DNA from: Candidatus Aminicenantes bacterium
GTDB lineage: Bacteria > Acidobacteriota > Aminicenantia > UBA2199
Direction: 5' to 3'
DNA length: 64,000 bases
Assembly (NCBI GenBank): GCA_963827565.1
Contig: CAWHBG010000003.1
Location: 867,543-931,542 of the forward strand
Each line of letters starts with the position of its first letter. The first letter of the stretch is position 1. Position numbers and translations under genes: made by a program. The notes beneath the pieces were generated by a model. It did no database searches and was not told the origin of the DNA. It saw nothing but the letters and a program-made list of their open reading frames with translations. This document shows positions 1 to 64,000 of this stretch, one piece after another.

Positions 1-215
1 GATCCGTCATCAGCAACCTTGATACTCCTTATCCTTTTAAAAACAAAGTCATTGTCATAATCAGTGATCCTCTTTACTTCGGTCAATTGCAATGCCCGTC
101 CGGGTTTTTTGCCGGTTAAGGTTGAAGGATTGGCCCTATTTTGAATGATTTCTGTTCTTGCCGGGAGTAAAAACAGAGTAGGTAATAATAGAAATATTGA
201 TAATATTTGTTTCAT
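1..215 (-). CDS. 6-bladed beta-propeller-like exported protein, N-terminal fragment (gene continues beyond window start)
   Basis: Not in the ORF track because it has no stop in the window. Reverse-strand ATG at 213-215 with GGAG 7 nt upstream. Reads MKQILSIFLLLPTLFLLPARTEIIQNRANPSTLTGKKPGRALQLTEVKRITDYDNDFVFKRIRSIKVADDG: a signal peptide, then a region colinear with the N-terminus of the 5097-6248 protein. Confidence 0.45.
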   Translation of the reverse strand, partial: MKQILSIFLLLPTLFLLPARTEIIQNRANPSTLTGKKPGRALQLTEVKRITDYDNDFVFKRIRSIKVADDG

Positions 216-290
216 TATTGAACTCCTATATATTAAATATCATTTTAAAAAAGAAATAGTAAAAAAAAAATACTGTTCTAAACTTATTTC

Positions 291-728
291 ATGCATATTA
301 AAAAATTTTCAATAACAATAATTTTAATTTTATCAATTGCATTATCAGGGGGGATCATCATGGCTGCAGATAAGAATGTGAAAGGGATCATTTTCTTTAA
401 GACCCGTATGATGGAAAATCTAAAGGTATTTTACACTGATGAGGTCGGTTGTGAAGTTTGGATGGAACAGGGGGGGTGTGTGATCCTGAAAGCAGGTAAT
501 ATGCTGTTCGGATTCTGCCAGAGAGATAAAGCCGATAAGGATGCGCTGATCACATTTTTCTATGATACGAAAGAGGAGGTTGATCAGAAATACAAAAAAT
601 TTAAAAAATCTGCTATAGATAAACCGGCTGAAAATATAAAATATAAGATCTACCATTTTTTTGCAAAAGATCCCGAAGGGAGGATGATCGAATTCCAGCA
701 TTTCCTCCACCCTGTAAAAAAAATATAA
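291..728 (+). CDS. exported VOC (glyoxalase/bleomycin-resistance fold) family protein
   Basis: 145 aa with a hydrophobic N-terminal signal/anchor. The body resembles the VOC fold pattern (..FYTDEVGCEV.., ..YHFFAKDPEGRMIEFQHF). Confidence 0.5.
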   Translation: MHIKKFSITIILILSIALSGGIIMAADKNVKGIIFFKTRMMENLKVFYTDEVGCEVWMEQGGCVILKAGNMLFGFCQRDKADKDALITFFYDTKEEVDQKYKKFKKSAIDKPAENIKYKIYHFFAKDPEGRMIEFQHFLHPVKKI

Positions 729-738
729 TAAATTCAGA

Positions 739-1851
739 TCACTCCAGATCTTTTAAATATTCTTCGATCCGGTTTAATCCTGCAATCAGGTATTCTTTTT
801 CAGCACCGAATCCAAGACGGAAATAGTTGTCCATCCCGAAACAATCTCCGTCCATGATGAATACGCTTTTTTCCGTTCTTAATCTGTCGGCAAGCTCCCT
901 GGAATTGATGTCCATGTTGTACCGGATAAATGCCATACCCCCGGCTTTGGGCGGGATCATGCTGAAATTGTCTTTATGTTTCATTATCCATTCTTCCACT
1001 GCTTTGATATTTTCTCTAAGCATTCCCCGGTTTCTTTTCAGTACTTTTTCTCTCATTTCTGGCTGCAGTATTTTTGTGGTAATTGCCTGACTGAGAATTC
1101 CGGTGCTGATCGTCAGATAGTCATTATATGACCAGGCTTTCTCAATTATCTCTTTCGGGCCGGTCATCCAACCCATCCGGAGACCCGGAAGCCCATAAGC
1201 CTTGGAAAGGCCGCCGCTAACGATCACTTTATCGTACATTCCATAAAAACTGGGGATCTCTTCCCCGTCCAGTTCGGCCCCCCTGTAAATCTCATCACAA
1301 TAGATCCATGCCCCTGCTTCTTTTGTCATGGAGACTATCTCATTCATGTTTTCTATACTCAAAGTAGCGCCTGTGGGATTGTTCGGGTTACAGAGAGCGA
1401 TCATTTTTGTTTCGGGTGTTATAAGAGATCTTAATTCTTTCATGTCCGGTGCCCACATTAATTCTTCTTTCAGGTGAAATGGTTTAACATTCACCCCCAT
1501 TGATCTGGCCAGACCCCAGATCTGCATATAGTTGGGCAGCATCAAAACCAGTTCATCTCCCGATTCCAGATTACTCCATATATTGATAAAATTTGCTTCG
1601 GCAGAACCGTTTGTTACCAGTATATTGTCCCTATCAGTTCCTGTATATAATTTACTGATAGTATCCCTGAGTTCGGGTGCGCCATTGGTCTGTCCGTATC
1701 CGAGTCTTACATCAAGCAGGGAATCGATCTCCTCAGGGCTGAACAATTCTCTTAATGTGAAAGGATGGAGGCCGCTCTCGGTAAGATTATATTCAACAAC
1801 ATTCTCATATAATGACTGGATCCTTTCAAGTTCGAATATTTCTATCTTCAT
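739..1851 (-). CDS. class I/II PLP-dependent aminotransferase
   Basis: 370 aa. Contains CNPNNPTG and SGGLSKAYGLPGLRMGW (Schiff-base Lys context SKxxGxxGxRxG). ATGA 4-nt overlap with the upstream OCD-family gene. Confidence 0.85.
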   Translation of the reverse strand: MKIEIFELERIQSLYENVVEYNLTESGLHPFTLRELFSPEEIDSLLDVRLGYGQTNGAPELRDTISKLYTGTDRDNILVTNGSAEANFINIWSNLESGDELVLMLPNYMQIWGLARSMGVNVKPFHLKEELMWAPDMKELRSLITPETKMIALCNPNNPTGATLSIENMNEIVSMTKEAGAWIYCDEIYRGAELDGEEIPSFYGMYDKVIVSGGLSKAYGLPGLRMGWMTGPKEIIEKAWSYNDYLTISTGILSQAITTKILQPEMREKVLKRNRGMLRENIKAVEEWIMKHKDNFSMIPPKAGGMAFIRYNMDINSRELADRLRTEKSVFIMDGDCFGMDNYFRLGFGAEKEYLIAGLNRIEEYLKDLE

Positions 1852-2822
1852 GATTGTTCTCCTTTATTGGTTGAAATTAATTTATTAAAGACTGCAACGG
1901 ATATCTGAATATCCTGAATTGCAACTCCTGTCAGGTCTGCAATGGTTATCTGATCATCTGATATTCGTCCGGGTATTTTCCCTGAAATAATATTACCGAG
2001 CTCAACTGGTTTGTCCATTGTTATTGTCCCGGCAGATACAGATTTAAATATTTCCCCTCTTGTTCTGCATTGTTCAAGACTATCTGCTGCAATCACATCA
2101 GCTTTTTTTAAAATCATGGGGTCAAGTTCAATTTTTTCCGGAGTGTCTGCTCCCATTGCAGTGATGTGAGTCCCCGGCCTTATAGTCTCTGATTTTAGTA
2201 AAGGTTTGGCTGAAGGTGTTGCCGTGATTATAAATCTGCAGTTTTCAGCAATTTTTCCCGGATCCAAAGTGGGTGAAACGGAATACCCGAGAAGTTCCAT
2301 CTCCTCTTTATATTGAAGGCACTCCTCCAAGTTCATTCCCCAAACCATGATATTTCGGCATGAAATTATCGACTTCAGATATTGAACCTGCATTTTCCCC
2401 TGAATACCTGCTCCAAAAACACCAATGCAATTTATCTTGGAAGGGGCCAGAAATTTAGCTGCAACTGCTCCCGCAGCTGCAGTACGAACATTTGTCAGGT
2501 ATCCTTCGTCCAGGAGTATGCCTGCGAGTTGTCCTGTCTGTTGAAGGAAAAGAAGCATAATGCCGTCACCGGGAGGGATTCCTGCTTTTAAATTCTCATA
2601 AAATCCAGATGCAATTTTGATCACATAATATTCATCTCCCTTTATATATCCATACTTAATGTGAGCATCGCCTGGAGGATCACTGAATAATAATTCTCCG
2701 ACAGGAGGAATTATTGTCTGCCCCTCTGAATAGGCGATAAAACCTTCTTCAATTGCCTGAACAGGATTCAGCTTTTTCAAAGACATTTTTATCTGATCAA
2801 GATTGAAAATTCTTGGACGCAT
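1848..2822 (-). CDS. ornithine cyclodeaminase / mu-crystallin family protein
   Basis: 324 aa. Rossmann motif GVFGAGIQGKMQ and the ITAMGADTPEKIELD region typical of the OCD/mu-crystallin family. Translationally coupled to the aminotransferase. Confidence 0.8.
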   Translation of the reverse strand: MRPRIFNLDQIKMSLKKLNPVQAIEEGFIAYSEGQTIIPPVGELLFSDPPGDAHIKYGYIKGDEYYVIKIASGFYENLKAGIPPGDGIMLLFLQQTGQLAGILLDEGYLTNVRTAAAGAVAAKFLAPSKINCIGVFGAGIQGKMQVQYLKSIISCRNIMVWGMNLEECLQYKEEMELLGYSVSPTLDPGKIAENCRFIITATPSAKPLLKSETIRPGTHITAMGADTPEKIELDPMILKKADVIAADSLEQCRTRGEIFKSVSAGTITMDKPVELGNIISGKIPGRISDDQITIADLTGVAIQDIQISVAVFNKLISTNKGEQS

Positions 2823-3012
2823 GTCAAATCTCCTTAATTAATTTTCTCAAATTAATTAGGGCATGCATTATGATCTGCAAGAAGCTGCTGTATTTCCCCT
2901 ATCTCTTCCCTAATGTAAGGAAATACAGAGGGCGGTCAATGACCACCAATATTCCTCTAAAACTTTTATATCACAGCAAAATCAGATTTTCAATATAGAT
3001 AATTTGGAAACT

Positions 3013-3032
3013 GAAGTTACCTGTCCCCTTTT
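3013..3032 (-). repeat. REP-like element copy (singleton)
   Basis: gaagttacctgtcccctttt; contains the invariant core CCTGTCCCCTTTT. Intergenic, upstream of deaD. Confidence 0.85.
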
Positions 3033-3222
3033 AGATGAATTTGAGAATAATCTTTATTGTGTTATAATTACTTTTAATAGTGATATTTTTCGAAATAATA
3101 AAACACCCACATCAAATTAGATCTGGAGAATTAACATTCATTTCAGGCTCACATGAATCCGGGATTTTTTCTATTTTATCTGCACTTTCAGACGGAAGAG
3201 ATCAGCTATGAGGAAAGGAGAC

Positions 3223-4944
3223 ATGATGGATTTTAAAGATTTTGAAAATATGGGACTGGACCCCCGTTTAATTAAAGGGATCAAAGAGATGGGATTTGAA
3301 AAACCCATGCCTATTCAGGAAAAAGTAATACCCGTTTTGTTGGAAAAAGATAGAGATATGGTGGGACTGGCGCAGACGGGAACTGGAAAGACTGCGGCTT
3401 TCGGCCTTCCGTTGATCTCAAAAACAGATGTTGGCAACAAAAGTGTTCAGACCATTGTTCTGAGTCCGACTCGTGAACTATGTATTCAGATAACGAATGA
3501 TATAAAAAGTTATTCTAAATATGTTGAGGAGTTTCGCGTTGTAGCAGTTTATGGCGGTGCAAGTATTGAAGGGCAATTAAAAGAATTGAGAAAGAAACCC
3601 CAGATGATCGTTGCCACACCGGGGAGACTGCTTGATATGATCGAAAGGAGAAGAGTTGATCTTTCGAAGATCAGATCTGTAGTACTTGATGAAGCGGATG
3701 AAATGCTGAATATGGGATTTAAAGAAGAGCTGAATGCTATTCTTGAAAAAACTCCGATCTCAAAAAACACCTACCTCTTTTCAGCAACCATGCCAAGGGA
3801 GGTTGCAAAGATCGCATCCAATTATATGAGTGATGCGATTGAGATCCAGGTCGGGAGCAGGAATGCAGGGGCAGAGAATGTCAGACATGAATACTATATG
3901 GTACAGGCCAGCAATAAATATCGGGCACTCAAGCGGATCGTTGATATAAATCCCGATATTTACGGGATAGTTTTCTGTAGAACCAGATCAGACACAAAAG
4001 ATATTGCGGAGAAATTGATTGTTGATGGTTATAATGCAGATTCTCTCCATGGCGATCTTTCACAGGCTCAGCGGGACTACGTTATGCACAAATTCAGGAC
4101 AAAAAACCTCCAGATACTTGTTGCTACAGATGTTGCAGCTCGTGGATTAGATGTCGATGACCTGACCCACATTATTAATTATAACTTTCCGGATGAATTG
4201 CAGGCTTACACCCATAGAAGCGGGAGAACAGGGAGAGCTGGTAAAAAGGGCGTTTCGATTGCAATCATGCACAAAAAAGAGAAGCACAAGATAAAACAGG
4301 TTGAAAATCTTATCGGGAAAAAATTTGAATATAAAAAGGTCCCCGATGGGAAAGATATCTGTGAGAAACAGCTTTTCAGCATGATCGACAGGATGGAAAA
4401 AGTAGATGTTTCTGATTCAGAGATTGATCCGTATCTGGATGTCATCTATAAAAAACTGGATTGGCTGACAAAAGAGCAGGTTATTAAACAATTTGTGTCA
4501 CTCGAATTCAACCGTTTTCTTGAATATTATAAAGACTCTCCCGATCTTAATATTGATACCAACAGGCCGGGTAAAAAAGAGAGAGGGCGGGAGAGAGAAA
4601 GAGGTCCGAAACTGAACAGGGGTGATGTAACAAGGTTTTTTGTGAAATCGGGGAAGAGAGATAAAATAGAGCCTCCTAACATTATAGGAATGATCAATGA
4701 TATGACCGGGACCAAGGATATCCAGATAGGAAAGATAGAAATACAAGGTACCTTCTCATTTTTTGAAGTAGATAAAAAATCTGAAGGAATTATTATAAAA
4801 AATCTGAATAACGCTCAGATAAATGGAGAAAAAATCTATGTTGAAGTGGCGGAACTCCCCGGTGGAAATCCCAAGAAGCAGAAATTGAACAGGAGACCTT
4901 TCCCGAAGAAGAAGAAATCAAAGGGAAAAGTTAAAATATACTAG
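3223..4944 (+). CDS. deaD: DEAD-box ATP-dependent RNA helicase with C-terminal DbpA-type RNA-binding domain
   Basis: Motifs AQTGTGKT (I), PTRELC (Ia), VLDEADEM (II), SAT (III), HRSGRTGRAG (VI). C-terminus has the DbpA-like domain and a K/R tail. The ORF track starts at 3208, but AAAGGAG precedes the ATG at 3223, so I prefer 3223. Confidence 0.9.
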   Translation: MMDFKDFENMGLDPRLIKGIKEMGFEKPMPIQEKVIPVLLEKDRDMVGLAQTGTGKTAAFGLPLISKTDVGNKSVQTIVLSPTRELCIQITNDIKSYSKYVEEFRVVAVYGGASIEGQLKELRKKPQMIVATPGRLLDMIERRRVDLSKIRSVVLDEADEMLNMGFKEELNAILEKTPISKNTYLFSATMPREVAKIASNYMSDAIEIQVGSRNAGAENVRHEYYMVQASNKYRALKRIVDINPDIYGIVFCRTRSDTKDIAEKLIVDGYNADSLHGDLSQAQRDYVMHKFRTKNLQILVATDVAARGLDVDDLTHIINYNFPDELQAYTHRSGRTGRAGKKGVSIAIMHKKEKHKIKQVENLIGKKFEYKKVPDGKDICEKQLFSMIDRMEKVDVSDSEIDPYLDVIYKKLDWLTKEQVIKQFVSLEFNRFLEYYKDSPDLNIDTNRPGKKERGRERERGPKLNRGDVTRFFVKSGKRDKIEPPNIIGMINDMTGTKDIQIGKIEIQGTFSFFEVDKKSEGIIIKNLNNAQINGEKIYVEVAELPGGNPKKQKLNRRPFPKKKKSKGKVKIY

Positions 4945-4983
4945 CCTGAATCCTATTTTTTTTGTTTTTAAATCTGTCTGAAT

Positions 4984-5003
4984 GAAGGTGCCTGTCCCCT
5001 TTT
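4984..5003 (-). repeat. REP-like element copy (singleton)
   Basis: gaaggtgcctgtcccctttt, 40 nt after the deaD stop. Confidence 0.85.
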
Positions 5004-5096
5004 GAACAGGATTATCAAATGCGAATAGAAGTACTTCTGAACAGAAATCCATCAATAACCGTATGCTAGATATAAGATTTATATGGAGGATTTAAA

Positions 5097-6248
5097 ATGA
5101 AAACAAAATCGCTTAGGAATAATATTTTTTATTTTTTGATATCGGTTTTATTTTTGGTTGTAATTTTTTTATTTTTATTATCAATCAATCTGCGGGGAGA
5201 GATCGCGAATAAAGACAAACCTGAAAAGGGGACAGGTACCTTTCATATATCGGAACTATGGCAGGTGAGTGAAGGTGAAGGGAATCCATTCGGGAATCTC
5301 AGCAGGGGAATCCTTGTCTCTAAAGACGGCATCCTTTGCTGTTTGGACGATAAGCTTGAACGGTTCTTTCTTTTTGACAAAGACGGAAAATTAATAAAGG
5401 GATTTGGTAAGAAGGGTGAAGGGCCTGGTGAAATAAAATTTTTCAGGCAGGCAAGTTTGTATAATGCCGGGGATAAGATCGCGATTCAGGATCTGGACAG
5501 AATACACTATTTTGACTGGAATGGGAATTTCATTGAGTCTATCCCGAATCAGAGACCACGGAGCCCCATACTATTTCTGAACCGTTATGAGTTCATAACA
5601 GCTCCCAATAATATCCTCGCAGTCCCGGGAGGCATTGCCGAAGTAAAATTGGTCAATCTGAAAACCGGTAAAGAGAAACTGATCACAAAGTTTTCCATAT
5701 TCAAGGGGGGGGCAATTCAGGATGGAAATAATCAGGCTTCGTTAATTGCCAATGGGCTGACACCGCTTTTTGAACTCGGGAAATATAAAGATCGTCTTTA
5801 CTACGGGGTCAGCGATAAATATAGGATCGAAATTTCAGACATGAAGGGGAATGTGATCAGCAGTTTCGGACTGAAAAGGGAAAAATCCAAAGTGACTGAG
5901 GAGGAAAAAGTAGAGCCGATTCTCCGGGGGACAAAAGGGTTGGCACCAGAAGAATTAATAAGAACTCTGGCAAAAAAATTACCAAATGAAGAGACCTATT
6001 ATACGGATATTCAGTCAATTAATGATCAGATATGGGTTTTTGTCACGAACTGGATCAGAACTAATTCCAGGCAAATTGATATTTTTTCACCGGAAGGGGA
6101 ATATTTATATCGCCGCTTCATTAAGATCGATAAAGAGGAGTCTATATTTTCCAAACCGGTGATCAATGGTAATTCAGTTTTTCTGGTTATTCAGAACGAA
6201 GATGACGAATTCCGAGTTGCAAAATATGCTATTGATCTGCCGGAATAG
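5097..6248 (+). CDS. 6-bladed beta-propeller-like exported/anchored protein
   Basis: 383 aa with an N-terminal TM/signal. Repeated ..DG.I.V.D/..F..F D..G.. blade-like pattern. N-terminus parallels the partial gene at 1-215. Contains a full REP copy in-frame at 5224-5243. Confidence 0.5.
   Translation: MKTKSLRNNIFYFLISVLFLVVIFLFLLSINLRGEIANKDKPEKGTGTFHISELWQVSEGEGNPFGNLSRGILVSKDGILCCLDDKLERFFLFDKDGKLIKGFGKKGEGPGEIKFFRQASLYNAGDKIAIQDLDRIHYFDWNGNFIESIPNQRPRSPILFLNRYEFITAPNNILAVPGGIAEVKLVNLKTGKEKLITKFSIFKGGAIQDGNNQASLIANGLTPLFELGKYKDRLYYGVSDKYRIEISDMKGNVISSFGLKREKSKVTEEEKVEPILRGTKGLAPEELIRTLAKKLPNEETYYTDIQSINDQIWVFVTNWIRTNSRQIDIFSPEGEYLYRRFIKIDKEESIFSKPVINGNSVFLVIQNEDDEFRVAKYAIDLPE
5224..5243 (+). 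repeat. REP-like element copy embedded in a CDS
   Basis: aaaaggggacaggtaccttt, a perfect consensus copy. Read in frame as (E)KGTGTF within the 5097-6248 ORF. Confidence 0.8.
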
Positions 6249-6260
6249 AGCCCGGCCCGG

Positions 6261-7823
6261 TTACTCAAAATGTTTATATTTCGGCCATATATCTGACAGC
6301 TCTGCTTTAGGACCTGAACAGAGAAAAATTGTCAAGTTGTTCTCATATGGCATAACATATTGAGCATGGTGAATGAGAACTTCCTTTACAGTTTCGAAAG
6401 AATTTTCATAATCTTTCAATTCACCTCCTATAAATATCACATTCTTGATCTCTTTATCGCCATACCCCCATAACCAGAAGTTGTTGTGGGTTGATATTGC
6501 TTTGGGGAGCGGATATTTCGAAGAATAGTATTCGATTGCTCCGGCTCTCCCGTAATTGGACCCCCAGGCAACTGTGTTTTCTCGCTCTTGTTCAGGAACC
6601 ATTTGATATACTTTTGATACATCATCCGCCATCTTCTCCCAACCGTGCATGTCAGCAAAGAATTGTGGGAGAGAATCAAGCTCTTTTCCCTCTGCCGATG
6701 GCTGTCTGAATCCGAGGGCCTCTGAATATTTTATAAATGTTTCTGCCGGCAGGATCGGGAGTGCTATCGGAGAAAGAATAATTCCCGAAACGATAACAGA
6801 TGTAGTAATTCCATAAGCCAGCAGCCTTCTTACCACATTTCTGCCGATCTCCTCATAAAATATTCCCCCTGCCGCCAGGAGAGGGGTCATCGCTGCAGAA
6901 ATGTATTCAGCTTTACTTTTCCCGTTGATCAGGAGGATGAGGAATACGGTAAAAACGATCAATCCGATGACCCTGAACTCTTTCTTTCTTTTTCCTATAA
7001 AAAGCCAATACAATCCGGGGATCCAGATCAGTGCTGATACAGGGTTCATGATCAGAAACAAATCTTTGATGAAATCCATACGTGTCAGACCGGCATATTT
7101 TAACTGCCGTGCATTTTTAATGAATTCAAAATGAGCCATATCATGCGTCAGGTTCCAGACAATAAAGGGGAGAAAAATGAAGGCGGAGATTATTCCTGCG
7201 ATCCATATCCCTTTTTTCAGAAATATTTTGCCTTTACTCATGATCATCATTGAGTGAGCTATACCGAAACCCATCCAGAGGAAACTGATCTTATTCAATA
7301 ATCCGAATCCCAGGGTAATGCCGAGAAGTACCCAAAGTTTGATTGAATCTTCTTTGATCAGTTTAATAAGCAGATAGAAAGTGACTGTCCACAGAAAGAT
7401 ATCAATTGAATTCATGGAGTAGTGTGAATTCATAGCGAGGTAGATCGGTGTCAAAAGTGCAGCGGAAAGGGAAATGAAGAGGGCTGTTCTATTTCCTCCC
7501 ATCTCTTTTGTTATCTTTCCGGTAATCCATATGGTCAAAGCGCCAAGAACAGCGGGGACCATCCTTATCATAAAGATGGAATCCCCGAAGAGAGATCTGT
7601 AAAATGTCAGGAACCAGATTGATAATGGGGGCTGGTCCACATAGCCGAATGCAGGCCTGGATGCACAGGATAGGTAGTAAAGTTCATCACGGAAAATTCC
7701 ATATCCTGCAAATGCATTTGTGTAAAAATGGATTAAAAATTTTATAAGTACAAAAATCAGGATTAATCCTGTTTCACTTTGAATAAAATTTGTATATTTG
7801 TTTCTGCTACCAATCTGGTTCAT
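6261..7823 (-). CDS. glycosyltransferase family 39 (ArnT/PMT-like) membrane protein
   Basis: 520 aa with a multi-TM N-terminal half. Has the early loop motif RDELYYLSCASRPAFGYVDQPPL typical of GT39/ArnT-like enzymes and a soluble C-terminal domain. Confidence 0.7.
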   Translation of the reverse strand: MNQIGSRNKYTNFIQSETGLILIFVLIKFLIHFYTNAFAGYGIFRDELYYLSCASRPAFGYVDQPPLSIWFLTFYRSLFGDSIFMIRMVPAVLGALTIWITGKITKEMGGNRTALFISLSAALLTPIYLAMNSHYSMNSIDIFLWTVTFYLLIKLIKEDSIKLWVLLGITLGFGLLNKISFLWMGFGIAHSMMIMSKGKIFLKKGIWIAGIISAFIFLPFIVWNLTHDMAHFEFIKNARQLKYAGLTRMDFIKDLFLIMNPVSALIWIPGLYWLFIGKRKKEFRVIGLIVFTVFLILLINGKSKAEYISAAMTPLLAAGGIFYEEIGRNVVRRLLAYGITTSVIVSGIILSPIALPILPAETFIKYSEALGFRQPSAEGKELDSLPQFFADMHGWEKMADDVSKVYQMVPEQERENTVAWGSNYGRAGAIEYYSSKYPLPKAISTHNNFWLWGYGDKEIKNVIFIGGELKDYENSFETVKEVLIHHAQYVMPYENNLTIFLCSGPKAELSDIWPKYKHFE

Positions 7824-7892
7824 TTTAATTCTCCGGGATCAGATTTTAGCAATACTAAGAGAAAAAGGGAAGTAATGTTTTCCCTGAGACTC

Positions 7893-8447
7893 TTATTTTT
7901 TTAGTACCGGTCTATAGAATGTCCAGGACTGGATAAGCCAGGCTATTAAATACACGATCAGGAATGCAAGTGGTGCTTCATATCCTTTCGGTCTTTTGCT
8001 GAATATGATTGAGATCCATATTATAATTGCTGAAAGGCCTACCAGGCCAACAAGGATCAGATTGAATACATTGTACACCTTCTTCGTGAGGGGGAATTCA
8101 GTTTCATTGAAAGCCTTATGGATGATCGCTGTGTGAATTGCATATACCAGTCCTGCTATTATAGCTATAGCAGTACCGATCCTTGCGTTGGTAGTGTATC
8201 CATTTTTGAAAAGATCAATTAATAATACCGAAATTCCTATCAGAGATAAATGATATCCGAGAGTTTTAAAATAATGAACGATGACCTTTATGCCCAGGTT
8301 TGGATCAACTTTCTCCCCCTTAATTGAACGCCACCTGATAAAAATGTAGACGATCGGCCCCAATGGAATAAGGATATATAAAAAATATATTAACGGGAAA
8401 AGGCTCATATAAGAAAACATATTTCCTCCTTTGTTTATTACTAGCAT
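7893..8447 (-). CDS. hypothetical integral membrane protein
   Basis: 184 aa with about 5 hydrophobic helices. AGGAGG-type RBS (aaaggaggaaat) before the internal ATG (MFSYMSL). No recognisable family. Confidence 0.45.
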   Translation of the reverse strand: MLVINKGGNMFSYMSLFPLIYFLYILIPLGPIVYIFIRWRSIKGEKVDPNLGIKVIVHYFKTLGYHLSLIGISVLLIDLFKNGYTTNARIGTAIAIIAGLVYAIHTAIIHKAFNETEFPLTKKVYNVFNLILVGLVGLSAIIIWISIIFSKRPKGYEAPLAFLIVYLIAWLIQSWTFYRPVLKK

Positions 8448-8568
8448 GGTAATAAATGAAAGGCAAGTGATTGTCCCTTCAGCGGTCCATTTCAGTTAAT
8501 AGACTTTTTTTACGTAACTTTTTTTCAGAAATTTCGTCTTATTATATGAATCCGGGCGAGGAGTACCA

Positions 8569-10792
8569 ATGAACTATTTGAAAATATTTGCTTTTGTATC
8601 TATTTTCCTTTTTATTTCTTTATCAATACCGGCAGAAGATAAACTTTTAGGAGAAGGTGTCACTCTCAATCCTGAAAAAACAGAAATACCTCCGAAGATA
8701 GATGCGGTTCTTGATGATCCCGCCTGGCAAAAAGGACCGGTCATTTCCGGGTATTTTATTGCCAATCGACCGGAGTACGGTAAAAAATTATCTCAGAAAA
8801 CCGATGTGTGGCTTTCTTATGATGAGGATAATATTTATTTTGCATTTTATTGCTATGATACTGAGCCGGATAAAATAAAAACATCTGTCTCAAAAAGGGA
8901 TGGACTTTTTGGTGATGATTGGGTCGGAGTAGATCTTGATGCCATGGGGAACAGGCAGTCTGTCTATGAAATAATATGTAATGCAAATGGAATTCAGGCT
9001 GATCTCCTTAATACCGCCTCAGGTGGCGAGACACTTGATCCGGACTGGGTTTGGAACAGTGCCGGGAAGGTTGTAAAGGATGGTTATATAGTTGAAGTGC
9101 GGCTCCCGTTAAAAAGCTTCGGATTTAAAAGTGGAGAAAATGTTACAATGCACATGGCTTTTTACAGGTTCATAAGCAGAACCGGGGAGAACTCCTCATG
9201 GCCGCAGATCGATCAGAAGAAGGGCTATTTCAGGTCTCTCACACCGGTTAAATTTAAAAAACTGAATAAACAGCTGAGGCTTGAAATTCTCCCGTCGATC
9301 ACGTATGGACGAATTCAGGACAGAAAATCTCCGTCTTCATGGAATGGCCCGGGTAGTTCAACTCAATTCGGATTTGGAGTAAAGTATGGAATAACTTCTT
9401 CAATAAACCTGGAAATGACGGTTAACCCCGATTTCAGTCAGGTTGAGAGCGATCAGTTCCAGGTAGTGGCAAATCAGAGATATCCTCTCTTCTTTTCTGA
9501 GAAGAGGCCCTTCTTTATGGGTGTGGGAAACCAGTTCAACCTTGCAGGGTCTGAATGGAGAGGGGAATATGTGGACCGCTGTTCATACAAGAGAGATAGT
9601 TGAACCAACATGGGGAGGGAAACTGTCGGGATCAAAGGGGAAAAGTTCATTCGGAGTCCTATTTGCAAATGACGAGTGGCCAGGGAAGGAATATTCTGAT
9701 GAAGAAAATCCTCACCTTGGAGAGAAAGCAGGATTTTATCTGGGAAGATACAAATTAGGATTGAAAGGTGGAAGTTATGCCGGATTTTTATATTCAGGGA
9801 GAGAGCTTGGTGAGGGATTCAACAGGGTTGTTGCTGCAGACCTGAAACTAAGGGTGAAAGGGAAAAGTCAGATATCAATGAACGGGATATATACTTTTTC
9901 AAAAGACTCTGATGATCTCACTGAGAAAGACGGTGGCGCGTTTACAATGGTCTATGAATATAACGATAAACCACTGGGATTGTTCTTTATGCTGGAACAT
10001 TATGACAAAGATTTCAGACTGGATACCGGTTATTATCAGAGAACAGGAGTGTCGAGGTTTGTTGGATACATAGGGCCCCAATTTTACCCTAAAAATTCAA
10101 AATCGTCATGGGTTAAACAATTTAATCCTTTTGTTTACGGATTTATTATCAGGGATAATGTTACTAAGAAAAGTGATTATCTGTTCTTTCCATCTTTAAG
10201 ATTTTTCTTCTCCAGGCAGGCAAGTTTCAGGATAGATTACAGGTTCATAAATGAATTCTGGGCCGGCAGGGACTTTAAACAAAGCGAAGTATATTTGAGG
10301 GGAGAGTCACAATTTGCAAAATGGCTGAACGGTTCAGTTTATATGCGTTATGGTAAGAGGCTTTATTATGATGAAGAAGATCCTTTTACCGGAAGAAGAC
10401 TTCGTTTTACTATGGAAACAAAGATCCAGCCGAGTGAAAAGTTGTCCCAGGACCTGGGATATACTCATGAAAGTTTTGTCAGAAGTTCTGATGAAAAAAA
10501 GATCTATGATCTGGATATTTTTTTTTCAAGAACAACTTTTCAGGTCAATAAGTATCTGTTTTTCAGAGCCCTCATTCAATATGATAATTACAGCAAAATT
10601 GTCCTGACGGACCTTCTCGGATCATTTACACTTATTCCCGGAACAGTTATCCATTTCGGATACGGTTCCTTACATCAGAAACAGCATTGGAACATCATTG
10701 ATAATGAATGGGAATCTGACGGAGCAATTGGGAAGTATTACCAGCAGGCAAGGAGTCTTTTTTTCAAGGCAAGTTACAATTACAGGTTTTAG
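8569..10792 (+). pseudogene. CBM9-like/DUF5916 family exported protein, frame-disrupted (one frameshift near 9555-9570)
   Basis: ORFs 8569-9603 and 9521-10792 overlap in different frames and together form one colinear protein. It has a signal peptide, IDAVLDDPAWQ (CBM9-like start), ..EKRPFFMGVGNQF.. and then ..TAVHTREIVEPTWGGKLSG.., and it ends in an aromatic residue (..YNYRF) like an OM barrel. The shift maps near a G-run (gaggggaa). Confidence 0.65.
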
Positions 10793-10851
10793 AAATTTCT
10801 TTATTTGAGATTTTTTCTCTTTTTCATATATAATCATTACAGGAGAGTCTT

Positions 10852-11328
10852 ATGAAAAAAAGAAATCTAAGTCTTATATTGTTGTTGCTGATTGTTTTTA
10901 CAGCAATGCCCTCTGACGTTTCGGCCATAGGGCCGCTTGATATATATTTTCAGGGAGGGTTGGTTACTGACAAATCGATGAGTTTCAGTCCTCTCTTATG
11001 GTCCGCAGGGCTTAACCTGGATTTTAAATTTGGAAATATGATGATGCTCAGTCCTGAACTGAACATAGTTGTTAGTGAGTTTAATTTTGATTATATACTT
11101 CTTGAACCTGCTTTGACGATCAATTTCAGACTTGCAAATTTTTTTGTAGGTGCCGGTCTTACAAAATTTTTTGAATTAGGAGATGATTTCTGGTCAAATA
11201 AATTTTCTCTCAAGATCCATGGGGGACTAAAACTGATCGGAATTAAATTGCGTGCTTACATGATCATCCCATTTGATGAATTGTTCAAGCCTACAATTTA
11301 TGGAGGCACTATAGGTTTCGGATTCTGA
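10852..11328 (+). CDS. small exported beta-barrel-like protein (hypothetical)
   Basis: 158 aa with a signal peptide. Alternating hydrophobic pattern and a C-terminal ..GGTIGFGF. Confidence 0.4.
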   Translation: MKKRNLSLILLLLIVFTAMPSDVSAIGPLDIYFQGGLVTDKSMSFSPLLWSAGLNLDFKFGNMMMLSPELNIVVSEFNFDYILLEPALTINFRLANFFVGAGLTKFFELGDDFWSNKFSLKIHGGLKLIGIKLRAYMIIPFDELFKPTIYGGTIGFGF

Positions 11329-11898
11329 TCACCAGGCCGATCTTTCCAGTTTTACATTGAATTCTCCGGCCAGGGAGGAGTTCTGTGTTGATCCTTTTTT
11401 GCCTTTAAGCTCGAACTTTCCACAGACAAAGGATTCGGTGATCTTGGTTATCAAAGCTTTCCCCTCCCTTATACCCATTGAAACTATTACCCCTTTTTCC
11501 CCTTTATGGAGCTTCACTTCAGCAAAAACCCAGAAAGGTTTTCCGTATCCTGAAGATCCTGAATAGGTCCCTGCCACGATCTCTTTTTTTGCATTTCTGA
11601 ATTCAATGTCAAGAATGAACTGTTCCTTTTTTGTAATGGGCAGTACAAAATCGTTAACCAGTTTATTTACAGGCACACTTTCCATATTAGAAAGGCTGAC
11701 AGTAAGCTTTGTACCGTCTTTGCTCAATTGTGCTCCGCTTGACCTGATCGTTTTGTGATCTAATGGCGATACAGCTTTAAAGGAATCCATATTGGTTGTC
11801 ATTTTGCTGATAACGTTTTTTCCCGGGCATGTTTCAAATGACATCAGAAAGCTCAAAATTGTAGAGATAATAAATATTAATACGATAGTTTTTCTCAT
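11329..11898 (-). CDS. hypothetical exported protein
   Basis: 189 aa with an N-terminal signal/anchor. No recognisable motif. Convergent and abutting with 10852-11328. Confidence 0.4.
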   Translation of the reverse strand: MRKTIVLIFIISTILSFLMSFETCPGKNVISKMTTNMDSFKAVSPLDHKTIRSSGAQLSKDGTKLTVSLSNMESVPVNKLVNDFVLPITKKEQFILDIEFRNAKKEIVAGTYSGSSGYGKPFWVFAEVKLHKGEKGVIVSMGIREGKALITKITESFVCGKFELKGKKGSTQNSSLAGEFNVKLERSAW

Positions 11899-11991
11899 TT
11901 CCTCTCCTGCTGGATTATGCTATCAGTATTCAGAAATAATTTAAAGTTTAAAAAATAATTTTTAAATCGTAAAATTCTCCCGGAGGTTAAA

Positions 11992-12447
11992 ATGAAGAAA
12001 GTGCAAATTTTGATCATACTAAGCTTGTTACTGATGTTCTCTTTCGCTCTTACCGCCGGAGATGAAAAAACCACACTGAAGTTTTATCCGGAAGGAGACA
12101 ATAACGGGCGGCCATTCAGCGAAGCTGTTAAGGTTGGGAATATGCTGGTTTTATCCGGAAATATTGGGATAGATCCCTCAACAGGGAAACTGGCTCCTGG
12201 CGGGATCAAAGGGGAGTCAAAACAGGTGATGGAGAATATAAAGCGGACACTGGAAAAATACGGATCATCTCTTGATCATGTTTTTAAATGTACCGTCATG
12301 CTGGCCGATATCAAAGAGTGGGCTGATTTCAACAAAGTATATGTAACATATTTCCCGAACAAAAAACCGGCAAGGAGTGCTTTCGGTTCATCCGGCCTTG
12401 CAATGAACTGCAGAGTGGAAGTTGAATGCTGGGCGGTTTTAAAATAG
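11992..12447 (+). CDS. ridA: RidA/YjgF/L-PSP family protein with signal peptide
   Basis: 151 aa. PFSEAVKVGNMLVLSGNIGIDPSTGKL..., ...ARSAFGSSGLAMNCRVEVECWAV, typical RidA family ends. GGAGG RBS. Confidence 0.8.
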   Translation: MKKVQILIILSLLLMFSFALTAGDEKTTLKFYPEGDNNGRPFSEAVKVGNMLVLSGNIGIDPSTGKLAPGGIKGESKQVMENIKRTLEKYGSSLDHVFKCTVMLADIKEWADFNKVYVTYFPNKKPARSAFGSSGLAMNCRVEVECWAVLK

Positions 12448-12554
12448 TGGCAGGAAAGTTGGGGGAAAAATAATTTTTTTGACCTAACCATTTACAAAAT
12501 TTTGCAATTTTCAGATAATATTTAATTCAGATTTATAAATTTAGGGAGGAAAAA

Positions 12555-13124
12555 ATGAAAAAATTAGTTGCAATGATGGTTGCGGTTGTGCTAGTTCTGT
12601 CGCTCGGCACAGGCTTAAAAGCGGAAGATAAAGAACTTAACCTTCTCGCAAATCTCGGTTTTGCATTTTCAGATGTGGAGGGGTTGTTTCTTGACCTTGG
12701 CGTGGAAAAACAATTCAAACAGAATCTTTTTGCTCTTCTTTATCTGGATTATTACTTTAATCCGACTGGGTTGAACGAAAGTGGTAGTCTTTACGGTGTT
12801 GGATATGATGTAAGTTTAACATTGATGGGGATTAACCTTGCAGCTGCTTATAAGAGGGAATTAAATGAGAAGATAAAATGGTTTGTCCGTGCCGGAGTAT
12901 TACTTGCTCTTTCAAGGTTGAAGGTGACTGGATCGTATATGGGAGTTTCGTTATCTGACTCTACATCTGCAACCGATTTTGGTCTGAGTGCAGGTGGTGG
13001 TATTGAATATATACTACAAAAAAAACTTGCTCTAGTCGCTGGCGTGGCTATAAGTATGATATTTAGCGATGGAACCGGAACCTGGTTTAAAATATTTGCC
13101 GGAATTAACTATAAACTAAAATAG
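12555..13124 (+). CDS. outer-membrane beta-barrel protein (OmpW/porin-family-like)
   Basis: 189 aa with a signal peptide. Alternating beta-strand pattern ending ..FAGINYKLK. AGGGAGG RBS. Confidence 0.5.
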   Translation: MKKLVAMMVAVVLVLSLGTGLKAEDKELNLLANLGFAFSDVEGLFLDLGVEKQFKQNLFALLYLDYYFNPTGLNESGSLYGVGYDVSLTLMGINLAAAYKRELNEKIKWFVRAGVLLALSRLKVTGSYMGVSLSDSTSATDFGLSAGGGIEYILQKKLALVAGVAISMIFSDGTGTWFKIFAGINYKLK

Positions 13125-13136
13125 TAGAATATATAC

Positions 13137-13162
13137 GGGGGCTTTAAGCCCCCATTGTTCTT
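13137..13162 (+). terminator. putative rho-independent terminator
   Basis: GGGGGC-tttaa-GCCCCC hairpin 13 nt after the 12555-13124 stop, followed by a T-rich stretch (attgttctt; weak U-tract). Confidence 0.45.
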
Positions 13163-13224
13163 AAAATCAAACGATCTTAATTCCTGTCCAGGAAAATATT
13201 CTTAACTTCATATATAATTTTCAG

Positions 13225-13821
13225 ATGATCAATATCGTATATATCCATGGGTTTATGTCCGCCGGGAGAGGTGGAAAATATGAAGCATTGAAGCGGCGCT
13301 ACCGGAAGGGATTCAATATTTTATCCCCTTCATTCAGTGATTCAATAGTTAGCGCAAAAAAGGAATTGAATGTTTTCATGGAAAAAGAAGAGATGAATAG
13401 CGAAGGTATAGTTTGTCTCATCGGGACATCTCTTGGCGGTTTCTATGCCCGCTATCTTGCATCAATTTATAAGCTCAGGGCGATTCTGATAAATCCGGTT
13501 CTGAATCCATCTGCACATATGAAAAAATATATTGGTACGAAACTTACTAATTTTAAGACAGAAAAAGAGTTTGTTTTTACCCAGCATGATGTCAATGCCC
13601 TTGAATCAATGGAAAGAGAGATTCGGGATAATATAGATGAAGATTCCGTATATCTCCCTGTCATTGCTAACGATGATGATGTCATTGATAAAAACATAGT
13701 CGAGAAAGAATTTAATAACATTATCTATATTGATGATGACCACCAGTTCAACTCTGCCTTCGAGCCGTTTATAAGAAGGGAAGATGTAAGGGGTTTTATA
13801 ACAGATACTTATGGGTTGTAA
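13225..13821 (+). CDS. YqiA-like alpha/beta hydrolase (UPF0227 esterase family)
   Basis: 198 aa. Contains IVYIHGFMSAG and the nucleophile elbow GTSLGGFYA. Confidence 0.65.
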   Translation: MINIVYIHGFMSAGRGGKYEALKRRYRKGFNILSPSFSDSIVSAKKELNVFMEKEEMNSEGIVCLIGTSLGGFYARYLASIYKLRAILINPVLNPSAHMKKYIGTKLTNFKTEKEFVFTQHDVNALESMEREIRDNIDEDSVYLPVIANDDDVIDKNIVEKEFNNIIYIDDDHQFNSAFEPFIRREDVRGFITDTYGL

Positions 13822-13824
13822 AAA

Positions 13825-13894
13825 TTGAGATCAAGGCAGGGGTAATCTGGAGGATTGTGTGCGGGCCGACACACGAACCCTGCCCCGATCTCAA
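13825..13894 (-). terminator. GC-rich nested hairpin, probable terminator of the VWA gene
   Basis: ttgagatc/gatctcaa and ggcaggg/ccctgcc form a 15-bp interrupted outer stem. Inside is a gtgtg-cgggccga-cacac hairpin. On the minus strand it is followed by TTTTT (complement of 13820-13824). It lies 50 nt after the stop of 13945-15669. Confidence 0.45.
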
Positions 13895-13944
13895 AAGCCA
13901 CATTGAAAACAAGAAACCATAATAAACCTAAAGGAGGTTCATAT

Positions 13945-15669
13945 TTATTTAATTTTTGCTTCTATTGTCCTGCTTGTCTCATCTCCGGTGATCATATCCT
14001 TTGCAATGATCAGTATGTTGTAATTGCCCGGATTGACTCTTTTTATCGGGATTTTTAATTTTGTATTCTGCTTAATTACTGAAATTTCTTTCATATCGCT
14101 TTTTATTTCCTGACCAGAAGTATCTATTATCTTGATTGTGATTCGGAGCAGGCCAACTTCCTTTTCATTTACCTTTTTGAGTCTGAATTTGTTTAGTTCA
14201 AATTCAAGAACTCCATTGCTGAAAGAGGAGGATCTTATATTAATACTATTTTTCTCGATTCCCTTTATTATTGCCAGTCCCATATTGTAATTTATCAACG
14301 CAAAATGGGACGTGAAGCCATCTTTGTTCGAGATCTCTGTCTTCAGAACGTTACTGGAAATTTTTATCCTGGATTTTTTAAGGATAGGTTTGTTGCCGGT
14401 TGTTTTGGGCATGTGAATTTTGTAAAGGTCAAGATCTGTATTACGAAAGTGCTCAGGTATTGAAATGTGGTAAATTGTCTTTAATTTTTTTCTTTCCAGT
14501 TTTAATAATTTTGCCTCTTCTATCTCTACAGGCAATTTGAAAATAGTATTCTTTGATATCATATTTAGAACAGCCATATTTTTTTCAAAATTATCCAGTG
14601 CCAGGTATTCTTTTGACTTTTCCAGGTTCCGTATTGTGTGGATATTGATATTCTTTCTCTTTGACCTGACATCGATCCTCAGCATCTGTTCCTTTATGTC
14701 TTCGGGATTTTGAAAAGTCAGTTCATAATATCCGTTGTGAACCTTTTCGATCTTATCGGTGATTGATTTTGTATCCCCGGTAAGGTATTTCCCTCCGCTC
14801 AATGTGGATAGAATCCGAAGAAATTCTTCCCCTGACTCAGGGTCACTCCCTCGTCCACCTGCAGGATTTATAAAAAATAGAACTGCTCCGCTTCTAAGTA
14901 GATTTCCTGCCATTTTTCCTGCATGGGTATCCCCTCTCCGATATGATGCAGGAGATATCCCTTCGGAAAAAAGATAAATGAACTTTGTACCCAATATATT
15001 TTTTGTTGCGTAATAGAGATCTCTAAAAGAAGAGGAAAAATGACGACTTTTGTTGGACAACCATTTCATCTGCTCAAGATGAAAAAACACTCTTTCCTCT
15101 TCCTCATATTTTGCTTTTTCTCCTTCACTATCATCTATGCCTGAAGAGGCACTCCTCTCGTTTGCTATGGGCACCACCCGTTTTTTAATGATCTTTCGGA
15201 TTCGCTGTTTATCTCTGGTAGGCCCTCCAAGGTATGAGAGGCCGTGAAACCCATTTATCTTAAAAAGAATAAATTTTGTGTCGTCCCCGCTTTTTTCAAC
15301 CAATTGATCTGCAACCGCCTTGGATTTCATTATTGATTGAGATCTGGTGAGGGCGGTGTCAAATACCAGGATAATGATCTTCTCTTCTTTACTACTTTTA
15401 AACCATCTTGGTTTTTCTATATTCTCATTAAGGAATTTTCTTTTAATAAAATTAAATTTGTTTATCTTTTTATCATTAACATATAATTCGATTTCATTTT
15501 GATCCAGGTCTGTGACCGAGTTCCCCCGTGCATCAACAGCATAGATAGGAACCATCCACTCTTCTACTACAATATTCTCAACAATATTTTTTTCAGGATT
15601 GACTGATAGTGGTGACATGATGAGTAAAAAAACAGCAAATAGAATTAAAATACAGTATCTTTTTTTCAT
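13945..15669 (-). CDS. VWA domain-containing exported protein (TIGR03436-like architecture)
   Basis: Signal peptide, then ..VPIYAVDARGNSVTDLDQNEIELYVNDKKINKFNFI.. and IIILVFDTALTRSQSI (MIDAS-like DxS/T). The ATG at 15669 has GGAGG 8 nt upstream and is preferred over the TTG at 15684 used in the ORF track. Confidence 0.65.
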   Translation of the reverse strand: MKKRYCILILFAVFLLIMSPLSVNPEKNIVENIVVEEWMVPIYAVDARGNSVTDLDQNEIELYVNDKKINKFNFIKRKFLNENIEKPRWFKSSKEEKIIILVFDTALTRSQSIMKSKAVADQLVEKSGDDTKFILFKINGFHGLSYLGGPTRDKQRIRKIIKKRVVPIANERSASSGIDDSEGEKAKYEEEERVFFHLEQMKWLSNKSRHFSSSFRDLYYATKNILGTKFIYLFSEGISPASYRRGDTHAGKMAGNLLRSGAVLFFINPAGGRGSDPESGEEFLRILSTLSGGKYLTGDTKSITDKIEKVHNGYYELTFQNPEDIKEQMLRIDVRSKRKNINIHTIRNLEKSKEYLALDNFEKNMAVLNMISKNTIFKLPVEIEEAKLLKLERKKLKTIYHISIPEHFRNTDLDLYKIHMPKTTGNKPILKKSRIKISSNVLKTEISNKDGFTSHFALINYNMGLAIIKGIEKNSINIRSSSFSNGVLEFELNKFRLKKVNEKEVGLLRITIKIIDTSGQEIKSDMKEISVIKQNTKLKIPIKRVNPGNYNILIIAKDMITGDETSRTIEAKIK

Positions 15670-15761
15670 TAAGATTGCCTCCAATATTTACTAATACGAA
15701 AAGTTGAAAAATATCCGGAATTTAGAATACGCATCACTTCATTGATGGAATTCAATTCAGG

Positions 15762-15781
15762 AAAAGGGGACAGGTACCTTT
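15762..15781 (+). repeat. REP-like element copy (singleton)
   Basis: aaaaggggacaggtaccttt, a perfect consensus copy, intergenic. Confidence 0.85.
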
Positions 15782-15822
15782 AAATGTATCCAGATGTTGG
15801 AGTCGCCTGTTATATCTTTTTT

Positions 15823-16284
15823 TTAGTTTTCTATAAATTTTTCAGTCCAGGCGATTATGGAAGGGGGGATAACTGCGACCAGAAAGTTAAAAAACAGGCA
15901 AAGTATAAGCCCCAGTGCATAATGTCCACGGTGAGTGAGTACCAGCCAATTGTATCTAACCGACAAGACAGTCCCAAATAGTAGTAGAGGGGCAATCACA
16001 CCAAATATATTGTATGAGAGCCTGACAGAATCGAGGACCACCCCTTTCTCTCTCTCATCCAGTTTATTAGATTTTGTCCTGTACAACTTCCATATACCCG
16101 GCTTTACAATGGAGAAATAGAAAGTACTACAAGCAATCAAAAGAAATATAAGAGTCACAATTACCAATAATCCGTTCCAGTATAAATATTCACCGATTAA
16201 GAATAGAGTAAAAAACACTATTGTGGCAATGTACATACTCAAAACGCCTACTCTCCTCGATCTAATTGAAAATTGTTCACCCAT
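15823..16284 (-). CDS. hypothetical membrane protein co-transcribed with an XRE regulator
   Basis: 153 aa with 4 TM helices. AAAGGAGG RBS. Start overlaps the HTH gene stop by 8 nt. Confidence 0.5.
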   Translation of the reverse strand: MGEQFSIRSRRVGVLSMYIATIVFFTLFLIGEYLYWNGLLVIVTLIFLLIACSTFYFSIVKPGIWKLYRTKSNKLDEREKGVVLDSVRLSYNIFGVIAPLLLFGTVLSVRYNWLVLTHRGHYALGLILCLFFNFLVAVIPPSIIAWTEKFIEN

Positions 16285-16537
16285 TTTTACCTCCTTTCAG
16301 GTCCATCAATTCTTTGCTCATCGGTCTTAAGGGTTTTGAAGAAAAAACAAAATCAATAGGGAGATTAAAAAATTCTGAAACTCTGAATGCCAGATCAAGG
16401 CTGGGGTTGTATTCCTCTCTCTCAAGGTATCCCACTGTCTGGAAGTTCACCCCAATGTTTTCAGCCAGTTCTTTCCTGGATATTCCCTTCTCTTTCCTTA
16501 AGGCACTGATCCTGTTATATATTTTTCTTTGATCCAT
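16277..16537 (-). CDS. XRE-family helix-turn-helix transcriptional regulator
   Basis: MDQRKIYNRISALRKEKGISRKELAENIGVNFQTVGYLEREEYNPSLDLAFRVSEFF is a classic short HTH_XRE. I start at the internal ATG (16537) rather than 16576. Confidence 0.8.
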   Translation of the reverse strand: MDQRKIYNRISALRKEKGISRKELAENIGVNFQTVGYLEREEYNPSLDLAFRVSEFFNLPIDFVFSSKPLRPMSKELMDLKGGKNG

Positions 16538-16622
16538 GTATGTATTATAGTATAAAACGTTGTAAAAATACAACAAAAAATATAAAAAAAATAATAATAT
16601 ATTCTTTTTTACATCTTATCAT

Positions 16623-16675
16623 AAAAGGGGACAGGTACTTTTGAGTTTATATCGGAATGATGCCTGTCCCCTTTT
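16623..16675. repeat. inverted REP doublet
   Basis: 16623-16642 aaaaggggacaggtactttt and 16656-16675 aatgatgcctgtcccctttt, 13-nt spacer. Sits between the ABC operon end and the HTH gene start. Confidence 0.85.
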
Positions 16676-16759
16676 AATGAAAGAGAATATTCAAAAAGGA
16701 AAGAAGTATTCCTGGTTGTGAAAGCCTCTAATCTGATGATCGGAACAGATTTATAAATA

Positions 16760-18079
16760 CTATTTATATTTAACCCACTTTATTATCTCTTTTACCGACG
16801 GTTTTTTACCGTACATCAGTATTCCGACCCGGAATATCTTTGCTCCCAGCCATGCAAGAAGAATAGTAAATCCGACGCTGAGAGCTATAGAAAGGAGAAT
16901 CTGTGAGAAAGCGGGGGTCGCGACACTTATTCTCATGAACATCAATGTTGGTGTAAACAGTGGAAAGAGAGATGTTCCCACCACAAGAGGTGTATTGGGA
17001 TTCTGAGTAACCATTATCCCTATCATGAAAGGAATAATTAGAAGATAAGTTATGGGAGCGGCATATTGCTGAGCTTCCTGGTCAGTATTAACAGATGCAC
17101 CCACAATTGAGAATAAAATTGAATACATAAAATAACCGATAATGAAGAAGATAACAAAATATGCACCAAGTTCAGGTGTCAGGAAGTTAAGAATTGATTT
17201 GTCAATTCCAAGGGAGAACTTCCCCATTAAAAGCCATCCCATAACCATCCATATGCCCACTTGAGTTAAACCTGCCAGCCCAATGCCGATAATTTTCCCG
17301 TAAAAAAGGCTTTGGGTATTGGTCGAAGATATCAGAACTTCAACGATCCGGTTGTTCTTTTCTTCAATAACCCCTCTCATGATCAATTGGCCATACCCCA
17401 TCAGGACAGAAAATAAAATGGTAAGCATGAAGATGGACATCATGTATGCTGTTGTTGAAGAGGATTTTGTGGCTCCCTCTTCTTTGATTATAAAAAGATC
17501 CGGTTTGATCTCTGCTGTTGCCTTCTGAACGATCTCAACAATACTCGGATCCTTGATCTTTTCTTTAAGAATCTTCGAAGAGAGAATGTTTTTGATTGAA
17601 CTGTTTAGAAATTTGTTCATCTCAAAATCCGAAATATTCTGAGCGCAGAAATACATTCTTCTTGTCTCAATTATGTTTGAAGGGATCAGAAGTAAACCGC
17701 TGATCTTTTTCTCAAGGATCTCCCTCTTGTAAGTGTCGGCGAGCACAAAATCTTTATTACTTTTATCTATTATACTTTTTTCATAATTTTCTATTAATAA
17801 ACTCTGTTCTTCCAGTAGTTTTGTATCGGCAATAAACTTCAGTTTCAGTTTTTCTTTAATATATTTATTGTCCTTACTGATCTCAAGAAAATCGTCTTTA
17901 ATAATAGTTGAATAGTCTGCAATTTTTATTACTTTCTCTTCCCTGCCCACCTTTGTCAGGAGCATCGGCACAAATATGAATGCAGCCATTATTGCCGGTG
18001 TCAGAATGGTTGCAATGATGAACGATTTCTTTTTTACTATCTGCTTATATTCTCTGATAATTATTGCTACGATTTTCAT
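16760..18079 (-). CDS. natB: ABC-2 type transporter permease (NatB-like)
   Basis: N-terminal TM, a large extracytoplasmic loop, then 5 C-terminal TMs: the typical ABC-2/NatB layout. The ATG at 18079 lies just after the ATPase stop (18081). Confidence 0.7.
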   Translation of the reverse strand: MKIVAIIIREYKQIVKKKSFIIATILTPAIMAAFIFVPMLLTKVGREEKVIKIADYSTIIKDDFLEISKDNKYIKEKLKLKFIADTKLLEEQSLLIENYEKSIIDKSNKDFVLADTYKREILEKKISGLLLIPSNIIETRRMYFCAQNISDFEMNKFLNSSIKNILSSKILKEKIKDPSIVEIVQKATAEIKPDLFIIKEEGATKSSSTTAYMMSIFMLTILFSVLMGYGQLIMRGVIEEKNNRIVEVLISSTNTQSLFYGKIIGIGLAGLTQVGIWMVMGWLLMGKFSLGIDKSILNFLTPELGAYFVIFFIIGYFMYSILFSIVGASVNTDQEAQQYAAPITYLLIIPFMIGIMVTQNPNTPLVVGTSLFPLFTPTLMFMRISVATPAFSQILLSIALSVGFTILLAWLGAKIFRVGILMYGKKPSVKEIIKWVKYK

Positions 18080-18080
18080 T

Positions 18081-19001
18081 TTATTCCCCTGCTCCATCAG
18101 AATCACCGGAGGCATTTCTGATAAAAATATTGTTTAGTGAAGGCTCTGTGAGAGTGAAACTGTTCACTGATATTTTAGAGACCAGGTCTTTGAGAAGTTT
18201 TTCCTTATCTTTAATATCCTTCAACTCTATCTCCATCTCTTTGCCGTAATCCTTAAATTCTTTAACGTATTTTAATGTGGACACGAACTTCCCATCTCCT
18301 TCATATCCAATCTTTATAAATTTCTTTCCGTATTCAGATTTGACATCGTTGAGATTTCCGTCCAGGACTTTTTTCCCTTTGCTTACCATCACAATTGAGT
18401 CGACTATTTTTTCCGCATAATCCATCAGGTGTGTAGAAAAAATGATCGTGATCCCCTCTCTTTTCATTTCCAGAATCAAATCGGTTACCAACTCAATATT
18501 GATAGGATCAAGCCCGGAAAAGGGTTCGTCGAGTATAAGGAGGTCGGGGGAGTGGATGATGGTAGTAATAATCTGAAGCTTCTGGGCCATTCCCTTTGAT
18601 AATTCTTCAATTTTTTTATCATAGTAATCAAAAAGGTCAAATTTTTTCAGAAGTGCTTCACCCCTCTCTTTAATAGATGAGGAATTCATCCCTTTTAATT
18701 TCCCGAAGAATTGGAGGGTTTCGGATACTTTCATCTTTCTATATAATCCTCTCTCTTCCGGAAGATATCCGATACGGTCCTTCAATTTCTCATTGAATTT
18801 CTCTCCAAGTATTTTGATGTCACCACTGTCCGGAGCGATTATGTTCATGATCATTCTGATCGTGGTTGTTTTTCCCGCGCCATTCGGACCGAGCATCCCG
18901 AGAATTTCACCTTTATTAAGGGTGATAGAGATATTGTCTACTGCTCTCTTCCCGCTAAAATCTTTTATTAATCCGGTTAATTCCAGCATAGTATTGTCCA
19001 T
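18081..19001 (-). CDS. natA: ABC transporter ATP-binding protein (NatA-like)
   Basis: Walker A GPNGAGKTTT, signature LSKGMAQKL, Walker B LLILDEPFSGLD. Confidence 0.9.
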   Translation of the reverse strand: MDNTMLELTGLIKDFSGKRAVDNISITLNKGEILGMLGPNGAGKTTTIRMIMNIIAPDSGDIKILGEKFNEKLKDRIGYLPEERGLYRKMKVSETLQFFGKLKGMNSSSIKERGEALLKKFDLFDYYDKKIEELSKGMAQKLQIITTIIHSPDLLILDEPFSGLDPINIELVTDLILEMKREGITIIFSTHLMDYAEKIVDSIVMVSKGKKVLDGNLNDVKSEYGKKFIKIGYEGDGKFVSTLKYVKEFKDYGKEMEIELKDIKDKEKLLKDLVSKISVNSFTLTEPSLNNIFIRNASGDSDGAGE

Positions 19002-19062
19002 AGTCCCTCCGAAAATGGTATGTAAAAGATACCCTATTTTATCACAAAGGTTACATATATAT

Positions 19063-20557
19063 CTAAATTTTCGATTTTTTCACGGTGTCAAACTCATCAA
19101 CGATCTCTTTTGACGGTAATTTGTCAAGGAGGCTTGCCAGGATGATTGCAAGGGCCGAAAACAGGAAGCCTGGAACGATCTCATACAGGTCGAATATTCC
19201 CCCGGAAATATTTTTCCATATCAAGACAGTGACCCCACCGGTAAAGATCCCTGAAATTGCACCATTGGCAGTCATCCTTTTCCAGAAAAGTGATAGGATC
19301 ACAACAGGGCCGAAGGTTGCACCAAATCCTGCCCATGCATACGCTACCAGCTCAAGTACACTGCTCTCCGGATTAAGAGCAATCATAAATGCAATAGCGG
19401 CAACAAGAATTACTGATAAACGGCTGACCCATACAAGCTCCTTGTCTCCTGGAGTTCTCTTCAGTACTATCCGGTACAGATCTTCAGTAATTGCGGATGA
19501 AGTTACAAGTAATTGAGAGTCAGCGGTACTCATGACTGCTGCAAGAATTGCGGCCAGGAGAATTCCGCCTATAAGAGGTGTGGTCAATTGACTCACAAGA
19601 ACCATAAATACTGTTTCCGATGCGGCTTTCCCGACCAGAGGGTTTTCTGTTAAAAGCACTCTTCCTACAATTCCGACTACAACTGCAGCAGATAAACTTA
19701 TTATTACCCAACCCATGGCAATACGTCTGGCTTTTTTTATTTTATCAGAAGAGCTGATCGCCATAAATCTGGCAAGTATATGTGGCTGCCCGAAATATCC
19801 GAATCCCCACGCCACAAGGGACAATACTGGAATAAATTTTAAATTCTTTCCCGAGGTTGAAGTAAATATATTCAGAAGTTCCGGGTTTATTACTTTGGCT
19901 TTAGCAATCGTCTGTTCAAACCCGCCCAATGCGGATACGCCAATGACGGGAATTATAATAATTGCAAAGAACATCAGCATTCCCTGAAAAAAATCTGTCC
20001 AACTGACGGCCATGAATCCGCCGAGAAATGTATAGCCGATGATCACAAATACCCCGATCGAAAGTGCAAAGATATAAGGAATATTAAAAACGGTATTAAA
20101 AAGTTTGGCCCCTGCGACAAATCCAGAAGATGTGTATAAGGAGAAAGAAGATTATAATAAAAACTGCAGAGAGTACTCTCAATATCCCGCTTTTATCCCG
20201 GAAACGGTTCTCAAAAAACACAGGGAGGGTAATTGAATTGCCGGCGATCTGAGTATATTTTCTCAATCTCTTTGCAATAAATTTCCAGTTGAGATAGGTC
20301 CCGACCATCAAACCCAGGGCGATCCATCCGGCTTCTAGTCCTGCAAGATATGCATATCCGGGCAAACCCAGGAGCAGCCAGCCGCTCATGTCCGATGCCT
20401 GTGCGCTGAGTGATGTCACCCATGCATTCAGCCCCCTTCCTCCGAGGACATAATCAGAAAGATTTTTTGTTCTGTTATAAAAATACCAGCCGATGCCCAT
20501 CATGAAAATAAGATAAATTGCGAATGAAATGAAAGTTCCTGCACTTGCTCCTGACAT
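19063..20557 (-). pseudogene. putP: sodium/proline symporter PutP (SSS family), frame-disrupted by one 1-nt indel near 20130-20136
   Basis: ORF 20096-20623 gives MSGASAGTFISFAIYLIFMMGIGWYFY..SLSAQASDMSGWLLLGLPGYAY. Shifting one base after ..FFLL gives YTSSGFVAGAKLFNTVFNIPYIFALSIGVFVIIGYTFLGGFMAVSWTDFFQG, which joins ORF 19063-20046 seamlessly. ATG at 20557 with a GGAG RBS. Confidence 0.85.
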
Positions 20558-20635
20558 GATTAATCTCCGGAATTGATTTAAAAAAATATAATAAACATTA
20601 CAATAAATTATATCAAGCGACAATATGTGAAATCC

Positions 20636-20693
20636 AAAAGGGGACAGATACCTTTAACATTTTAAAAAGGTGATATGGTACCTGTCCCCTTTT
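20636..20693. repeat. inverted REP doublet
   Basis: 20636-20655 aaaaggggacagataccttt and 20674-20693 tatggtacctgtcccctttt, 18-nt spacer. Lies in the divergent region between putP and the surface-protein gene. Confidence 0.85.
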
Positions 20694-20839
20694 CTGAAAC
20701 GATTATTTTCTTTTTTTTATCGATAAGAAAATATAGCCAAAAATTAACAAATAGTAGTAGTTTTTATTTGTGGGAAAAGGGAATGTAGAAAAATTGTTAT
20801 ATATAAACTATTAAAAATAAATAAATATTTAAAAATTAG

Positions 20840-20868
20840 TTGACGCATAAAAATTTTTGATTTAAGAT
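20840..20868 (+). promoter_or_regulatory. candidate sigma70-type promoter
   Basis: TTGACG-N17-TAAGAT about 100 nt upstream of the ATG at 20973 (AGGAGG RBS). Sequence pattern only, in very AT-rich DNA. Confidence 0.3.
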
Positions 20869-20972
20869 GTCACATTTTTTTATTATTTCAGCATTCAGTT
20901 CGGGCAAAGTAATAACAAAAATGTTGAAAATATTAAGATAAAAATATTAAAATATAAATTCCAGGAGGAGAG

Positions 20973-23822
20973 ATGAAGAAGAGATTTTATTTTATAGTTA
21001 TTTGGTGTATTTTTTTTATCCAATTAAATGCATCTGTTAAAATGGTTGGAAGTATTGAAGAATTGACCGGATTGAAAATAAGTTGTCATCCTCATTTTTC
21101 AATTATTGTTGAATTTCCAAAGGATATAACATATTAAAAGCCAGACAAATGTGGAGAAAATGAGGCGGAGTGGACAGTTGATCATGATCTTAATTTGTTA
21201 TGGGCTCAACCAGATAACCTGGGCAGTCATGACTGTACAATTAAAGTTGTAATAGATGCGTATAAAGATATTTTACTCAGGTTAAGAGTTGAAAAGGAAT
21301 CCAAAAATCTGATCCATACAATTGTATTGAAAAAAGCCGTTTTTGTACATAAGAACGATATGAAAGATACAGCTATTATTGAGAATGGTAATTCACCGGA
21401 AAGGAAAATAAAAAAAGGTAAGAATGAAAATGCTGTTCCAGAAAATTCGTTCGAAATTTTAAATATAAGTGTTAAAGGAAATGAAGATTCTGAGATTACA
21501 AAAAGAATTACTGAGAGTAATCCTGATATAGGTGTTTTAGATAATTCAGATACCAATAAATCTCCATTTAAACTTGAATCATACTTTTCTCTTTCCGGGG
21601 GTACTCAGAGTCTTAAAGGTTCCTCTTTCATGATGAATGGTGAGATTATAGTTGCCGGAAAAAATAAAAGCGGAATATTTTTTCAGGGAGCAGGAAAAAC
21701 CGTTATAAATAATATGTTAAAGCAGTATGGTTTTTCTGTTGGTGCAGGATTTGAACCGGGTAAATTGGGGTTTTTCCTGTTTGGTGATCTTCTTTTACAT
21801 AAGTTCGGTGATGAATTCAATTCTACGACCCATTTTCAGATTAGACCATCATTCCGGTACAGATTGTCGGATAAGGTTCATTTGTCAGGCTTCTAGGCAA
21901 TTCCACTCGGTGCATGGCAGTACACAGGTGTTGAAGTTCCAGGAGAACCAGGATTCGGATATCTATAATAAATCATTATCTCATGTGGGGGTTGATTTTT
22001 CAGTTTACTTAAAGAATATGTTCGTTGATCTCCGGGCATTGTTTGCTGAGGGATCTGCATTTGGGATTGATCTTAAGGCAGGATATGAGTTTATCAGAAA
22101 AATATTTGTAACAATTAATTATATGTATCAGACAAGTGGTGACTATGAATATGTGGACGGAATTTCTAATAGAAGTCAGAATCGGTATTGGCGTTACTTT
22201 TAATATGAGAAATTTTGAAAACAGAGTAAAGAACAGGATTATTTTCAGGCCGGATTATCCGATGGTTATTGTTGATAAAAAAGAACTGGATGAAAGAGAT
22301 TCAGATATAGAACCTAAAATCAGCCTAATCGGGACTCCAACTACCGGTTATGCTCCCCTTGATGTAAGTTTTACTGCTAGCCACAAGGGATTTAAAGGTA
22401 GTAATGTAGAAATAACCTGGTATTTTAATACAACATATTCAACTACTACGAACAAAAAAGATAGTGGATTTACCTATACGACTCCAGGTTCTTATGACTG
22501 CTATGTTGAGGGTAAGGATGAATTTGGGAATTTTGCTAAGAGTAATACCGTAACAATAACTGTTCTCGACACGATAACGGATGATGATGAATTTACAATA
22601 TCCTCAAGTGTTTCAGGTGGGACTGGAATTATAACTCCGGAGGGGACAACAATAGTAAATCTTAATCAGGATCAGAAATACGCAATGACTCCCGGAGATG
22701 GATGGTTTGTAAGTAAAGTTCTTGTTGACGGTAAAAGCGTTGGTGCAGTGACGGAGTACATTTTCAAAAAGGTTTCTGCAAATCACACGATCTCTGTTGA
22801 ATTTACTGACTCAGAGTCGGAAAGTTATACTGTTTCGGCAAGTTCCGGTACTGGGGGTTCGATCTCTCCGAATGGAAATATTACTGTAACCGCAGGAGAT
22901 TCAATAGAATTCACAATGACAGCAGACGATGGATATGAATTGGATACTTTAAAGGTTGATGGGAGTAATGTAAGTGTATCTGGAAATACTTTTACTCTCA
23001 CAAATATCCAAAAAGACCAGACTGTTGCAGTGACATGGAAATTAAAAACTTATACTGTTACTGGAACGGTAAGAAATAGTCAGTATGGAACAATTTCTCC
23101 GGTTTCAGCCATAGTTGAACATGGAAGTGATGCAGTAATTAGTTTCACTCCTGAAGATGGTAACAAAGAGACAATAAGGTATTGGATAAACGGAACAGTA
23201 ACTAATGCCAAAGGGAGTACAGGAGTTACCATCAGCAATGTGACTTCCAACCAAACTGTAGAAGTTGAGTTTGACTGGATATATTACAATATCACGGTTC
23301 GTCTTGTGAAAATCGGAGATTATTCTAATTTAGCCAGTGCTACACTGAACCCATCAGCAGGGACCTATTCCTACAGGGCGGGATCCAATGCGACATTTAA
23401 TTGTAATTTGGCAACCAATACTTAGTTACTCGTGTTGATATAAATGGAAGAACGACTACAGACGGGGTAAATGTAACATTTGTTAATGTTCAGAGAAATC
23501 ATTATCTTGAATTTTATATAAGAAGGGGGTAGTTGGCCTAAATCTTAATATCTACGGATGTTTTTACGGCAGTATATGGGATAATTGGGGTCATTCAACA
23601 AACAATGGGGGAACCAAAACGTGGACAATTCCTGCAGGAGAACCAGTAACAGTACATTTTTCACCGGCCACACCATATCCAGCCAATGTGGATCATTACA
23701 TATTAACAACACAGAACGGCCAGCTTATATGGCTTCCCGCACAATGGACAATTAACAGTCCAAAAGCAGGTGATTGCCTGCATGTTAAGTGTGTCGATGA
23801 AGACGGAAACATTATAATGTGA
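20973..23822 (+). pseudogene. large surface protein (signal peptide, beta-barrel-like region, PKD domain, 4 InlB-B-repeat-like domains, C-terminal domain), multiply frame-disrupted
   Basis: Starts MKKRFYFIVIWCIFFIQLNA, with an in-frame TAA at 21135-21137. ORFs 21195-21896, 21727-22203 and 22136-23425 overlap in shifting frames. The barrel-like part reads ..GVDFSVYLKNMFVDLRALFAEGSAFGIDLKAGYEF..RIGIGVTFNM. PKD-like segment at about 22307-22567 (GYAPLDVSFTA..YTTPGSYDCYVEGKDEFGN). About 75-aa repeats run from about 22592 to about 23510 (YTVSASSGTGGSISPNG.., YTVTGTV..GTISP..). After further shifts at about 23415 and about 23525, the reading continues to a TGA at 23820-23822. Confidence 0.55.
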
Positions 23823-23892
23823 CGATGAAGGTGTCACCTTACGAATCGTGAAATTTTGTAAACTGATCCAGGAATCAAACATCAATAAGAAG

Positions 23893-23921
23893 TCTCCGGG
23901 CCGAAAGGCCCGGGGGGTTTT
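23893..23921 (+). terminator. rho-independent terminator
   Basis: tctccgggcc-gaaa-ggcccggggg hairpin (about 10 bp including G-U pairs) followed by TTTT, about 70 nt after the end of the surface-protein reading frame. Confidence 0.55.
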
Positions 23922-23935
23922 CCCACGAATAAACC

Positions 23936-24168
23936 ATGAAAGTACTTGAAATTTTGAGAGAAATATCAAACGATTGGGATGAAGAAAAAAACAAACGATC
24001 TTTTTTTGACAATCAATTAGATTCTGAAGAATTATCTTGGTGGAAATGTAAAAGTGGTCATTCATGGAAAGCACCAATCCTGCAAAGACTTCGGGGAACG
24101 GCAATTGTCCTTTGTGCAAAAAAGAATTAAGTATTAAAGAGCCTGGATATATTTTTAAAGATTTTTAA
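23936..24168 (+). pseudogene. DUF4379-type treble-clef zinc-ribbon protein, frame-disrupted near 24100
   Basis: ..DWDEEKNKRS...LSWWKCKSGHSWKAPILQRLRG, then a 1-nt shift gives NGNCPLCKKEL... ending at 24168. This restores the expected W-x-C...GH-x-W...C-P-x-C pattern. Confidence 0.5.
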
Positions 24169-24569
24169 GTTGATAATACCTTGCAGAAATAGTATTTTAA
24201 CTATTGATAGATTAAAGAGGGGATATATTTCAGAGTATAACTGAAAAGAGCTATTTGAGCGATGATTGTTTTAATATTTTGATTTTACAGACAGGATTAA
24301 ATATTCAGGCATTAGAGAGAGATTATAATGATGAGTTAAAGCTTCTAGTTCAAAATTTAATCAAAAAAAATTTAACGAGGTAATATATGCCGGTGAAAAA
24401 CTCTTAAATGTAATATCAGAAGAACAGGCGGTATACGGGGAAAATTCTTTTTGTTACTTGGGGCAGCTTATGAAAAAATTAAAGATAAAGATAATGCGGT
24501 GGAGAATTATCTTCTAGGCGATATGCTTACTTAATGATCTGGCCATTAAAGGAATAGATTTTTCAAAGA

Positions 24570-25460
24570 TTGGGGATATTTAAAGCAACCTTGTATGGAA
24601 AAATGGTCAATGGGAGAAGAGTATATGAAAAGGTTGGAAAGAGAAAAAGGAGGAAAAAATTTCCTTTTCTTGTTGCAATTGGAGCGATAGGATTAATTGT
24701 GGCAGTGGCCATACTGTTAAAGAAAAATAAAGCAACCGGGGAAACAATTGATACAAAAGATGTCTATGCAAAAGAGGTTTTCAATAGTATTAAATGGATC
24801 GATGTCCCTTCAGGTGAATTTTTAATGGGGGATAATCATAATATGGGATCAATTGATGAAAGACCTGTTCACAAGGTGTATCTGGATTCTTTTAAGATAT
24901 CCAAATATGAGGTTACCTATTTAGAAATTAAAAAGTATTTAACAGCAAATCCGGAAGCAAAGATTTATCCTCACTCAACAGGGGAAGCAAAACCTGTAGA
25001 TTCATTAAATAGAGAGGAGATTCAGCTGTTTATTGACTGGTTGAGAAAATATACAGGGAAAAATATAGATCTTCCTACAGAGGCTCAATGGGAAAAGGCG
25101 GCCCGCGGAACTGATCAGAGAATATATCCATGGGGGAACAAAAAACCGGATTGCTCGATCTTAAATTATAATATGTGTGTTGTTTTTCCGACTTATGTTG
25201 GAAGCTATCCTCAGGACAAGTCTTTTTATGGTGTTATGGATATGGGGGGAAATGTTTCTGAGATGTGCAAAGATTTTTATCAGTCTAGATTTTATAAAAT
25301 CTCACCATACAGAAATCCGACCGGGCCCGGATCCGGACAGTACTATGTGGTGAGGGGAGCTCATTCTTCATCAAAAGATCCCAGGGCCTCAAACAGAGAG
25401 AAAATAGGTGTTGATGAAAAAAAACCTAACGTTGGTTTCAGGTTGGTTTGGAATAATTAA
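24570..25460 (+). CDS. membrane-anchored SUMF1/EgtB/PvdO (formylglycine-generating-enzyme fold) domain protein; 5' extension probably frame-disrupted
   Basis: TM FPFLVAIGAIGLIVAVAILL. FGE-sulfatase-type motifs FLMGDNH..ERPVHKVYLDSFKISKYEVT, LPTEAQWEKAARG, YGVMDMGGNVSEM, VVRGAHSS, NVGFRLVWNN. The upstream 24230-24569 reads as helical-repeat-like coding pieces (..FNEVIYAGEKLLNVISEEQAVYGENSF.., ..AAYEKIKDKDNAVENYLLG..) in three frames that run into this ORF. Confidence 0.7.
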   Translation: MGIFKATLYGKMVNGRRVYEKVGKRKRRKKFPFLVAIGAIGLIVAVAILLKKNKATGETIDTKDVYAKEVFNSIKWIDVPSGEFLMGDNHNMGSIDERPVHKVYLDSFKISKYEVTYLEIKKYLTANPEAKIYPHSTGEAKPVDSLNREEIQLFIDWLRKYTGKNIDLPTEAQWEKAARGTDQRIYPWGNKKPDCSILNYNMCVVFPTYVGSYPQDKSFYGVMDMGGNVSEMCKDFYQSRFYKISPYRNPTGPGSGQYYVVRGAHSSSKDPRASNREKIGVDEKKPNVGFRLVWNN

Positions 25461-25510
25461 TCTCGAAATATACTTGTGCCTAAATACAATCTCTGCCAAA
25501 AGGTAAAAAT

Positions 25511-27043
25511 CTATTTCAAAACCGGTGATACAAATGCCGGCATATCTGAGATTGCTCCGTTTTTATCAATAACTCCGACTGAAAAAGAGATTCCGGAGAG
25601 TTCTTTTGCCCGGAATTCATAAGTTCTTCCATCTTCCGGGTTCACACGATCGACCTCAGAGACCGAATTCCCCTCTTTTTTGTATATTATATACTTATCA
25701 ATTCTTTTGTCCTTAGAGGGCGATTCTGACCAATTAAGCTTGATAATATACTCTTTTAAGAAGACGCTCTGGTTCAAAAACGCTTCTGCAGAAACATTTG
25801 TTAGGGGGAAGTCCTTCGGGTCGTTTATAACCTGCGTATGGATAAAAATTCAGCATCATATATTGTTCAGGATTCAAATAGATCATCAATATTTGTAAGA
25901 GAGTAATATCCATTGCTGTTTCCGCCCCACCCGAAATTAATGTGAACATGATCTAATATCCATTATAAATTCTATATCCATCAATAACTACCTGATGAGG
26001 TTGGCCATACAAAACTGAAACTTCAGGAGCTATAGACAAAATTGTAGGTAAATTTTTGTCAATTTGAAACTTTGCTTGATTAAACCAAGCCTTGTCATTA
26101 GGAAAATTTAAACTGCAAATTTGATACATATCATCAGAATACAATAGGTTGGTAATCAGTTCTGGATTATATCCACCAATTGCGGCGCTGATCCCCAAAC
26201 TCCATAAGACATTTCAAAAGTGCGACACCGACATCAAACATAGGGTTGCGACTGCCATGTTTTTCTTCATCTGTGGAATCGGTACCGACTCTATCTTTCA
26301 TTTCCACCATTTATATTCTTTATCAAAGTTTGCAGTTAAAGTCTGTTTGCTTAATTATCATAATATGTTGTTCAGATCCTTTTCCTCTGACTGGCCATTC
26401 AAAATAATTAATAACTTGAGCAAAAGCAGTTGCCACACAGCCAGTTGGTGTTTTTCCGTAACCATCTATGACAGGGTAATAATATTATATGGTTCATCTT
26501 GATCCCATTTGGTGATTATAAGAGGTTCTACTTCTTGGTGTCGATTTGAACATTTGTAGCAGAAAGATCACTTATATGAGATATGACTTTATAATAAGCT
26601 TATTGATAAGGTTCTGGTTATTACCTTTCCAAATTCAATTGATATCCGGAATGTTTTTCAATTCAGCGATTTTTTTATGATAGTTTTGATAATTTTCAAA
26701 AAGCAATATTCTATAAAAGGATACTCTCCGGAAGTATTGAATCGTTATTAAGAGAATACATTTTTATAGGTGGCAGATAATCCTGCCCTGAGATAATCAC
26801 ATATCCTTTTGGATAGAAATCAAATACATAGGCAACCAAAATATTTTCTCTGACAATTTCCTGTCCTTTCATAACCCGGACCTGATCACCAAAATCTTCT
26901 TCAAGGATCTCGGTCCAGTTCTCAGCAATTATCTGAGCTTCATTAAAAGTGATTTCCCTGGCATAAAAGATACCGGCAATCAGGATGATCGATAACAAAA
27001 TTGTAAATGAGTTTTTTAAGCATATTGTTCTTTCTCCTTGCAA
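25511..27043 (-). pseudogene. peptidase C10 (streptopain-like cysteine protease) with N-terminal Spi-type pro/inhibitor domain and C-terminal Ig/FN3-like domain, multiply frame-disrupted
   Basis: Minus-strand pieces in shifting frames: 26711-27043 signal plus ..ITFNEAQIIAENW..VAYVFDFYPKGYVIISGQDYLPPIKMYS (Spi-like); about 26500 ..TKWDQDEPYN..; about 26440 ..GKTPTGCVATAFAQVINYFEWP (catalytic Cys); 25953-26198 ..GQPHQVVIDGY (His); about 25900-25950 DHVHINFGWGGNSNGYYSL; 25511-25777 C-terminal beta domain. Confidence 0.75.
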
Positions 27044-27301
27044 TTAACAAAATTAGATTACTCCAGGAGTCAAAAGTGATGAACCATGAGGCTGGATACA
27101 TTTTCTCCCTACAAAATATTTAGTTAGGAACATCAGAGGGGGCTTCTATATAGATTGCCCGGAATTAGAGATATCATTTTATACCAGTAATACAAATGGC
27201 AATATATAAGATACTGCTTCATTATATTTCCCTCAAAGTGTATTTTAGTAAAACCTGTTGTAGAATCAATAAATAATTAAATTTATTTTAAATTATTTAT
27301 T

Positions 27302-27321
27302 AAAAGGGGACAGGCACCTTT
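27302..27321 (+). repeat. REP-like element copy (5' flank of RAYT)
   Basis: aaaaggggacaggcaccttt. Confidence 0.85.
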
Positions 27322-27378
27322 TTGTTAATATTGTTGAAATTAGTAAAATTATATATTATATCTATATTGAAATAAATT

Positions 27379-28281
27379 ATGGCAAGATTAAGAAGAATAA
27401 AAGTTAAAGATTCTGATGCATATTATCATGTGATGTCAAGAACTGTAGGCCAGGAATTTCTCCTACAAAATAGTGAAAAAGATAAATTTATTGAAATAAT
27501 GTTTGATTTGTCAAAATTATTCTTTGTAAAAATAATAGGATTTTCAGTGATGAGCAATCACTTTCATCTACTAATAAAAATGGAAAGTAATGAGTCTTAT
27601 ACTGATGAAGATATATTAGACAGGTTAGAATTCTATTATAAAAGAGAATTAGTGCTTAGTAAATGTGAGATTAATAAATATAGAGAATCATTAGGCGATA
27701 TTTCGAATTGCATCAAATTTATAAAACAGAAGTTTTCTTTATGGTTTAACAAGGTTAATAACCGAAAGGGACATTTTTGGTCAGATCGTTTTAAGTCAGT
27801 TTTAATAGAAAGTGGGGAAAGCTTATTAAATTGCTTAGCTTATATCGATTTAAATTCAGTTAGAGCAAACTTAACTGAGCTTCCTGAAGAGTATAAATGG
27901 AGCAGTGTTTATTATAGAACAAAAAAAAATGATCATTTATCATCACTTAGTTTTGATGGAATAAATACAAATTCAGGTTGTGACTTTTTATCTGAATATT
28001 TGATGTATTTATATTTTGCAGGAGATATCACCGAAAAAAATAGAATAAAAGAGAAATCAATAAAAAATGATAATAGTTTTGTAATAAAGAGAGGAGTTTT
28101 TAGTAAAAAGCAAAATACTTTTACAAATTGTATGGTTATGGGATCATTTAATTTTATTCAGACCTCATATAAAATGTTTGGAAATTCAATTCTTACAAAG
28201 AATAGAAAACAAGCATATAATGCAGAATTTTCAGATAATATATATTCAGTCCGACGAAAATATACACAAAGTGTTCATTAA
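27379..28281 (+). CDS. REP-associated tyrosine transposase (RAYT; IS200/IS605 Y1 HUH family, COG1943-like)
   Basis: 300 aa, intact. N-terminal AYYHVMSRTVGQEFLL; HUH motif SNHFHLLIKM; GHFWSDRFKSVLIES; catalytic-Tyr helix LAYIDLNSVRANL (equivalent to YIxxNPVRAGL). Confidence 0.8.
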   Translation: MARLRRIKVKDSDAYYHVMSRTVGQEFLLQNSEKDKFIEIMFDLSKLFFVKIIGFSVMSNHFHLLIKMESNESYTDEDILDRLEFYYKRELVLSKCEINKYRESLGDISNCIKFIKQKFSLWFNKVNNRKGHFWSDRFKSVLIESGESLLNCLAYIDLNSVRANLTELPEEYKWSSVYYRTKKNDHLSSLSFDGINTNSGCDFLSEYLMYLYFAGDITEKNRIKEKSIKNDNSFVIKRGVFSKKQNTFTNCMVMGSFNFIQTSYKMFGNSILTKNRKQAYNAEFSDNIYSVRRKYTQSVH

Positions 28282-28455
28282 CTGAAATTAACTTCTTTTT
28301 TTTGATTAAGTCTATAAATATAAAAAAATTCTCAAAATTTATAAAAAATTTACAATTACTCAATAATTTTAAAGATAAAACAAATATTTTCTTTTTGATT
28401 TACTAATTTATTTTTGCTAATTCAAAACAAAATTCTTTAAAATGATAATAATTGT

Positions 28456-28475
28456 AAAAGTGCCTGTCCCCTTTT
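28456..28475 (-). repeat. REP-like element copy (3' flank of RAYT)
   Basis: aaaagtgcctgtcccctttt. Confidence 0.85.
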
Positions 28476-28686
28476 TATTAATTTACATGTAGGTTCCTAT
28501 AAATAATTAAAATTAATAAGAAAAATCCTTTTTTATAAACCTTTGTTTGAGGTTTGCAATTGATCATTTTCCTTTAAAATTTGAGTTATTTTATTGTGAA
28601 TTGTTAACTTTGATAATCTTTTAACTATTTTATTGCTTTTTTTTTATTTTATTTTTAAAATCATTTTGTATTTTGAGAGGTGGTAA

Positions 28687-29922
28687 GTGTTAAAGAAATT
28701 AAGGTCCTTGATTTTAGATGGAAATGATCTTGCAGAACACTATGAGAAAAAAGGGGATTTAAATAAGGCATATAAAGAATATACAAAACAGAACAATTAT
28801 AAAAAGGCGGCAAATGTTCTTGAAAAAATGAATGATTGGCATAGTGCAGCCAACATTTATATTGAAAAAAATGAGGTTGACCTGGCAAGAAGAGCAATTG
28901 AAAGTTGTTTTAATAAAGGCAAGGTTTGGGAATCTTTCAACTTATCGAATGGAAAAAAAGTTACAATTGAAGAGTGGCTGAAAGATAACAATCAGACCCA
29001 GAGGTTCGTCAGGTATGTTCACAACACCAAGAGGCTTAATCAAAATGGCACACCATTGATAATTGTTCTTGCAGATAAATTAAAAAATATTGAAGAGTAT
29101 AAGAATGCGGCCCAACTATATAATAATGCTTACTTTTTGGTAAATAAAAATGTGTTAAATAAAAGACTTATCAGGCATGAAGAATGGCTTCTTAGTGCTG
29201 CTGAATGTTATTCAAAAATAGGTAAATTTGATGAAGCAGCTGAATGTATGAAAGAGCTTATTGTGACTGAAGTTGAGATTGGGACAGAGTTTTCCGGGGG
29301 ATATAAAGTAAATCCATATCGAAATTATAAGGTTATGCTCGAAAAAGCCAGGGAATATAAATCTCTCCCTGAGCTACTGGATCTATTGGAAGATTTTGAT
29401 CCGTTTAATATTTCTTATAATCTATTAAAAATGAATGAAGTTGAGTTATCAAAAGCACATTTTTTCAAATATTTCGGAAGAGTAGTAAAGAAAAATTTGA
29501 CAGAGCAGGAAAGAGAAGTGAGAAATGAAAAGATAAGTTATTGTCTAAATCAATATATTATTTACCATAGGGAAAGGAAGGAATATCTGTTGGCTGCTGA
29601 AATAGCTTTGTTAAATTCTCAGAAAAAAATTGCTTCTGATCTTTATCAACTGGCAAAAGCAGCAAAACAAGTTGCAAAGAGTGAAGCTGTCAATTTAAAA
29701 AATATTCAAATGAAGGCTGAAAATAAAACAGAAGAGGCCGGAGAAGCTAAATCTGAAGCGGAAGTTGATTTGAAATGCCATCATTGTGGTGAACTTGTAG
29801 AGGAAGAATGGGAATATTGTCCAAATTGTGAAAATTCACTTATGTTTAACATGTGTACCTGTGGAGAAAAAATCCAATCGCGCTGGAAAGTGTGCCCTGC
29901 CTGCGGCAAACATATAGAATAA
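28687..29922 (+). CDS. hypothetical helical-repeat protein with C-terminal double zinc ribbon
   Basis: 411 aa, GTG start after GAGAGG. N-terminal TPR-like helices (LAEHYEKKGDLNKAYKEYTKQNNYKKAANVLEKM..). C-terminus CHHCGELVEEEWEYCPNCENSL...CTCGEKIQSRWKVCPACGKHI, i.e. two CxxC/CxC...CxxC knuckle pairs. Confidence 0.5.
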   Translation: MLKKLRSLILDGNDLAEHYEKKGDLNKAYKEYTKQNNYKKAANVLEKMNDWHSAANIYIEKNEVDLARRAIESCFNKGKVWESFNLSNGKKVTIEEWLKDNNQTQRFVRYVHNTKRLNQNGTPLIIVLADKLKNIEEYKNAAQLYNNAYFLVNKNVLNKRLIRHEEWLLSAAECYSKIGKFDEAAECMKELIVTEVEIGTEFSGGYKVNPYRNYKVMLEKAREYKSLPELLDLLEDFDPFNISYNLLKMNEVELSKAHFFKYFGRVVKKNLTEQEREVRNEKISYCLNQYIIYHRERKEYLLAAEIALLNSQKKIASDLYQLAKAAKQVAKSEAVNLKNIQMKAENKTEEAGEAKSEAEVDLKCHHCGELVEEEWEYCPNCENSLMFNMCTCGEKIQSRWKVCPACGKHIE

Positions 29923-29967
29923 AACTAAAATTTTGCAACTTCTTATAAGTACAATCTTATTTGAAGA

Positions 29968-29987
29968 AAAGGTGCCTGTCCCCTTTT
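29968..29987 (-). repeat. REP-like element copy (singleton between convergent genes)
   Basis: aaaggtgcctgtcccctttt. Confidence 0.85.
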
Positions 29988-30018
29988 AATTTGTCTGGCA
30001 ATTCATTCCCTTTTGGGC

Positions 30019-31606
30019 TTATTTGTATTTGCGGATCCCTGAACCGAAATGGAATTTATCTGAGATCGTTATAGGGAGTTTTCCCCTCATTTTAGATTTT
30101 CCCGATAAAACAGAGAAAAGTGCTTCTATCTGGATATCTCTTGAACCATAGGTCAAAACTATTGTTTCTGCATTACTTAAATATTCGGCAATATAAGGGC
30201 TGTTTGCACAGACAATTATTGAATCATTTCTTAATTCCAATATATCCTTAGCGATGGATTTATTCGGGATAGTTGTTCCAGGAATGATCGAAAATAATAA
30301 TATGATCATATTCTAAAATTCTCTTTTCTCCGCATCAGTGATTTTTAAATTATTTTCAGGGAGGAGTATTTCACACTCAGAAAAGTACCTGTCCCCAATT
30401 GACCAAAGTGTATTTTCATCTTTACCATTATTTATGTTTGCTGAATGGGAACTTTTTCTCTGATCAATGATCAGTACACTTTTTCTCCTGTCAAGAGGGA
30501 TCAATCCTATTCCGTTTTTTAAGCACAGTAATTGATTCCCTTGCGATTTTTTTCTCCAGTTTAATATGTTTTCTGAGTGATGGTTTCCTGAATCTCTCCC
30601 ATATGTTTCTTTTTTTTATACTTTTCTTCAGTGTCGCTACTCTCCTCAGGGATTGATAAATCCTTGAAGCGCTTACCTCACCAAACTCAACTTTAGATCT
30701 CATCAAGCTAATCAACTCTTTTTGTAATGATAATGAGTGGCTGACAGAAAAAACATCGAGGGAACTGATATTAAATCCCTCAATTACTTTTTCTGATGAA
30801 AAATTATCTTTTACGGCACTCATCTCAATACAGTCTGAAAATAATACTCCGCGAAAATTCATTGATTCTCGGAGAAGTTCAACGGTAATCTCAGGTGAGA
30901 AGGTTGCAAGGTTGTCTGATATAAGGGGAAATCTGACATGTGCTGTCATTAATGAATTAACACCTTCTCTGATCAGTTTTGTGAATGGCGGAAGGTTGAT
31001 TTCTGAAAGGAAGTTATTGTCAATCTCTGATATCGGGATCTCAAGGTGAGAATCTGCATCTGCATGTCCATGTCCGGGAAAATGTTTTCCGCAACTGAGA
31101 ATTTTTCCTTTTTTCAATCCAAGAAAAAATTCAGTTCCGTATTCAGACACAATAGACGGATCATCAGAAAAAGACCTTATCCCGATAACCGGATTTTCCG
31201 GTTTTGAATTAACATCGAGAACCGGTGCAAAGACCCCGTCTATACCAAGAGATCTCATCTCTTTTCCAATGATCTTTCCCGCTATCCCTGCATTCTTTTT
31301 TTTTCCGGTTGCTGCTAATGCCATATGGGAAACAATTGTACTTCCAGCTTCTCCCAACCTTACTATCGGACCGCCTTCCTGGTCAATGAATATAAGAGGC
31401 GATGGTTTAGTCAGTTTGTGTATTTCCGAAGTTAATTGCCTGAGTTGACCAGGAGATTTATAATTTCTTGAAAAAAGTATTACAAACCCGACTTTCTCAT
31501 CATGTATCAGAGATCTTTCCTCTTCTGAAAGAGAAGTCCCTTTAACCCCTATCATGAATAATTGCCCGATCATTTCATTCGGCTTGGACATTTTCGGATT
31601 GCCCAT
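30019..31606 (-). pseudogene. nagZ: glycoside hydrolase family 3 (NagZ/beta-N-acetylhexosaminidase-like, two-domain form), frame-disrupted
   Basis: The N-terminal domain is intact (KHFPGHGHADADSHLEIP, IDQEGG). There is a frameshift in an A6 run at about 30515-30520: removing one A turns ..VLKKRNRIDPS* into ..VLKNGIGLIPLDRRKSVLIIDQ. An in-frame TAG sits at 30313-30315, followed in frame by N-MIILLFSIIPG... A REP remnant lies at 30381-30396. Confidence 0.8.
30381..30396 (-). repeat. partial REP-like sequence inside the GH3 reading frame
   Basis: aaaagtacctgtcccc matches 16 nt of the 20-nt element but lacks the TTTT end. Read on the minus strand as ..IGDRYFS.. Confidence 0.45.
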
Positions 31607-31624
31607 CAGAATATTGCTGTGAAT

Positions 31625-32758
31625 TTATTTAATTTCCTTTTTGAAAAGTCTCCTTTTCTTGACCAGTTCATGTTTGAAATATTTCCACTGGCCATGAATA
31701 CGGGTGTTGTCCTCAAGTTCCGGATTTGATTCAATAATTTTAAATCCCAATTCGTTTGCAACCCTTGCCAATTCCAGGAGCAACATCAGATCGACCCCTT
31801 TGCCTCTCTGGCTTTTTCTGATTCCTGCAAGATATAGGTCCATCCGGTCTCGCTGTTTCAGTGCTCTGAGAAGGTGGAACCAGCCAAAGGGCAGGATACG
31901 CCCTCTTGCCTTCTGCATGGCTCTGGACAGGCTGGGAAGCGCAAGAAAAAATCCGGCGACCTTATCATTTTCATCCACGGCAGTGATTACCAGGTCTTTT
32001 TCCACAAAGGACAGGTATTTCTTGATATAATAATCGACTTGAACCTTGCTCAAAGGAACTGTTCCATAGAGTTCTTCAAATGCTTCGTCTACGACCTCAA
32101 AGATCTCTTCCGCCCAATTCTTAATGAGATCTTTTCTGCTCTTGAACTTAATTATTCTTATATTGCTCCTCTCCTTCAACCTTTCAGCGATCTTCAGTAA
32201 TTTTTGAGGCATCTCTTCCATAGTGATAATATTCGCGTTAAATTCGATCCAGTCGATCTCCTTTTTCATCCCGTTTGTTTCCATCAGTTTAATATAGTAA
32301 GGATGATTATAATAAACGGCTATGGTGGGGAGCTTATCAAATCCTTCGTACAGCATCCCTTCGGGATCAAGATCTGAGAATCCGTGCGGGCCTGTAATTG
32401 TGTTGAGGCCCAGTTCTTTTGCCCATTCTTCAACAGATGAGATCAGAGCATCGGCAACTTCCTGATCATCAATTGAATCGAACCATCCGAATCTGACATT
32501 TTTTGTGCCGTATTTCTGATTTGCAATTATACTGTTGATCCCGGCTATCCTTCCGACCAGTTCACCATCCTTATATGCGAGGAATAGCTTTGAGTCTGCT
32601 GTTTCATATGCCGGATTTTTTTCTCTGTTGAATATTTCCATTTCATCCATAATAAGCTGAGGTACCCAGTACTTGTTCCCTTTAAAAATCTTGAACGGGA
32701 ACTTTACAAAAGTCTTCAGATCTTTTTTGGATTCGATAGTTTTAATTTGTATGCTCAT
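31625..32758 (-). CDS. GNAT-fold (acyl-CoA N-acyltransferase-like) protein, long form
   Basis: About 377 aa from the ATG at 32758 (AAGAGGAG RBS). Reads MSIQIKTIES..FPFKIFKGNKYWVPQLIMDEMEIFNREKNP..LFLAYKDGELVGRIAGI.., with a C-terminal GIRKSQRGKGVDLML acetyl-CoA-binding-like motif. Confidence 0.5.
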   Translation of the reverse strand: MSIQIKTIESKKDLKTFVKFPFKIFKGNKYWVPQLIMDEMEIFNREKNPAYETADSKLFLAYKDGELVGRIAGINSIIANQKYGTKNVRFGWFDSIDDQEVADALISSVEEWAKELGLNTITGPHGFSDLDPEGMLYEGFDKLPTIAVYYNHPYYIKLMETNGMKKEIDWIEFNANIITMEEMPQKLLKIAERLKERSNIRIIKFKSRKDLIKNWAEEIFEVVDEAFEELYGTVPLSKVQVDYYIKKYLSFVEKDLVITAVDENDKVAGFFLALPSLSRAMQKARGRILPFGWFHLLRALKQRDRMDLYLAGIRKSQRGKGVDLMLLLELARVANELGFKIIESNPELEDNTRIHGQWKYFKHELVKKRRLFKKEIK

Positions 32759-32846
32759 ATTTCTCCTCTTAAATTGATTATATAATAAAAAAAAACTAAA
32801 ATTCAATAAACTTTATTGAACATATATTGATAACCTGGAATAATAA

Positions 32847-33531
32847 ATGGAAATAACTTACCTTGCGGATGACATTCCTTTTCCTGACCCCGCATATGCT
32901 GATAAAAGTGGTCTGATTGCTGTAGGAGGATCATTAACAATTCCAAGATTGATTGAAGCATATTCAAAAGGAATATTTCCCTGGTATTCTGAGGGCGATC
33001 CTGTTTTATGGTGGTCACCCGATCCCAGAGTGCTTCTGTTCCCTGAAAATTTACACGTTTCAAGAAAGATGAAAATTTTGTTGAGAAAGGGAATTTTCAG
33101 AGTTACTGTTAATAGCGAATTTGATAGAGTTATTGAAATGTGCGGCATGCCCAGGAGAAACGGGGAAGGAACCTGGATCACCGAAGAGATGAAAACAGCA
33201 TATACACAACTTCATAAAATGGGGTTTGCCCATTCTGTTGAAGTGTGGAGCGGTGATACCTTGCCGGAGGATTATATGGGGTAAGTTTCGGGAAAATGTT
33301 CTTCGGGGAATCAATGTTCTCCTAGTTTCCAATTCATCAAAATTCGGATTTATCAAACTAACAGAGTTTTTAAGGAAAAGAAAATTCTTATTTATAGATT
33401 GCCAGGTAGATACAGATCATCTCAGGTCGCTTGGAGCAGTTTCTGTAAGCCGGAAGAAATTTTTAGAAATGCTTGGGAATGGGATAAATATTAACAGAAT
33501 GAATAAAACAAAATTTCCGCCATTTCTGTAA
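32847..33531 (+). pseudogene. aat: leucyl/phenylalanyl-tRNA--protein transferase, frame-disrupted by two shifts about 55 nt apart
   Basis: Frame 0: ..PVLWWSPDPRVLLFPE..GTWITEEMKTAYTQLHKMGFAHSVEVWSGDTL. Frame 2 (33263-33322): AGGLYGVSFGKMFFGESMFS. Frame 1: VSNSSKFGFIKLTEFLRKRKFLFIDCQVDTDHLRSLGA. All three are colinear with the Aat family consensus. Confidence 0.85.
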
Positions 33532-33613
33532 TACTGCAAAATATAACAATTTCCGGATTCTGCTCTAAGCCTGCATTATTGCTTTTTTTGTCTTATTCTG
33601 ATAGTATCGATTA

Positions 33614-34759
33614 ATGGGAAAAATCAAAATAATTTTCTCTGTGGCTGTTGTAATAATATCAGTTTTTTTTATTATTAATTCTTTAAAATTTGAACAAAAA
33701 CTTGAACTGGGAAAAGATGAACCCCCGGTATTTCAGGTTACCGGAATTTCAGAGAACAGCAAACTTTTTCAGGACCTATCACTTGATATACCTTTAACAG
33801 TGAGTGAAGTAAATTTTAAAAAAAATCTGAGAGTTAAAACAGACTCTCAGACTTCGTTTAAAATGCTTTTCAAAGGGACACTCCTGAATGTTCTCCCGAA
33901 TTCCTATATATATTATCATCTGAGAAGAGAAGCATTGAGTATTATTTCGGGTGAAATTTACTGGGAAAAGTCTGGTAAAGTGCCGGTTAAAATATATACT
34001 GAAGAGGATGAGAACCCACTTACGATTTCAATATCAGGAAGGCTGCGCAAGAATCCGAAAGGTGATCTTGAAGTGTGGAGTTTTAAAGGAGGAAGTATTT
34101 TGCAGTATGGATTGGATTTTTTAGACATTGCTGAAGAGAAGTGCCTTACTATAAACTCTTCGAAAACACAAAAATTCTATTCAATTCCTAAAGCGACTAC
34201 GTATATTTCTCCTGAAAAAAAGGTTGTAGAAATTAAGAAATTTACAGATTTCCTTGTTAAAATAGATTGGAAATATGTACCGGGGATATCTGAATACAAA
34301 TTGAAGCTATATCCATCTCAATTGAGGGAAAATCTTCTACTTGAGAAGCTTGTTTCTTCAAACAGGACGGGGATAGATCTTGCAGAATTTGAACATAACA
34401 GGGAGTTCTATTGGGAAGTGCTTCCTCTTAATGACGAGAATATTGAGGGTGAACCTTCCAGAATGGGGGAGATCAAAATCTATGGTGTCCTGATAAGTGA
34501 AGAACGTGACAGCAGGCCTCCGGAATTCGCAATAACTTCTTTGACTGTTAACGGAAATATGGTTCTTATCAGAGGAAATGCTGATTTAGATTCTGAATTG
34601 TATGTGGATGACAGCCCGGTAAAAATTGACAGTAACGGAATCTTTATTTATACAAAAAGATATAAAACACTTGGACTGAAACAGATCACATTCAGAATTG
34701 TCTCTCCTTCCGGAGTTGAATCAACCGAGACAAAACAGGTAACGATCTTTGAGGAATGA
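33614..34759 (+). CDS. hypothetical membrane-anchored protein upstream of mreB
   Basis: 381 aa with an N-terminal TM and a beta-rich body. No recognisable family. 18 nt before mreB. Confidence 0.4.
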   Translation: MGKIKIIFSVAVVIISVFFIINSLKFEQKLELGKDEPPVFQVTGISENSKLFQDLSLDIPLTVSEVNFKKNLRVKTDSQTSFKMLFKGTLLNVLPNSYIYYHLRREALSIISGEIYWEKSGKVPVKIYTEEDENPLTISISGRLRKNPKGDLEVWSFKGGSILQYGLDFLDIAEEKCLTINSSKTQKFYSIPKATTYISPEKKVVEIKKFTDFLVKIDWKYVPGISEYKLKLYPSQLRENLLLEKLVSSNRTGIDLAEFEHNREFYWEVLPLNDENIEGEPSRMGEIKIYGVLISEERDSRPPEFAITSLTVNGNMVLIRGNADLDSELYVDDSPVKIDSNGIFIYTKRYKTLGLKQITFRIVSPSGVESTETKQVTIFEE

Positions 34760-34777
34760 GTAGGCGGGGGAAGAAAT

Positions 34778-35809
34778 ATGACATGGTTATCAAGATTCAG
34801 GGATTATTTGGGAGCAGATCTCGCAATTGATCTCGGAACAGCAAATACACTAGTTTACAGAAAAGGGAAAGGGGTAGTGATCAGGGAACCGTCTATAGTA
34901 GCAATAATAAAAAATACCGGTAAGATCCAGGCGATTGGTCAAGAGGCAAAAGATATGCTGGGGAAAACTCCGGGAAATATTGTAGCGATAAGGCCACTGA
35001 AAGATGGAGTGATTGCAGATTTTGAGATCACAGAGAAGATGCTTGAATATTTTATTAAAAAGACCAGAGGGAACAAAAGTTTCTTTAAACCTCGAATTGT
35101 AATAGGGGTGCCTTCTGAGATCACTCAGGTTGAAAGACGAGCTGTTAAAGATGCAGCATTGAGGGCAAGAGCCAGTGAAGTTATCCTGATCGAACAGGCT
35201 ATGGCTGCCGCGATTGGTGCTGATCTGCCGATCACCGAAGCAGGCGGGAACATAATTGTTGATATAGGCGGAGGAACAACGGATGTTGCTGTGATATCAC
35301 TTTCAGGTATTGTGATTTCGAAATCTATCAGGACGGCCAGCAATGAAATGGATGAGGCCATCATAGGTTATATAAAAAAGAAATATAATCTTCTGATAGG
35401 TGAGAGGACAGCAGAAGTGATAAAGATTGAAATTGGTTCCGCTTATCCCCTGGATGAGAACCTGGAAATGGAGATCAAAGGCAGAGACCTCTCTCATGGT
35501 ATTCCCAAAGTTATTTCAGTTACTGACAATGAGATCAGGGAGGCGTTGGAACCGGTGGTCTATCAGATAATTGAAGCTATCAGGGTTACTCTGGAAAAAA
35601 CACCTCCAGAGCTTGCTGCAGATATAGTGGACAGAGGTATTATCCTGGCTGGAGGAGGTTCTTTGCTGAGAAATCTTGATAAACGTCTCAGGGAAGAGAC
35701 ATCCCTTGCTGTTTTTATGGCTGAAGATCCGCTCACCAGTGTTGTAAACGGTACCGGAAAAATCCTCGAAAATCTGGATCTTCTGAAAAAAGTCGGGCAT
35801 AATTATTAA
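34778..35809 (+). CDS. mreB: rod shape-determining protein MreB
   Basis: [62 protein letters not shown]: canonical actin-fold MreB motifs. Confidence 0.95.
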
Positions 35810-35829
35810 ATAAGAGAATTTAAAAAAAA

Positions 35830-36636
35830 GTGGAAAGAGACGAGAATCGCTCTCAAAAAAAGATCGCGATTTTTTTATTGGTCCTCTTCATAAATCTTAT
35901 ACTTATTTCGAACAATGTAGTTCTTAAAAACAACAGGTCTTTACTTTATAATACTCTCCATTTTATAGTTTACCCTTTCCAGGCAGCATTTCTTAAGGGA
36001 TCTGATTATATATCCTCGAAATTAAGGTCTTATGTTTTTCTGAAAAACACCTATAGAAAATATACTGCATTGAAAAAGAAACAATCTTCTCTATGGTATG
36101 AAAATTATCTTCTTAAAAGGGAATTGAATGATTTGAATTTTTCGCAATCAGCCAGAGAAAAGTTCAAGCAGCTCCTGATAGTTGACATTTTAGCGATTGA
36201 TTCCGGTTTTCCCTATAGTGGAGCCATAATAAATAAAGGATATTTTTCAGGAATAAAAAAGGATATGACTGTTGTCAATGAGAAGATGGAGCTGGTTGGT
36301 AAAATAGTAGAGCCAATATCAATGTTCTCCTCCAAGGTCAGGTTCATTACTAATCCTATAGGCGGAGTTGGTGCTTATATTGAAAAAAATAAACTTGAGG
36401 GCTTATTGAAGGGTAATAATTCCGGCACCTGCAGTTTTAACTACCTGATAGAAAATAAACCCGTTGAGTTAGGTGATATTGTTGTTACTTCAGGGACAGA
36501 TAAGACTTTCCCCCCATACCTTAAGATAGGAGAGGTAATAAGGACCAAAAAGAAAGTATTAATTCAGAATGTTTTTGTTAAGCCGTATTTTACCGGTAAA
36601 TCAATAAAAAAATTGATAGTGATTACTAATGAGTAA
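35830..36636 (+). CDS. mreC: rod shape-determining protein MreC
   Basis: 268 aa, GTG start. TM, coiled-coil (LKRELNDL), then a beta-domain with ..GIKKDMTVVN..LVGKIVE.. and ..GDIVVTSG...FPPYLKIGEV. Position between mreB and mreD. Confidence 0.8.
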   Translation: MERDENRSQKKIAIFLLVLFINLILISNNVVLKNNRSLLYNTLHFIVYPFQAAFLKGSDYISSKLRSYVFLKNTYRKYTALKKKQSSLWYENYLLKRELNDLNFSQSAREKFKQLLIVDILAIDSGFPYSGAIINKGYFSGIKKDMTVVNEKMELVGKIVEPISMFSSKVRFITNPIGGVGAYIEKNKLEGLLKGNNSGTCSFNYLIENKPVELGDIVVTSGTDKTFPPYLKIGEVIRTKKKVLIQNVFVKPYFTGKSIKKLIVITNE

Positions 36637-37108
36637 AAGACAGTTTCGCTTTGCACTTGGGCTCCTCCTTGTCATTTTGCAAATACTTGTAAGTCTTTAT
36701 CTGAATGAATTAAATATTAATATTGATTTTATTTTCCTGATCCTGATTTATTATGTTTCTTCACGGGGAAATTTTTTAAAATCAATGCTGCTTGCTACGC
36801 TGATCGGGTGGTCAACTGATATTCTTAATAGTCAGATTATGGGAGTGTTTGGATTTTCCAGGGTTGTAATAGTATATGTTATATTTGAAATTATAGTATT
36901 TATTGATTTTAAACGCCTTACTTTTACATTCCTCTTTATATTTCTTTCTCTCTCCATTTCTAATCTTATTGCTAACCTTTTCCTTCTCTTTATCAACGGA
37001 TACGGTCTCAGTGCCGGTATGCTAGTATATCAGCCCCTTCTGACAGGAATGTTTGCAGTTCTCCTTGTCAGTTCCAAAAAGATAAAAAAGGTTATCAATG
37101 TTTATTGA
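36629..37108 (+). CDS. mreD: rod shape-determining protein MreD
   Basis: 159-aa polytopic membrane protein overlapping the mreC end and the mrdA start. Called from position and topology. Confidence 0.6.
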   Translation: MSKRQFRFALGLLLVILQILVSLYLNELNINIDFIFLILIYYVSSRGNFLKSMLLATLIGWSTDILNSQIMGVFGFSRVVIVYVIFEIIVFIDFKRLTFTFLFIFLSLSISNLIANLFLLFINGYGLSAGMLVYQPLLTGMFAVLLVSSKKIKKVINVY

Positions 37109-38906
37109 GAAAAGGCAGATAGATCCAAATGAAGAGAGGAGGATCATATTAACCTTAAATATAGTTTTAACACTCATTTTCATTTTCCTTTTTTTTTCTT
37201 TTTGGAATCTTCAGGTTCTAAGAAAAGATCACTATTCATTATTATCCACCCGCAACATCCTGAAGGAAGTTGAGATCAAAGCTCCACGAGGGATAATTAC
37301 TGATCGGAGCGGAAAAATACTGGCAGAGAACCGGTTGAGCTTTAACCTTTTTATAATAAGAGAAAATGTCAATGATATGGAAAAGTCTATTGAATCTGCA
37401 GTGACTCTTTCAGGCCTTTCAAAAAGTATTGTCAAAGAAAGAATTGATAAATTCAGGGATTATCCGGGGTTTTATAAAATTCTATTGAAAAGGGACCTGG
37501 ATTATAAAAAAGTAATATTTATGGAAAGCAGATCAGATGATTATCCTGAATTTGTAATTGAACAGGAACCTGCCAGAAGATATCCTTACATGAAATCTGC
37601 ATCACATGCTTTAGGATATCTTGCTGAACTTACACAAGCTAAATTTGAGGAGTTTAAGAGGGAGGGTTATCAGCTGGGTGATATGTCGGGGGTTAGTGGA
37701 GTTGAATATACTTATGAGAGTAATTTGCGGGGGGTAAACGGGATTAAAACAGTAATAAGAGATAACCTCGGTCAGATTCAGAAAATTGTTGACACTGAGG
37801 ATCCTGAGATAGGTGAAACAATTGTTCTCACGATAGATATTGAACTTCAGAAATATATTGAAGAGTTGTATGAAGATTTTAATGGGGCAGCCGGGGTAGT
37901 TGATCTTACTACAGGCGGACTCCTTGCAATGATCAGTAAACCTAATTTTGATCCCGGTTTCTTCTCTTCTTCATTTACTAAGGAAGAGTGGATGGCCCTG
38001 ATTAATGATGAAATGAAACCTCTTCATAATAAGTTTATACAGGGGTTATATTCACCGGGATCAACATTCAAAATAGTTATGGCTGTAACAGGGCTCAATG
38101 AAGGTATAATCAATACAAGGACCCATACCACCTGTTATGGGAGCAGGAAAATTTATAACAGGGTATTTCACTGTTGGAACAGGCTAGGTCACGGGACGGT
38201 CAATCTTGTTGAGGCATTACAGCACTCATGTAATATTTTCTTCTATAATCTCGGGAAAGATACTGATATTGATATTATTGAAAAATATGGGAGAAAACTT
38301 GGACTGGGGGCCCCCACACTGATTGATATCCCAAATGAAAATACAGGGGTTCTTCCTGACAGAAAATGGAAAATGAAGAACCTGAAGGAAAAATGGTATC
38401 CGGGAGAGACAATATCGATAGCGATCGGAGGTGGAATGATAAATACAACTCCTGCGCAAGTGCTGACAATGATAAGCACCGTTGCACTAAGGGGTATTCA
38501 ACCTCAAATCCATCTTATGAAAGAGGTGAAACGGAATGATGTGAGTATAAAAGAATATAAACCGGTATTAATTCCTGTGGGAATTCCTGAAAATATATTT
38601 GAAACGGTTATAGAGGGACTTTATAAGGTTGTAAATGAAGAGGGAACAGGAAGGGGTGCTATGGTTCAAGGCCTGGATATTTGCGGGAAAACGGGGACCC
38701 AGTTGATACTTTCACTTGAAAATCCTAACTATAGGGAGCTTGTAAAAAAGAGGAAATTCACTCCGCATTCATGGTTCGTATCTTTTGCTCCCAGAAATAA
38801 TCCCAGATATGCATCGGTTATATTTGTAGAGAACGGGGGAGATGCAGGAAAAATTGCTGCTCCTATTGCAGGGAAAATATACAGGAGGTTGTTCTCAGTT
38901 GAGTGA
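37098..38906 (+). CDS. mrdA: penicillin-binding protein 2 (elongasome transpeptidase)
   Basis: 602 aa with an N-terminal TM and a PBP dimerisation domain. Active-site SPGSTFK, SCN, KTGT. Confidence 0.9.
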   Translation: MFIEKRQIDPNEERRIILTLNIVLTLIFIFLFFSFWNLQVLRKDHYSLLSTRNILKEVEIKAPRGIITDRSGKILAENRLSFNLFIIRENVNDMEKSIESAVTLSGLSKSIVKERIDKFRDYPGFYKILLKRDLDYKKVIFMESRSDDYPEFVIEQEPARRYPYMKSASHALGYLAELTQAKFEEFKREGYQLGDMSGVSGVEYTYESNLRGVNGIKTVIRDNLGQIQKIVDTEDPEIGETIVLTIDIELQKYIEELYEDFNGAAGVVDLTTGGLLAMISKPNFDPGFFSSSFTKEEWMALINDEMKPLHNKFIQGLYSPGSTFKIVMAVTGLNEGIINTRTHTTCYGSRKIYNRVFHCWNRLGHGTVNLVEALQHSCNIFFYNLGKDTDIDIIEKYGRKLGLGAPTLIDIPNENTGVLPDRKWKMKNLKEKWYPGETISIAIGGGMINTTPAQVLTMISTVALRGIQPQIHLMKEVKRNDVSIKEYKPVLIPVGIPENIFETVIEGLYKVVNEEGTGRGAMVQGLDICGKTGTQLILSLENPNYRELVKKRKFTPHSWFVSFAPRNNPRYASVIFVENGGDAGKIAAPIAGKIYRRLFSVE

Positions 38907-39981
38907 TTTTATAAAATTTTTTGACAAAGCAACCTTCGTGGTACTGATGCTGATCATAATTACAGGTGCAGTACTTGTTTTTAGTGCCACAAATGAAGAG
39001 AAACAATAATTATTTTACTATGCATCTTATTAAAATAGTAATCTCATTGATACCTTTTCTCTGTTGTATTTATGGTTAAACTTGAGACTATAAGCAGGTG
39101 GAGTTTTACCCTTTATATAATCCTGATTATAATTTTGATCCTCCAGCTCTTTACGGGAAAAATAATTTCAGGTACACGAAGTTGGATAAAAATGGGTGTC
39201 CTCTCTGTTCAGAGTATCGGAATTCATCAAGATACCTCTTGCACTTTTTCTGGCAAAATATCTGTCCGGAATTCAAACCCTTAATTGGAGAGAGTTTTCC
39301 AAAGTAGCTGCCCTTATAATGATTCCATTTGTTCTTATTGCAATGCAGCCGGACTAGGGACAGCATTTATTCTGCTTTCTTTTTTTGTACTTGCAATTCT
39401 TCTGAAAAAGATAAGAACCGGTCGATTGTGATAATTTCAATTATTATTATCGCAGCCGGATCATTCCTTATGTGGAATTACATGCTCAAGCCTTACCAGA
39501 AGGACCGGATAATTTCATTTGCAAATCCGGCAAAGTATAGTCAATCATCCGGTTACCAGATTATTCAGTCTAAAAATAGCTTTCGGTTCCGGTGGTTTAA
39601 CAGGGAAAGGGTATCTGAAAGGGTCCCAATCCAAATATAAGCTTCTTGCCCACCAGACATACAGATTTTATTGCGTCTGTCCTTGGAGAAGAGTTCGGTT
39701 TTTTGGGAATAACATTCCTGCTTCTCCTATTCTTTATCCTTTTTTTCAGACAGTTTAATTTTAGATAGAGTTCAGGAGAGGAATTTTATTTCATTTATCT
39801 ATTTACAGGACTTATTTTTTTTCAGTTCCTTGTCAATATACTGATGGTCACCGGGCTGTTTCCTGTTCTTGGGGTTCCCCTGCCCTTTGTTTCATATGGC
39901 GGTTCATCCATGCTTGCTTTTTCTATCGGCGAGGGTATTATATTCAAAATGAAGGTTGAGAACTTTCTGCAGCAGAAATGA
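38899..39981 (+). pseudogene. rodA: SEDS protein RodA, heavily frame-disrupted (at least five shifts/stops)
   Basis: RodA-type peptides appear in all three frames: SDFIKFFDKATFVVLMLIIITGAVLVFSAT; GTRSWIKMGVLSVQ; EFIKIPLALFLAKYLSG; MQPD/GTAFILLSFFVLAIL; YQKDRIISFANP; AFGSGGLTGKGYLKGSQSKYK; DFIASVLGEEFGFLGITFLL; LVNILMVTGLFPVLGVPLPFVSYGGSSMLAF. TTG start overlaps the mrdA stop, and TGA at 39979-39981 overlaps the next ATG. Confidence 0.8.
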
Positions 39982-42396
39982 AGCGTAAAAATATGAAAAG
40001 GGAAACAATCGAAGAATTTATTCTTAAATTAAAAAATCCGCAAGATATATTCCGGAAAAGAGATAAATGTTGTAAAGGGACCATTCCGAGAATGACAACA
40101 TAAACATATGTCTTGGTGTTTCCCGATACTTATGAGATAGGGATGAGTCACCAGGGGATGAAGATCCTTTATCATCTTCTGTCAGGGATAAAAGATGTTA
40201 ATGTTGAGAGGTCCTTCCTGCCGGACAAAGAATCAATCAGAATATTTAAAATGGAAAGGGTTGAATTGTTTTCCCTTGAGACAAAAACACCTCTGAGATT
40301 TTTTGACCTTATCGGGTTTTCTGTCCTTAGTGAATTGAGTTATACAAATATCCTGCAGGTCCTGGAACTTTCAAATATTCCTCTCTACTCGGTGGAGAGA
40401 GGAACAAAATATCCTGTCATTGCTGCAGGAGGAATCACTGCCGCAGCGAATCCGGAACCAATGAGAGATTTTATAGATCTTATTTGCGATCGGTGATGGT
40501 GAGATAATTTTTCCGGAAATAGTAAGAATTATCAAAGAGGAGAAATCAAAGGGTGAATGGAGTCCGGAAAATTATTTGAATATACCGGGGGTATATGTTC
40601 CGTCTCATTTCAAAGTAGAAAATCAGGGGCGTTTTCTTGTTTCAGACACCGGAGGAAAAAAGATAAGAAAAGTGGTTATGAGCTCACTCGATTCAAAGCC
40701 CTTCCGTGAGGGGATTATTGTACCGATAACTAATGTTATTTTCGACAGGCTTGAGATTGAGATTGCCAGAGGATGCCCTCAGAACTGCCGATTTTGCCAG
40801 GCGAAAGCTTACTATTCACCTTACAGAGTAAAGCTTTCAGCAGATGTTATGAATGAATTATCTGATTCATTGGAAAGGACAGGATTTGAGTCATTCTCCC
40901 TCTCTTCATTGAGCAGTGGTGATCACCCTCTTATTGATGATATTCTTGATAGAATTATTAATGCAAAATGGCCCTGTCTATCAATTTCATTACCCTCATT
41001 GCGTCCTTCAACCTTGACTGGAAATGTACTCAATGCGTTGTCCAGGGGGAGGAAATCAGGAATAACAATAGTTCCCGAAGCAGGTTCTGAAAGGTTAAGA
41101 AAAGTTATAAACAAAGATGTATCAGATGAGGAAATTCTAAAAGCTGTCCGGGCTGCTCTGTCATATGGATGGCAGAAGCTCAAACTATACTTTATGATAG
41201 GACTTCCTACAGAGACAGATGATGATCTGGAAGCATTGATAGAATTGGTAAAAAAAATTCAGAACGAATCCAGGCAACTTAAGAAAAATCTGAAGATACA
41301 TATATCTTTTTCGCCGTTCGTCCCTAAGCCTCATACTGTTTTTCAATGGGCAGGCAGGGATTCTAAAGAGGAGATATTCAGGAAAACAGGGATACTTCTT
41401 AACGGATTAAAAAAGTACAGGAACATTGATCTTGATTTTCACAGGCCCGAGAAAGGTATAATTGAGACCATTCTTTCAAGAGGCGATTCCTCAGTCGGGG
41501 AATTGATCTTCAGGTCATTTAAATCAGGAGAGATTTTTTCTGCATGGGATTCTGAGTTTCATTATGAAGTATGGGAAAACCACGTATCAGATCTCGGCCT
41601 GTGGAAATTCATTGAAAAACTGGATACTGAGGAATTGCTTCCCTGGAATTTCCTGGATTTCAATTTTAAACCCGATTATCTTTCCGGGGAATATGAGAAG
41701 GCTTTAAATGAAAAAACAACACCATCATGTTCAGATATGCTATGCTCTGAATGTCAGGGTTGTGGTTTTGTGTATAAAAAAGATATCCCCCGGGTCCCAA
41801 GGGAGAAGACCGGGGAATTGGCGGAAAAAGGAGTTAAAGAGTTTAATAAAGTCAGGTTGTTTTATGAAAAAAGGGCTGAGTTTTCTTTGTTCTCTCATTT
41901 ATCGATGATGAAATATATTGAGAGGCTCATCCGGAAATCCGGGATCAGCTTCCGTTGTACTGAAGGATTTCATCCAAGGATCAAAATGGCTTCCATTCCT
42001 CCTCTTCCTGTATTTGCTCTGGGGCAGGAGGAAGTAGTTGAATTGTATATTGATGACTCTTTAGGAGAGGATGTAATGCTTGAGCTGTTGAAAAAGGTAT
42101 CAGGAGACTTTCAATTTAAAAGAACCTGGATAGTGAATGAGAGAAGAAATCTTAATAAAGATATCAAGTATATAAATTATCGGATAGAAACGGTCGGAAC
42201 AGATTCTTTCAGGGATGAGATAATTGGGATCTTGATCCCATCCGATGATGCTGAGTTCGGCAAGAATAAACTTGATCTGCAGATAGACTACTCTGAAAAG
42301 GGGGCTGAAAGGTTTGCAAAGATATATAAGGTTATAGATCCGGATAAAAAAAGGACAGGGAATCTGATAAGGAGAAAAATTGTCTTTAAAGATTGA
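39978..42396 (+). pseudogene. radical SAM protein of the TIGR03960 type fused to a TIGR03936/DUF2344-type C-terminal domain; 5' end frame-disrupted
   Basis: ATG at 39978 (ATGA overlap with rodA). Between about 40030 and 40115 the expected ..KSARYI / GKEINVVKGPFRE / NDNINICL / VFPDTYEIGMSHQGMKILY is spread over three frames. One more shift sits at a T-run at about 40483 (DFIDLI|AIGDGEIIFPE). From there the frame is intact to 42396, with ARGCPQNCRFCQA (CxxxCxxC). Confidence 0.75.
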
Positions 42397-43153
42397 AAAT
42401 ATTAGTTCTGACAAGAATGAAAAAGTTAAAAATCTCTTGTCCCGTAAAAATGATCTTTTTATGTTTGAGGGGGGGAAACTGGTCTACGATATTCTGAAGA
42501 ATAAATTTATACCCTCTTTGATGATCATAAATATTGATCATAGGGATAAATTTATAAGTTCCATACCAGTCGAAACTAAAGTATGGCTGGTTTCAGATAA
42601 AGTTATGAAAAAAATATCGTCACTAAAAAGTCTCCCGACGGCAATTTCGGTTTTTGATAAACTGGCACAGAAAAGTGAGATCTTCGGTGAACAAATAATC
42701 TTTGCATTTGATAATATTCAGGACCCGGGTAATCTTGGTTCTCTATTCAGGTGTGCTGCTGCATTCGGGATTACTTCCATTGCTCTTACAGGGGAATGTG
42801 TCAAACTTACAAACACAAAATTTCTAAGGACAGCACAAAATGCCGCTTTCTATATCTCAGTAAAAAAATTTGATTCACTCGAAGATTTTTTGAGAGAATC
42901 TGAGAAAAAGAAATTTAATGTTTATCTGACCTCTTCACATCATCAGGATAAAAAAACCACAATTCAAGAAATCAATCTGCCTGCAATAGTTGTGATCGGG
43001 AATGAAGGGAAAGGCCTGGCAAGCGGATTGTTAAGCAAATATCCTGCTGTTTCCCTTGATCAGACCGACCGTATAGAATCCCTTAATGCAGGAGTGAGCG
43101 GTTGTATTTTAATGAATATTTTATCTGAAAAGTTCAAATTGATTAAATCATGA
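42380..43153 (+). CDS. TrmH/SpoU family RNA 2'-O-methyltransferase
   Basis: 257 aa (TTG start as in the ORF track). SpoU motifs NIQDPGNLGSLFRCAAAFG, VVIGNEGKGL, IESLNAGVSGCILM. Confidence 0.8.
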   Translation: MSLKIENISSDKNEKVKNLLSRKNDLFMFEGGKLVYDILKNKFIPSLMIINIDHRDKFISSIPVETKVWLVSDKVMKKISSLKSLPTAISVFDKLAQKSEIFGEQIIFAFDNIQDPGNLGSLFRCAAAFGITSIALTGECVKLTNTKFLRTAQNAAFYISVKKFDSLEDFLRESEKKKFNVYLTSSHHQDKKTTIQEINLPAIVVIGNEGKGLASGLLSKYPAVSLDQTDRIESLNAGVSGCILMNILSEKFKLIKS

Positions 43154-43163
43154 ATGAGAAGTT

Positions 43164-44183
43164 CTAAAGTTTACGCAAAATAACATCTTTCAGATATATA
43201 TTGTTGAATTCAGACTTTTCTCCTTCTTTTGATCTCCCGTCGCATACGAACCGGGCAGCAAGAGGTTTTCTGTACTTATCTGAAAGACCTTTCAGCAGTC
43301 GTAGTACCTGAAGGACCCTTTCCTGAGATTCGTCAACAGCGATAGGATATGTATCGATCCCAAGCCCTGAATGGAGAGAAAGATAAATATTTCTCTCTAT
43401 GGAAAAATTTCCTGCTTCATATTCATCTGCAAGCTCAAAATCTTCCAGGCACGGAAACATTATTCCGCAAAGTCCTGCCGGGGCCGGGTTTCGATCCCGA
43501 ATGAATCCTGAAATTTTCAAGAATGTATCAGAAGTGGCAGCATCATTAAATGTGCCGTTGATCTTTTTAATAAAGTTGATAAGGCTGCTTTTTCCTGAAT
43601 AGAGGGGTGCAATGGAGGAATCAATTCCGATAAGATCTCTTTCTCTGAACATGTCATAAATGGTGCTCCAGGTTCTCTCCATATTACTGAACCATTCAGA
43701 GGTAGTTGAACATTGATAAGCAAGATCAGTAGGCTGCAGTCCAATTGAAAGACCGGGTTTCAGAAAATTAGAGGAGGGGAAAAAGGGCGAAGAGTGAACA
43801 TTGTTGAATGTGTATGCAAAATTAAAGGTTTTTTCCGGTCTCTCTTTTATTATTTTAAATAAAATATTTATGTCTTCTATCTCGACACTCCCGGATGGCT
43901 CAATATTGAAGGACACATTTTCTGCTTCCAGGAAATATTTCAAACCGGTTTCCGCTTCCTCCCGGTCTATTGTTCCTGCTCCTATAAAAACTGAGGGATC
44001 AAGTTTGAGGGCCCCGGCTTCTTTAAGTGATATACCGGCCGGGCAGACTCTAAGTGTCTGTACACTGAATCCTTCTGACTCGAGCAGTTTTTTATCTTCC
44101 TCAAGATCCCTTATTGTATCCTGTGTGACCTTTTCCTCAAATCGACACACTGTTCTGATAATTTTGTCAGAATTATTTATCAT
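43164..44183 (-). CDS. hypothetical protein (possibly DUF711/UPF0210-like)
   Basis: 339 aa. Only a weak resemblance (N-terminal ..IIRTVCRF.. versus the IRTITxG of DUF711). Needs a profile search. Confidence 0.3.
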   Translation of the reverse strand: MINNSDKIIRTVCRFEEKVTQDTIRDLEEDKKLLESEGFSVQTLRVCPAGISLKEAGALKLDPSVFIGAGTIDREEAETGLKYFLEAENVSFNIEPSGSVEIEDINILFKIIKERPEKTFNFAYTFNNVHSSPFFPSSNFLKPGLSIGLQPTDLAYQCSTTSEWFSNMERTWSTIYDMFRERDLIGIDSSIAPLYSGKSSLINFIKKINGTFNDAATSDTFLKISGFIRDRNPAPAGLCGIMFPCLEDFELADEYEAGNFSIERNIYLSLHSGLGIDTYPIAVDESQERVLQVLRLLKGLSDKYRKPLAARFVCDGRSKEGEKSEFNNIYLKDVILRKL

Positions 44184-44312
44184 AAAAAAATAGTATATGA
44201 AAACCGGCCATATCTCAAGTTTAAAATCGGCTGTTCTTGACTTGACCTACCTTACATGTTAATTCTAACAGACCGGATATCTTCAGAAGTGAGGTGAAAA
44301 GGGGCTTTACAA

Positions 44313-44876
44313 ATGGATATACTTGCCATGATCTTTATTGCAGTGGGTCTCTCTATGGACTCTTTTGCAGTGTCTGTTGTCAACGGTTTCTGTATCGAAA
44401 AGTTGAGAATAAAAAAAATGCTTCTGATAGCAGTTTCATTTATGGTATTTCAGTCCCTGATGCCGGTTCTGGGCTGGTTTGCAGGGAGTACAATTGAGTC
44501 TTATATCAGGAATATTGATCATTGGATCGCTTTCGCCCTCCTTTTATATCTCGGAATAAGAATGGTATACAGCGGCAGCAATAATACTGTTCAAAGGTCC
44601 AGCGGTGATATCAGGTTTCCGGAGATCCTTACCCAGTCATTTGCCACAAGCATTGATGCGCTTGCGGTTGGGCTGAGTCTTGCAGTTCTTAAAGTACACA
44701 TTTTATTGCCTGTTGTGATAATAGGAGTAACAACATTTATCTTTTCTGTAGCTGGGTTAATTATAGGAAAATATTCAGGAAAAAGATTTAAAAGAAGCTC
44801 GGAAATAATCGGCGGGGTTATTTTAATACTTATCGGAGTGAAAATACTGGTTGAGCACCTCTCTTTTCATAATTGA
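44313..44876 (+). CDS. mntP: manganese efflux pump MntP
   Basis: 187 aa. MDILAMIFIAVGLSMDSFAVSV and a second SIDALAVGLSL half-repeat (DUF204 x2), 6 TM. Confidence 0.85.
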   Translation: MDILAMIFIAVGLSMDSFAVSVVNGFCIEKLRIKKMLLIAVSFMVFQSLMPVLGWFAGSTIESYIRNIDHWIAFALLLYLGIRMVYSGSNNTVQRSSGDIRFPEILTQSFATSIDALAVGLSLAVLKVHILLPVVIIGVTTFIFSVAGLIIGKYSGKRFKRSSEIIGGVILILIGVKILVEHLSFHN

Positions 44877-44957
44877 TTTATAATATCTGAAAATACCGGA
44901 CTTATTCTTATAGACAGACACCCGATTCTCAATTAGAATACTTATCTGGAGATTATA

Positions 44958-45485
44958 ATGAAAAATATACTCGTATTTTCGGGAAGCAATAGTTCCAGAT
45001 CAATAAACAGGAAGCTGGCAGAGTATGCCGGATCTCTTATCGGGGAACATTCTATAAAAATAATTGATCTAAGAAAGTTTGATATACCGATTTACAGCGA
45101 AGATTCAGAAAAGGAAGGGTTTCCTTCCGGTATAAAAGAGCTGCATGCAGAAATTTCCGGTCAGGATGGATTGGTGATTTCAGTTCCGGAACATAATGGG
45201 AATCTCCCCGCGTTCTTTAAAAATATTCTTGACTGGCTTTCACGTTTTGAACGTCCGTTCCTGTCGGGGATAAAAATTTTCCTGATGAGCACTTCTCCCG
45301 GAGGGAGAGGAGGGGCATCATCTCTTGAAGCGGCGGCAAAGATACTTCCGAATTTCAAAGGTGAAATAGTATGCACTTTCAGTCTCAGTTTTTTCAAAAA
45401 GAATTTTTCTGAAGGGAAAATAGTTGATAATGGGAAAAAAGAAGAACTTGATAAACTGATAAAAATATTTTTGAACAGCCTTTAG
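44958..45485 (+). CDS. NAD(P)H-dependent FMN reductase family protein
   Basis: 175 aa. ILVFSGSNSSRSINRKLA.., ..VPEHNGNLPAFFKNILDWLSR. Confidence 0.75.
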   Translation: MKNILVFSGSNSSRSINRKLAEYAGSLIGEHSIKIIDLRKFDIPIYSEDSEKEGFPSGIKELHAEISGQDGLVISVPEHNGNLPAFFKNILDWLSRFERPFLSGIKIFLMSTSPGGRGGASSLEAAAKILPNFKGEIVCTFSLSFFKKNFSEGKIVDNGKKEELDKLIKIFLNSL

Positions 45486-45516
45486 TATAACCGGAATAAA
45501 AGAGGATGGAAAAGTT

Positions 45517-46684
45517 ATGATAATAATAGACAAACCTTATATATCAGATCATGTTGTTCAAACCATATTGAAAAACAAATTCAGGGTTCTGAAAAACCAT
45601 GAATCTGAATCTTTATTAAGAGGATATCCTGATTTATTGTTAAATGAAGACGCAGCGATTAAAATTTTCCGAGAGGATCCGGAGCAGAGGATATATACTG
45701 TATCAGAGAACTCTATAGAGTGGGTAGTGAAAAATCTGGGGTTTACAGGACTCCCTGAAAAAATAGATCTGTTTAAAAATAAGGCAAAATTCAGGGATAT
45801 GACCCGAGAGATCTATCCGGACCTGTTCTACAGAGAGGTGTCAACAGATGATCTGAAAAAGATTAATGTTGATGACCTTCCACTGCCGCTTATTCTGAAG
45901 CCGAATGTGGGATTTTTCAGTATGGGAGTTAATAAGATCAATTCCATGGAAGATTGGCGGAAAATAGTTAGCACTGTAGCTGAAGAGCTTGAACGGTTTA
46001 ATAAAATATATCCCGATGAGGTTCTGGATATTAAAACTTTTATTATTGAAGAGTATATTGAGGGTGATGAATATGCTATAGATGCTTATTTTAACGGGGA
46101 TGGAGAACCTGTTATCCTCGGGAATTTTGAAACATGTTTTCTCTTCAAATGATGATGTCGGTGACAGGCTTTATATAACTTCCAGGGATATCATCCTTGA
46201 TAATATTGAGCCTTTTAGTAATTTTTTGAAACAAATAGGCTGCCTTGCCGAATTAAAGAATTTCCCGCTCCATACTGAAGTGAGGATAAGAAATTCAGGT
46301 GAGATCGTTCCGATCGAAATCAACCCTTTAAGGTTCGGAGCATGGTGTACTACTGCTGACACAACCTGGTTCTCATACCAGATGAACCCGTATGAATACT
46401 ATTTCTCAGACAGAGTCCCGGACTGGGAGAAGATACTTGCGGGCAGGGATGGAAAAACTTACAGTATGATAGTCCTTGACAACACTACCGGTGTCAGGTC
46501 TGAAGAGATAGAATATTTTGATCACAATAAACTCCTTAGCAATTTCAGTAATATTATAGAGTTCAGAGAGATCGATTATAAGAAGTACAATGTTTTCGGA
46601 TTTGCTTATACTGAGACAGGTGAGAAAGAGAGATCTGAACTCGAATGGATCTTGAATTCTGATCTGCGGGAATTTATTTCCTGA
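45517..46684 (+). pseudogene. ATP-grasp domain protein, frame-disrupted by one indel near 46116
   Basis: ORFs 45517-46152 and 46082-46684 overlap. ..LILKPNVGFFSMGVNKI..IIEEYIEGDEYAIDAYFNGDGEPVILG, then dropping one A in gggaatttt gives ILKHVFSSNDDVGDRLYITS.., continuous with the second ORF. Confidence 0.6.
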
Positions 46685-46823
46685 TTTGATATAATTTTCT
46701 GGAAATATTAAGTTAGCAGGGAATCATCGTTGTGTTTGTTTTATTCTCGGTTTTGGGAATCCGGTATCTTTTCAGTGAAGTACTCGGTGTATTCTAAACA
46801 TAAGTCAGTTTTTAGGTAATCCA

Positions 46824-46874
46824 AAAAGGGGACAGGTACCTTTGTGTGTAAAAGAAAGGTACCTGTCCCCTTTT
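46824..46874. repeat. inverted REP doublet (perfect 20-bp hairpin)
   Basis: 46824-46843 aaaaggggacaggtaccttt and 46855-46874 aaaggtacctgtcccctttt are exact reverse complements, 11-nt spacer. T4 follows on both strands. Confidence 0.9.
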
Positions 46875-46932
46875 GTTCAATTTGCATTAATTAGTTTGAC
46901 GTGATAATTTAACCCAACTGGAGATTTATATA

Positions 46933-47502
46933 ATGTACCTTTTTTTTGATACTGAGACTACTGGGCTTCCCAGGAATTGGAAAGCTCCTTTAAGCGATTT
47001 GGATAATTGGCCGAGGATGGTCCAGATCGCCTGGATAGTTTTTAATGAGAATGGAGATAAAATAGATTCAAAAAATTATATTATTAAACCTGAAAATTAT
47101 ATTATTCCAACAGAATCATCTGACATTCATGGAATAACTACTGAAAGAGCCCTCTCTGAGGGAGATGACCTGACTTATGTCCTTGCAGTCTTCAGTGATT
47201 ACATAAACAGGGCTGATAAACTAGTGGCTCATAATATGTCTTTTGATGAAAAAATTGTGGGTGCCGAATTCTTGAGAAAAAATATTAAAAACAAACTTTT
47301 CTCAAAAGAGAGAATTTGCACGATGATGAGTTCAAAGGAGTTTTGTGCTATTCCTGGATCTTATGGACTGAAATGGCCGACCTTATCTGAGCTTCACAAG
47401 AAATTATTTGAGAAAGATTTTGAAAATGCCCACGATGCCTATTCTGACATAACAGCCACTGCGGATTGTTTCTGGAAAATGAAAGAATTAAAAATCGTAT
47501 AG
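46933..47502 (+). CDS. DEDDh 3'-5' exonuclease (DnaQ/epsilon-like)
   Basis: 189 aa. ExoI FFDTETTGL, ExoII VAHNMSFDEKI, ExoIII HDAYSDITATADCF. Confidence 0.8.
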   Translation: MYLFFDTETTGLPRNWKAPLSDLDNWPRMVQIAWIVFNENGDKIDSKNYIIKPENYIIPTESSDIHGITTERALSEGDDLTYVLAVFSDYINRADKLVAHNMSFDEKIVGAEFLRKNIKNKLFSKERICTMMSSKEFCAIPGSYGLKWPTLSELHKKLFEKDFENAHDAYSDITATADCFWKMKELKIV

Positions 47503-47511
47503 ACAGAAAAA

Positions 47512-47973
47512 CTATTCACACCCTTTTTTTTCTACAGTATAGATAATTGATGCAATTTTCCATTTGCCTTTGTCCCTGATAAGGCTGAAGGAGTCTACGC
47601 CACAATGACTGAATTTTCCGTCAATATAAAATTTATATTGTGCCCAAACGACGGCAATGTTTTTATGGATCAGAATTTTTGGATTGTTAATAACCTCTTT
47701 ATATTTGCCCTTTGTTTTCGGGAGAGATTCAATCAGGGTTTTATAGTTGGTAAATCTGATACTGAATGATTCACCTTCTTCTCTTATGGAAAAGTTGCTT
47801 CCTTTGACCATCAAAATTTCCTTCGCCAACTCCATATCACCTATTTCCAGTACTTTAAAGAATGTATTTACAATTTCAAGTACCTTTTCCTCTTCCTGTT
47901 TGTCTGCTCCCGAGGTAAAAAACGTCAGTAAAAATATAATGGATACTATTAAAACAGCTTTTAAGTTTTTCAT
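47512..47973 (-). CDS. exported NTF2-like (SnoaL/DUF4440-like) protein
   Basis: 153 aa with a signal peptide. ..CGVDSFSLIRDKGKWKIASIIYT is a typical cone-fold C-terminus. Weak assignment. Confidence 0.4.
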   Translation of the reverse strand: MKNLKAVLIVSIIFLLTFFTSGADKQEEEKVLEIVNTFFKVLEIGDMELAKEILMVKGSNFSIREEGESFSIRFTNYKTLIESLPKTKGKYKEVINNPKILIHKNIAVVWAQYKFYIDGKFSHCGVDSFSLIRDKGKWKIASIIYTVEKKGCE

Positions 47974-48039
47974 TTACTGCTCCTGATGATCTCATCATAG
48001 TCAAACCGGACATTTAATACAATTCTCTCTCACTCACTC

Positions 48040-48122
48040 AAAAGGGGACAGGCACCTTTTCAGTTTAATTCAGAATTTGAATTTCAGAAATTATAAATCA
48101 GATAAGGTACCTGTCCCCTTTT
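48040..48122. repeat. inverted REP doublet with long spacer
   Basis: 48040-48059 aaaaggggacaggcaccttt and 48103-48122 taaggtacctgtcccctttt, 43-nt AT-rich spacer containing ttcagaa twice. Confidence 0.85.
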
Positions 48123-48153
48123 AGAGAGTAGGATTGTATTCCTGAAATTGAAT

Positions 48154-48861
48154 TTAATTGAAGATGTATTTTTTTTTGCGGACGGTTACGTTCGGGGGTG
48201 TTTTGTGCTTTTCGAAGTAATCATAACCCTCTTTCAGATTTTTCCAGAACTCTGTCCAATTTGAATCTTTGAATTTTGTCATATTATTATCGGTCATCTT
48301 AAACGGGAAGATGTGGATCCTGAAATAGGGCTGTCCGCCTTCGAAAGCTTTCTGAATGATTGTGTAGATTTCTTTAATCCGCCGATCGGTCATTGCATAA
48401 CACCCGATAGAAACACAATTCCCGTGAACCATTATCAGGCCTCCGGTATAGCCGTGAGATCTGTCATATCTGTTCGGATAACCTATGTTAAAAGAGAGGA
48501 AAAATGAGCTCCATGGATTTAATTGCCCCGGTTTTACAAAATAAAACCCCTCAGGGCTTTTACTGTCCCCCTCTCTTTTTTTGCTCCCCAGTCCGCCTGA
48601 AAAATAGCAGATCCAGTATTCTTTGAACAACTTGTATCCTGATCCTGATTTTACCCACAACTCCAGTATCTTTTCTGATTTGAATATCCTGATATAGATA
48701 TCATTCCCGAGGATGAGGCCCTTTCTGTTGAACAGGATGTTGATTGATGGAGTTAATTGTTTTACCGTCTTTTCAGATCTCGGGCTTTTCGGAATGCTTT
48801 CTGCAAAAGAGATAATGAAAGACAACAGAACAATTAAAATTGATAGGATGAATTTTTTTAT
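48154..48861 (-). CDS. L,D-transpeptidase (YkuD fold) family protein; canonical start codon missing
   Basis: ..SPEGFYFV.., ..IMVHGNCVSIGCYAMTD (His/Cys catalytic motif). The ORF track starts at the TTG at 48825. The same frame stays open upstream and encodes a signal peptide (I)[21 protein letters not shown], headed by ATA at 48859-48861 instead of ATG. Confidence 0.65.
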   Translation of the reverse strand: MKKFILSILIVLLSFIISFAESIPKSPRSEKTVKQLTPSINILFNRKGLILGNDIYIRIFKSEKILELWVKSGSGYKLFKEYWICYFSGGLGSKKREGDSKSPEGFYFVKPGQLNPWSSFFLSFNIGYPNRYDRSHGYTGGLIMVHGNCVSIGCYAMTDRRIKEIYTIIQKAFEGGQPYFRIHIFPFKMTDNNMTKFKDSNWTEFWKNLKEGYDYFEKHKTPPNVTVRKKKYIFN

Positions 48862-49544
48862 TTTGTAGTTTCCTCTGATCTTTTTGCCTGAAGGTCATCT
48901 TCAAATTTTTTGTAATTTATCTTATCTTTCTTCAGGAGTGGATAAATCTTCAGACATACCCATGCGTCTGTTGCAGCATAATTTTTTTGCTTCTCTGATA
49001 GCTCGATTCTTGCCCAATTAGTTGTCTGGGCGGTTTTTACAAGCCTCTTCTGAAGATACCTTGCTGTAAGTCCCCTGGCTCCAGTCTGAATTATACCTTT
49101 TTCCTTTGCAAGAAGAGAGAGGTCTATCAGTCCATTCAGAATTATATCATTGAATCCTTTCAGCTTATTAATATCATGGGCCAGTCCCACGCCAACCTTT
49201 TTTACTTTTTTAGATGTAAGGAGAGGTGCCAGAATCGGTATAAGCCCGTTTCCGTTTAGCTGAAAAAGGTATGAGGTCTTGAGAGTGGAAATCTGTATCA
49301 GAGATATAGGGTGAGAAACACCGGGTTTAAAAGAGGGCTTGCTTTCGGTATCAAAACCGAGTATTTTTTCCCTTGATAGCTTTTTTATTATTTTTGCCGC
49401 AGCAGAAACATCGTTAACAACCTTCACCTCGCCTTCGAACCTGATTACAGGAAGAGAATTAATATAGTCTCTGCTCAATCTGTTTTGTTCAAGTAATGCC
49501 AATTTTTCTTTTCTACCGTCCCAGTTTATTTTTATAATGTTCAA
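48858..49544 (-). CDS. 3'-5' exonuclease domain protein (RNase D/WRN-like, DEDDy)
   Basis: 228 aa. [48 protein letters not shown]. Confidence 0.75.
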
Positions 49545-50790
49545 TTATATCAGAATAAATTGAGAATGAAGATGTCATGTCCTTAACTTTCCTTTTGATA
49601 TTAGCGAGAACTGATTCATCATTCGTGTTCTTTAATGCTTCAACAATGAGATCTGCAACTATTTTCATCTCACTTTCTTTCATTCCCCTTGTCGTTAATG
49701 AGGGGGTACCGAGCCTTATACCTGAACTTACCATAGGGGGATTCTGGTCAAAGGGGATCGTATTTTTATTAACTGTTATTCCTGCAATGTCAAGTGCACT
49801 CTCTGCATCTTTTCCGGTTATATTCAGTGGCGTTACATCCACAAGCATCAGATGATTGTCGGTTCCTCCGGAGACGATCCTCAGTCCATGCGCTGTGAGT
49901 TCATCGGATAGGACAGAAGCATTCTTAACAACCTGTTTCTGGTATTCTTTGAAATCATCACCCATGGCCACCTTAAAACAGATGGCTTTAGCTGCGATCA
50001 CATGCTCGAGCGGTCCCCCCTGTATCCCAGGGAATACACTTTTTCTCAATTCTTTCAGGTGTGCTTTTTTAGAGAGGATCATTCCGCCTCTGGGTCCTCT
50101 TAATGTTTTATGAGTTGTTGAGGTAACAAAATCTGCATATGGAACAGGCGAAGGGTGAACTCCGGCAGCAACGAGTCCAGCAATATGAGCCATGTCTACC
50201 ATTAATATAGCTCCCACACTATCGGCAACTTTTTTAAATCTTTCAAAATCTATAAATCTGGGATATGCAGAGGCGCCTGCAACGATCAGTTTTGGGCGAT
50301 GTTCTTTTGCTAAAGATTCAAGGACATCATAATCTATAGTCTCTGTATCCTTGTTTACTCCGTAGAAAACAATATTATAAAGTTTTCCGGTGAAATTCAG
50401 GGGGTGTCCGTGAGAGAGATGCCCGCCGTGAGAAAGGTCCATGCCAAACATGGTATCTCCGGGTTCGAGCACTGTCATGTAAACTCCCATATTTGCCTGA
50501 GTTCCGGAGTGAGGTTGAACATTGGCATACTCAGCTCCGAATAATTCTTTTGCTCTGGTTGTTGCAAGCTTCTCAGATACATCTACATTTTCACAACCGC
50601 CATAATATCTTTTTTTAGGATAACCTTCTGCATATTTATTGGTGAGGACCGAGCCTACAGCTTCGAGTATTCCGTTCGGAACAAAATTTTCTGATGCAAT
50701 CAACTCCAGATTGTCGTTCTGACGTTGAGTCTCATTCAGAATTACTTCTGCGATCTCCGGGTCCAATTGAAAAATATTCTTGTTTAACAT
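49513..50790 (-). CDS. glyA: serine hydroxymethyltransferase
   Basis: 425 aa. [35 protein letters not shown] (PLP Lys). Confidence 0.95.
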
Positions 50791-50805
50791 TGTTATTCTC
50801 CTGAT

Positions 50806-51261
50806 TTATTTAAAATTTTTTTCTTCTACCTCATCGGACATATATGCCAGTCTTTCGGAATGACGTCCTCCTTCAAAAGAGGTGTTAATCCATATATCTA
50901 CAATTTTTACCGCCTGCTCAACAGAAATAAGCCTTGCACCCATGTTCAGTACATTTGCATTGTTATGCTTCCTCGACATTTCAGCTGAATACTCATCATT
51001 GCACAGAGCAGCCCTTACATTTCTGAATTTGTTCGCGATCATCGACATGCCAATCCCGGAACCACAAATTATAATTCCAAGAGAATTTTCAGGATCTTCA
51101 GATACAGCCTGTGCAGCTTTTGCACCATATTCTGCCCAATTAGCCCTCTCCTCAGAATATGTTCCTTCATCCTTTGTTGAATATCCCTTTTTTATAAGGT
51201 GTTCTTTTACAAACATTTTTAATTTATAACCGGCATGGTCGGATGCAAGATAAATTTTCAT
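50806..51261 (-). CDS. rpiB: ribose-5-phosphate isomerase B
   Basis: 151 aa. MKIYLASDHAGYKLK, GIIICGSGIGMSMIANKFRNVRAA. Confidence 0.9.
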   Translation of the reverse strand: MKIYLASDHAGYKLKMFVKEHLIKKGYSTKDEGTYSEERANWAEYGAKAAQAVSEDPENSLGIIICGSGIGMSMIANKFRNVRAALCNDEYSAEMSRKHNNANVLNMGARLISVEQAVKIVDIWINTSFEGGRHSERLAYMSDEVEEKNFK

Positions 51262-51337
51262 CAGGTTCTCGTTCAGATCTTAATGGGTAAATTTAATATA
51301 TTTGCCTCTTAAAGTCAATTATCAGTGTGGAAAACAT

Positions 51338-52249
51338 TCATTTAGGTGAAGTACTGCAAGGGGTGATACCCCTAATGGATTCCTTACATCCGCATAAGGT
51401 TTTTTGTATACTGACAATAATACGGCCGTTGATTTCGGTGATGAGGAGCTTCCTTTTTCCCCTGTCTGAAAAATGGATGGTTTTCCCCTCGGCAACAAAA
51501 TCGGAATACCGTTTTTCCCCCCTGAAATGTTCTCCAAATCGTTTCAGCCTTTTGAATGGGTCATCTCCTTTGGTGAATTCTAATATAATAATTATCCCAT
51601 CTTTATTGGTTCCGGAAACGCCCTGAGCGATCTCTGATTCAGATGAAAACAGGTTATATATGTTTTTAAGGCCCATGTCTCCTTTAAAGTATATCCGGCT
51701 CTTATACCTGTCAGGGTTAATACAATTAATAATATCCGGCAAGGACAGCGAGGGTGCTGATACCGCCTCCAGATTGCTCCTGAAGAGCTCAATACCTTTC
51801 CCAGTCTCTTCATTGATATCGATCGATGTAATCGTGACAAGGTTTTCCCCCAGGAGGATGTTAAGATAATAGTCTTCAGATGAAAAAAGACTTCCCCTGC
51901 TGCTCCGCTGCCATTTCCCTCCGGTCCTGAAGGTGAATATTCCAAATGCGGATTCCGGATCTTTCATTCTGTAAATTTCAACACTGATCCGTCCGGCCCC
52001 CGGTTTTTCATATTCCGAAGAGATCACTTCTACAAAACCGTATTCATGATAAATATCGGCACCGCCGTTAATATACAGGAAGAGGTCATCTCCTCTGTAT
52101 ATTTCCGGTTTTCCCTTTAACTGCCAGTCAGCTATTGTATCGGGGAGAGATTTTATCGAATCTCCGATAACTTTTCTGCTGATAAGGTCATTAGATTGAA
52201 ATAAGATTAACAACAGAATAAGGAGAGAGAATCTCAGGCATTTCAGCAT
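51338..52249 (-). CDS. hypothetical exported protein
   Basis: 303 aa with a signal peptide. No recognisable motif. 10 nt downstream of the DUF362 gene. Confidence 0.4.
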   Translation of the reverse strand: MLKCLRFSLLILLLILFQSNDLISRKVIGDSIKSLPDTIADWQLKGKPEIYRGDDLFLYINGGADIYHEYGFVEVISSEYEKPGAGRISVEIYRMKDPESAFGIFTFRTGGKWQRSSRGSLFSSEDYYLNILLGENLVTITSIDINEETGKGIELFRSNLEAVSAPSLSLPDIINCINPDRYKSRIYFKGDMGLKNIYNLFSSESEIAQGVSGTNKDGIIIILEFTKGDDPFKRLKRFGEHFRGEKRYSDFVAEGKTIHFSDRGKRKLLITEINGRIIVSIQKTLCGCKESIRGITPCSTSPK

Positions 52250-52259
52250 ATAGCGATTC

Positions 52260-53197
52260 CTAAATTGATATTTCAGAAATGTTTAAACCTGAGAGGTCCA
52301 TGTTCCCCAGCCCATGCTCGAATCCTTTTTTGATCATGACTATATTGCCGGGATCGAGCCCCCAGAGCTTACAGCAGTATGAATCTATTGCAATGCGGTC
52401 TTTTCCAGCGATCACTTTCTGAGGTTTAAATAATTCACCCGGCCCGAAGGGGCCGTTTGTTATTATAAATTCCGTTGCGTCTACGATAGAAAGTGCCGGA
52501 GTTATGATAGTGTTCAGATCGGCAATCGACTGGTCCAGGTGAATTATACTATTCCTGTTTGTTTTCCAATCGGATTTGTGAAAGGCCCTGTTGTTTTTTG
52601 GAGAGTTGAGTCCCATAAGGTTTTTCATTGTTCCTGTAAATTTATTTCCGATATGGTCTTTTGTGACAGGGACGTTGATCAGGAGTTCATGCTCAAACAA
52701 CTTTTTCATAATCCTTGCTTCTTTAAGTATTTTCCCCCGGGGAACAGGGACTGGTTTAAACATTGATTCATCTCTGAGGTCTACTGTTTCAAGCTTCCCC
52801 CCCGCCTTAAGAACAGCCTGCTTCAGGCCTGTTGCTTCCCATGCCTTTACGGGCATCCATGAAATAAAAGTGACCGATGAGGCTCCGGCTTCAAGACACA
52901 TATCAGTTACTGCTCCGGCTACAAGAGGTGAGGTGAAAGCGCCCGGATTAGGTCGCTGAGGATTAGCCAGAACCGCTACTTTCGCCCCTTTTCCAACAAA
53001 TTTTTTCATTCCACCGATCTTAGAAACGGCCTCTATCGTATTTTTATAATAATCAGCGCCTTTAACTACTGAAATATCCGGAATTTTCAAAACAGCTCCA
53101 GTGTGAATTTTCCGGGAAATTTAGTTAAAAGCAGAGACGAGGCTCCTAAAACCGCCCCTTTTCTGATAAAAGATCTCCTTGTTATTTTCTCCCCCAT
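52260..53197 (-). pseudogene. DUF362 domain protein with twin-arginine (Tat) signal peptide, frame-disrupted near 53090-53120
   Basis: The ORF track begins at a TTG (53090). Upstream, an ATG at 53195-53197 with a GGAGG RBS encodes MGEKITRRSFIRKGAVLGASSLLL.., a classic Tat motif, and ends in TGA at 53087-53089 one frame off. In the DUF362 frame the sequence is open back to 53120 (..KIHTGAVLKIPDISVVKG). The likely indel is at the A4/T4 run at 53108-53111. Confidence 0.6.
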
Positions 53198-53314
53198 GTT
53201 ACCTCCTGTAGTTATAAATTATAATACTTAAAATAAATTAGAACATCAACAATAAAATATGAGCTTTGAAAGAGATGGATGCGGTATCCCCTTATATATA
53301 ATAAAAAATCAGGT

Positions 53315-53343
53315 TTGACTTACCGAAAATTTTCCTTTATACT
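53315..53343 (+). promoter_or_regulatory. candidate sigma70-type promoter
   Basis: TTGACT-N17-TATACT, about 50 nt upstream of the ATG at 53394 (AGGAGG RBS). Confidence 0.35.
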
Positions 53344-53393
53344 TACCAACTTAAATTATAATTTTATATTTGTTTGCAAAATAGGAGGAACAA

Positions 53394-54716
53394 ATGCGTA
53401 ATGCGATAATTATGGGAGCAGCTGGTAGAGATTTCCACAATTTCAATCTGTTTTTTAAAGAGAACAAAGATGTAAAGGTTGTAGCTTTCACAGCAACTCA
53501 GATCCCTGATATTGAGGGGAGAAAATATCCTAAAGAACTTGCAGGTGATCTGTATCCTAACGGGATCAATATTTATCCTGAAGAAGAACTTCTTGACCTT
53601 ATAGTGAAATTCGATGTTAAAGATGTGTATTTTGCTTACAGTGATGTACCTTATGAGTATGTAATGGACAAATCGGCTGATGTTATGAAGACCGGTGCAA
53701 ATTTTATTCTTCTCGGCCCCGGAGAAACCATGGTCGAAAGTACAAAACCTGTTGTATCCGTATGTGCTGTAAGAACAGGATGCGGAAAGAGCCAGACAAC
53801 CAGAAAGGTAAGCAATATTCTGAAGGAAATGGGTTTTAAAGTTGCAGCTATCCGTCACCCGATGCCTTATGGTGATCTGGTTAAACAGAAAGTTCAGAAA
53901 TTTGAGACTATCGAAGATCTTAAGAGACATGAATGTACTATCGAAGAGATGGAAGAGTATGAACCTCATATTGCAAATGGTGTTGTTGTTTTTGCTGGTG
54001 TTGATTATGAAGCGATCCTCAGAGAAGCTGAAAAAATAGCTGATGTTATCCTTTGGGATGGCGGGAACAATGACCTTCCTTTTTACAAATCAGACCTGGA
54101 AATTGTAGTTGCTGATCCGCATAGAGCAGGTCATGAACTTACTTATTATCCCGGTGGAGCTAATTTCAAAAGGGCAGATGTTATAGTAATAAACAAGATC
54201 GATACAGCTGATCTGGAAGATATAATAGAGGTAAGAGACAATATAAGAGATCATAATCCCGATGCAATCGTAGTTGACGGTGCTTCTCCTATATTTGTTG
54301 AAGACGGGGATAAGATCAGAGGTAAAAAGGTTCTTGTTATTGAAGATGGACCGACCCTTACTCATGGAGAGATGAAATATGGGGCTGGAATTATGGCTGC
54401 TCACAAATATGGTGCGGCAGAGCTTGTAGATCCCAGGCCTTTTGCTGTTGGAACTATTGCAGACACATATGAAAAATACCCCGAAATAGGAATCTTACTT
54501 CCTGCTATGGGATATGGAGATCAGCAGATGAAGGACCTGGAAGAGACGATTAATAAGATCGAAGCGGACCTGGTAATTGTTGCTACTCCGATAGATCTTG
54601 GAAGAATAGTTAATTTTAAGAAACCTACTGTCAGAGTTTCATATGATCTTGAAGAGATCGGAACCCCGACATTAACAGATATTCTCTCTAAGCATCCCAA
54701 ATTAAAGAGGCAATAG
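53394..54716 (+). CDS. COG2403-type P-loop protein (cyclic 2,3-diphosphoglycerate synthetase-like / predicted GTPase)
   Basis: 440 aa. MRNAIIMGAAGRDFHNFN..VVAFTATQIP, P-loop-like AVRTGCGKSQTT, ..VINKIDTA.. (NKxD-like). Confidence 0.65.
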   Translation: MRNAIIMGAAGRDFHNFNLFFKENKDVKVVAFTATQIPDIEGRKYPKELAGDLYPNGINIYPEEELLDLIVKFDVKDVYFAYSDVPYEYVMDKSADVMKTGANFILLGPGETMVESTKPVVSVCAVRTGCGKSQTTRKVSNILKEMGFKVAAIRHPMPYGDLVKQKVQKFETIEDLKRHECTIEEMEEYEPHIANGVVVFAGVDYEAILREAEKIADVILWDGGNNDLPFYKSDLEIVVADPHRAGHELTYYPGGANFKRADVIVINKIDTADLEDIIEVRDNIRDHNPDAIVVDGASPIFVEDGDKIRGKKVLVIEDGPTLTHGEMKYGAGIMAAHKYGAAELVDPRPFAVGTIADTYEKYPEIGILLPAMGYGDQQMKDLEETINKIEADLVIVATPIDLGRIVNFKKPTVRVSYDLEEIGTPTLTDILSKHPKLKRQ

Positions 54717-54751
54717 AGAGTATTTTTTTTTAAGAAAACGGGGGACAGATC

Positions 54752-55708
54752 ATGAACAAACTTGCGCTTATTGCTTTCGGCGGAAATGCTATGCTTGCAT
54801 CAGGTGAAAAAGGTACTGCTAAAGAGCAATACAGGAATTCTAAAAAGGCAGCTTCACTTATGGTTGATATAGTAAAAAAGGGTTATGAACTGATCATAGT
54901 TCATGGGAATGGACCGCAGGTAGGGAATGTGCTGCTTCAGATGGAAGGATCAGCAACGACTGTCCCCCCGTTCCCTCTGGATGTTTGTGATGCAATGACC
55001 GAAGGCAGTATGGGATACATGTTGGAGAAGGCCATCCTTAATGAGCTCAGAAAGCAGTCGATCGACAAAGAGGTGGTAACCTTGTTGACACAGGTTATCG
55101 TAGACAGGGATGACAAAGCGTTTGATAATCCGACTAAACCGATAGGCCCTTTCTACAATAAGTTCAGGGCCGGACAATTAGTAAAAGAAAATCACTGGAC
55201 TATGGTGGAAGATGCAGGAAGGGGATTCCGACGGGTTGTTCCCTCACCGAGGCCGATAGATATTGTCCCAAAAAGAGCTATCAGGGCAATGGTGGAGAAG
55301 GGGATAATCGTTGTTGCTGCCGGTGGTGGTGGAATACCCGTTTTCCTGAATTCATCAGGGTATGTGGAAGGCGTAGAGGCTGTTATAGATAAAGATTTTG
55401 CATCTTCACTGATTTCGAAAGAGGCAGGTGTTGATCTTTTTATCATCCTTACGGGCGTTGACCGGGTCGTTGAAAATTTCGGGAAACCCGATGCTGTTCC
55501 ATTAAAGGTAATAGATATTGAAAAAGCCGAAAAAATGCTGGAGGATGGTCAATTCCCCCCGGGATCGATGGGACCGAAAATTTCCGCATCGATTGATTAT
55601 ATTAAGAACGGGGGAAGCGAGGTTCTTATTACATCAGCTGAAAAGTTGAGGGCGGCTCTGATCGGAAGATCCGGGACCCGCATAGTTAAGGATCTTGAAG
55701 GAGAGTAA
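54752..55708 (+). CDS. arcC: carbamate kinase
   Basis: 318 aa. LIAFGGNAML, IVHGNGPQVGN, VVAAGGGGIPV, IILTGVDRV. Confidence 0.9.
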   Translation: MNKLALIAFGGNAMLASGEKGTAKEQYRNSKKAASLMVDIVKKGYELIIVHGNGPQVGNVLLQMEGSATTVPPFPLDVCDAMTEGSMGYMLEKAILNELRKQSIDKEVVTLLTQVIVDRDDKAFDNPTKPIGPFYNKFRAGQLVKENHWTMVEDAGRGFRRVVPSPRPIDIVPKRAIRAMVEKGIIVVAAGGGGIPVFLNSSGYVEGVEAVIDKDFASSLISKEAGVDLFIILTGVDRVVENFGKPDAVPLKVIDIEKAEKMLEDGQFPPGSMGPKISASIDYIKNGGSEVLITSAEKLRAALIGRSGTRIVKDLEGE

Positions 55709-55709
55709 T

Positions 55710-57870
55710 GTGGAAGTCAACCTGAATATAGAGAATGAAGATATTAAGTTCCTTAAAGATTTTTTAAAGGGGGAAAAATTCCCTGTTGAAATTGACGAAC
55801 TGACAAATCAGCTTGCCTTGTTTAAAACTGAAAGTAAGATGAGTGACAGGGTTAAGGTATATAATCCGAAATGTGAATATAAAGTAGATGACCTTATTTA
55901 CAAAGAATATCATGGGAAAATACCGATCGGGACAAAAAAATATATTGAACTGGAGAGAGGAGTGGTCCTGAAAGTTGTCGAAGTGAGATCAAAATTCATA
56001 AATGAGATCAAATTGGAATATGAAGGAACTTCGGATTATAAAAAGTATCTTGATTATCTGACCAGACAGAAAATAGAATTGCTTCTTCCCCATAAAATGG
56101 ATAAACCATGTGAAAAGCCTGACTATCTTGATCCCGAATTGGACCCTCGAAAGTTTTATGATCCCCTGCTTGAAAAAGATTATAATAATCTTAGAAAGAA
56201 ACTTATAGTCCTGTTGAATAAGAACGCCGAGATAGCCTTCGCAGGAAATAAGTCAATACTGGTTGAAAACCTGATGCCGATCGATACTGAAGTTTTTTCA
56301 AAGATAAGAGAATTCCTTACTGATAACGGCAGGTCGGAATCCACAGAGTTTTTTGTTGAAAATTTTGTAAAAGTAAAACCAGGCAGTGAAGATTTTGAAG
56401 CGTATTGCTTTGCCTTAAGCTATAAAATGAAAAATGATTATAAGATCGATTTTCAACAGGTGACTTATGAAGGATGGGGGAAATGGAACCTCATTTCGGT
56501 TATCTACTATCTTCTGAAAGATTCAATCATAAGCGATGATAATCCCTATCTGAAAAATACTGAAATTGATACTAAAAAGGGATTGGGAACACTTAGAAAA
56601 AAATTTGAGGAAAAACTTTTTGATGAAGATAATTCAAAATATTTTTTAACTCAAAGAGAAATTTTCGCTGGAGCGATAAGATTGAAATCGGGGATATTTG
56701 AATTTGAAGAATCAATTGAGGTTGAACTGGTGGATGAAAGCACTAAAAAATCTTATATTGGATACTATTATAATGAGTCCAATCTGTTGATGGGTCTTAA
56801 AGAGATCTTTGATGCATTATAAAGTTCTTCAGGGATCAATAATATCATTATCGCAGGTTGAGGATACGGTTTTTTTCTTCAATATAAGGACAACAAAAAA
56901 GGGTACTGTTTCCGAGAAAATAGAATACAATGAAGAGAGAAAACAATTTATTGTCAGGGATGAGAAGATCGCTTCGCAAGTATTTATTAACAAATCGATC
57001 TATCTGGAACAGAAGGACCTGGTTGGAACTTGAAAACAGAATAGAACTTTTCAGAGGGAGTAGTTCGTTTAATGAACTTGCTGAACAAGGTTATTCTTGA
57101 ATTCGGAGTGAGAGAACGGAATTTTGAGATTCATATATTAAAGCTTTACCATATCCTTGATCTGATAGCGCCTGGTAACTCTCAGGACAGTCCTTGATGT
57201 GGTTTTCGGGAATCAGGCATATATTCCTTCTGAGAAAGTACATGGTGTCTTTTATCTTGACCCAAGCTCCATCAGTGATCTGGTTCAGGAAGATATAAAG
57301 CAAAAGGAAATATATGATACACAGACAAGAACTGACCGGGATAAGAGAGACAGCATAAACTTGATGAAGAAAGAGAAGGTTGATAATGAGATCAGGCTGA
57401 TAAGGGAAGAGAGGCGAAGAAAAAGAGAAGAAGAGATGAGGAAGGTTGAGCAGATCGAAAAAGACCGCCGAGATAAACTTCTAAGGAAAAGGTGAGGGAG
57501 AAAAAACAAAAATCTCCTTCCGGGAAAAGAGAAATTCCTGTTGACTCCGACTGATCCTGCATTAGCAGATGCTGAAAGACCGACGAAAGTAGAAAGGACC
57601 AAGAAGGAAGCTGCACATAAGAAAAAAGCAGAAAAAGAGATATTTAAACCTGAGAAAGATAAATCTGCACAGAAGAAAGTTAAGAAGACAGGCACTGATG
57701 ATCAGATGGATCTTGAAGATATCCAAAGTGAGATCGAGCTTCTGAAATTAAAAGAAGAAGTTGAAAAAGAGAAAGAAAAAAGGTTAAATAAAGAGAAAGC
57801 GAAAGAAGGTTGCCTTTAAAGATACCAGCGGGTTTGGTGGTATTGTTGGCTTCAAAACTTGATGAGATAG
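55710..57870 (+). pseudogene. large hypothetical protein with Lys/Glu/Arg-rich C-terminal region, multiply frame-disrupted; 3' end uncertain
   Basis: GTG at 55710 after GAAGGAG. The first 370 aa are intact (55710-56822). The reading then hops frames at about 56815, 57030, 57085 and 57180, with coherent peptides in each piece (..YKVLQGSIISLSQVEDTVFFFN.., LENRIELFRGSSSFNE, MNLLNKVILEFGVRERNFEIHILKLYHILDLI, VLDVVFGNQAYIPSEKVHGVFYLD..). There is an in-frame TGA at 57493-57495 and another shift at about 57815. The K/E-rich tail reads (REERRRKREEEMRKVEQIEKDRR.., KKEAAHKKKAEKE..). No family recognised. Confidence 0.4.
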
Positions 57871-57923
57871 CAAAGTCTGATACAAAAGAGAAGAAAAGAG
57901 ACAAAGGGAAAAAAAGAGAAAAA

Positions 57924-59486
57924 ATGAAAGTCTTATTCTCTCAATGGATGAGAGAGATTGACTTTAATGCTATTAGTAAGACGGGTATACCTTCAATTGT
58001 CCTAATGGAGAATGCCTCGCAGGGGAGCTGCCCAGATAATAAGAGACAAGTTCCCTGTGATAACATTTCAAAAATAATTGTATTGGCGGGTCCGGGCAAC
58101 AATGGCGGGGATGGGATCGCTACGGGAGGAATCCTTGCCCAATGGGGATATAATCTGCAATTCCTCTTCCTTATTGATCCGTCAAATTTTTCCGGAGATC
58201 CATTGGTAAACTTCAATATTATTAATGAACTTGGAATAAAATGGGTCTCATTGTCAGATGAAAATGATTTATTGAATATTTTAAAGGATAACTCTGCTTC
58301 AGATACTCTTATTATTGATGCCATTTTCGGTACCGGAATAAATAAAGATGTTAAAGATGGGAAATATTTCAGAATTATTGAGACATGAACAGATCGAAGT
58401 TCAAAATTATCTCCATTGACATTCCCTCCGGGACTTTCGGACATGTTTCCTCCTGCCAAAGGGTGTTTTGTTGAACCTGATGTTACTATTACATTCCAGG
58501 CATTAAAGGTTGCGCATATTTTCCCGGATGACAAGAAAAGGTGTGGAGAAATATTTGTGTCTGACATAGGAATACCTTCTATGCATATTGATGAGGAAAA
58601 ATATTTCATCAGTTTAACAGATCCTTCAGACTTTGAACCATTATTTGTAAAGAGGGAATCAGGGCTGCATAAAGGGAATCTCGGGCATGCGCTTGTCATA
58701 GCAGGTTCGGATGAGAAACCGGGAGCGTCAATACTATCATCTGTCTCTGTTCTAAGATCCGGAGCAGGTCTCTCCACATGTGTTGTATCGGAGAAGAATA
58801 GAGATTTGATAATCAGGTCTTATCCTGAAATAATGACCTGGAATGAAAAAGAATTTATTGAGACCGCGGAAATACCGGATGAATTTAATTGTGTACTTGC
58901 CGGCCCGGGGATGGGTACAGGTGAAAACAGTAAAAAAATGGTAAAAAAGATCCTGTCGATTTCTAAAGTTCCAGTTATCCTGGATGCAGATGCGATCAAT
59001 CTGCTGAAAGGGGATGCTGATATTTTGAAAGAGAAAAGGGAGTATCCTCTTATAATTACTCCTCATCCGAAAGAATTTTCAAGAATCTCGGGGAAGCAGA
59101 TATCAGAAATATTATCAGACCCTGTTACCCTTGCAAGGGATTTTGCGATGGAGCACAATCTTTATATTATACTTAAAGGCCATTATTCATTGATTGTTTC
59201 ACCTGACGGAGAGGTAAAAATAAACCAGACTGGAAACCCGGGAATGGCAACAGCCGGAAGTGGAGATGTTCTGGGGGGGGTTATTGCCGGAATGATCTCA
59301 CAATTCAAAGAAAAGTTTCAGATACTAAAAATATTACAGGCTGCAGTTTTTCTTCATGGTTACTCCGGGGATATTGCTTCATCATTAAAAGGGGAAGCTC
59401 CGCTGATCGCATCTGATATTGTAGATAATATCCACAATGCTGTCGCGAAAATAAATGAATATCAATCTGAATTCCGGCTCACCTGA
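57924..59486 (+). pseudogene. nnr: bifunctional NAD(P)H-hydrate repair enzyme Nnr (YjeF_N epimerase + ADP-dependent dehydratase), two compensating frameshifts
   Basis: N-domain: MKVLFSQWMREID..LMENASQ..VLAGPGNNGGDG..IIDAIFGTGIN. Between about 58384 and 58433 the expected MNRSKFKIISIDIPSG is in another frame; the flanking ORFs 57810-58388 and 58416-59486 share one frame. C-domain: HKGNLGHALVIAGS..GPGMG..GNPGMATAGSGDVLGG. Confidence 0.85.
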
Positions 59487-59919
59487 GAAAACATTCTCCT
59501 ACGGATGTTCCCTCGGGAAAGTACTTCATGGAGATGAACTTATTTTCCTGAGCGGGAACCTCGGTGCAGGAAAAACAATGTTCACAAAAGGGATCGGCTA
59601 TTCCCTGGGAATTGGCAGACGGGAGATCGTAAGCCCTAGTTATACACTTATGAATATCTATGAGGGGAGATTTTCCCTTTTTCATATTGATCTTTACAGA
59701 ATAGGTGAGGGAGTAAATGGTGGAATTCCTGAGATTGATGATAATCTTGATAATGGAATAATTGTAGTTGAATGGGCAGAGTATATTAAAGAATACTATT
59801 CGGCAGAAGAAAACATTGTTGATATCACCATCTCATTAAGTGAAGAAAAAGAGGAAGGGCGGAATATATCAATAATCACAAAAATTAATATTCCGCCCGA
59901 GACATTTTCAGGTTACTAA
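59455..59919 (+). CDS. tsaE: tRNA t6A37 biosynthesis ATPase TsaE (YjeE)
   Basis: 154 aa. LSGNLGAGKTMFTKGI, SPSYTLMNIY, FHIDLYRI, VVEWAE. Overlaps the nnr end. Confidence 0.85.
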   Translation: MNINLNSGSPEKTFSYGCSLGKVLHGDELIFLSGNLGAGKTMFTKGIGYSLGIGRREIVSPSYTLMNIYEGRFSLFHIDLYRIGEGVNGGIPEIDDNLDNGIIVVEWAEYIKEYYSAEENIVDITISLSEEKEEGRNISIITKINIPPETFSGY

Positions 59920-60860
59920 TGGATCTTATATTTTATGCCGTCCCTGTATTTTGATTGCCCTATTTTATCCTCAACCAGAATATCAAAATAGTATTTTCCC
60001 TTATCTAAAGAATCTACTGGAACTTTGAGAAAAATATATTTTTTCTTAAGTATTGAATCGTCAATATTATTCAGTTCACGTTTAACTTTGATATCATCTA
60101 TTCTGATGTAATCTTTATATATATATACATTTATTGAAAAGCTTGCATACATTTTTCCGTCTTTATCTTCGAAACTGATCTTTTTTGTCGGGATCTTTAT
60201 CAGGATTTCTTTGTTTTTAACGGATGGTTTAAATGTTAACTGGTGTTTGATCTGTGATTTAGATATATTAAGGACGCTTAATTTTGCAAGATCGACAGCA
60301 GTCAAAAGCTGAGCAGGTATTCTCGCCAGTTTAAAGTTCCCGAAACCTTTGGAATCTGTAAAAACAAGATACAATTGGAATCGGTAGTAAAACCATCTTT
60401 CCATTGGGAGTCTCTTAGTGGTCAGCAGCCTGCCTCCTATATTTCCTTTTGTTCCTCTGGACAAACTATCCAGCTCACCAAATTCCCTTCTGTCCGGTAT
60501 CCCCAGCTGAAGAAGAATTCTACCCCTTTCCGTATCCCATCCTCTTCTTTTCCCTTTTCCTTCCGAAAACCATCTGTTTGCATATGCTATCCTCTCTGCA
60601 TAAGCCATTTTTGCTTCATTTTCAAAATTATCCGGGGTTGGGTCTCTTTTATCCCAGAAATCTTTTATAAATTTTTCCCTCTCAGCATCGTCAGGAAGAT
60701 GATTGTAAATCTCCTTTTCTATTTTTGTCATTATAAATCTGGTCATTTTGTAAAAATCATCTGCACTCTTAAAAGAACTTTCTGCATCAGTCTGAACCTT
60801 GCTATAGATTCCCCAAACAACAAACAATAAAATTTGAATAATTAATATAATTTTTTTCAT
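59916..60860 (-). CDS. GWxTD domain-containing exported protein
   Basis: 314 aa with a signal peptide. ..FIKDFWDKRDPTPD..ERIAYANRWF..RGWDTERGRILLQLGIPD (GWxTD signature). Confidence 0.75.
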   Translation of the reverse strand: MKKIILIIQILLFVVWGIYSKVQTDAESSFKSADDFYKMTRFIMTKIEKEIYNHLPDDAEREKFIKDFWDKRDPTPDNFENEAKMAYAERIAYANRWFSEGKGKRRGWDTERGRILLQLGIPDRREFGELDSLSRGTKGNIGGRLLTTKRLPMERWFYYRFQLYLVFTDSKGFGNFKLARIPAQLLTAVDLAKLSVLNISKSQIKHQLTFKPSVKNKEILIKIPTKKISFEDKDGKMYASFSINVYIYKDYIRIDDIKVKRELNNIDDSILKKKYIFLKVPVDSLDKGKYYFDILVEDKIGQSKYRDGIKYKIH

Positions 60861-60867
60861 ATTTTCC

Positions 60868-61539
60868 TCATCTGAAAAACAGGTTTAATCCAATACTAAG
60901 CGTCAGACCACTCAGGTCTAATTTTTCAAAACCTTCAAAAAGATCGGATAATTGACCTTTAAGATACTGGTATTTTGCTTCAAAAGAAATTCCCATATGC
61001 CTTCTGAAACGGAAAACAAATCCGCCTTTCATATTAAAACCGGCTGTGTAGGTTTCTGTATATCCATACCCTTCATAAACCTCCCAGGTTGTAAAATCGA
61101 TAAAATCTCCCCATTGCTCATATTCCCAGAAATAAATCCCCACCCCTGCTCCAATGTAGGGATTAAATATTTTTCTGTGTCCGAGTGGATACACTTTAAT
61201 GTTGGCCTCAATTCCACTTATACTAAGGGAAAGATCCTGATAAATAGGAGAGCCATCATCAAATTCATAATCTCTGTATTGTGAATATACGATTTGTTCG
61301 AAGGTCCCTGCCTCAAGAGTCACTGAAAAGTGTTTCCCCATAAAATGTTCATATTCAAGGTTGTAAACCAGATCTTTCATGTCTCCATTTGAAAAGTAGA
61401 GGTTTTCCCTGTTTATTTCCCACAGATCAGAATCGAGTGATGGGGTAAAAAGCCCTATTTTAAAATTCAAACTCTGACCTGTAACCATTGCGGTACTAAT
61501 TAAAAGTATAAAAATTGCATATATATATTTTTTCATCAT
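60868..61539 (-). CDS. outer-membrane beta-barrel protein
   Basis: 223 aa with a signal peptide. Alternating strands and a terminal ..LSIGLNLFFR. Confidence 0.5.
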   Translation of the reverse strand: MMKKYIYAIFILLISTAMVTGQSLNFKIGLFTPSLDSDLWEINRENLYFSNGDMKDLVYNLEYEHFMGKHFSVTLEAGTFEQIVYSQYRDYEFDDGSPIYQDLSLSISGIEANIKVYPLGHRKIFNPYIGAGVGIYFWEYEQWGDFIDFTTWEVYEGYGYTETYTAGFNMKGGFVFRFRRHMGISFEAKYQYLKGQLSDLFEGFEKLDLSGLTLSIGLNLFFR

Positions 61540-61628
61540 TTTAACCTCCTGTATTTAAAAGCAATATCGATGCCAACCGATACTTTACAGAAAGGCAGGG
61601 AAATGTCCCTTTTATGTTACAGGACGTA

Positions 61629-61934
61629 CTATTTTAATGCAGAGGCGATCTTCTCTTTTGAAGGGACAGAGTTGAATCTTGCCAATTCCTTCCCTTCGTT
61701 AAAAACAATAATGGTGGGTACTCCGAGAACAAAATATTTCATTGCAATACCAGGATTTTCTGTAACATCAACTTCATATGCAGAAATTTGTTTCTCCCTG
61801 TTTTCTCTGATTACCTCTTCGAGGATCGGTGGAACTTTCTTACAGGGTGCACATCCCGGAGAGCTGAAATCTATTATTACATTGCCCGTTGATGCAAGTT
61901 TTTCATTAAATATCTCTTCTGATATTTTTTCCAT
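61629..61934 (-). CDS. trxA: thioredoxin
   Basis: 101 aa. ..VIIDFSSPGCAPCKKVPPILEE.., ..GVPTIIVF.. (CxxC = CAPC). Confidence 0.85.
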   Translation of the reverse strand: MEKISEEIFNEKLASTGNVIIDFSSPGCAPCKKVPPILEEVIRENREKQISAYEVDVTENPGIAMKYFVLGVPTIIVFNEGKELARFNSVPSKEKIASALK

Positions 61935-61938
61935 TCTA

Positions 61939-63117
61939 TTATTTCTCCAGCAGTTTCTTTATCCTCTCAGCGACCGCTTTGTGATTTCCCGATCCGATCT
62001 TGATATAGTCAACATTCCCTTCCCTGTCAATAAATATCATTGTAGGTATACCGGTTATCATATAAGAATCAAAATCTTTTCCTTCATCTGAAATAGCGAT
62101 GGGATAGTCTATTTTGAATCTTTCCACAAAACCCTTTATCAGTTCGATCTCCTTTGTACGGTCAACTTTACCGGCATTCTGAACATCATCTCTGTAAGAA
62201 CCATAGAGCTTTGTGAAACCGATCACAGCAAGACCATCATTTTTGTGCTTTGTATACTCTTCAATAAGCCCCGGAATAACTGCTCTGCAAGGGCTACACC
62301 ATGGAGCCCAGAAATCAATGATAACGACCTTTCCTTTAAGACTGTCCAAAGAAAGAGCAGGAGAGTTTAACCATGTCTCAGCGCTGACGGGGGGAGCTTT
62401 TTTACCAAGGAATTCAAGCTGAGCCAGTTCGGATTCCAGTGACTTCTTCCCTCTTGGGTCAGTTGTGAGTTCTATTGCATTCTGAAGGATCTTTTTTGCA
62501 CCTTCGAGGTCATTTTCATCTTTTGCGATCGAGGCAAGATTTGCATGGAACATATAATTATATTTTTTAAATTCTTCCGGAAGGTCGGTGGCGTCAATAA
62601 GTTTTTTTGTAAATGTTTTTCTTATAGAACTATCAGAAGATTCAAATGCGAAATTCATTAATGCTGAATAATAGTCCTCGCCCCTCTCCGGATTTTTTTC
62701 AATTGCGCTGAAAACCTTGTAGGCTCCATCAACATCCTTTTTTCCAAAAAGCGCCTGCACCTTGACCATTCTGGCTTCATCAACCATTTTCCCTTCAGCT
62801 GCTATAACTTCATCTGCAAGTAAATCCGCATTATCAAAGCTTCCTGTCTTAACATATATTTTTGCTCTCAAAATATCAAATCCTTCTGATTTTGCGCTAT
62901 CCTTATATTTTTCAAGGATATCTTCAAAAGCTTTTTTCTTATCTGTCAAAAATGTCTGATATTCTTTGTAAGATTTAATACCTGATTCCATCTTTTTAAA
63001 TTTACTATTCAGAGCTGTATAATCATTTGTGAGATTTTTCAAATCTGCGGAAGAATCTCCTCCGCATGAAATAAGAAAAATTAGTGTAACCAGAATTACC
63101 ATGAATTTTTTGTTCAT
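61939..63117 (-). CDS. TlpA/ResA-like thiol-disulfide oxidoreductase lipoprotein with N-terminal helical (TPR-like) domain
   Basis: ATG at 63117 after AAGAGGAG gives MNKKFMVILVTLIFLISCGG (lipobox LISC). C-terminal redoxin domain VVIIDFWAPWCSPCR, ..ITGIPTMIFIDREG. Confidence 0.75.
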   Translation of the reverse strand: MNKKFMVILVTLIFLISCGGDSSADLKNLTNDYTALNSKFKKMESGIKSYKEYQTFLTDKKKAFEDILEKYKDSAKSEGFDILRAKIYVKTGSFDNADLLADEVIAAEGKMVDEARMVKVQALFGKKDVDGAYKVFSAIEKNPERGEDYYSALMNFAFESSDSSIRKTFTKKLIDATDLPEEFKKYNYMFHANLASIAKDENDLEGAKKILQNAIELTTDPRGKKSLESELAQLEFLGKKAPPVSAETWLNSPALSLDSLKGKVVIIDFWAPWCSPCRAVIPGLIEEYTKHKNDGLAVIGFTKLYGSYRDDVQNAGKVDRTKEIELIKGFVERFKIDYPIAISDEGKDFDSYMITGIPTMIFIDREGNVDYIKIGSGNHKAVAERIKKLLEK

Positions 63118-63179
63118 TTTATCTCCTCTTATATAACCAATATTATCACAGTTTATGATGCGTTTCAAATCTGAGATAT

Positions 63180-64000
63180 TCAGATTCTGAAGTTCAAAAC
63201 CTTTTCAATTATTTCAAATCTTGCCGGAATCTTCCCCCCTAATTCACCATCAAATTCCAGATTTGTTTCTTCTATAGAAGTGACATCAATGGTCTTTGCT
63301 CTATGTACTTCAACTTTCGGGTGTTTAATTATGGTTCCTTTATAAAGCAGAGGCGTATTTCTTACTATTTCCAACTTTTTCATATCCTTAACCAGTACAA
63401 GATCAAAATAACCGTCGTCAACTTCTGCATTCGGGGCTATCATCATACCGCCCCCGAAAATGCCTCCGTTAGCAACTGCACCTATCAGATACTTCCCGGA
63501 TATTTTTTCTTTATCATCTATTGTTATCTCAACATTCGTGCTCTGATAATTTTTTATTGTGGACAATAATCCGGTGTAGTATGACAGAGGCCCCCTTTTG
63601 TTTTCAGGGACTTCTGAAAGCTTTTTAATGACATCTGCTCCAAGTCCGAAATCGGCAATATTAATAAAAAATTTCTGCTTATTTTCAGTCCCGGGAAAAG
63701 TGATCTTTCCAACATCTATTTTTTTTCTTTTAGAGTTTTTTATTAATTCAACAGATTTCCTGAAATCTCTTGGTATCTTTAAGAATCTTATGAAATCTGA
63801 ACCGGTTCCCGAAGGGATAATTCCCAGTGAAGCATCTTCATTTATTACTTTTTTAGATTTGTCGGAAAAGAATCCGTTTGTGATCTCATTGAGAGTTCCA
63901 TCTCCTCCGATCCCTATTATAAGGTCAAATCCGTCAGAAAGTATTTCCCTTGCGATCTCGGTAGCCTGATTGGGTTTTTCTGTAAATATATATTTGAACT
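63180..64000 (-). CDS. diacylglycerol/lipid kinase family protein (YegS/BmrU-like), 5' end beyond window
   Basis: I translated the minus-strand frame by hand and it is open from 63180 to the window edge. The ORF track only starts at the internal TTG at 63566. Contains ..DLIIGIGGDGTLNEI.. (GGDGT), ..GIIPSGTGSDF.., ..GAVANGGIFGGGMMIAPNAEVDDGYFDLV.. Confidence 0.8.
   Translation of the reverse strand, partial: FKYIFTEKPNQATEIAREILSDGFDLIIGIGGDGTLNEITNGFFSDKSKKVINEDASLGIIPSGTGSDFIRFLKIPRDFRKSVELIKNSKRKKIDVGKITFPGTENKQKFFINIADFGLGADVIKKLSEVPENKRGPLSYYTGLLSTIKNYQSTNVEITIDDKEKISGKYLIGAVANGGIFGGGMMIAPNAEVDDGYFDLVLVKDMKKLEIVRNTPLLYKGTIIKHPKVEVHRAKTIDVTSIEETNLEFDGELGGKIPARFEIIEKVLNFRI

Follow-up and report, generated by a model that had tools for sequence, protein, structure and literature searches.

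The question raised by this locus is what kind of element leaves a 20-nucleotide sequence scattered through a 64-kb stretch of Acidobacteriota/Aminicenantes DNA (the window), and what the Y1/HUH gene lying between two of the copies has to do with it. The answer we favour, with a probability of roughly 0.78, is that the 20-mer forms the terminal inverted repeats (TIRs) of a TIRtron, a TIRYT-type Y1/HUH gene with AAAAGGGGACAGGYACCTTT as its left-hand boundary and the reverse complement as its right-hand one, and that the 13 other copies are non-autonomous derivatives. The repeats are a TIR-type, REP-like family of a TIRYT-like gene; they provide a fresh example of a kind already described and do not reveal a new kind of system.

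A dispersed repeat with a conserved core

The features of the window are as follows, with counterparts given for L127, a syntenic relative:

3013..3032, plus strand: solo copy in the divergent region between an ornithine cyclodeaminase-like gene and a DEAD-box helicase gene
4984..5003, plus strand: solo copy, 40 nt past the helicase stop codon
5224..5243, minus strand: solo copy, in frame in ORF 5097-6248, translated EKGTGTF
15762..15781, minus strand: solo copy, 42 nt past the stop of gene 15823-16284 (minus strand); orthologous copy in L127 at 556
16623..16675, unstranded: doublet behind an ABC-2 transporter gene, left arm 16623-16642, right arm 16656-16675
20636..20693, unstranded: doublet in the divergent region upstream of an SSF symporter gene, hairpin -14.4 kcal/mol, z -4.2
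27302..27321, minus strand: left terminal inverted repeat, 57 nt upstream of the Y1 gene, reading AAAAGGGGACAGGCACCTTT on the plus strand
27322..27349, plus strand: putative promoter TTGTTA-16-TAAAAT, immediately adjoining the left repeat
27379..28281, plus strand: Y1/HUH (IS200-like) tyrosine transposase homologue, 300 aa, Pfam Y1_Tnp 3.9e-12
28456..28475, plus strand: right terminal inverted repeat, 175 nt past the Y1 stop codon; L127 counterpart at 11072
29968..29987, plus strand: solo copy between convergent genes, 46 nt past the stop of a TPR/zinc-ribbon gene; orthologous copy in L127 at 12539
30381..30400, plus strand: degenerate copy (17/20) within a GH3 gene, behind its N-terminal domain
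46824..46874, unstranded: doublet between ATP-grasp and RNase T-like genes, stem perfect over 20 bp, -22.2 kcal/mol, z -8.0
48040..48122, unstranded: doublet with a 43-nt spacer between lumazine-binding-like and YkuD genes, -22.4 kcal/mol, z -7.5

Allowing up to three mismatches, AAAGGTRCCTGTCCCCTTTT matches the 64-kb window 16 times, the remnant at 30381 (AAAAGTACCTGTCCCCAATT) included, where 0.01 matches are expected by chance. The 15 copies and the remnant reported in an earlier note on this DNA were all recovered, at the same positions and on the same strands, and fall into seven solo copies, four doublets and the remnant. The core CCTGTCCCCTTTT is, as had been claimed, identical in 14 of the 15, the exception being the copy at 20636 with a single mismatch (TCTGTCCCCTTTT); dinucleotide-preserving shuffles of the window yielded a mean of 0.08 cores and a maximum of 1. 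Both subvariants described in the note are also real: GTGCC occurs at 4984, 27302, 28456, 29968 and 48040, with GATGCC at 16656, and GTACC, which includes AGGTACCT, occurs at the remaining copies. For the copy at 3013 we sought a degenerate partner within 120 nt and found none.

Placement is likewise as first described, with all copies intergenic but two. One is the copy at 5224, which encodes ..PEKGTGTFH.. directly behind the signal/anchor segment of ORF 5097-6248, and the other is the remnant in the GH3 gene. Seven of the 11 intergenic sites lie directly behind a gene end and three are in divergent promoter regions.

The consensus had been thought perhaps unpublished, which does not hold for its central part. 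All 15 copies in the window carry GGGGACAG, which matches the consensus GGGGWSAS common to the TIRs that flank TIRYT genes, some families of which are dispersed as singles and dimers (PMC3733652); the same consensus was repeated by Quentin 2018, where TIRYTs correspond to subclass 2.1 (PMC6006769). The full 20-mer does not appear in the main text or the supplements covered from PMC3733652, Figure 9 aside. An Rfam search of the window gave no family at gathering score, matches below threshold on the doublets being generic miRNA-type hairpins, and at ten other loci it returned only tRNAs and a c-di-GMP riboswitch.

Strong hairpins form only in doublets

The hairpin proposed for each unit, with AAAAGG paired to CCTTTT across a loop of 9 nt, is possible on paper but not significant: single units, which are non-palindromic, fold at -0.8 to -3.0 kcal/mol (z +0.4 to -2.1 relative to shuffled sequence). 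Strong hairpins are confined to the four doublets (about -14 to -22 kcal/mol, z -4.2 to -8.0 against shuffles), whose 13-20 bp stem and loop are arranged as A4-stem-loop-stem-T4 with a foot of AAAAGGGG. The hairpin at 16623..16675, for instance, reaches -16.3 kcal/mol (z -6.3). The spacers of the window doublets (11-43 nt) are mutually unrelated, and the doublets are therefore probably neither classical REPINs nor copies of a single mobile unit; planctomycete doublets have in common a conserved 31-nt spacer, with spacing fixed at 51. When neighbouring copies at most 150 nt apart are considered over the window and 118 loci, 56 pairs are left-right and 2 right-left, the former being the polarity of TIRtron ends.

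The gene between inverted copies is TIRYT-like

AAAGGTRCCTGTCCCCTTTT lies inverted on both sides of the Y1/HUH gene at 27379-28281, the sole such gene in the window, where a search for a second found none; nor was a tnpB-like ORF found beside it. The best-matching model is NCBIfam REP_Tyr_transpos (NF047646; 2e-15), at 56.9 bits below the model cut-off of 80. Across 21 homologues N60-H61-F62-H63, Y155 and W174-S175-S176 are invariant or nearly so, the HUH and Tyr residues being invariant. An AF2 model (pLDDT 82) used to search the PDB for similar folds found E. coli TnpA-REP (4ER8_A) best, then IS608/ISDra2 TnpA. By blastp the protein matches the TIRYTs gbm2474, pfs148A, dau2153 and aba2776 among the Additional file 5 sequences of PMC3733652 (E about 1e-17), at an identity of only 20-26%; against the E. 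coli RAYT (eco b228) there was no match at E <= 0.01. It has an insertion of ~45 aa after the HUH strand (beta3-alphaC) and a C-terminal domain of its own. Comparison of motifs (NHFH, YIDLN, WSS and the beta3-alphaC insertion) suggests a TIRYT-like protein close to subclass 2.1/2.3. The earlier note had called the ORF a RAYT; the Y1_Tnp match bears out the Y1 part of that assignment, and the sub-threshold REP_Tyr_transpos score and the missing E. coli match go against the rest.

The repeat in relatives and across phyla

L127 has neighbouring proteins that are mostly 63-96% identical and a Y1 protein that is 69% identical, and within 21 kb it carries copies at the same seven sites as the window. 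Cores are identical at 12-13 of 13 positions, and flanks and spacers are largely unalignable. The left terminal repeat has its counterpart at 9923, and the doublet at 20636..20693 has an orthologous doublet at 5371/5410 with a diverged spacer; of the doublet at 16623..16675 L127 keeps the left arm only. The remnant is matched by an identical 20-mer at 12914, in a GH3 gene that is intact. No insertion polymorphism was seen at the seven compared sites, all being common to both. With a single-copy, syntenic gene and with copies at unchanged sites in a relative that has diverged, the system in the window lineage looks old and static, and its transposition activity may be long extinct. A further locus, L128, has a 53% identical homologue in another gene context and just two copies in 21 kb, both flanking it, so the amplification is lineage-specific.

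We next consider 80 homologous loci from metagenomes (protein identity 35-61%), in which 8-mers were counted without bias. The top upstream word is GGGACAGG, present at 66 of 69 loci and followed after 6-10 nt by TTGACA; its complement CCTGTCCC is joint-top downstream (17 of 72 loci), tied with an AT-rich word. Confinement of the motif to the window, which the earlier note had named as evidence against its reading, is not what we find: at least eight phyla have the exact 20-mer, in genomes with GC from 0.29 to 0.74. There it bounds compact TIRYT genes encoding 220-256 aa. In two compact TIRtrons, L098 and L100, each end carries the 20-mer or a close variant; in L038 the right end is degenerate and in L064 the gene is frameshifted. 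The four proteins share 20-25% identity with the window protein and 30-69% mutually; for L098, L100 and L064, identity to the published TIRYTs gbm2474, dau2153 and rba2408 is 45-57%. The TIR of a TIRtron on a P. aeruginosa plasmid is 22 bp long, AAAGGGGACAGATTTATTTTCC. The association of repeat and gene spans deep divergence.

This breadth raises the tentative, on balance doubtful, idea of a cross-phylum 'universal REP', in which the exact 20-mer would be a recognition element of unusually deep conservation. Identical 20-base sequences are found bounding or accompanying Y1 genes whose products are just 20-45% identical, and in the window lineage orthologous intergenic copies persist in surroundings that have randomised. 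The dispersed copies would then be more than selfish DNA in decay: either selection for a host role, such as termination or genome structuring via a domesticated Y1 protein, would maintain them, or the enzyme would continually homogenise them. If true, this would set the repeat apart from the REP/RAYT pairs known to date, which co-evolve fast.

Alternative explanations

The earlier note took the repeats for a REP/REPIN family, and in a canonical REP/REPIN-RAYT system the 20-mer would be a REP hairpin, the doublets REPINs and the neighbouring gene the mobilising RAYT. What stands is the anatomy: dispersed, mostly extragenic singles and inverted pairs, the pairs forming hairpins, with inverted copies on both sides of a Y1 gene that is, RAYT-like, single-copy and syntenic and finds its best model in REP_Tyr_transpos and its best fold in 4ER8. 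The class does not stand so well. The unit is non-palindromic, with no significant hairpin, and does not have the GT[AG]G foot typical of canonical REPs, containing GGTRCC but neither GTAG nor GTGG; the protein groups with published TIRYTs and not with E. coli b228, its NCBIfam score falls short, and the window doublets lack a conserved spacer. Moreover, the repeat marks the ends of compact IS-like gene cassettes in other phyla, a placement not known for REPs. We regard this explanation as unlikely.

Less probable again is that the copies are host cis-elements, either bidirectional intrinsic terminators or 3'-end mRNA stabilisers, under selection and linked to the Y1 gene by history only. Their position behind gene ends (7 of 11 intergenic sites) fits, as does the orientation of solo copies, all four of those behind a gene being placed, by inspection, for the transcript to end ...CCUGUCCCCUUUU. 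The doublets are A4-stem-loop-stem-T4 structures of -14 to -22 kcal/mol, the 56:2 bias is towards the only arrangement that gives a T-run after the stem on both strands, and cores are kept at orthologous sites where flanks have diverged. However, solo copies have no stable stem, three sites are in divergent promoter regions and two within genes, the T-run is just 4, and a terminator scan called none of the doublets, because it considered loops of 3-8 only. Selection for termination can explain neither why an identical 20-mer recurs across phyla of such different GC content nor why Y1 genes have it at each end.

Least probable of all is a double-stranded GGGACAGG operator, bound by the Y1 protein or another regulator to control transcription, with the dispersed copies forming a regulon or nucleoid-organising sites: the -35 hexamer 6-10 nt downstream of the box in nearly all homologous loci, the often missing right-hand repeat, the three window sites in divergent promoter regions and the copies kept at orthologous sites all fit, but most window copies are not over promoters, being placed at gene ends or between genes that are convergent or co-directional, the invariant catalytic HUH and Tyr argue for retained nuclease chemistry, and the compact bounded cassettes and plasmid-borne copy resemble mobile DNA.

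Several observations also weigh against the TIRtron reading itself. IS200/IS605 Y1 transposases require hairpins at their ends, and here the single unit has no significant fold. The identity of the window protein to named TIRYTs is only 20-26%, it has the insertion and C-terminal domain described above, and Quentin et al. saw no repeats for subclasses 2.1 and 2.3 (PMC6006769). The unrelated doublet spacers and the lack of insertion polymorphism against L127 count on the same side. In addition, since the right-hand repeat is present at only 17 of 72 loci, many genes of the 300-aa subfamily are unbounded and the box may be chiefly a promoter-proximal operator. The copies could have been dispersed by another TIRYT, a compact one encoded in the genome outside the 64-kb window.

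Proposed mechanism and significance

Under the TIRtron reading, the Y1 enzyme would recognise the GGGGACAGG box, most likely on single-stranded DNA, where the arms of a doublet would pair into a REP-like hairpin, and its HUH/Tyr site would cut and rejoin one strand. Over time copies would have been seeded at tolerant sites, namely gene ends, intergenic DNA and protein linkers. The four doublets would be miniature left-right pairs, two ends without the gene (MITE- or REPIN-like), and the remaining non-flanking copies solo ends. As the left repeat adjoins the gene's own -35 box, we infer that the Y1 protein probably also autoregulates, and left-right doublets may serve the host as bidirectional terminators.

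The TIRYT class is, to our knowledge, little studied and without biochemistry. Later surveys report no repeats associated with it (PMC6006769). The window adds a well-resolved Acidobacteriota/Aminicenantes example of a TIRYT-type enzyme with an amplified family of its end-repeats, and the GGGACAGG box beside the -35 of nearly every homologue is a ready substrate for the first binding and cleavage assays in the subclass. For annotation, the frequent pseudo-peptides of the 'EKGTGTF/KGACPLF' type, and small hairpins, become recognisable as the repeat in genomes of planctomycetes, acidobacteria and others, and whether selection keeps such repeats can be tested on their conservation at orthologous sites.

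Comparison with known systems

With IS200/IS605 elements the system shares the catalytic fold, presumably the single-strand cut-and-rejoin chemistry and, in other genomes, compact bounded cassettes, and its doublets resemble MITEs in being two ends without a gene. Unlike IS200/IS605, it has no tnpB, subterminal imperfect hairpins or multiple identical gene copies, and the window and the relatives compared bear no signs of recent transposition.

REP/REPIN-RAYT systems, reportedly described in E. coli and Pseudomonas by Nunvar 2010, Bertels and Rainey 2011, Ton-Hoang 2012 and Messing 2012, are alike in having a single-copy, vertically inherited Y1 gene between cognate short repeats, 4ER8 being the closest solved fold, and dispersed extragenic copies whose inverted pairs form hairpins. 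They differ in their palindromic units with a GT[AG]G foot, and in that REPs co-evolve into lineage-specific forms whereas the window repeat is common to several phyla.

Closer are subclass 2.1, which corresponds to RAYT Group 1 of Bertels 2017 (PMC6006769; PMC5581495), and the derived 2.3. Shared features are the NH[YF]H, Y[IV]xLN and WSS motifs, a long C-terminal tail, low copy number, a wide and patchy taxonomic spread with occasional plasmid location and, for 2.3, the insertion between beta3 and alphaC, the tentative assignment being by motifs. Quentin et al. describe genes of 2.1 and 2.3 as having no REP-like sequences nearby (PMC6006769), whereas here the flanking box is near-universal at homologues and amplified in the window lineage.

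The closest likeness is to the TIRtrons and TIRYTs of Di Nocera, De Gregorio and Rocco 2013 (PMC3733652). The window protein is longer (300 aa) and divergent, with its insertion and own C-terminal domain, and copy density is high, at 15 in 64 kb; published TIR families are 'moderately abundant' (PMC3733652) and flanking 16-mers of Group 1 occur about 12 times (PMC5581495). In both, non-palindromic inverted repeats lie on either side of a Y1/HUH gene, close to it and at similar distances, the core of the TIR fits GGGGWSAS, and the family is dispersed as singles, dimers and groups.

Copies of the repeat in the window

The 13-nt core CCTGTCCCCTTTT occurs 14 times exactly in the 64-kb window and once, at 20636, with one mismatch, in every case at the coordinate and on the strand listed in the earlier note, which had also picked out this copy as the only altered core. 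Dinucleotide-preserving shuffles, the comparison set beforehand for this count of 15, averaged 0.08 occurrences, with one as the maximum. The surrounding 20-mer AAAGGTRCCTGTCCCCTTTT, with up to three mismatches allowed, returned the same set plus a remnant at 30381, and when the copies were aligned with 70 nt of flank, conservation was confined to the 20 bases of the repeat. The two subvariants described previously, GTACC and GTGCC, were found again. The copies fall into four pairs, seven solo copies and one degenerate copy, and the spacers of the four doublets (two neighbouring inverted copies) are 11–43 nt long and bear no relation to one another. All but two copies had been called intergenic, and the genic pair is indeed limited to 5224 and 30381.

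16623/16656, doublet, AAAAGGGGACAGG...CCTGTCCCCTTTT
20636/20674, doublet, same form
46824/46855, doublet, same form
48040/48103, doublet, same form
5224–5243, genic copy, in frame in ORF 5097–6248, encodes EKGTGTF
30381–30400, degenerate genic copy, in the GH3 glycosidase gene, 3′ of its N-terminal domain
27302, left repeat, 57 nt upstream of the Y1 gene, reads AAAAGGGGACAGGCACCTTT
27379–28281 (+), Y1 gene, 300 aa
28456, right repeat, 175 nt downstream of the Y1 gene, reverse complement of the left

The copy at 5224 lies directly after the N-terminal hydrophobic (signal/anchor) segment of a predicted beta-propeller protein, which makes it clear that a protein linker can accommodate the repeat. 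Seven of the 11 intergenic sites are directly behind a gene, and the solo copies found behind a gene (4/4) are oriented so that the transcript end is CCCCUUUU. Decay of doublets as the source of the solo copies was ruled out, the best partner within 120 nt scoring 10–12/20, which does not exceed random windows.

The Y1 gene and its class

The ORF between the left and right repeats has a Pfam Y1_Tnp match (3.9e-12), and no second Y1 gene was found within the 64-kb window. A promoter-like site, TTGTTA-16-TAAAAT, begins at the base right after the left repeat. In an alignment of 21 homologues (37–72% identical), N60-H61-x-H63 (HUH), Y155 in AYIDLN, R162/A163 and P169-E170-x-Y172-x-W174 are invariant, and S175-S176, at least 90% conserved, is followed by a conserved C-terminal region. 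The gene sits in a low-GC island (26000–30000; 0.29–0.31 vs about 0.38) that also holds a TPR and double-zinc-ribbon gene (28687–29922), bracketed by the same-orientation copies 28456 and 29968, and fragments of a peptidase C10 / Spi-inhibitor gene, an arrangement seen again in a syntenic relative, L127.

One rival reading is a canonical REP/RAYT system. The protein matches the NCBIfam model ‘REP-associated tyrosine transposase’ at 2e-15, under the model cut-off, and although searches of the PDB by sequence, with the single protein or the 21-sequence profile, gave no match at E ≤ 1, the top fold match of its AlphaFold model (pLDDT 82) is the complex of E. coli TnpA-REP with a REP hairpin (4ER8_A; E 5.6e-7, TM 0.73 on target), followed by the IS608, ISDra2 and IS200 transposases. 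The model has an additional helical insertion that separates the HUH strand and the next core helix. Di Nocera et al. (2013) described RAYT-like genes with terminal inverted repeats (TIRs) in place of REPs, naming the gene TIRYT and the unit TIRtron; many TIRs have similar distances to the gene and the common motif GGGGWSAS, and some TIRs are scattered in moderate numbers as families in which singles, dimers and groups occur (PMC3733652). The window sequence GGGGACAG matches this consensus. TIRYTs correspond to TnpA-Y1 subclass 2.1 of Quentin et al. (2018), which is Bertels' Group 1, whose members have the motifs NH[VYF]H, Y[IV]xLNP and SS and end in a long C-terminal tail. The derivative of 2.1 that they call subclass 2.3 carries a beta3-alphaC insertion, and for neither subclass do they report REP-like sequences (PMC6006769). 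Flanking 16-mers of Group 1 occur only about 12 times per replicon (Bertels et al. 2017; PMC5581495). When the window protein was compared with the published TIRYT/RAYT set, using the TIRYT reference sequences of Additional file 5 of Di Nocera (PMC3733652), its top matches were TIRYTs (E about 1e-17, 20–26% identical), and E. coli RAYT gave no match, which argues that the repeat belongs to a TIRYT-like gene as its TIR family, and against a canonical REP. A full-text literature search for GGGGACAGG and CCTGTCCCC returned unrelated eukaryotic papers only.

Folding of units and doublets

The earlier claim that each unit is a hairpin is not borne out, as the fold of single units is meaningless (−0.8 to −3.0 kcal/mol, z +0.4 to −2.1); doublets reach −14.4 to −22.4 kcal/mol (z −4.2 to −8.0). 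Among the matches listed for the window and the 118 loci, neighbours separated by 150 nt or less are left-right (AAAAGGGG...CCCCTTTT) 56 times and right-left twice. Left-right is the polarity of the gene-bearing unit, and in no other polarity is the stem followed by a T-run on both strands. That the copies are purely terminators is an unlikely rival reading. The doublets do look like A-tract/T-tract bidirectional terminators, and it is plausible that the host uses copies as putative terminators or 3′ stabilisers; a terminator consensus scan did not call the doublets, because their loops exceed 8 nt. Rfam, a check proposed in the earlier note, had no family at gathering score in the window or in ten other motif-bearing loci, and a permissive search matched the doublets to generic hairpin (miRNA) models only.

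We also considered whether the 20-mer serves as a conserved hairpin loop whose outer stems co-vary. This is not general: it is absent in the window and true for some lineages only. Stems of at least 8 bp surround 12.5% of copies, vs 3.8% in a flank-swap control. In some lineages (L018, L029, L030 and L052 from Collinsella; L038, L085 and L087 from Solirubrobacteraceae; L095, L014 and L102) the 20-mer caps a longer palindrome, and the outer stem of that palindrome varies between copies even within one genome (ccgggaa.../...ttcccgg vs ctgagaa.../...ttctcag), and this could be due to insertion into existing hairpins or to local selection for a stem.

The motif and gene family in other genomes

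Confinement of the motif to the window, which the earlier note had named as evidence against a repeat family, is not the case: a scan of one genome per species found the exact 20-mer in at least 118 stretches from several phyla. The hosts among the matches listed, with GC from 0.29 to 0.74, include many Planctomycetota, Acidobacteriota (including Aminicenantes and Thermoanaerobaculia), Actinomycetota (Collinsella, Propionibacteriaceae, Solirubrobacteraceae, Anoxymicrobiaceae), Bacillota (Desulfoscipio, Clostridia), Deltaproteobacteria/Geomonas, other Pseudomonadota, Campylobacterales and Verrucomicrobiae. The exact 20-mer is absent from 2.9 million viral contigs, which speaks against phage as the vector.

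In four of the at least 118 stretches (8 kb each) a Y1 gene is directly beside the 20-mer. Two of these loci, L098 and L100, have a 220–234 aa gene closely enclosed by the repeat or near-copies of it, 25–40 nt before the start codon and 0–10 nt past the stop; L038 (256 aa) repeats this layout except that its right end is degenerate, and L064 is the same cassette with a frameshift. These four proteins are 20–25% identical to the window protein and 30–69% among themselves, and those of L098, L100 and L064 are 45–57% identical to the TIRYTs gbm2474, dau2153 and rba2408. In L038, from a Solirubrobacteraceae MAG, a tRNA gene (5542–5613) directly adjoins the compact TIRtron.

For the 300-aa subfamily, we counted 8-mers without bias in the flanks of 80 metagenomic loci encoding homologues 35–61% identical to the window protein. 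The top upstream word was GGGACAGG, in 66 of the 69 loci with at least 100 nt upstream, usually 70–120 nt before the start codon and 6–10 nt before a TTGACA hexamer; downstream its complement CCTGTCCC was joint top (17/72 loci), tied with an AT-rich word. A plasmid-borne Collinsella homologue, H15, has no GGGGWSAS box in its flanks. On P. aeruginosa plasmid NZ_CP116719.1 (L210, 16138–17618) a TIRYT gene lies between the arms of a 22-bp inverted repeat without mismatches, AAAGGGGACAGATTTATTTTCC, which has nothing but the AAAGGGGACAG core in common with the window motif, and tblastn placed the query protein at three spots on this 24-kb plasmid. A metagenomic contig, L120, carries two Y1_Tnp genes of the subfamily (454–1287 and 3001–3924) within 3 kb, plus a Y2_Tnp fragment, so the family can also occur in more than one copy.

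In Planctomycetota (L004, L006, L011, L021, L022, L042, L048 and others) the 20-mer forms doublets of 71 nt in which the spacing is always 51 and the 31-nt spacer, ttgtgcgaagcacccgaagggccgttccggc, is conserved; this looks like a true REPIN unit and is present in both orientations at many sites per genome. Elsewhere (L017, L047, L054, L065, L082 and L103, Desulfoscipio geothermicus; also L007 and L043) the partner of the 20-mer is a sister arm, AAAAGGGGACTGGCTCCTTTT, and the resulting hetero-doublets are imperfect, with two or three stem mismatches, recalling bulged REP hairpins, which give strand or end discrimination.

Age of the copies

In the related metagenome-assembled genome L127 (contig CALODR010000009), synteny extends over 15.6–37 kb of the window; the neighbouring proteins are mostly 63–96% identical and the Y1 protein 69%. 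Copies lie at 7/7 corresponding sites, including both Y1-flanking repeats, the doublet upstream of the SSF gene and the copy behind the TPR/zinc-ribbon gene, so that no site was gained or lost since the genomes split. Pairwise alignments of orthologous intergenic regions show the cores (12–13/13 identical) as islands in poorly alignable DNA; the spacer of the shared doublet has diverged, and one window doublet has only its left arm in L127. The remnant is 20/20 identical to L127 12914–12933 in the GH3 gene, and so is an old intragenic copy, today evolving as coding sequence. Taken together, the copies appear to be old, kept either by selection or by homogenisation. Around a more distant homologue (53% identical), in another context, only its two flanking copies occur in 21 kb, and amplification is therefore lineage-specific.

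Four genes that are intact single ORFs in L127 are split across frames in the window, all within 15 kb, which suggests long-read assembly indel errors and not real pseudogenes.

19063–20623, SSF symporter
20973–23425, 735-aa protein
30019–31606, GH3 glycosidase
32847–33531, Leu/Phe-tRNA protein transferase

Proposed mechanism and comparison with known systems

For a TIR family of a TIRYT-like gene, we propose that the Y1/HUH enzyme recognises the GGGGACAGG box, that in single-stranded DNA the left-right arms of a doublet, or the ends of the gene cassette, would pair into a REP-like stem, and that the enzyme would cut and rejoin one strand as in IS200/IS605, spreading miniature doublets that lack the gene, and solo ends, to sites that tolerate them. 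As the left repeat adjoins the −35 box, the Y1 gene may be autoregulated; the unlikely rival that the copies are purely operators would fit this position and leave aside those at gene ends.

Less expected are an exact 20-mer common to several phyla beside proteins only 20–45% identical, a box that is near-universal and promoter-proximal in the 300-aa subfamily, and copies kept at orthologous sites, all of which give direct handles for experiments. As to known systems, one-strand cleavage has already been demonstrated for E. coli TnpA-REP. In canonical REPs each unit is a hairpin with GT[AG]G at its foot, whereas the window repeat has neither feature, and the earlier REP/RAYT reading thus stands as to kind, a repeat family with a Y1 gene, and gives way as to class, which points to TIR/TIRYT. 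That class is already published; the window case adds to it and leaves the category unchanged.

Follow-up and report, generated by a model that had tools for sequence, protein, structure and literature searches.

Does a gene for an HUH/Y1 protein that stands between two inverted copies of a short repeat belong to a currently active REPtron, as the initial annotation proposed, to an autonomous insertion sequence (IS), to a set of host regulatory elements, or to a TIRtron, the TIRYT-based arrangement described in 2013 (Di Nocera, De Gregorio, Rocco, BMC Genomics 14:522, PMC3733652)? We addressed this question in the window, that is, the whole 64-kb stretch of DNA analysed. The results favor, with a probability of about 0.72, a TIRtron whose flank repeat spread like a REP, consisting of a vertically inherited TIRYT-type gene and its cognate inverted flanks.

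The open reading frame between the repeats begins with ATG, is intact, and encodes a 300-aa HUH/Y1 protein (by translation of the window ORF) carrying the motifs AYYHVMSR, HFHLLIKM, and YIDLNSVRANL, as first described. The coordinates also bear out the reported flanks: two inverted units with one mismatch in 20 positions, separated from the ORF by 57 nt on its 5' side and by 174 nt on its 3' side. The features of the locus are as follows.

27268..27301 (no strand): AT inverted repeat directly adjacent to the upstream repeat, 11-bp perfect arms, 12-nt spacer; of uncertain significance (shuffles)
27302..27321 (+): upstream flank repeat, left inverted repeat, C variant, AAAAGGGGACAGGCACCTTT; kept in orthologues
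27334..27362 (+): predicted Y1 promoter, TTGAAA, 17-nt spacer, TATATC (four-way alignment, cross-phylum consensus)
27379..28281 (+): TIRYT-type HUH/Y1 gene (RAYT-like), intact (Pfam, NCBIfam, homologue alignment, predicted fold, dN/dS)
28456..28475 (-): downstream flank repeat, right inverted repeat, AAAAGGGGACAGGCACTTTT on the minus strand; kept in orthologues

In the Y1 protein, the HUH motif is H61-F-H63 and the catalytic tyrosine is Y155, within YIDLNS. An alignment of 29 homologues shows that H17, H61, H63, Y155, N159, and R162 are invariant. Between the HUH strand and the core helix that follows it lies a helical insertion of ~30-45 aa. The proposed search with Pfam Y1_Tnp (PF01797) returned 46.8 bits, above the gathering cut-off of 23, with the match in two stretches interrupted by an insertion. 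Beyond the WSS motif, the C terminus extends for ~120 aa, with no Pfam match to HTH or DnaA_C. Within the 64-kb window, one copy of the Y1 gene accompanies ~15 repeat units. The neighborhood is decayed in the sense that the upstream C10 peptidase gene and, further downstream, the GH3 gene are frameshifted. Frameshifts also affect the SSF and aat genes and the 735-aa gene, and all of these may reflect either true decay or indel errors of long reads. However, the Y1 gene is not the only intact gene between decayed stretches, as had been stated, since the next gene on its 3' side (28687-29922, 411 aa) is intact as well and has 87% identity to its orthologue.

The flanks and the dispersed units share the 20-base consensus AAAAGGGGACAGGCAC(C/T)TTT. 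Gene-flanking copies are always of the C variant, AAAAGGGGACAGGCACCTTTT, whereas dispersed units are mostly of the T variant (GGTACC). In the orthologues L001, L002, L083, L084, and L087, the upstream flank is AAAAGGGGACAGGCA, and the downstream inverted flank is likewise kept; these Y1 orthologues with inverted flanks have 73, 69, 62, 53, and 49% identity. Inverted downstream copies accompany distant homologues too (L014, L017, L023, L025, L028, and L075). Across many phyla, GGGACAGG lies within 300 nt upstream of the gene in 29 of 44 homologue loci, mostly at 53-152 nt, and the element is kept in the form AAAGGGGACAGGCAAATTAT. The cross-phylum upstream consensus reads GGGACAGGCaAaTTAT.cTTGACA / AAAagGGGACAGGCaAaTTAT.cTTGACA, and, of the homologue loci that bear the motif, about half have the upstream copy 8-19 nt ahead of a -35-like, TTGACA-like hexamer. 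The predicted promoter of the window gene keeps its position in an alignment of the four syntenic orthologues; a Shine-Dalgarno sequence is seen in L001 and L083, with none obvious in the window copy. A consensus scan for promoters and terminators gave 20 promoter-like sites versus 13 expected and 0 terminators, a result that is uninformative in AT-rich DNA. The 11-bp AT palindrome reported beside the upstream repeat is real (arms 27268-27278 and 27291-27301): when the intergenic region was shuffled 1000 times, 9 shuffles gave an equally long inverted repeat, and the arms are only partially conserved in orthologues. No Rfam family was recovered for the locus, for 12 doublet-bearing contigs, or for the L003 remnant, the only matches being spurious miRNA/snoRNA hairpins, and ARAGORN detected neither a tRNA nor a tmRNA in that remnant. 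Folding gives one unit a weak hairpin of -2 to -4 kcal/mol, and the part of the element shared across phyla, GGGACAGGCAAATTAT, forms no palindrome; the hairpin-recognition mode of RAYT/IS608 may therefore not apply here.

The arrangement resembles that of a REPtron in that inverted copies of a multi-copy intergenic repeat bracket the gene, as the initial annotation had it. The core GGGGACAGGCAC has 21 matches in the window at ≤2 mismatches versus 1.7 expected, and none of 100 shuffles reached 21. At ≤4 mismatches, 16 full 20-nt units are present, including a coding match in GH3 at 30381-30400. The repeat unit AAAAGGGGACAGGYAC thus occurs in ~15 copies per 64 kb, or about one per 4 kb, almost always in intergenic DNA, and the exact flanking 16-mer occurs 5 times in 64 kb. 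The dispersed units appear as singles and as inverted doublets, the latter folding with -14 to -22 kcal/mol (z of -4 to -8.6).

3013..3032 (-): single unit with 2 mismatches, divergent intergenic region
4984..5243 (no strand): two divergent units, 4984-5003 (-) and 5224-5243 (+), 220 nt apart
15762..15781 (+): single unit, orthologous to L001 556-575, 19/20 identical in an otherwise poorly conserved spacer
16623..16675 (no strand): REPIN-like inverted doublet, 16623-16642 (+) and 16656-16675 (-), downstream of an ABC-2 permease gene; -16.2 kcal/mol, z -7.0
20636..20693 (no strand): inverted doublet, orthologous doublet in L001 at 5371/5410; -14.4 kcal/mol, z -4.3
29968..29987 (-): single unit flanked by convergent genes; L001, L002, and L083 have it at the orthologous site
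46824..46874 (no strand): perfect inverted doublet with co-directional genes on either side, 20-bp stem between an A-run and a T-run; -22.2 kcal/mol, z -8.6
48040..48122 (no strand): inverted doublet with a 43-nt spacer; -22 kcal/mol, z -7.6

The match at 30381-30400 was considered as a repeat inserted in GH3 and was rejected, as L001 has homologous in-frame coding sequence there (WSIGDRYFS), which is diverged in L002. At orthologous sites, the repeat units are ~82% identical (with one downstream-spacer site that was misaligned pairwise, at 2/20, scored by the four-way alignment, at 18/20) versus 38% in the spacer around them, and synonymous sites are saturated. In L084, L087, and L209-L212, either flank copies only or no copies are present, and the dispersed family is confined to the clade of the window. 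This clade-restricted dispersal fits the statement of Di Nocera and colleagues that repeated inverted-repeat families are present in some TIRYT hosts only (PMC3733652). The 16-21-nt unit itself, AAAAGGGGACAGGYACNTTTT, is conserved across genomes that range from Aminicenantes at 37% GC to bacteria at 61-69% GC, and unrelated high-GC contigs (61-69% GC) bear conserved, REPIN-like inverted doublets of 75 nt. When metagenomes were scanned with the 16-mer, 1 of 120 loci had a Y1 homologue; single matches in so large a collection are partly at chance level, and the inverted doublets alone are meaningful.

Taken as a TIRtron with a spreading flank, the locus would work as follows. The TIRYT-type nuclease gene has, on both sides and in opposite orientations, what would be its cognate element, AAAAGGGGACAGGCA plus a variable tail, and this element would have been disseminated into intergenic DNA within the Aminicenantes-like clade. 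On the model of E. coli TnpA(REP) and IS608 TnpA, the protein may recognize the GGGGACAGG-containing element on single-stranded DNA; Tyr155 would cleave and rejoin the strand while His61 and His63 hold a metal ion, and units would be copied or moved in this way. The doublets would form hairpins of 15-20 bp between A- and T-runs, mostly at the 3' ends of genes, and for this reason a role as terminators or mRNA-end structures is probable. With the upstream copy beside the promoter, protein bound there could plausibly autoregulate the gene too. DNA binding, cleavage, mobilization, terminator function, and autoregulation are thus all steps that we infer. Counted against this reading are the weak hairpin, the lack of polymorphism, the T variant of the dispersed units, the missing Shine-Dalgarno sequence, and the repeat-less state reported for Quentin's subclasses 2.1 and 2.3.

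A wider version of the same idea is possible, and we offer it tentatively: the GGGGACAGG element and the 300-aa TIRYT might form an ancient, cross-phylum REPIN-RAYT-like system in which the protein autoregulates its gene and, in some lineages, seeds terminator-forming hairpins.

The repeats could instead be regulatory or terminator elements of the host, with the Y1 protein a domesticated DNA-binding self-regulator that mobilizes nothing. Much of the repeat distribution suits this view: the sites are positionally conserved and constrained, across phyla the upstream copy often stands directly beside a -35-like hexamer and is sometimes in tandem like operators, most homologue loci have the gene-proximal copy or copies alone, and the doublets resemble bidirectional terminators. 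However, the invariance of the HUH histidines and the catalytic tyrosine in 29 homologues argues, at the level of sequence, for retained nuclease chemistry. Moreover, about 14 near-identical 20-mers, whose first 15 bases equal those of the flanks, need to have been placed at unrelated intergenic sites, and REPIN-like doublets of the same unit occur in unrelated high-GC contigs. We consider the explanation by host regulatory or terminator elements improbable.

The position and inheritance of the gene bear on whether the locus moves. Y1 orthologues with 62-73% identity occupy the same syntenic site with the same flanks. The gene order C10 peptidase/Y1/TPR-Zn-ribbon/GH3 is kept in L001 and L002, and the L083 contig, which starts at the Y1 gene, keeps the downstream order. 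The initial annotation had named repeat-bearing relatives devoid of the gene as a counter-case; all four of the four relatives examined carry Y1 at the same locus. The dS of Y1 is 1.13 versus 0.94-1.69 for its neighbors, and its dN/dS is 0.18. A dS equal to that of the neighbors, together with a dN/dS of ~0.18, indicates vertical inheritance under purifying selection, which is not IS-like. No insertion polymorphism was found, as 5 of 5 repeat sites in the syntenic 23 kb are common to the window and L001. The shared sites give no direct sign that units ever moved and none of recent movement; with every repeat site in this segment common to a relative whose synonymous sites are saturated, the label "active" is unsupported.

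It is unlikely that a 1.17-kb unit (repeat-gene-repeat) is an autonomous mobile IS whose MITE-like deletion derivatives are the small repeats. Terminal inverted repeats around one gene are the classic IS layout, and the more distant Y1 homologues L084 and L087 sit in unrelated gene contexts. The family is also multi-copy in some lineages: L003 has two Y1-family copies and a solo left end within 4 kb, and, among the matches listed, Desulfoluna and a Desulfobacteraceae MAG have several Y1-family loci. Homologues are present in cultured Desulfoluna and Flexistipes. In addition, Bertels et al. judged that, of the RAYT groups, group 1 most resembles an IS. Nevertheless, the gene keeps a constant syntenic position in the clade at 62-73% identity with dS like that of its neighbors, the window has one Y1 copy, and the paralogues in other genomes are diverged, not near-identical. 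Among the matches listed in the scan of genome contigs, homologues have ≤45% identity and none comes from the clade of the window. No target-site duplication or empty site was found; beyond the clade, the neighborhoods of TPR/Zn-ribbon homologues are unrelated, which leaves an empty site undefinable.

The family to which the protein belongs separates the TIRtron reading from that of a canonical REPtron. Searches of the PDB returned little: the single Y1 sequence had no relevant match, and a profile of the Y1 family gave only marginal matches to ISDra2 (E ~1). We therefore placed the protein by structure prediction and fold search. The top match of the predicted structure (pLDDT 84.6) is 4er8_A, the E. 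coli RAYT-REP complex (E 5.8e-7, TM 0.69 on the target), with 2xm3, 2vjv, and 2f4f also matched and the TnpA proteins of IS608 and ISDra2 ranking below 4er8. The predicted fold and the PF01797 score support an HUH/Y1 member of the RAYT-like class, and this part of the initial assignment to the RAYT family stands. The canonical part does not: against the NCBIfam model REP_Tyr_transpos (NF047646), the protein scores 56.9 bits, under the cut-off of 80. Grouping with IS200, raised earlier as a counter-case, is not seen either, with 16.4 bits on the NCBIfam IS200 HMM (cut-off 55). The A1 family profile scores 36-90 bits on 11 published TIRYTs (sequences of Di Nocera) and 7.6-18.6 bits on three canonical RAYTs (E. 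coli, P. fluorescens, and S. maltophilia); with the window Y1 sequence alone as the query, TIRYTs score 27-57 bits and RAYTs -0.0 to 10 bits. Among the subclass traits of Quentin, Siguier, Chandler, and Fichant (2018), NHFH, Y-x3-NP, the SS tail motif (2.1), and the beta3-alphaC insertion (2.3) match, whereas the W motif of the Y1 family, W[SG]D, does not. Taxa sought in the supplements of that study gave no matches. Judged by sequence, then, the protein is not a canonical RAYT but of the TIRYT type, similar to Quentin subclasses 2.1/2.3. The flank core GGGGACAG fits the consensus GGGGWSAS of many TIRYT inverted repeats, which are unrelated to GTAG REPs (PMC3733652). The claim that the repeat is unrelated to GTAG-headed REPs is thus correct, but the repeat is not new, since it fits a published consensus (PMC3733652, PMC6006769). 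Because of the preference for TIRYTs over RAYTs in the scores and the fit of the flank to GGGGWSAS, we read the locus as a TIRtron. A currently active REPtron, in which a RAYT of the E. coli/Pseudomonas type mobilizes hairpin REPs/REPINs, is very unlikely: although a single gene lies between inverted copies of a multi-copy intergenic repeat, the E. coli RAYT is the top fold match, the RAYT HMM outscores the IS200 HMM, and the doublets are REPIN-like, the protein falls below the RAYT cut-off and its profile scores already point outside Bertels groups 2/3 and Quentin subclasses 2.2/2.5, the insertion and the ~120-aa C-terminal extension are missing from RAYTs of 150-165 aa, the unit AAAAGGGGACAGGYACCTTT folds weakly and has no GTAG (or GT[AG]G) head, and insertion polymorphism lends activity no support.

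Like the TIRtrons of 2013, the locus has a RAYT-like Y1 gene and inverted non-GTAG flanks at a similar distance from the gene, and the inverted repeat is, in some genomes, a moderately abundant family of singles and dimers (PMC3733652). The protein shares the TIRYT signatures N-terminal MxRxxR, (M/L)xNHxHLL, GHxW, Y-x3-NP, and WSS (PMC3733652). However, the host is an uncultured Aminicenantes-like lineage that is absent from the 2013 list (PMC3733652), the protein has the extra ~30-45-aa helical insertion after the HUH strand and no Pfam HTH/DnaA_C, and repeat units are densely spaced in the window, with roughly one every 4 kb. A full-text literature search located the term TIRYT in two papers only, and it found no report on the function or biochemistry of any TIRYT. 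Quentin subclass 2.1 corresponds to Bertels group 1, and Quentin and colleagues found no REP-like repeats for subclasses 2.1 and 2.3 (PMC6006769). With these subclasses, the protein shares the class 2 Y-x3-NP, an NH[YF]H form of the HuH motif, an SS motif beyond the core, the long C-terminal tail of 2.1, the beta3-alphaC insertion of 2.3, and a wide range including delta-proteobacteria; it differs in having W[SG]D rather than W[EQ], YIDLN[PS], and a flank that is a dispersed family (PMC6006769).

REPIN-RAYT systems (E. coli TnpA(REP)/YafM, 4ER8; Pseudomonas groups 2 and 3; Nunvar 2010; Bertels and Rainey 2011; Ton-Hoang 2012) resemble the locus in having one vertically inherited Y1 gene (single-copy here within the 64-kb window) with a dispersed intergenic repeat in inverted orientation on its two sides, long-hairpin doublets, and the closest solved fold. 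The locus differs from them by its other protein family, a repeat with no GTAG head and a weak single-unit hairpin, and the absence of a dispersed repeat family from most relatives of the window Y1 protein. With IS200/IS605 TnpA proteins (IS608, ISDra2), the likeness is the fold of the HUH/Y1 catalytic core; unlike them, the locus has YIDLNS/P (Y-x3-NP, not Y-x3-Q), no tnpB, inverted flanks, no same-strand subterminal hairpins, and a Y1 gene that is single-copy in the window.

The locus is therefore a new and unusually repeat-rich example of a TIRtron, an arrangement known since 2013, and not a new kind of system. TIRYTs are the largest RAYT-like group (Bertels group 1, Quentin subclass 2.1, and relatives), and the locus provides a comparative case in which one clade has dense, constrained, flank-derived repeats while sister lineages have two flanks only. 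It offers a putative 15-nt recognition core that is conserved across phyla, often beside the promoter of the gene, and it bears on the question of TIRYT binding, cleavage, or regulation through GGGGACAGG, as well as on the proposal of Di Nocera and colleagues that REP-like families arise from inverted repeats (PMC3733652). If the tentative cross-phylum reading were true, the clade of the window would represent a TIRYT after repeat expansion, a state not found by Quentin et al. in 2018 (PMC6006769).

The 300-aa HUH/Y1 single-strand DNA nuclease-like protein is encoded by an intact ORF with an ATG start and carries the motifs AYYHVMSR, HFHLLIKM, and YIDLNSVRANL. The gene is bracketed by inverted copies of a 20-nt repeat that differ at 1 of 20 positions, and both gene and flanks proved to be as the initial annotation described them.

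27302-27321 (+), upstream flank repeat AAAAGGGGACAGGCACCTTT, 57 nt 5' of the start codon
27379-28281 (+), Y1 gene
28456-28475 (-), downstream flank repeat AAAAGGGGACAGGCACTTTT, inverted copy, 174 nt 3' of the stop

Within the window, the gene is present in one copy and the repeat in many. The reported 11-bp AT palindrome was confirmed; chance would rarely produce it (9/1000 shuffles, a moderate departure), and alignment with orthologues shows it kept there in part only. To call the Y1 gene the sole intact one between decayed stretches was an overstatement, as its neighbor at 28687-29922 is also intact. No recognizable Shine-Dalgarno sequence precedes the window ATG (27363-27378, TATATTGAAATAAATT); at the same place, the syntenic orthologue loci L001 and L083 have GGGAG (9985-10000) and GGGGG (190-205), respectively. 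With the -10 box placed as inferred, the Y1 leader would be only ~10 nt.

The window protein matched Pfam Y1_Tnp with 46.8 bits (cut-off 23), an insertion dividing the match into two stretches. The NCBIfam equivalog for REP-associated tyrosine transposases (RAYTs) scored 56.9 bits, under its cut-off of 80, and the NCBIfam IS200 model gave 16.4 bits (cut-off 55). H17, H61, H63 (HUH motif), Y155, N159, and R162 are invariant across 29 aligned homologues. The AlphaFold model built from this alignment (mean pLDDT 84.6) has E. coli TnpA(REP) with a REP hairpin as its best PDB fold match (4er8_A; E 5.8e-7, TM 0.69 on target), followed by IS608, ISDra2, and IS200 TnpA (~2e-4 to 1e-3); sequence-only PDB searches were uninformative.

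RAYT-like genes bracketed by terminal inverted repeats instead of GTAG REPs were described by Di Nocera et al. 2013 (PMC3733652), who coined TIRYT for the protein and TIRtron for the unit. Many such repeats share GGGGWSAS and a similar distance to the gene, and some genomes hold them in moderate abundance, as families of single and dimeric copies. The window flank agrees with this consensus, as GGGGACAG matches GGGGWSAS. We rebuilt 11 TIRYT and 3 RAYT sequences from Additional file 5 of that study; the profile of the window's family scored 36-90 bits on the 11 TIRYTs and 7.6-18.6 bits on the 3 RAYTs, which places the window protein with the TIRYTs rather than the canonical RAYTs. TIRYTs broadly correspond to TnpA(Y1) subclass 2.1, or Bertels group 1, and the related subclass 2.3 has a beta3-alphaC insertion; no REP-like repeats were found for either subclass (Quentin et al. 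2018, PMC6006769). The window protein is intermediate between the two in its motifs (NHFH, W[SG]D, YIDLN[PS], WSS, and extra residues inserted past the HUH strand). Group 1 genes are flanked by a 16-mer with a mean of 12 copies, and of all RAYT groups only one other is ranked as similarly IS-like (Bertels et al. 2017).

The closest homologues are, by name, Aminicenantes or Acidobacteriota MAG proteins. L001 (69% identity) and L002 (73%), a further syntenic orthologue locus, share the gene order C10 peptidase, Y1, TPR/Zn-ribbon protein, and GH3, and L083 (62%), whose contig starts with Y1, agrees in the order of the genes that follow. Matching inverted flanks surround Y1 in all three. Between the window and L001, protein identity is 80-96% for the neighbors and 68% for Y1; by the Nei-Gojobori method, Y1 has a dS of 1.13 and a dN/dS of 0.18, compared with 0.94-1.69 and 0.02-0.12, respectively, in the neighbors. 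A dS like that of its neighbors and a dN/dS of 0.18 argue that the Y1 gene was co-inherited with its neighborhood under purifying selection, though no gene nearby evolves faster.

Compared with the orthologues in L001, five neighboring genes carry frameshifts.

19063-20623, SSF transporter
20973-23416, gene with a 735-aa L001 orthologue
25511-27043, C10 peptidase
30019-31606, GH3
32847-33531, Leu/Phe-tRNA protein transferase (aat)

GH3 has three 1-bp indels, one within a poly-A run, while the window MreB, MreC, and ABC genes are intact; in L001 itself, the C10 gene and a 381-aa gene are split. Such frameshifts may reflect either genuine decay of the genes or indel errors in a long-read assembly. 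Because of their local density, the intactness of the 900-nt Y1 gene is unremarkable in itself.

The 12-nt core of the repeat has 21 matches at ≤2 mismatches in the window against 1.7 expected, a count that no shuffle attained. At ≤4 mismatches, the window holds 16 of the 20-nt units, 15 of them intergenic, and four sites are +/- doublets.

16623/16656, doublet
20636/20674, doublet
46824/46855, doublet
48040/48103, doublet

As DNA, a single unit folds weakly (-2 to -4 kcal/mol) through a 6-bp AAAAGG/CCTTTT stem, while doublet energies are -14 to -22 kcal/mol (z -4 to -8.6). In our reading of the ORF map, 6/9 repeat sites are found at the 3' ends of genes and the others in divergent regions. 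Copies flanking the gene carry the C variant (GGCA) without exception, and most dispersed ones carry the T variant (GGTACC). Two units 220 nt apart, 4984-5003 (-) and 5224-5243 (+), stand tail to tail, opposite to the doublet and TIRtron orientation; the latter falls within ORF 5097-6248 as called mechanically, but that ORF probably begins further downstream, near 5262. The sixteenth unit, 30381-30400 (-), was rejected as an inserted repeat, because it is GH3 coding sequence in frame that L001 shares and L002 has in a diverged state. Its 16-nt exact repeat match GGGGACAGGTACTTTT, present there and at L001 12914-12933, encodes WSIGDRYFS, and L002 has GGGAACCGTCTCTTTT at the same codons. The stretch is homologous coding sequence, close to the repeat in two genomes.

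All repeat sites in the L001-syntenic stretch are common to the window and L001.

Window 15762, L001 556
Window 16623/16656, L001 1438
Window 20636/20674, L001 5371/5410
Both Y1 flanks, window and L001
Window 29968, L001 12539, L002 3760, L083 2782

The shared sites differ only in second-unit decay or in doublet versus single state. After one misaligned site was corrected via a four-way alignment, repeat columns were ~82% identical against 38% for other intergenic columns. Synonymous sites are saturated between L001 and the window, so the units must be under selective constraint or else undergo continual homogenization. No insertion polymorphism was found in this stretch, so the description of the system as active is unsupported. 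A canonical active REPtron, with a RAYT that mobilizes REPs, has the TnpA(REP)-like fold on its side and the profile scores and shared sites against it, and we regard it as very improbable.

The more distant orthologue loci L084 (53% identity) and L087 (49%) have unrelated gene contexts, yet carry GGGGACAGGCAC upstream (+) and downstream (-). The repeat is not dispersed within their 13-21 kb, and copies are absent from four other Aminicenantes loci (L209-L212), which argues that dispersal is specific to the window/L001/L002/L083 clade.

Among the matches listed, exact GGGACAGG occurs on the coding strand ≤300 nt upstream of the start, mostly at 53-152 nt, in 29/44 homologue loci (window, L001, and L002 included). 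The distant loci listed (26-45% identity) belong to Desulfobacterota, anammox Planctomycetota, Verrucomicrobiota, Thermodesulfobacteriota, Binatia, and Polaribacter. The cross-phylum consensus is AAAagGGGACAGGCaAaTTAT.cTTGACA, with a TTGACA-like hexamer (5 or 6 positions matched) 8-19 nt after the motif in 15/27 anchored loci. An inverted downstream copy is clear in six homologue loci (L014, L017, L023, L025, L028, and L075), whereas L029 and L039 have direct downstream copies. Some distant homologues have tandem upstream copies or variant motifs. Upstream of the gene, distant Verrucomicrobiota homologues within L034-L043 have different short motifs repeated directly in tandem, two or three times, for example GGCGTTTAAAATTAACC x3 and GGACCTTAAAAGGGTC x2 in L042/L043. 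Such operator- or iteron-like motifs suggest a putative protein-binding array that co-varies with the protein. The repeat copy close to the promoter may point to autoregulation. A domesticated DNA-binding protein with a purely regulatory role would fit these arrays; the HUH residues and Y155 are nonetheless invariant, and we give this explanation little credence.

In L003 (43% identity), a second Y1 paralogue has its own GGGACAGG-plus-TTGACA module, and a solo module keeps the first ~25 nt of the 5' leader, followed by unrelated sequence and a strong intrinsic-terminator hairpin at its end.

L003 13529-13720 and 13776-13924, region of the paralogue and solo modules

For the solo module there are two readings, a left-end remnant or a small transcript that the module drives. 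With this locus and the several family loci in Desulfoluna among the matches listed, the family is therefore more IS-like in some lineages. For the window, an autonomous IS with MITE-like derivatives could draw on this behavior; the co-inherited gene and its single copy in the window stand on the other side, and we consider it highly unlikely.

When metagenomes were scanned for the 16-mer, 16/120 loci proved to carry inverted doublets, 13 at 55-69% GC and 3 at 41-45% GC. Most have the unit form AAAAGGGGACAGGTACNTTTT, and eight have the spacer GTGCGAAGCACCCTCCGGGCCGTTCCGGC or a close variant.

L095, L103, L134, L136, L137, L150, L171, and L189 (metagenome contigs, 58-65% GC), ~75-nt inverted doublet AAAAGGGGACAGGTACNTTTT-GTGCGAAGCACCCTCCGGGCCGTTCCGGC-inverted unit

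This doublet recurs across samples, and its 21-nt unit is the same as in the 37%-GC window. Only 1/120 metagenome loci encodes a Y1 homologue. An Rfam search of the window elements, metagenome doublets, and L003 remnant gave no family match.

We favor, with a probability of about 0.7, a TIRtron whose putative nuclease would recognize the GGGGACAGG element and whose flank-derived units would have spread into intergenic DNA in the window's clade, where doublets may act as terminator-like hairpins. By analogy with IS608 and E. coli TnpA(REP), Tyr155 would be the nucleophile, His61 and His63 would hold the metal, and the substrate would be single-stranded.

The arrangement, protein group, and flank consensus were already published in 2013 and 2018. 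New here are the host lineage, a dense, positionally conserved flank-derived repeat family in a branch where Quentin et al. reported none, and a 15-nt core conserved across phyla, often adjoining a -35-like hexamer; these additions are modest. Because our literature search found no functional study of any TIRYT, the locus is useful as a model TIRYT.
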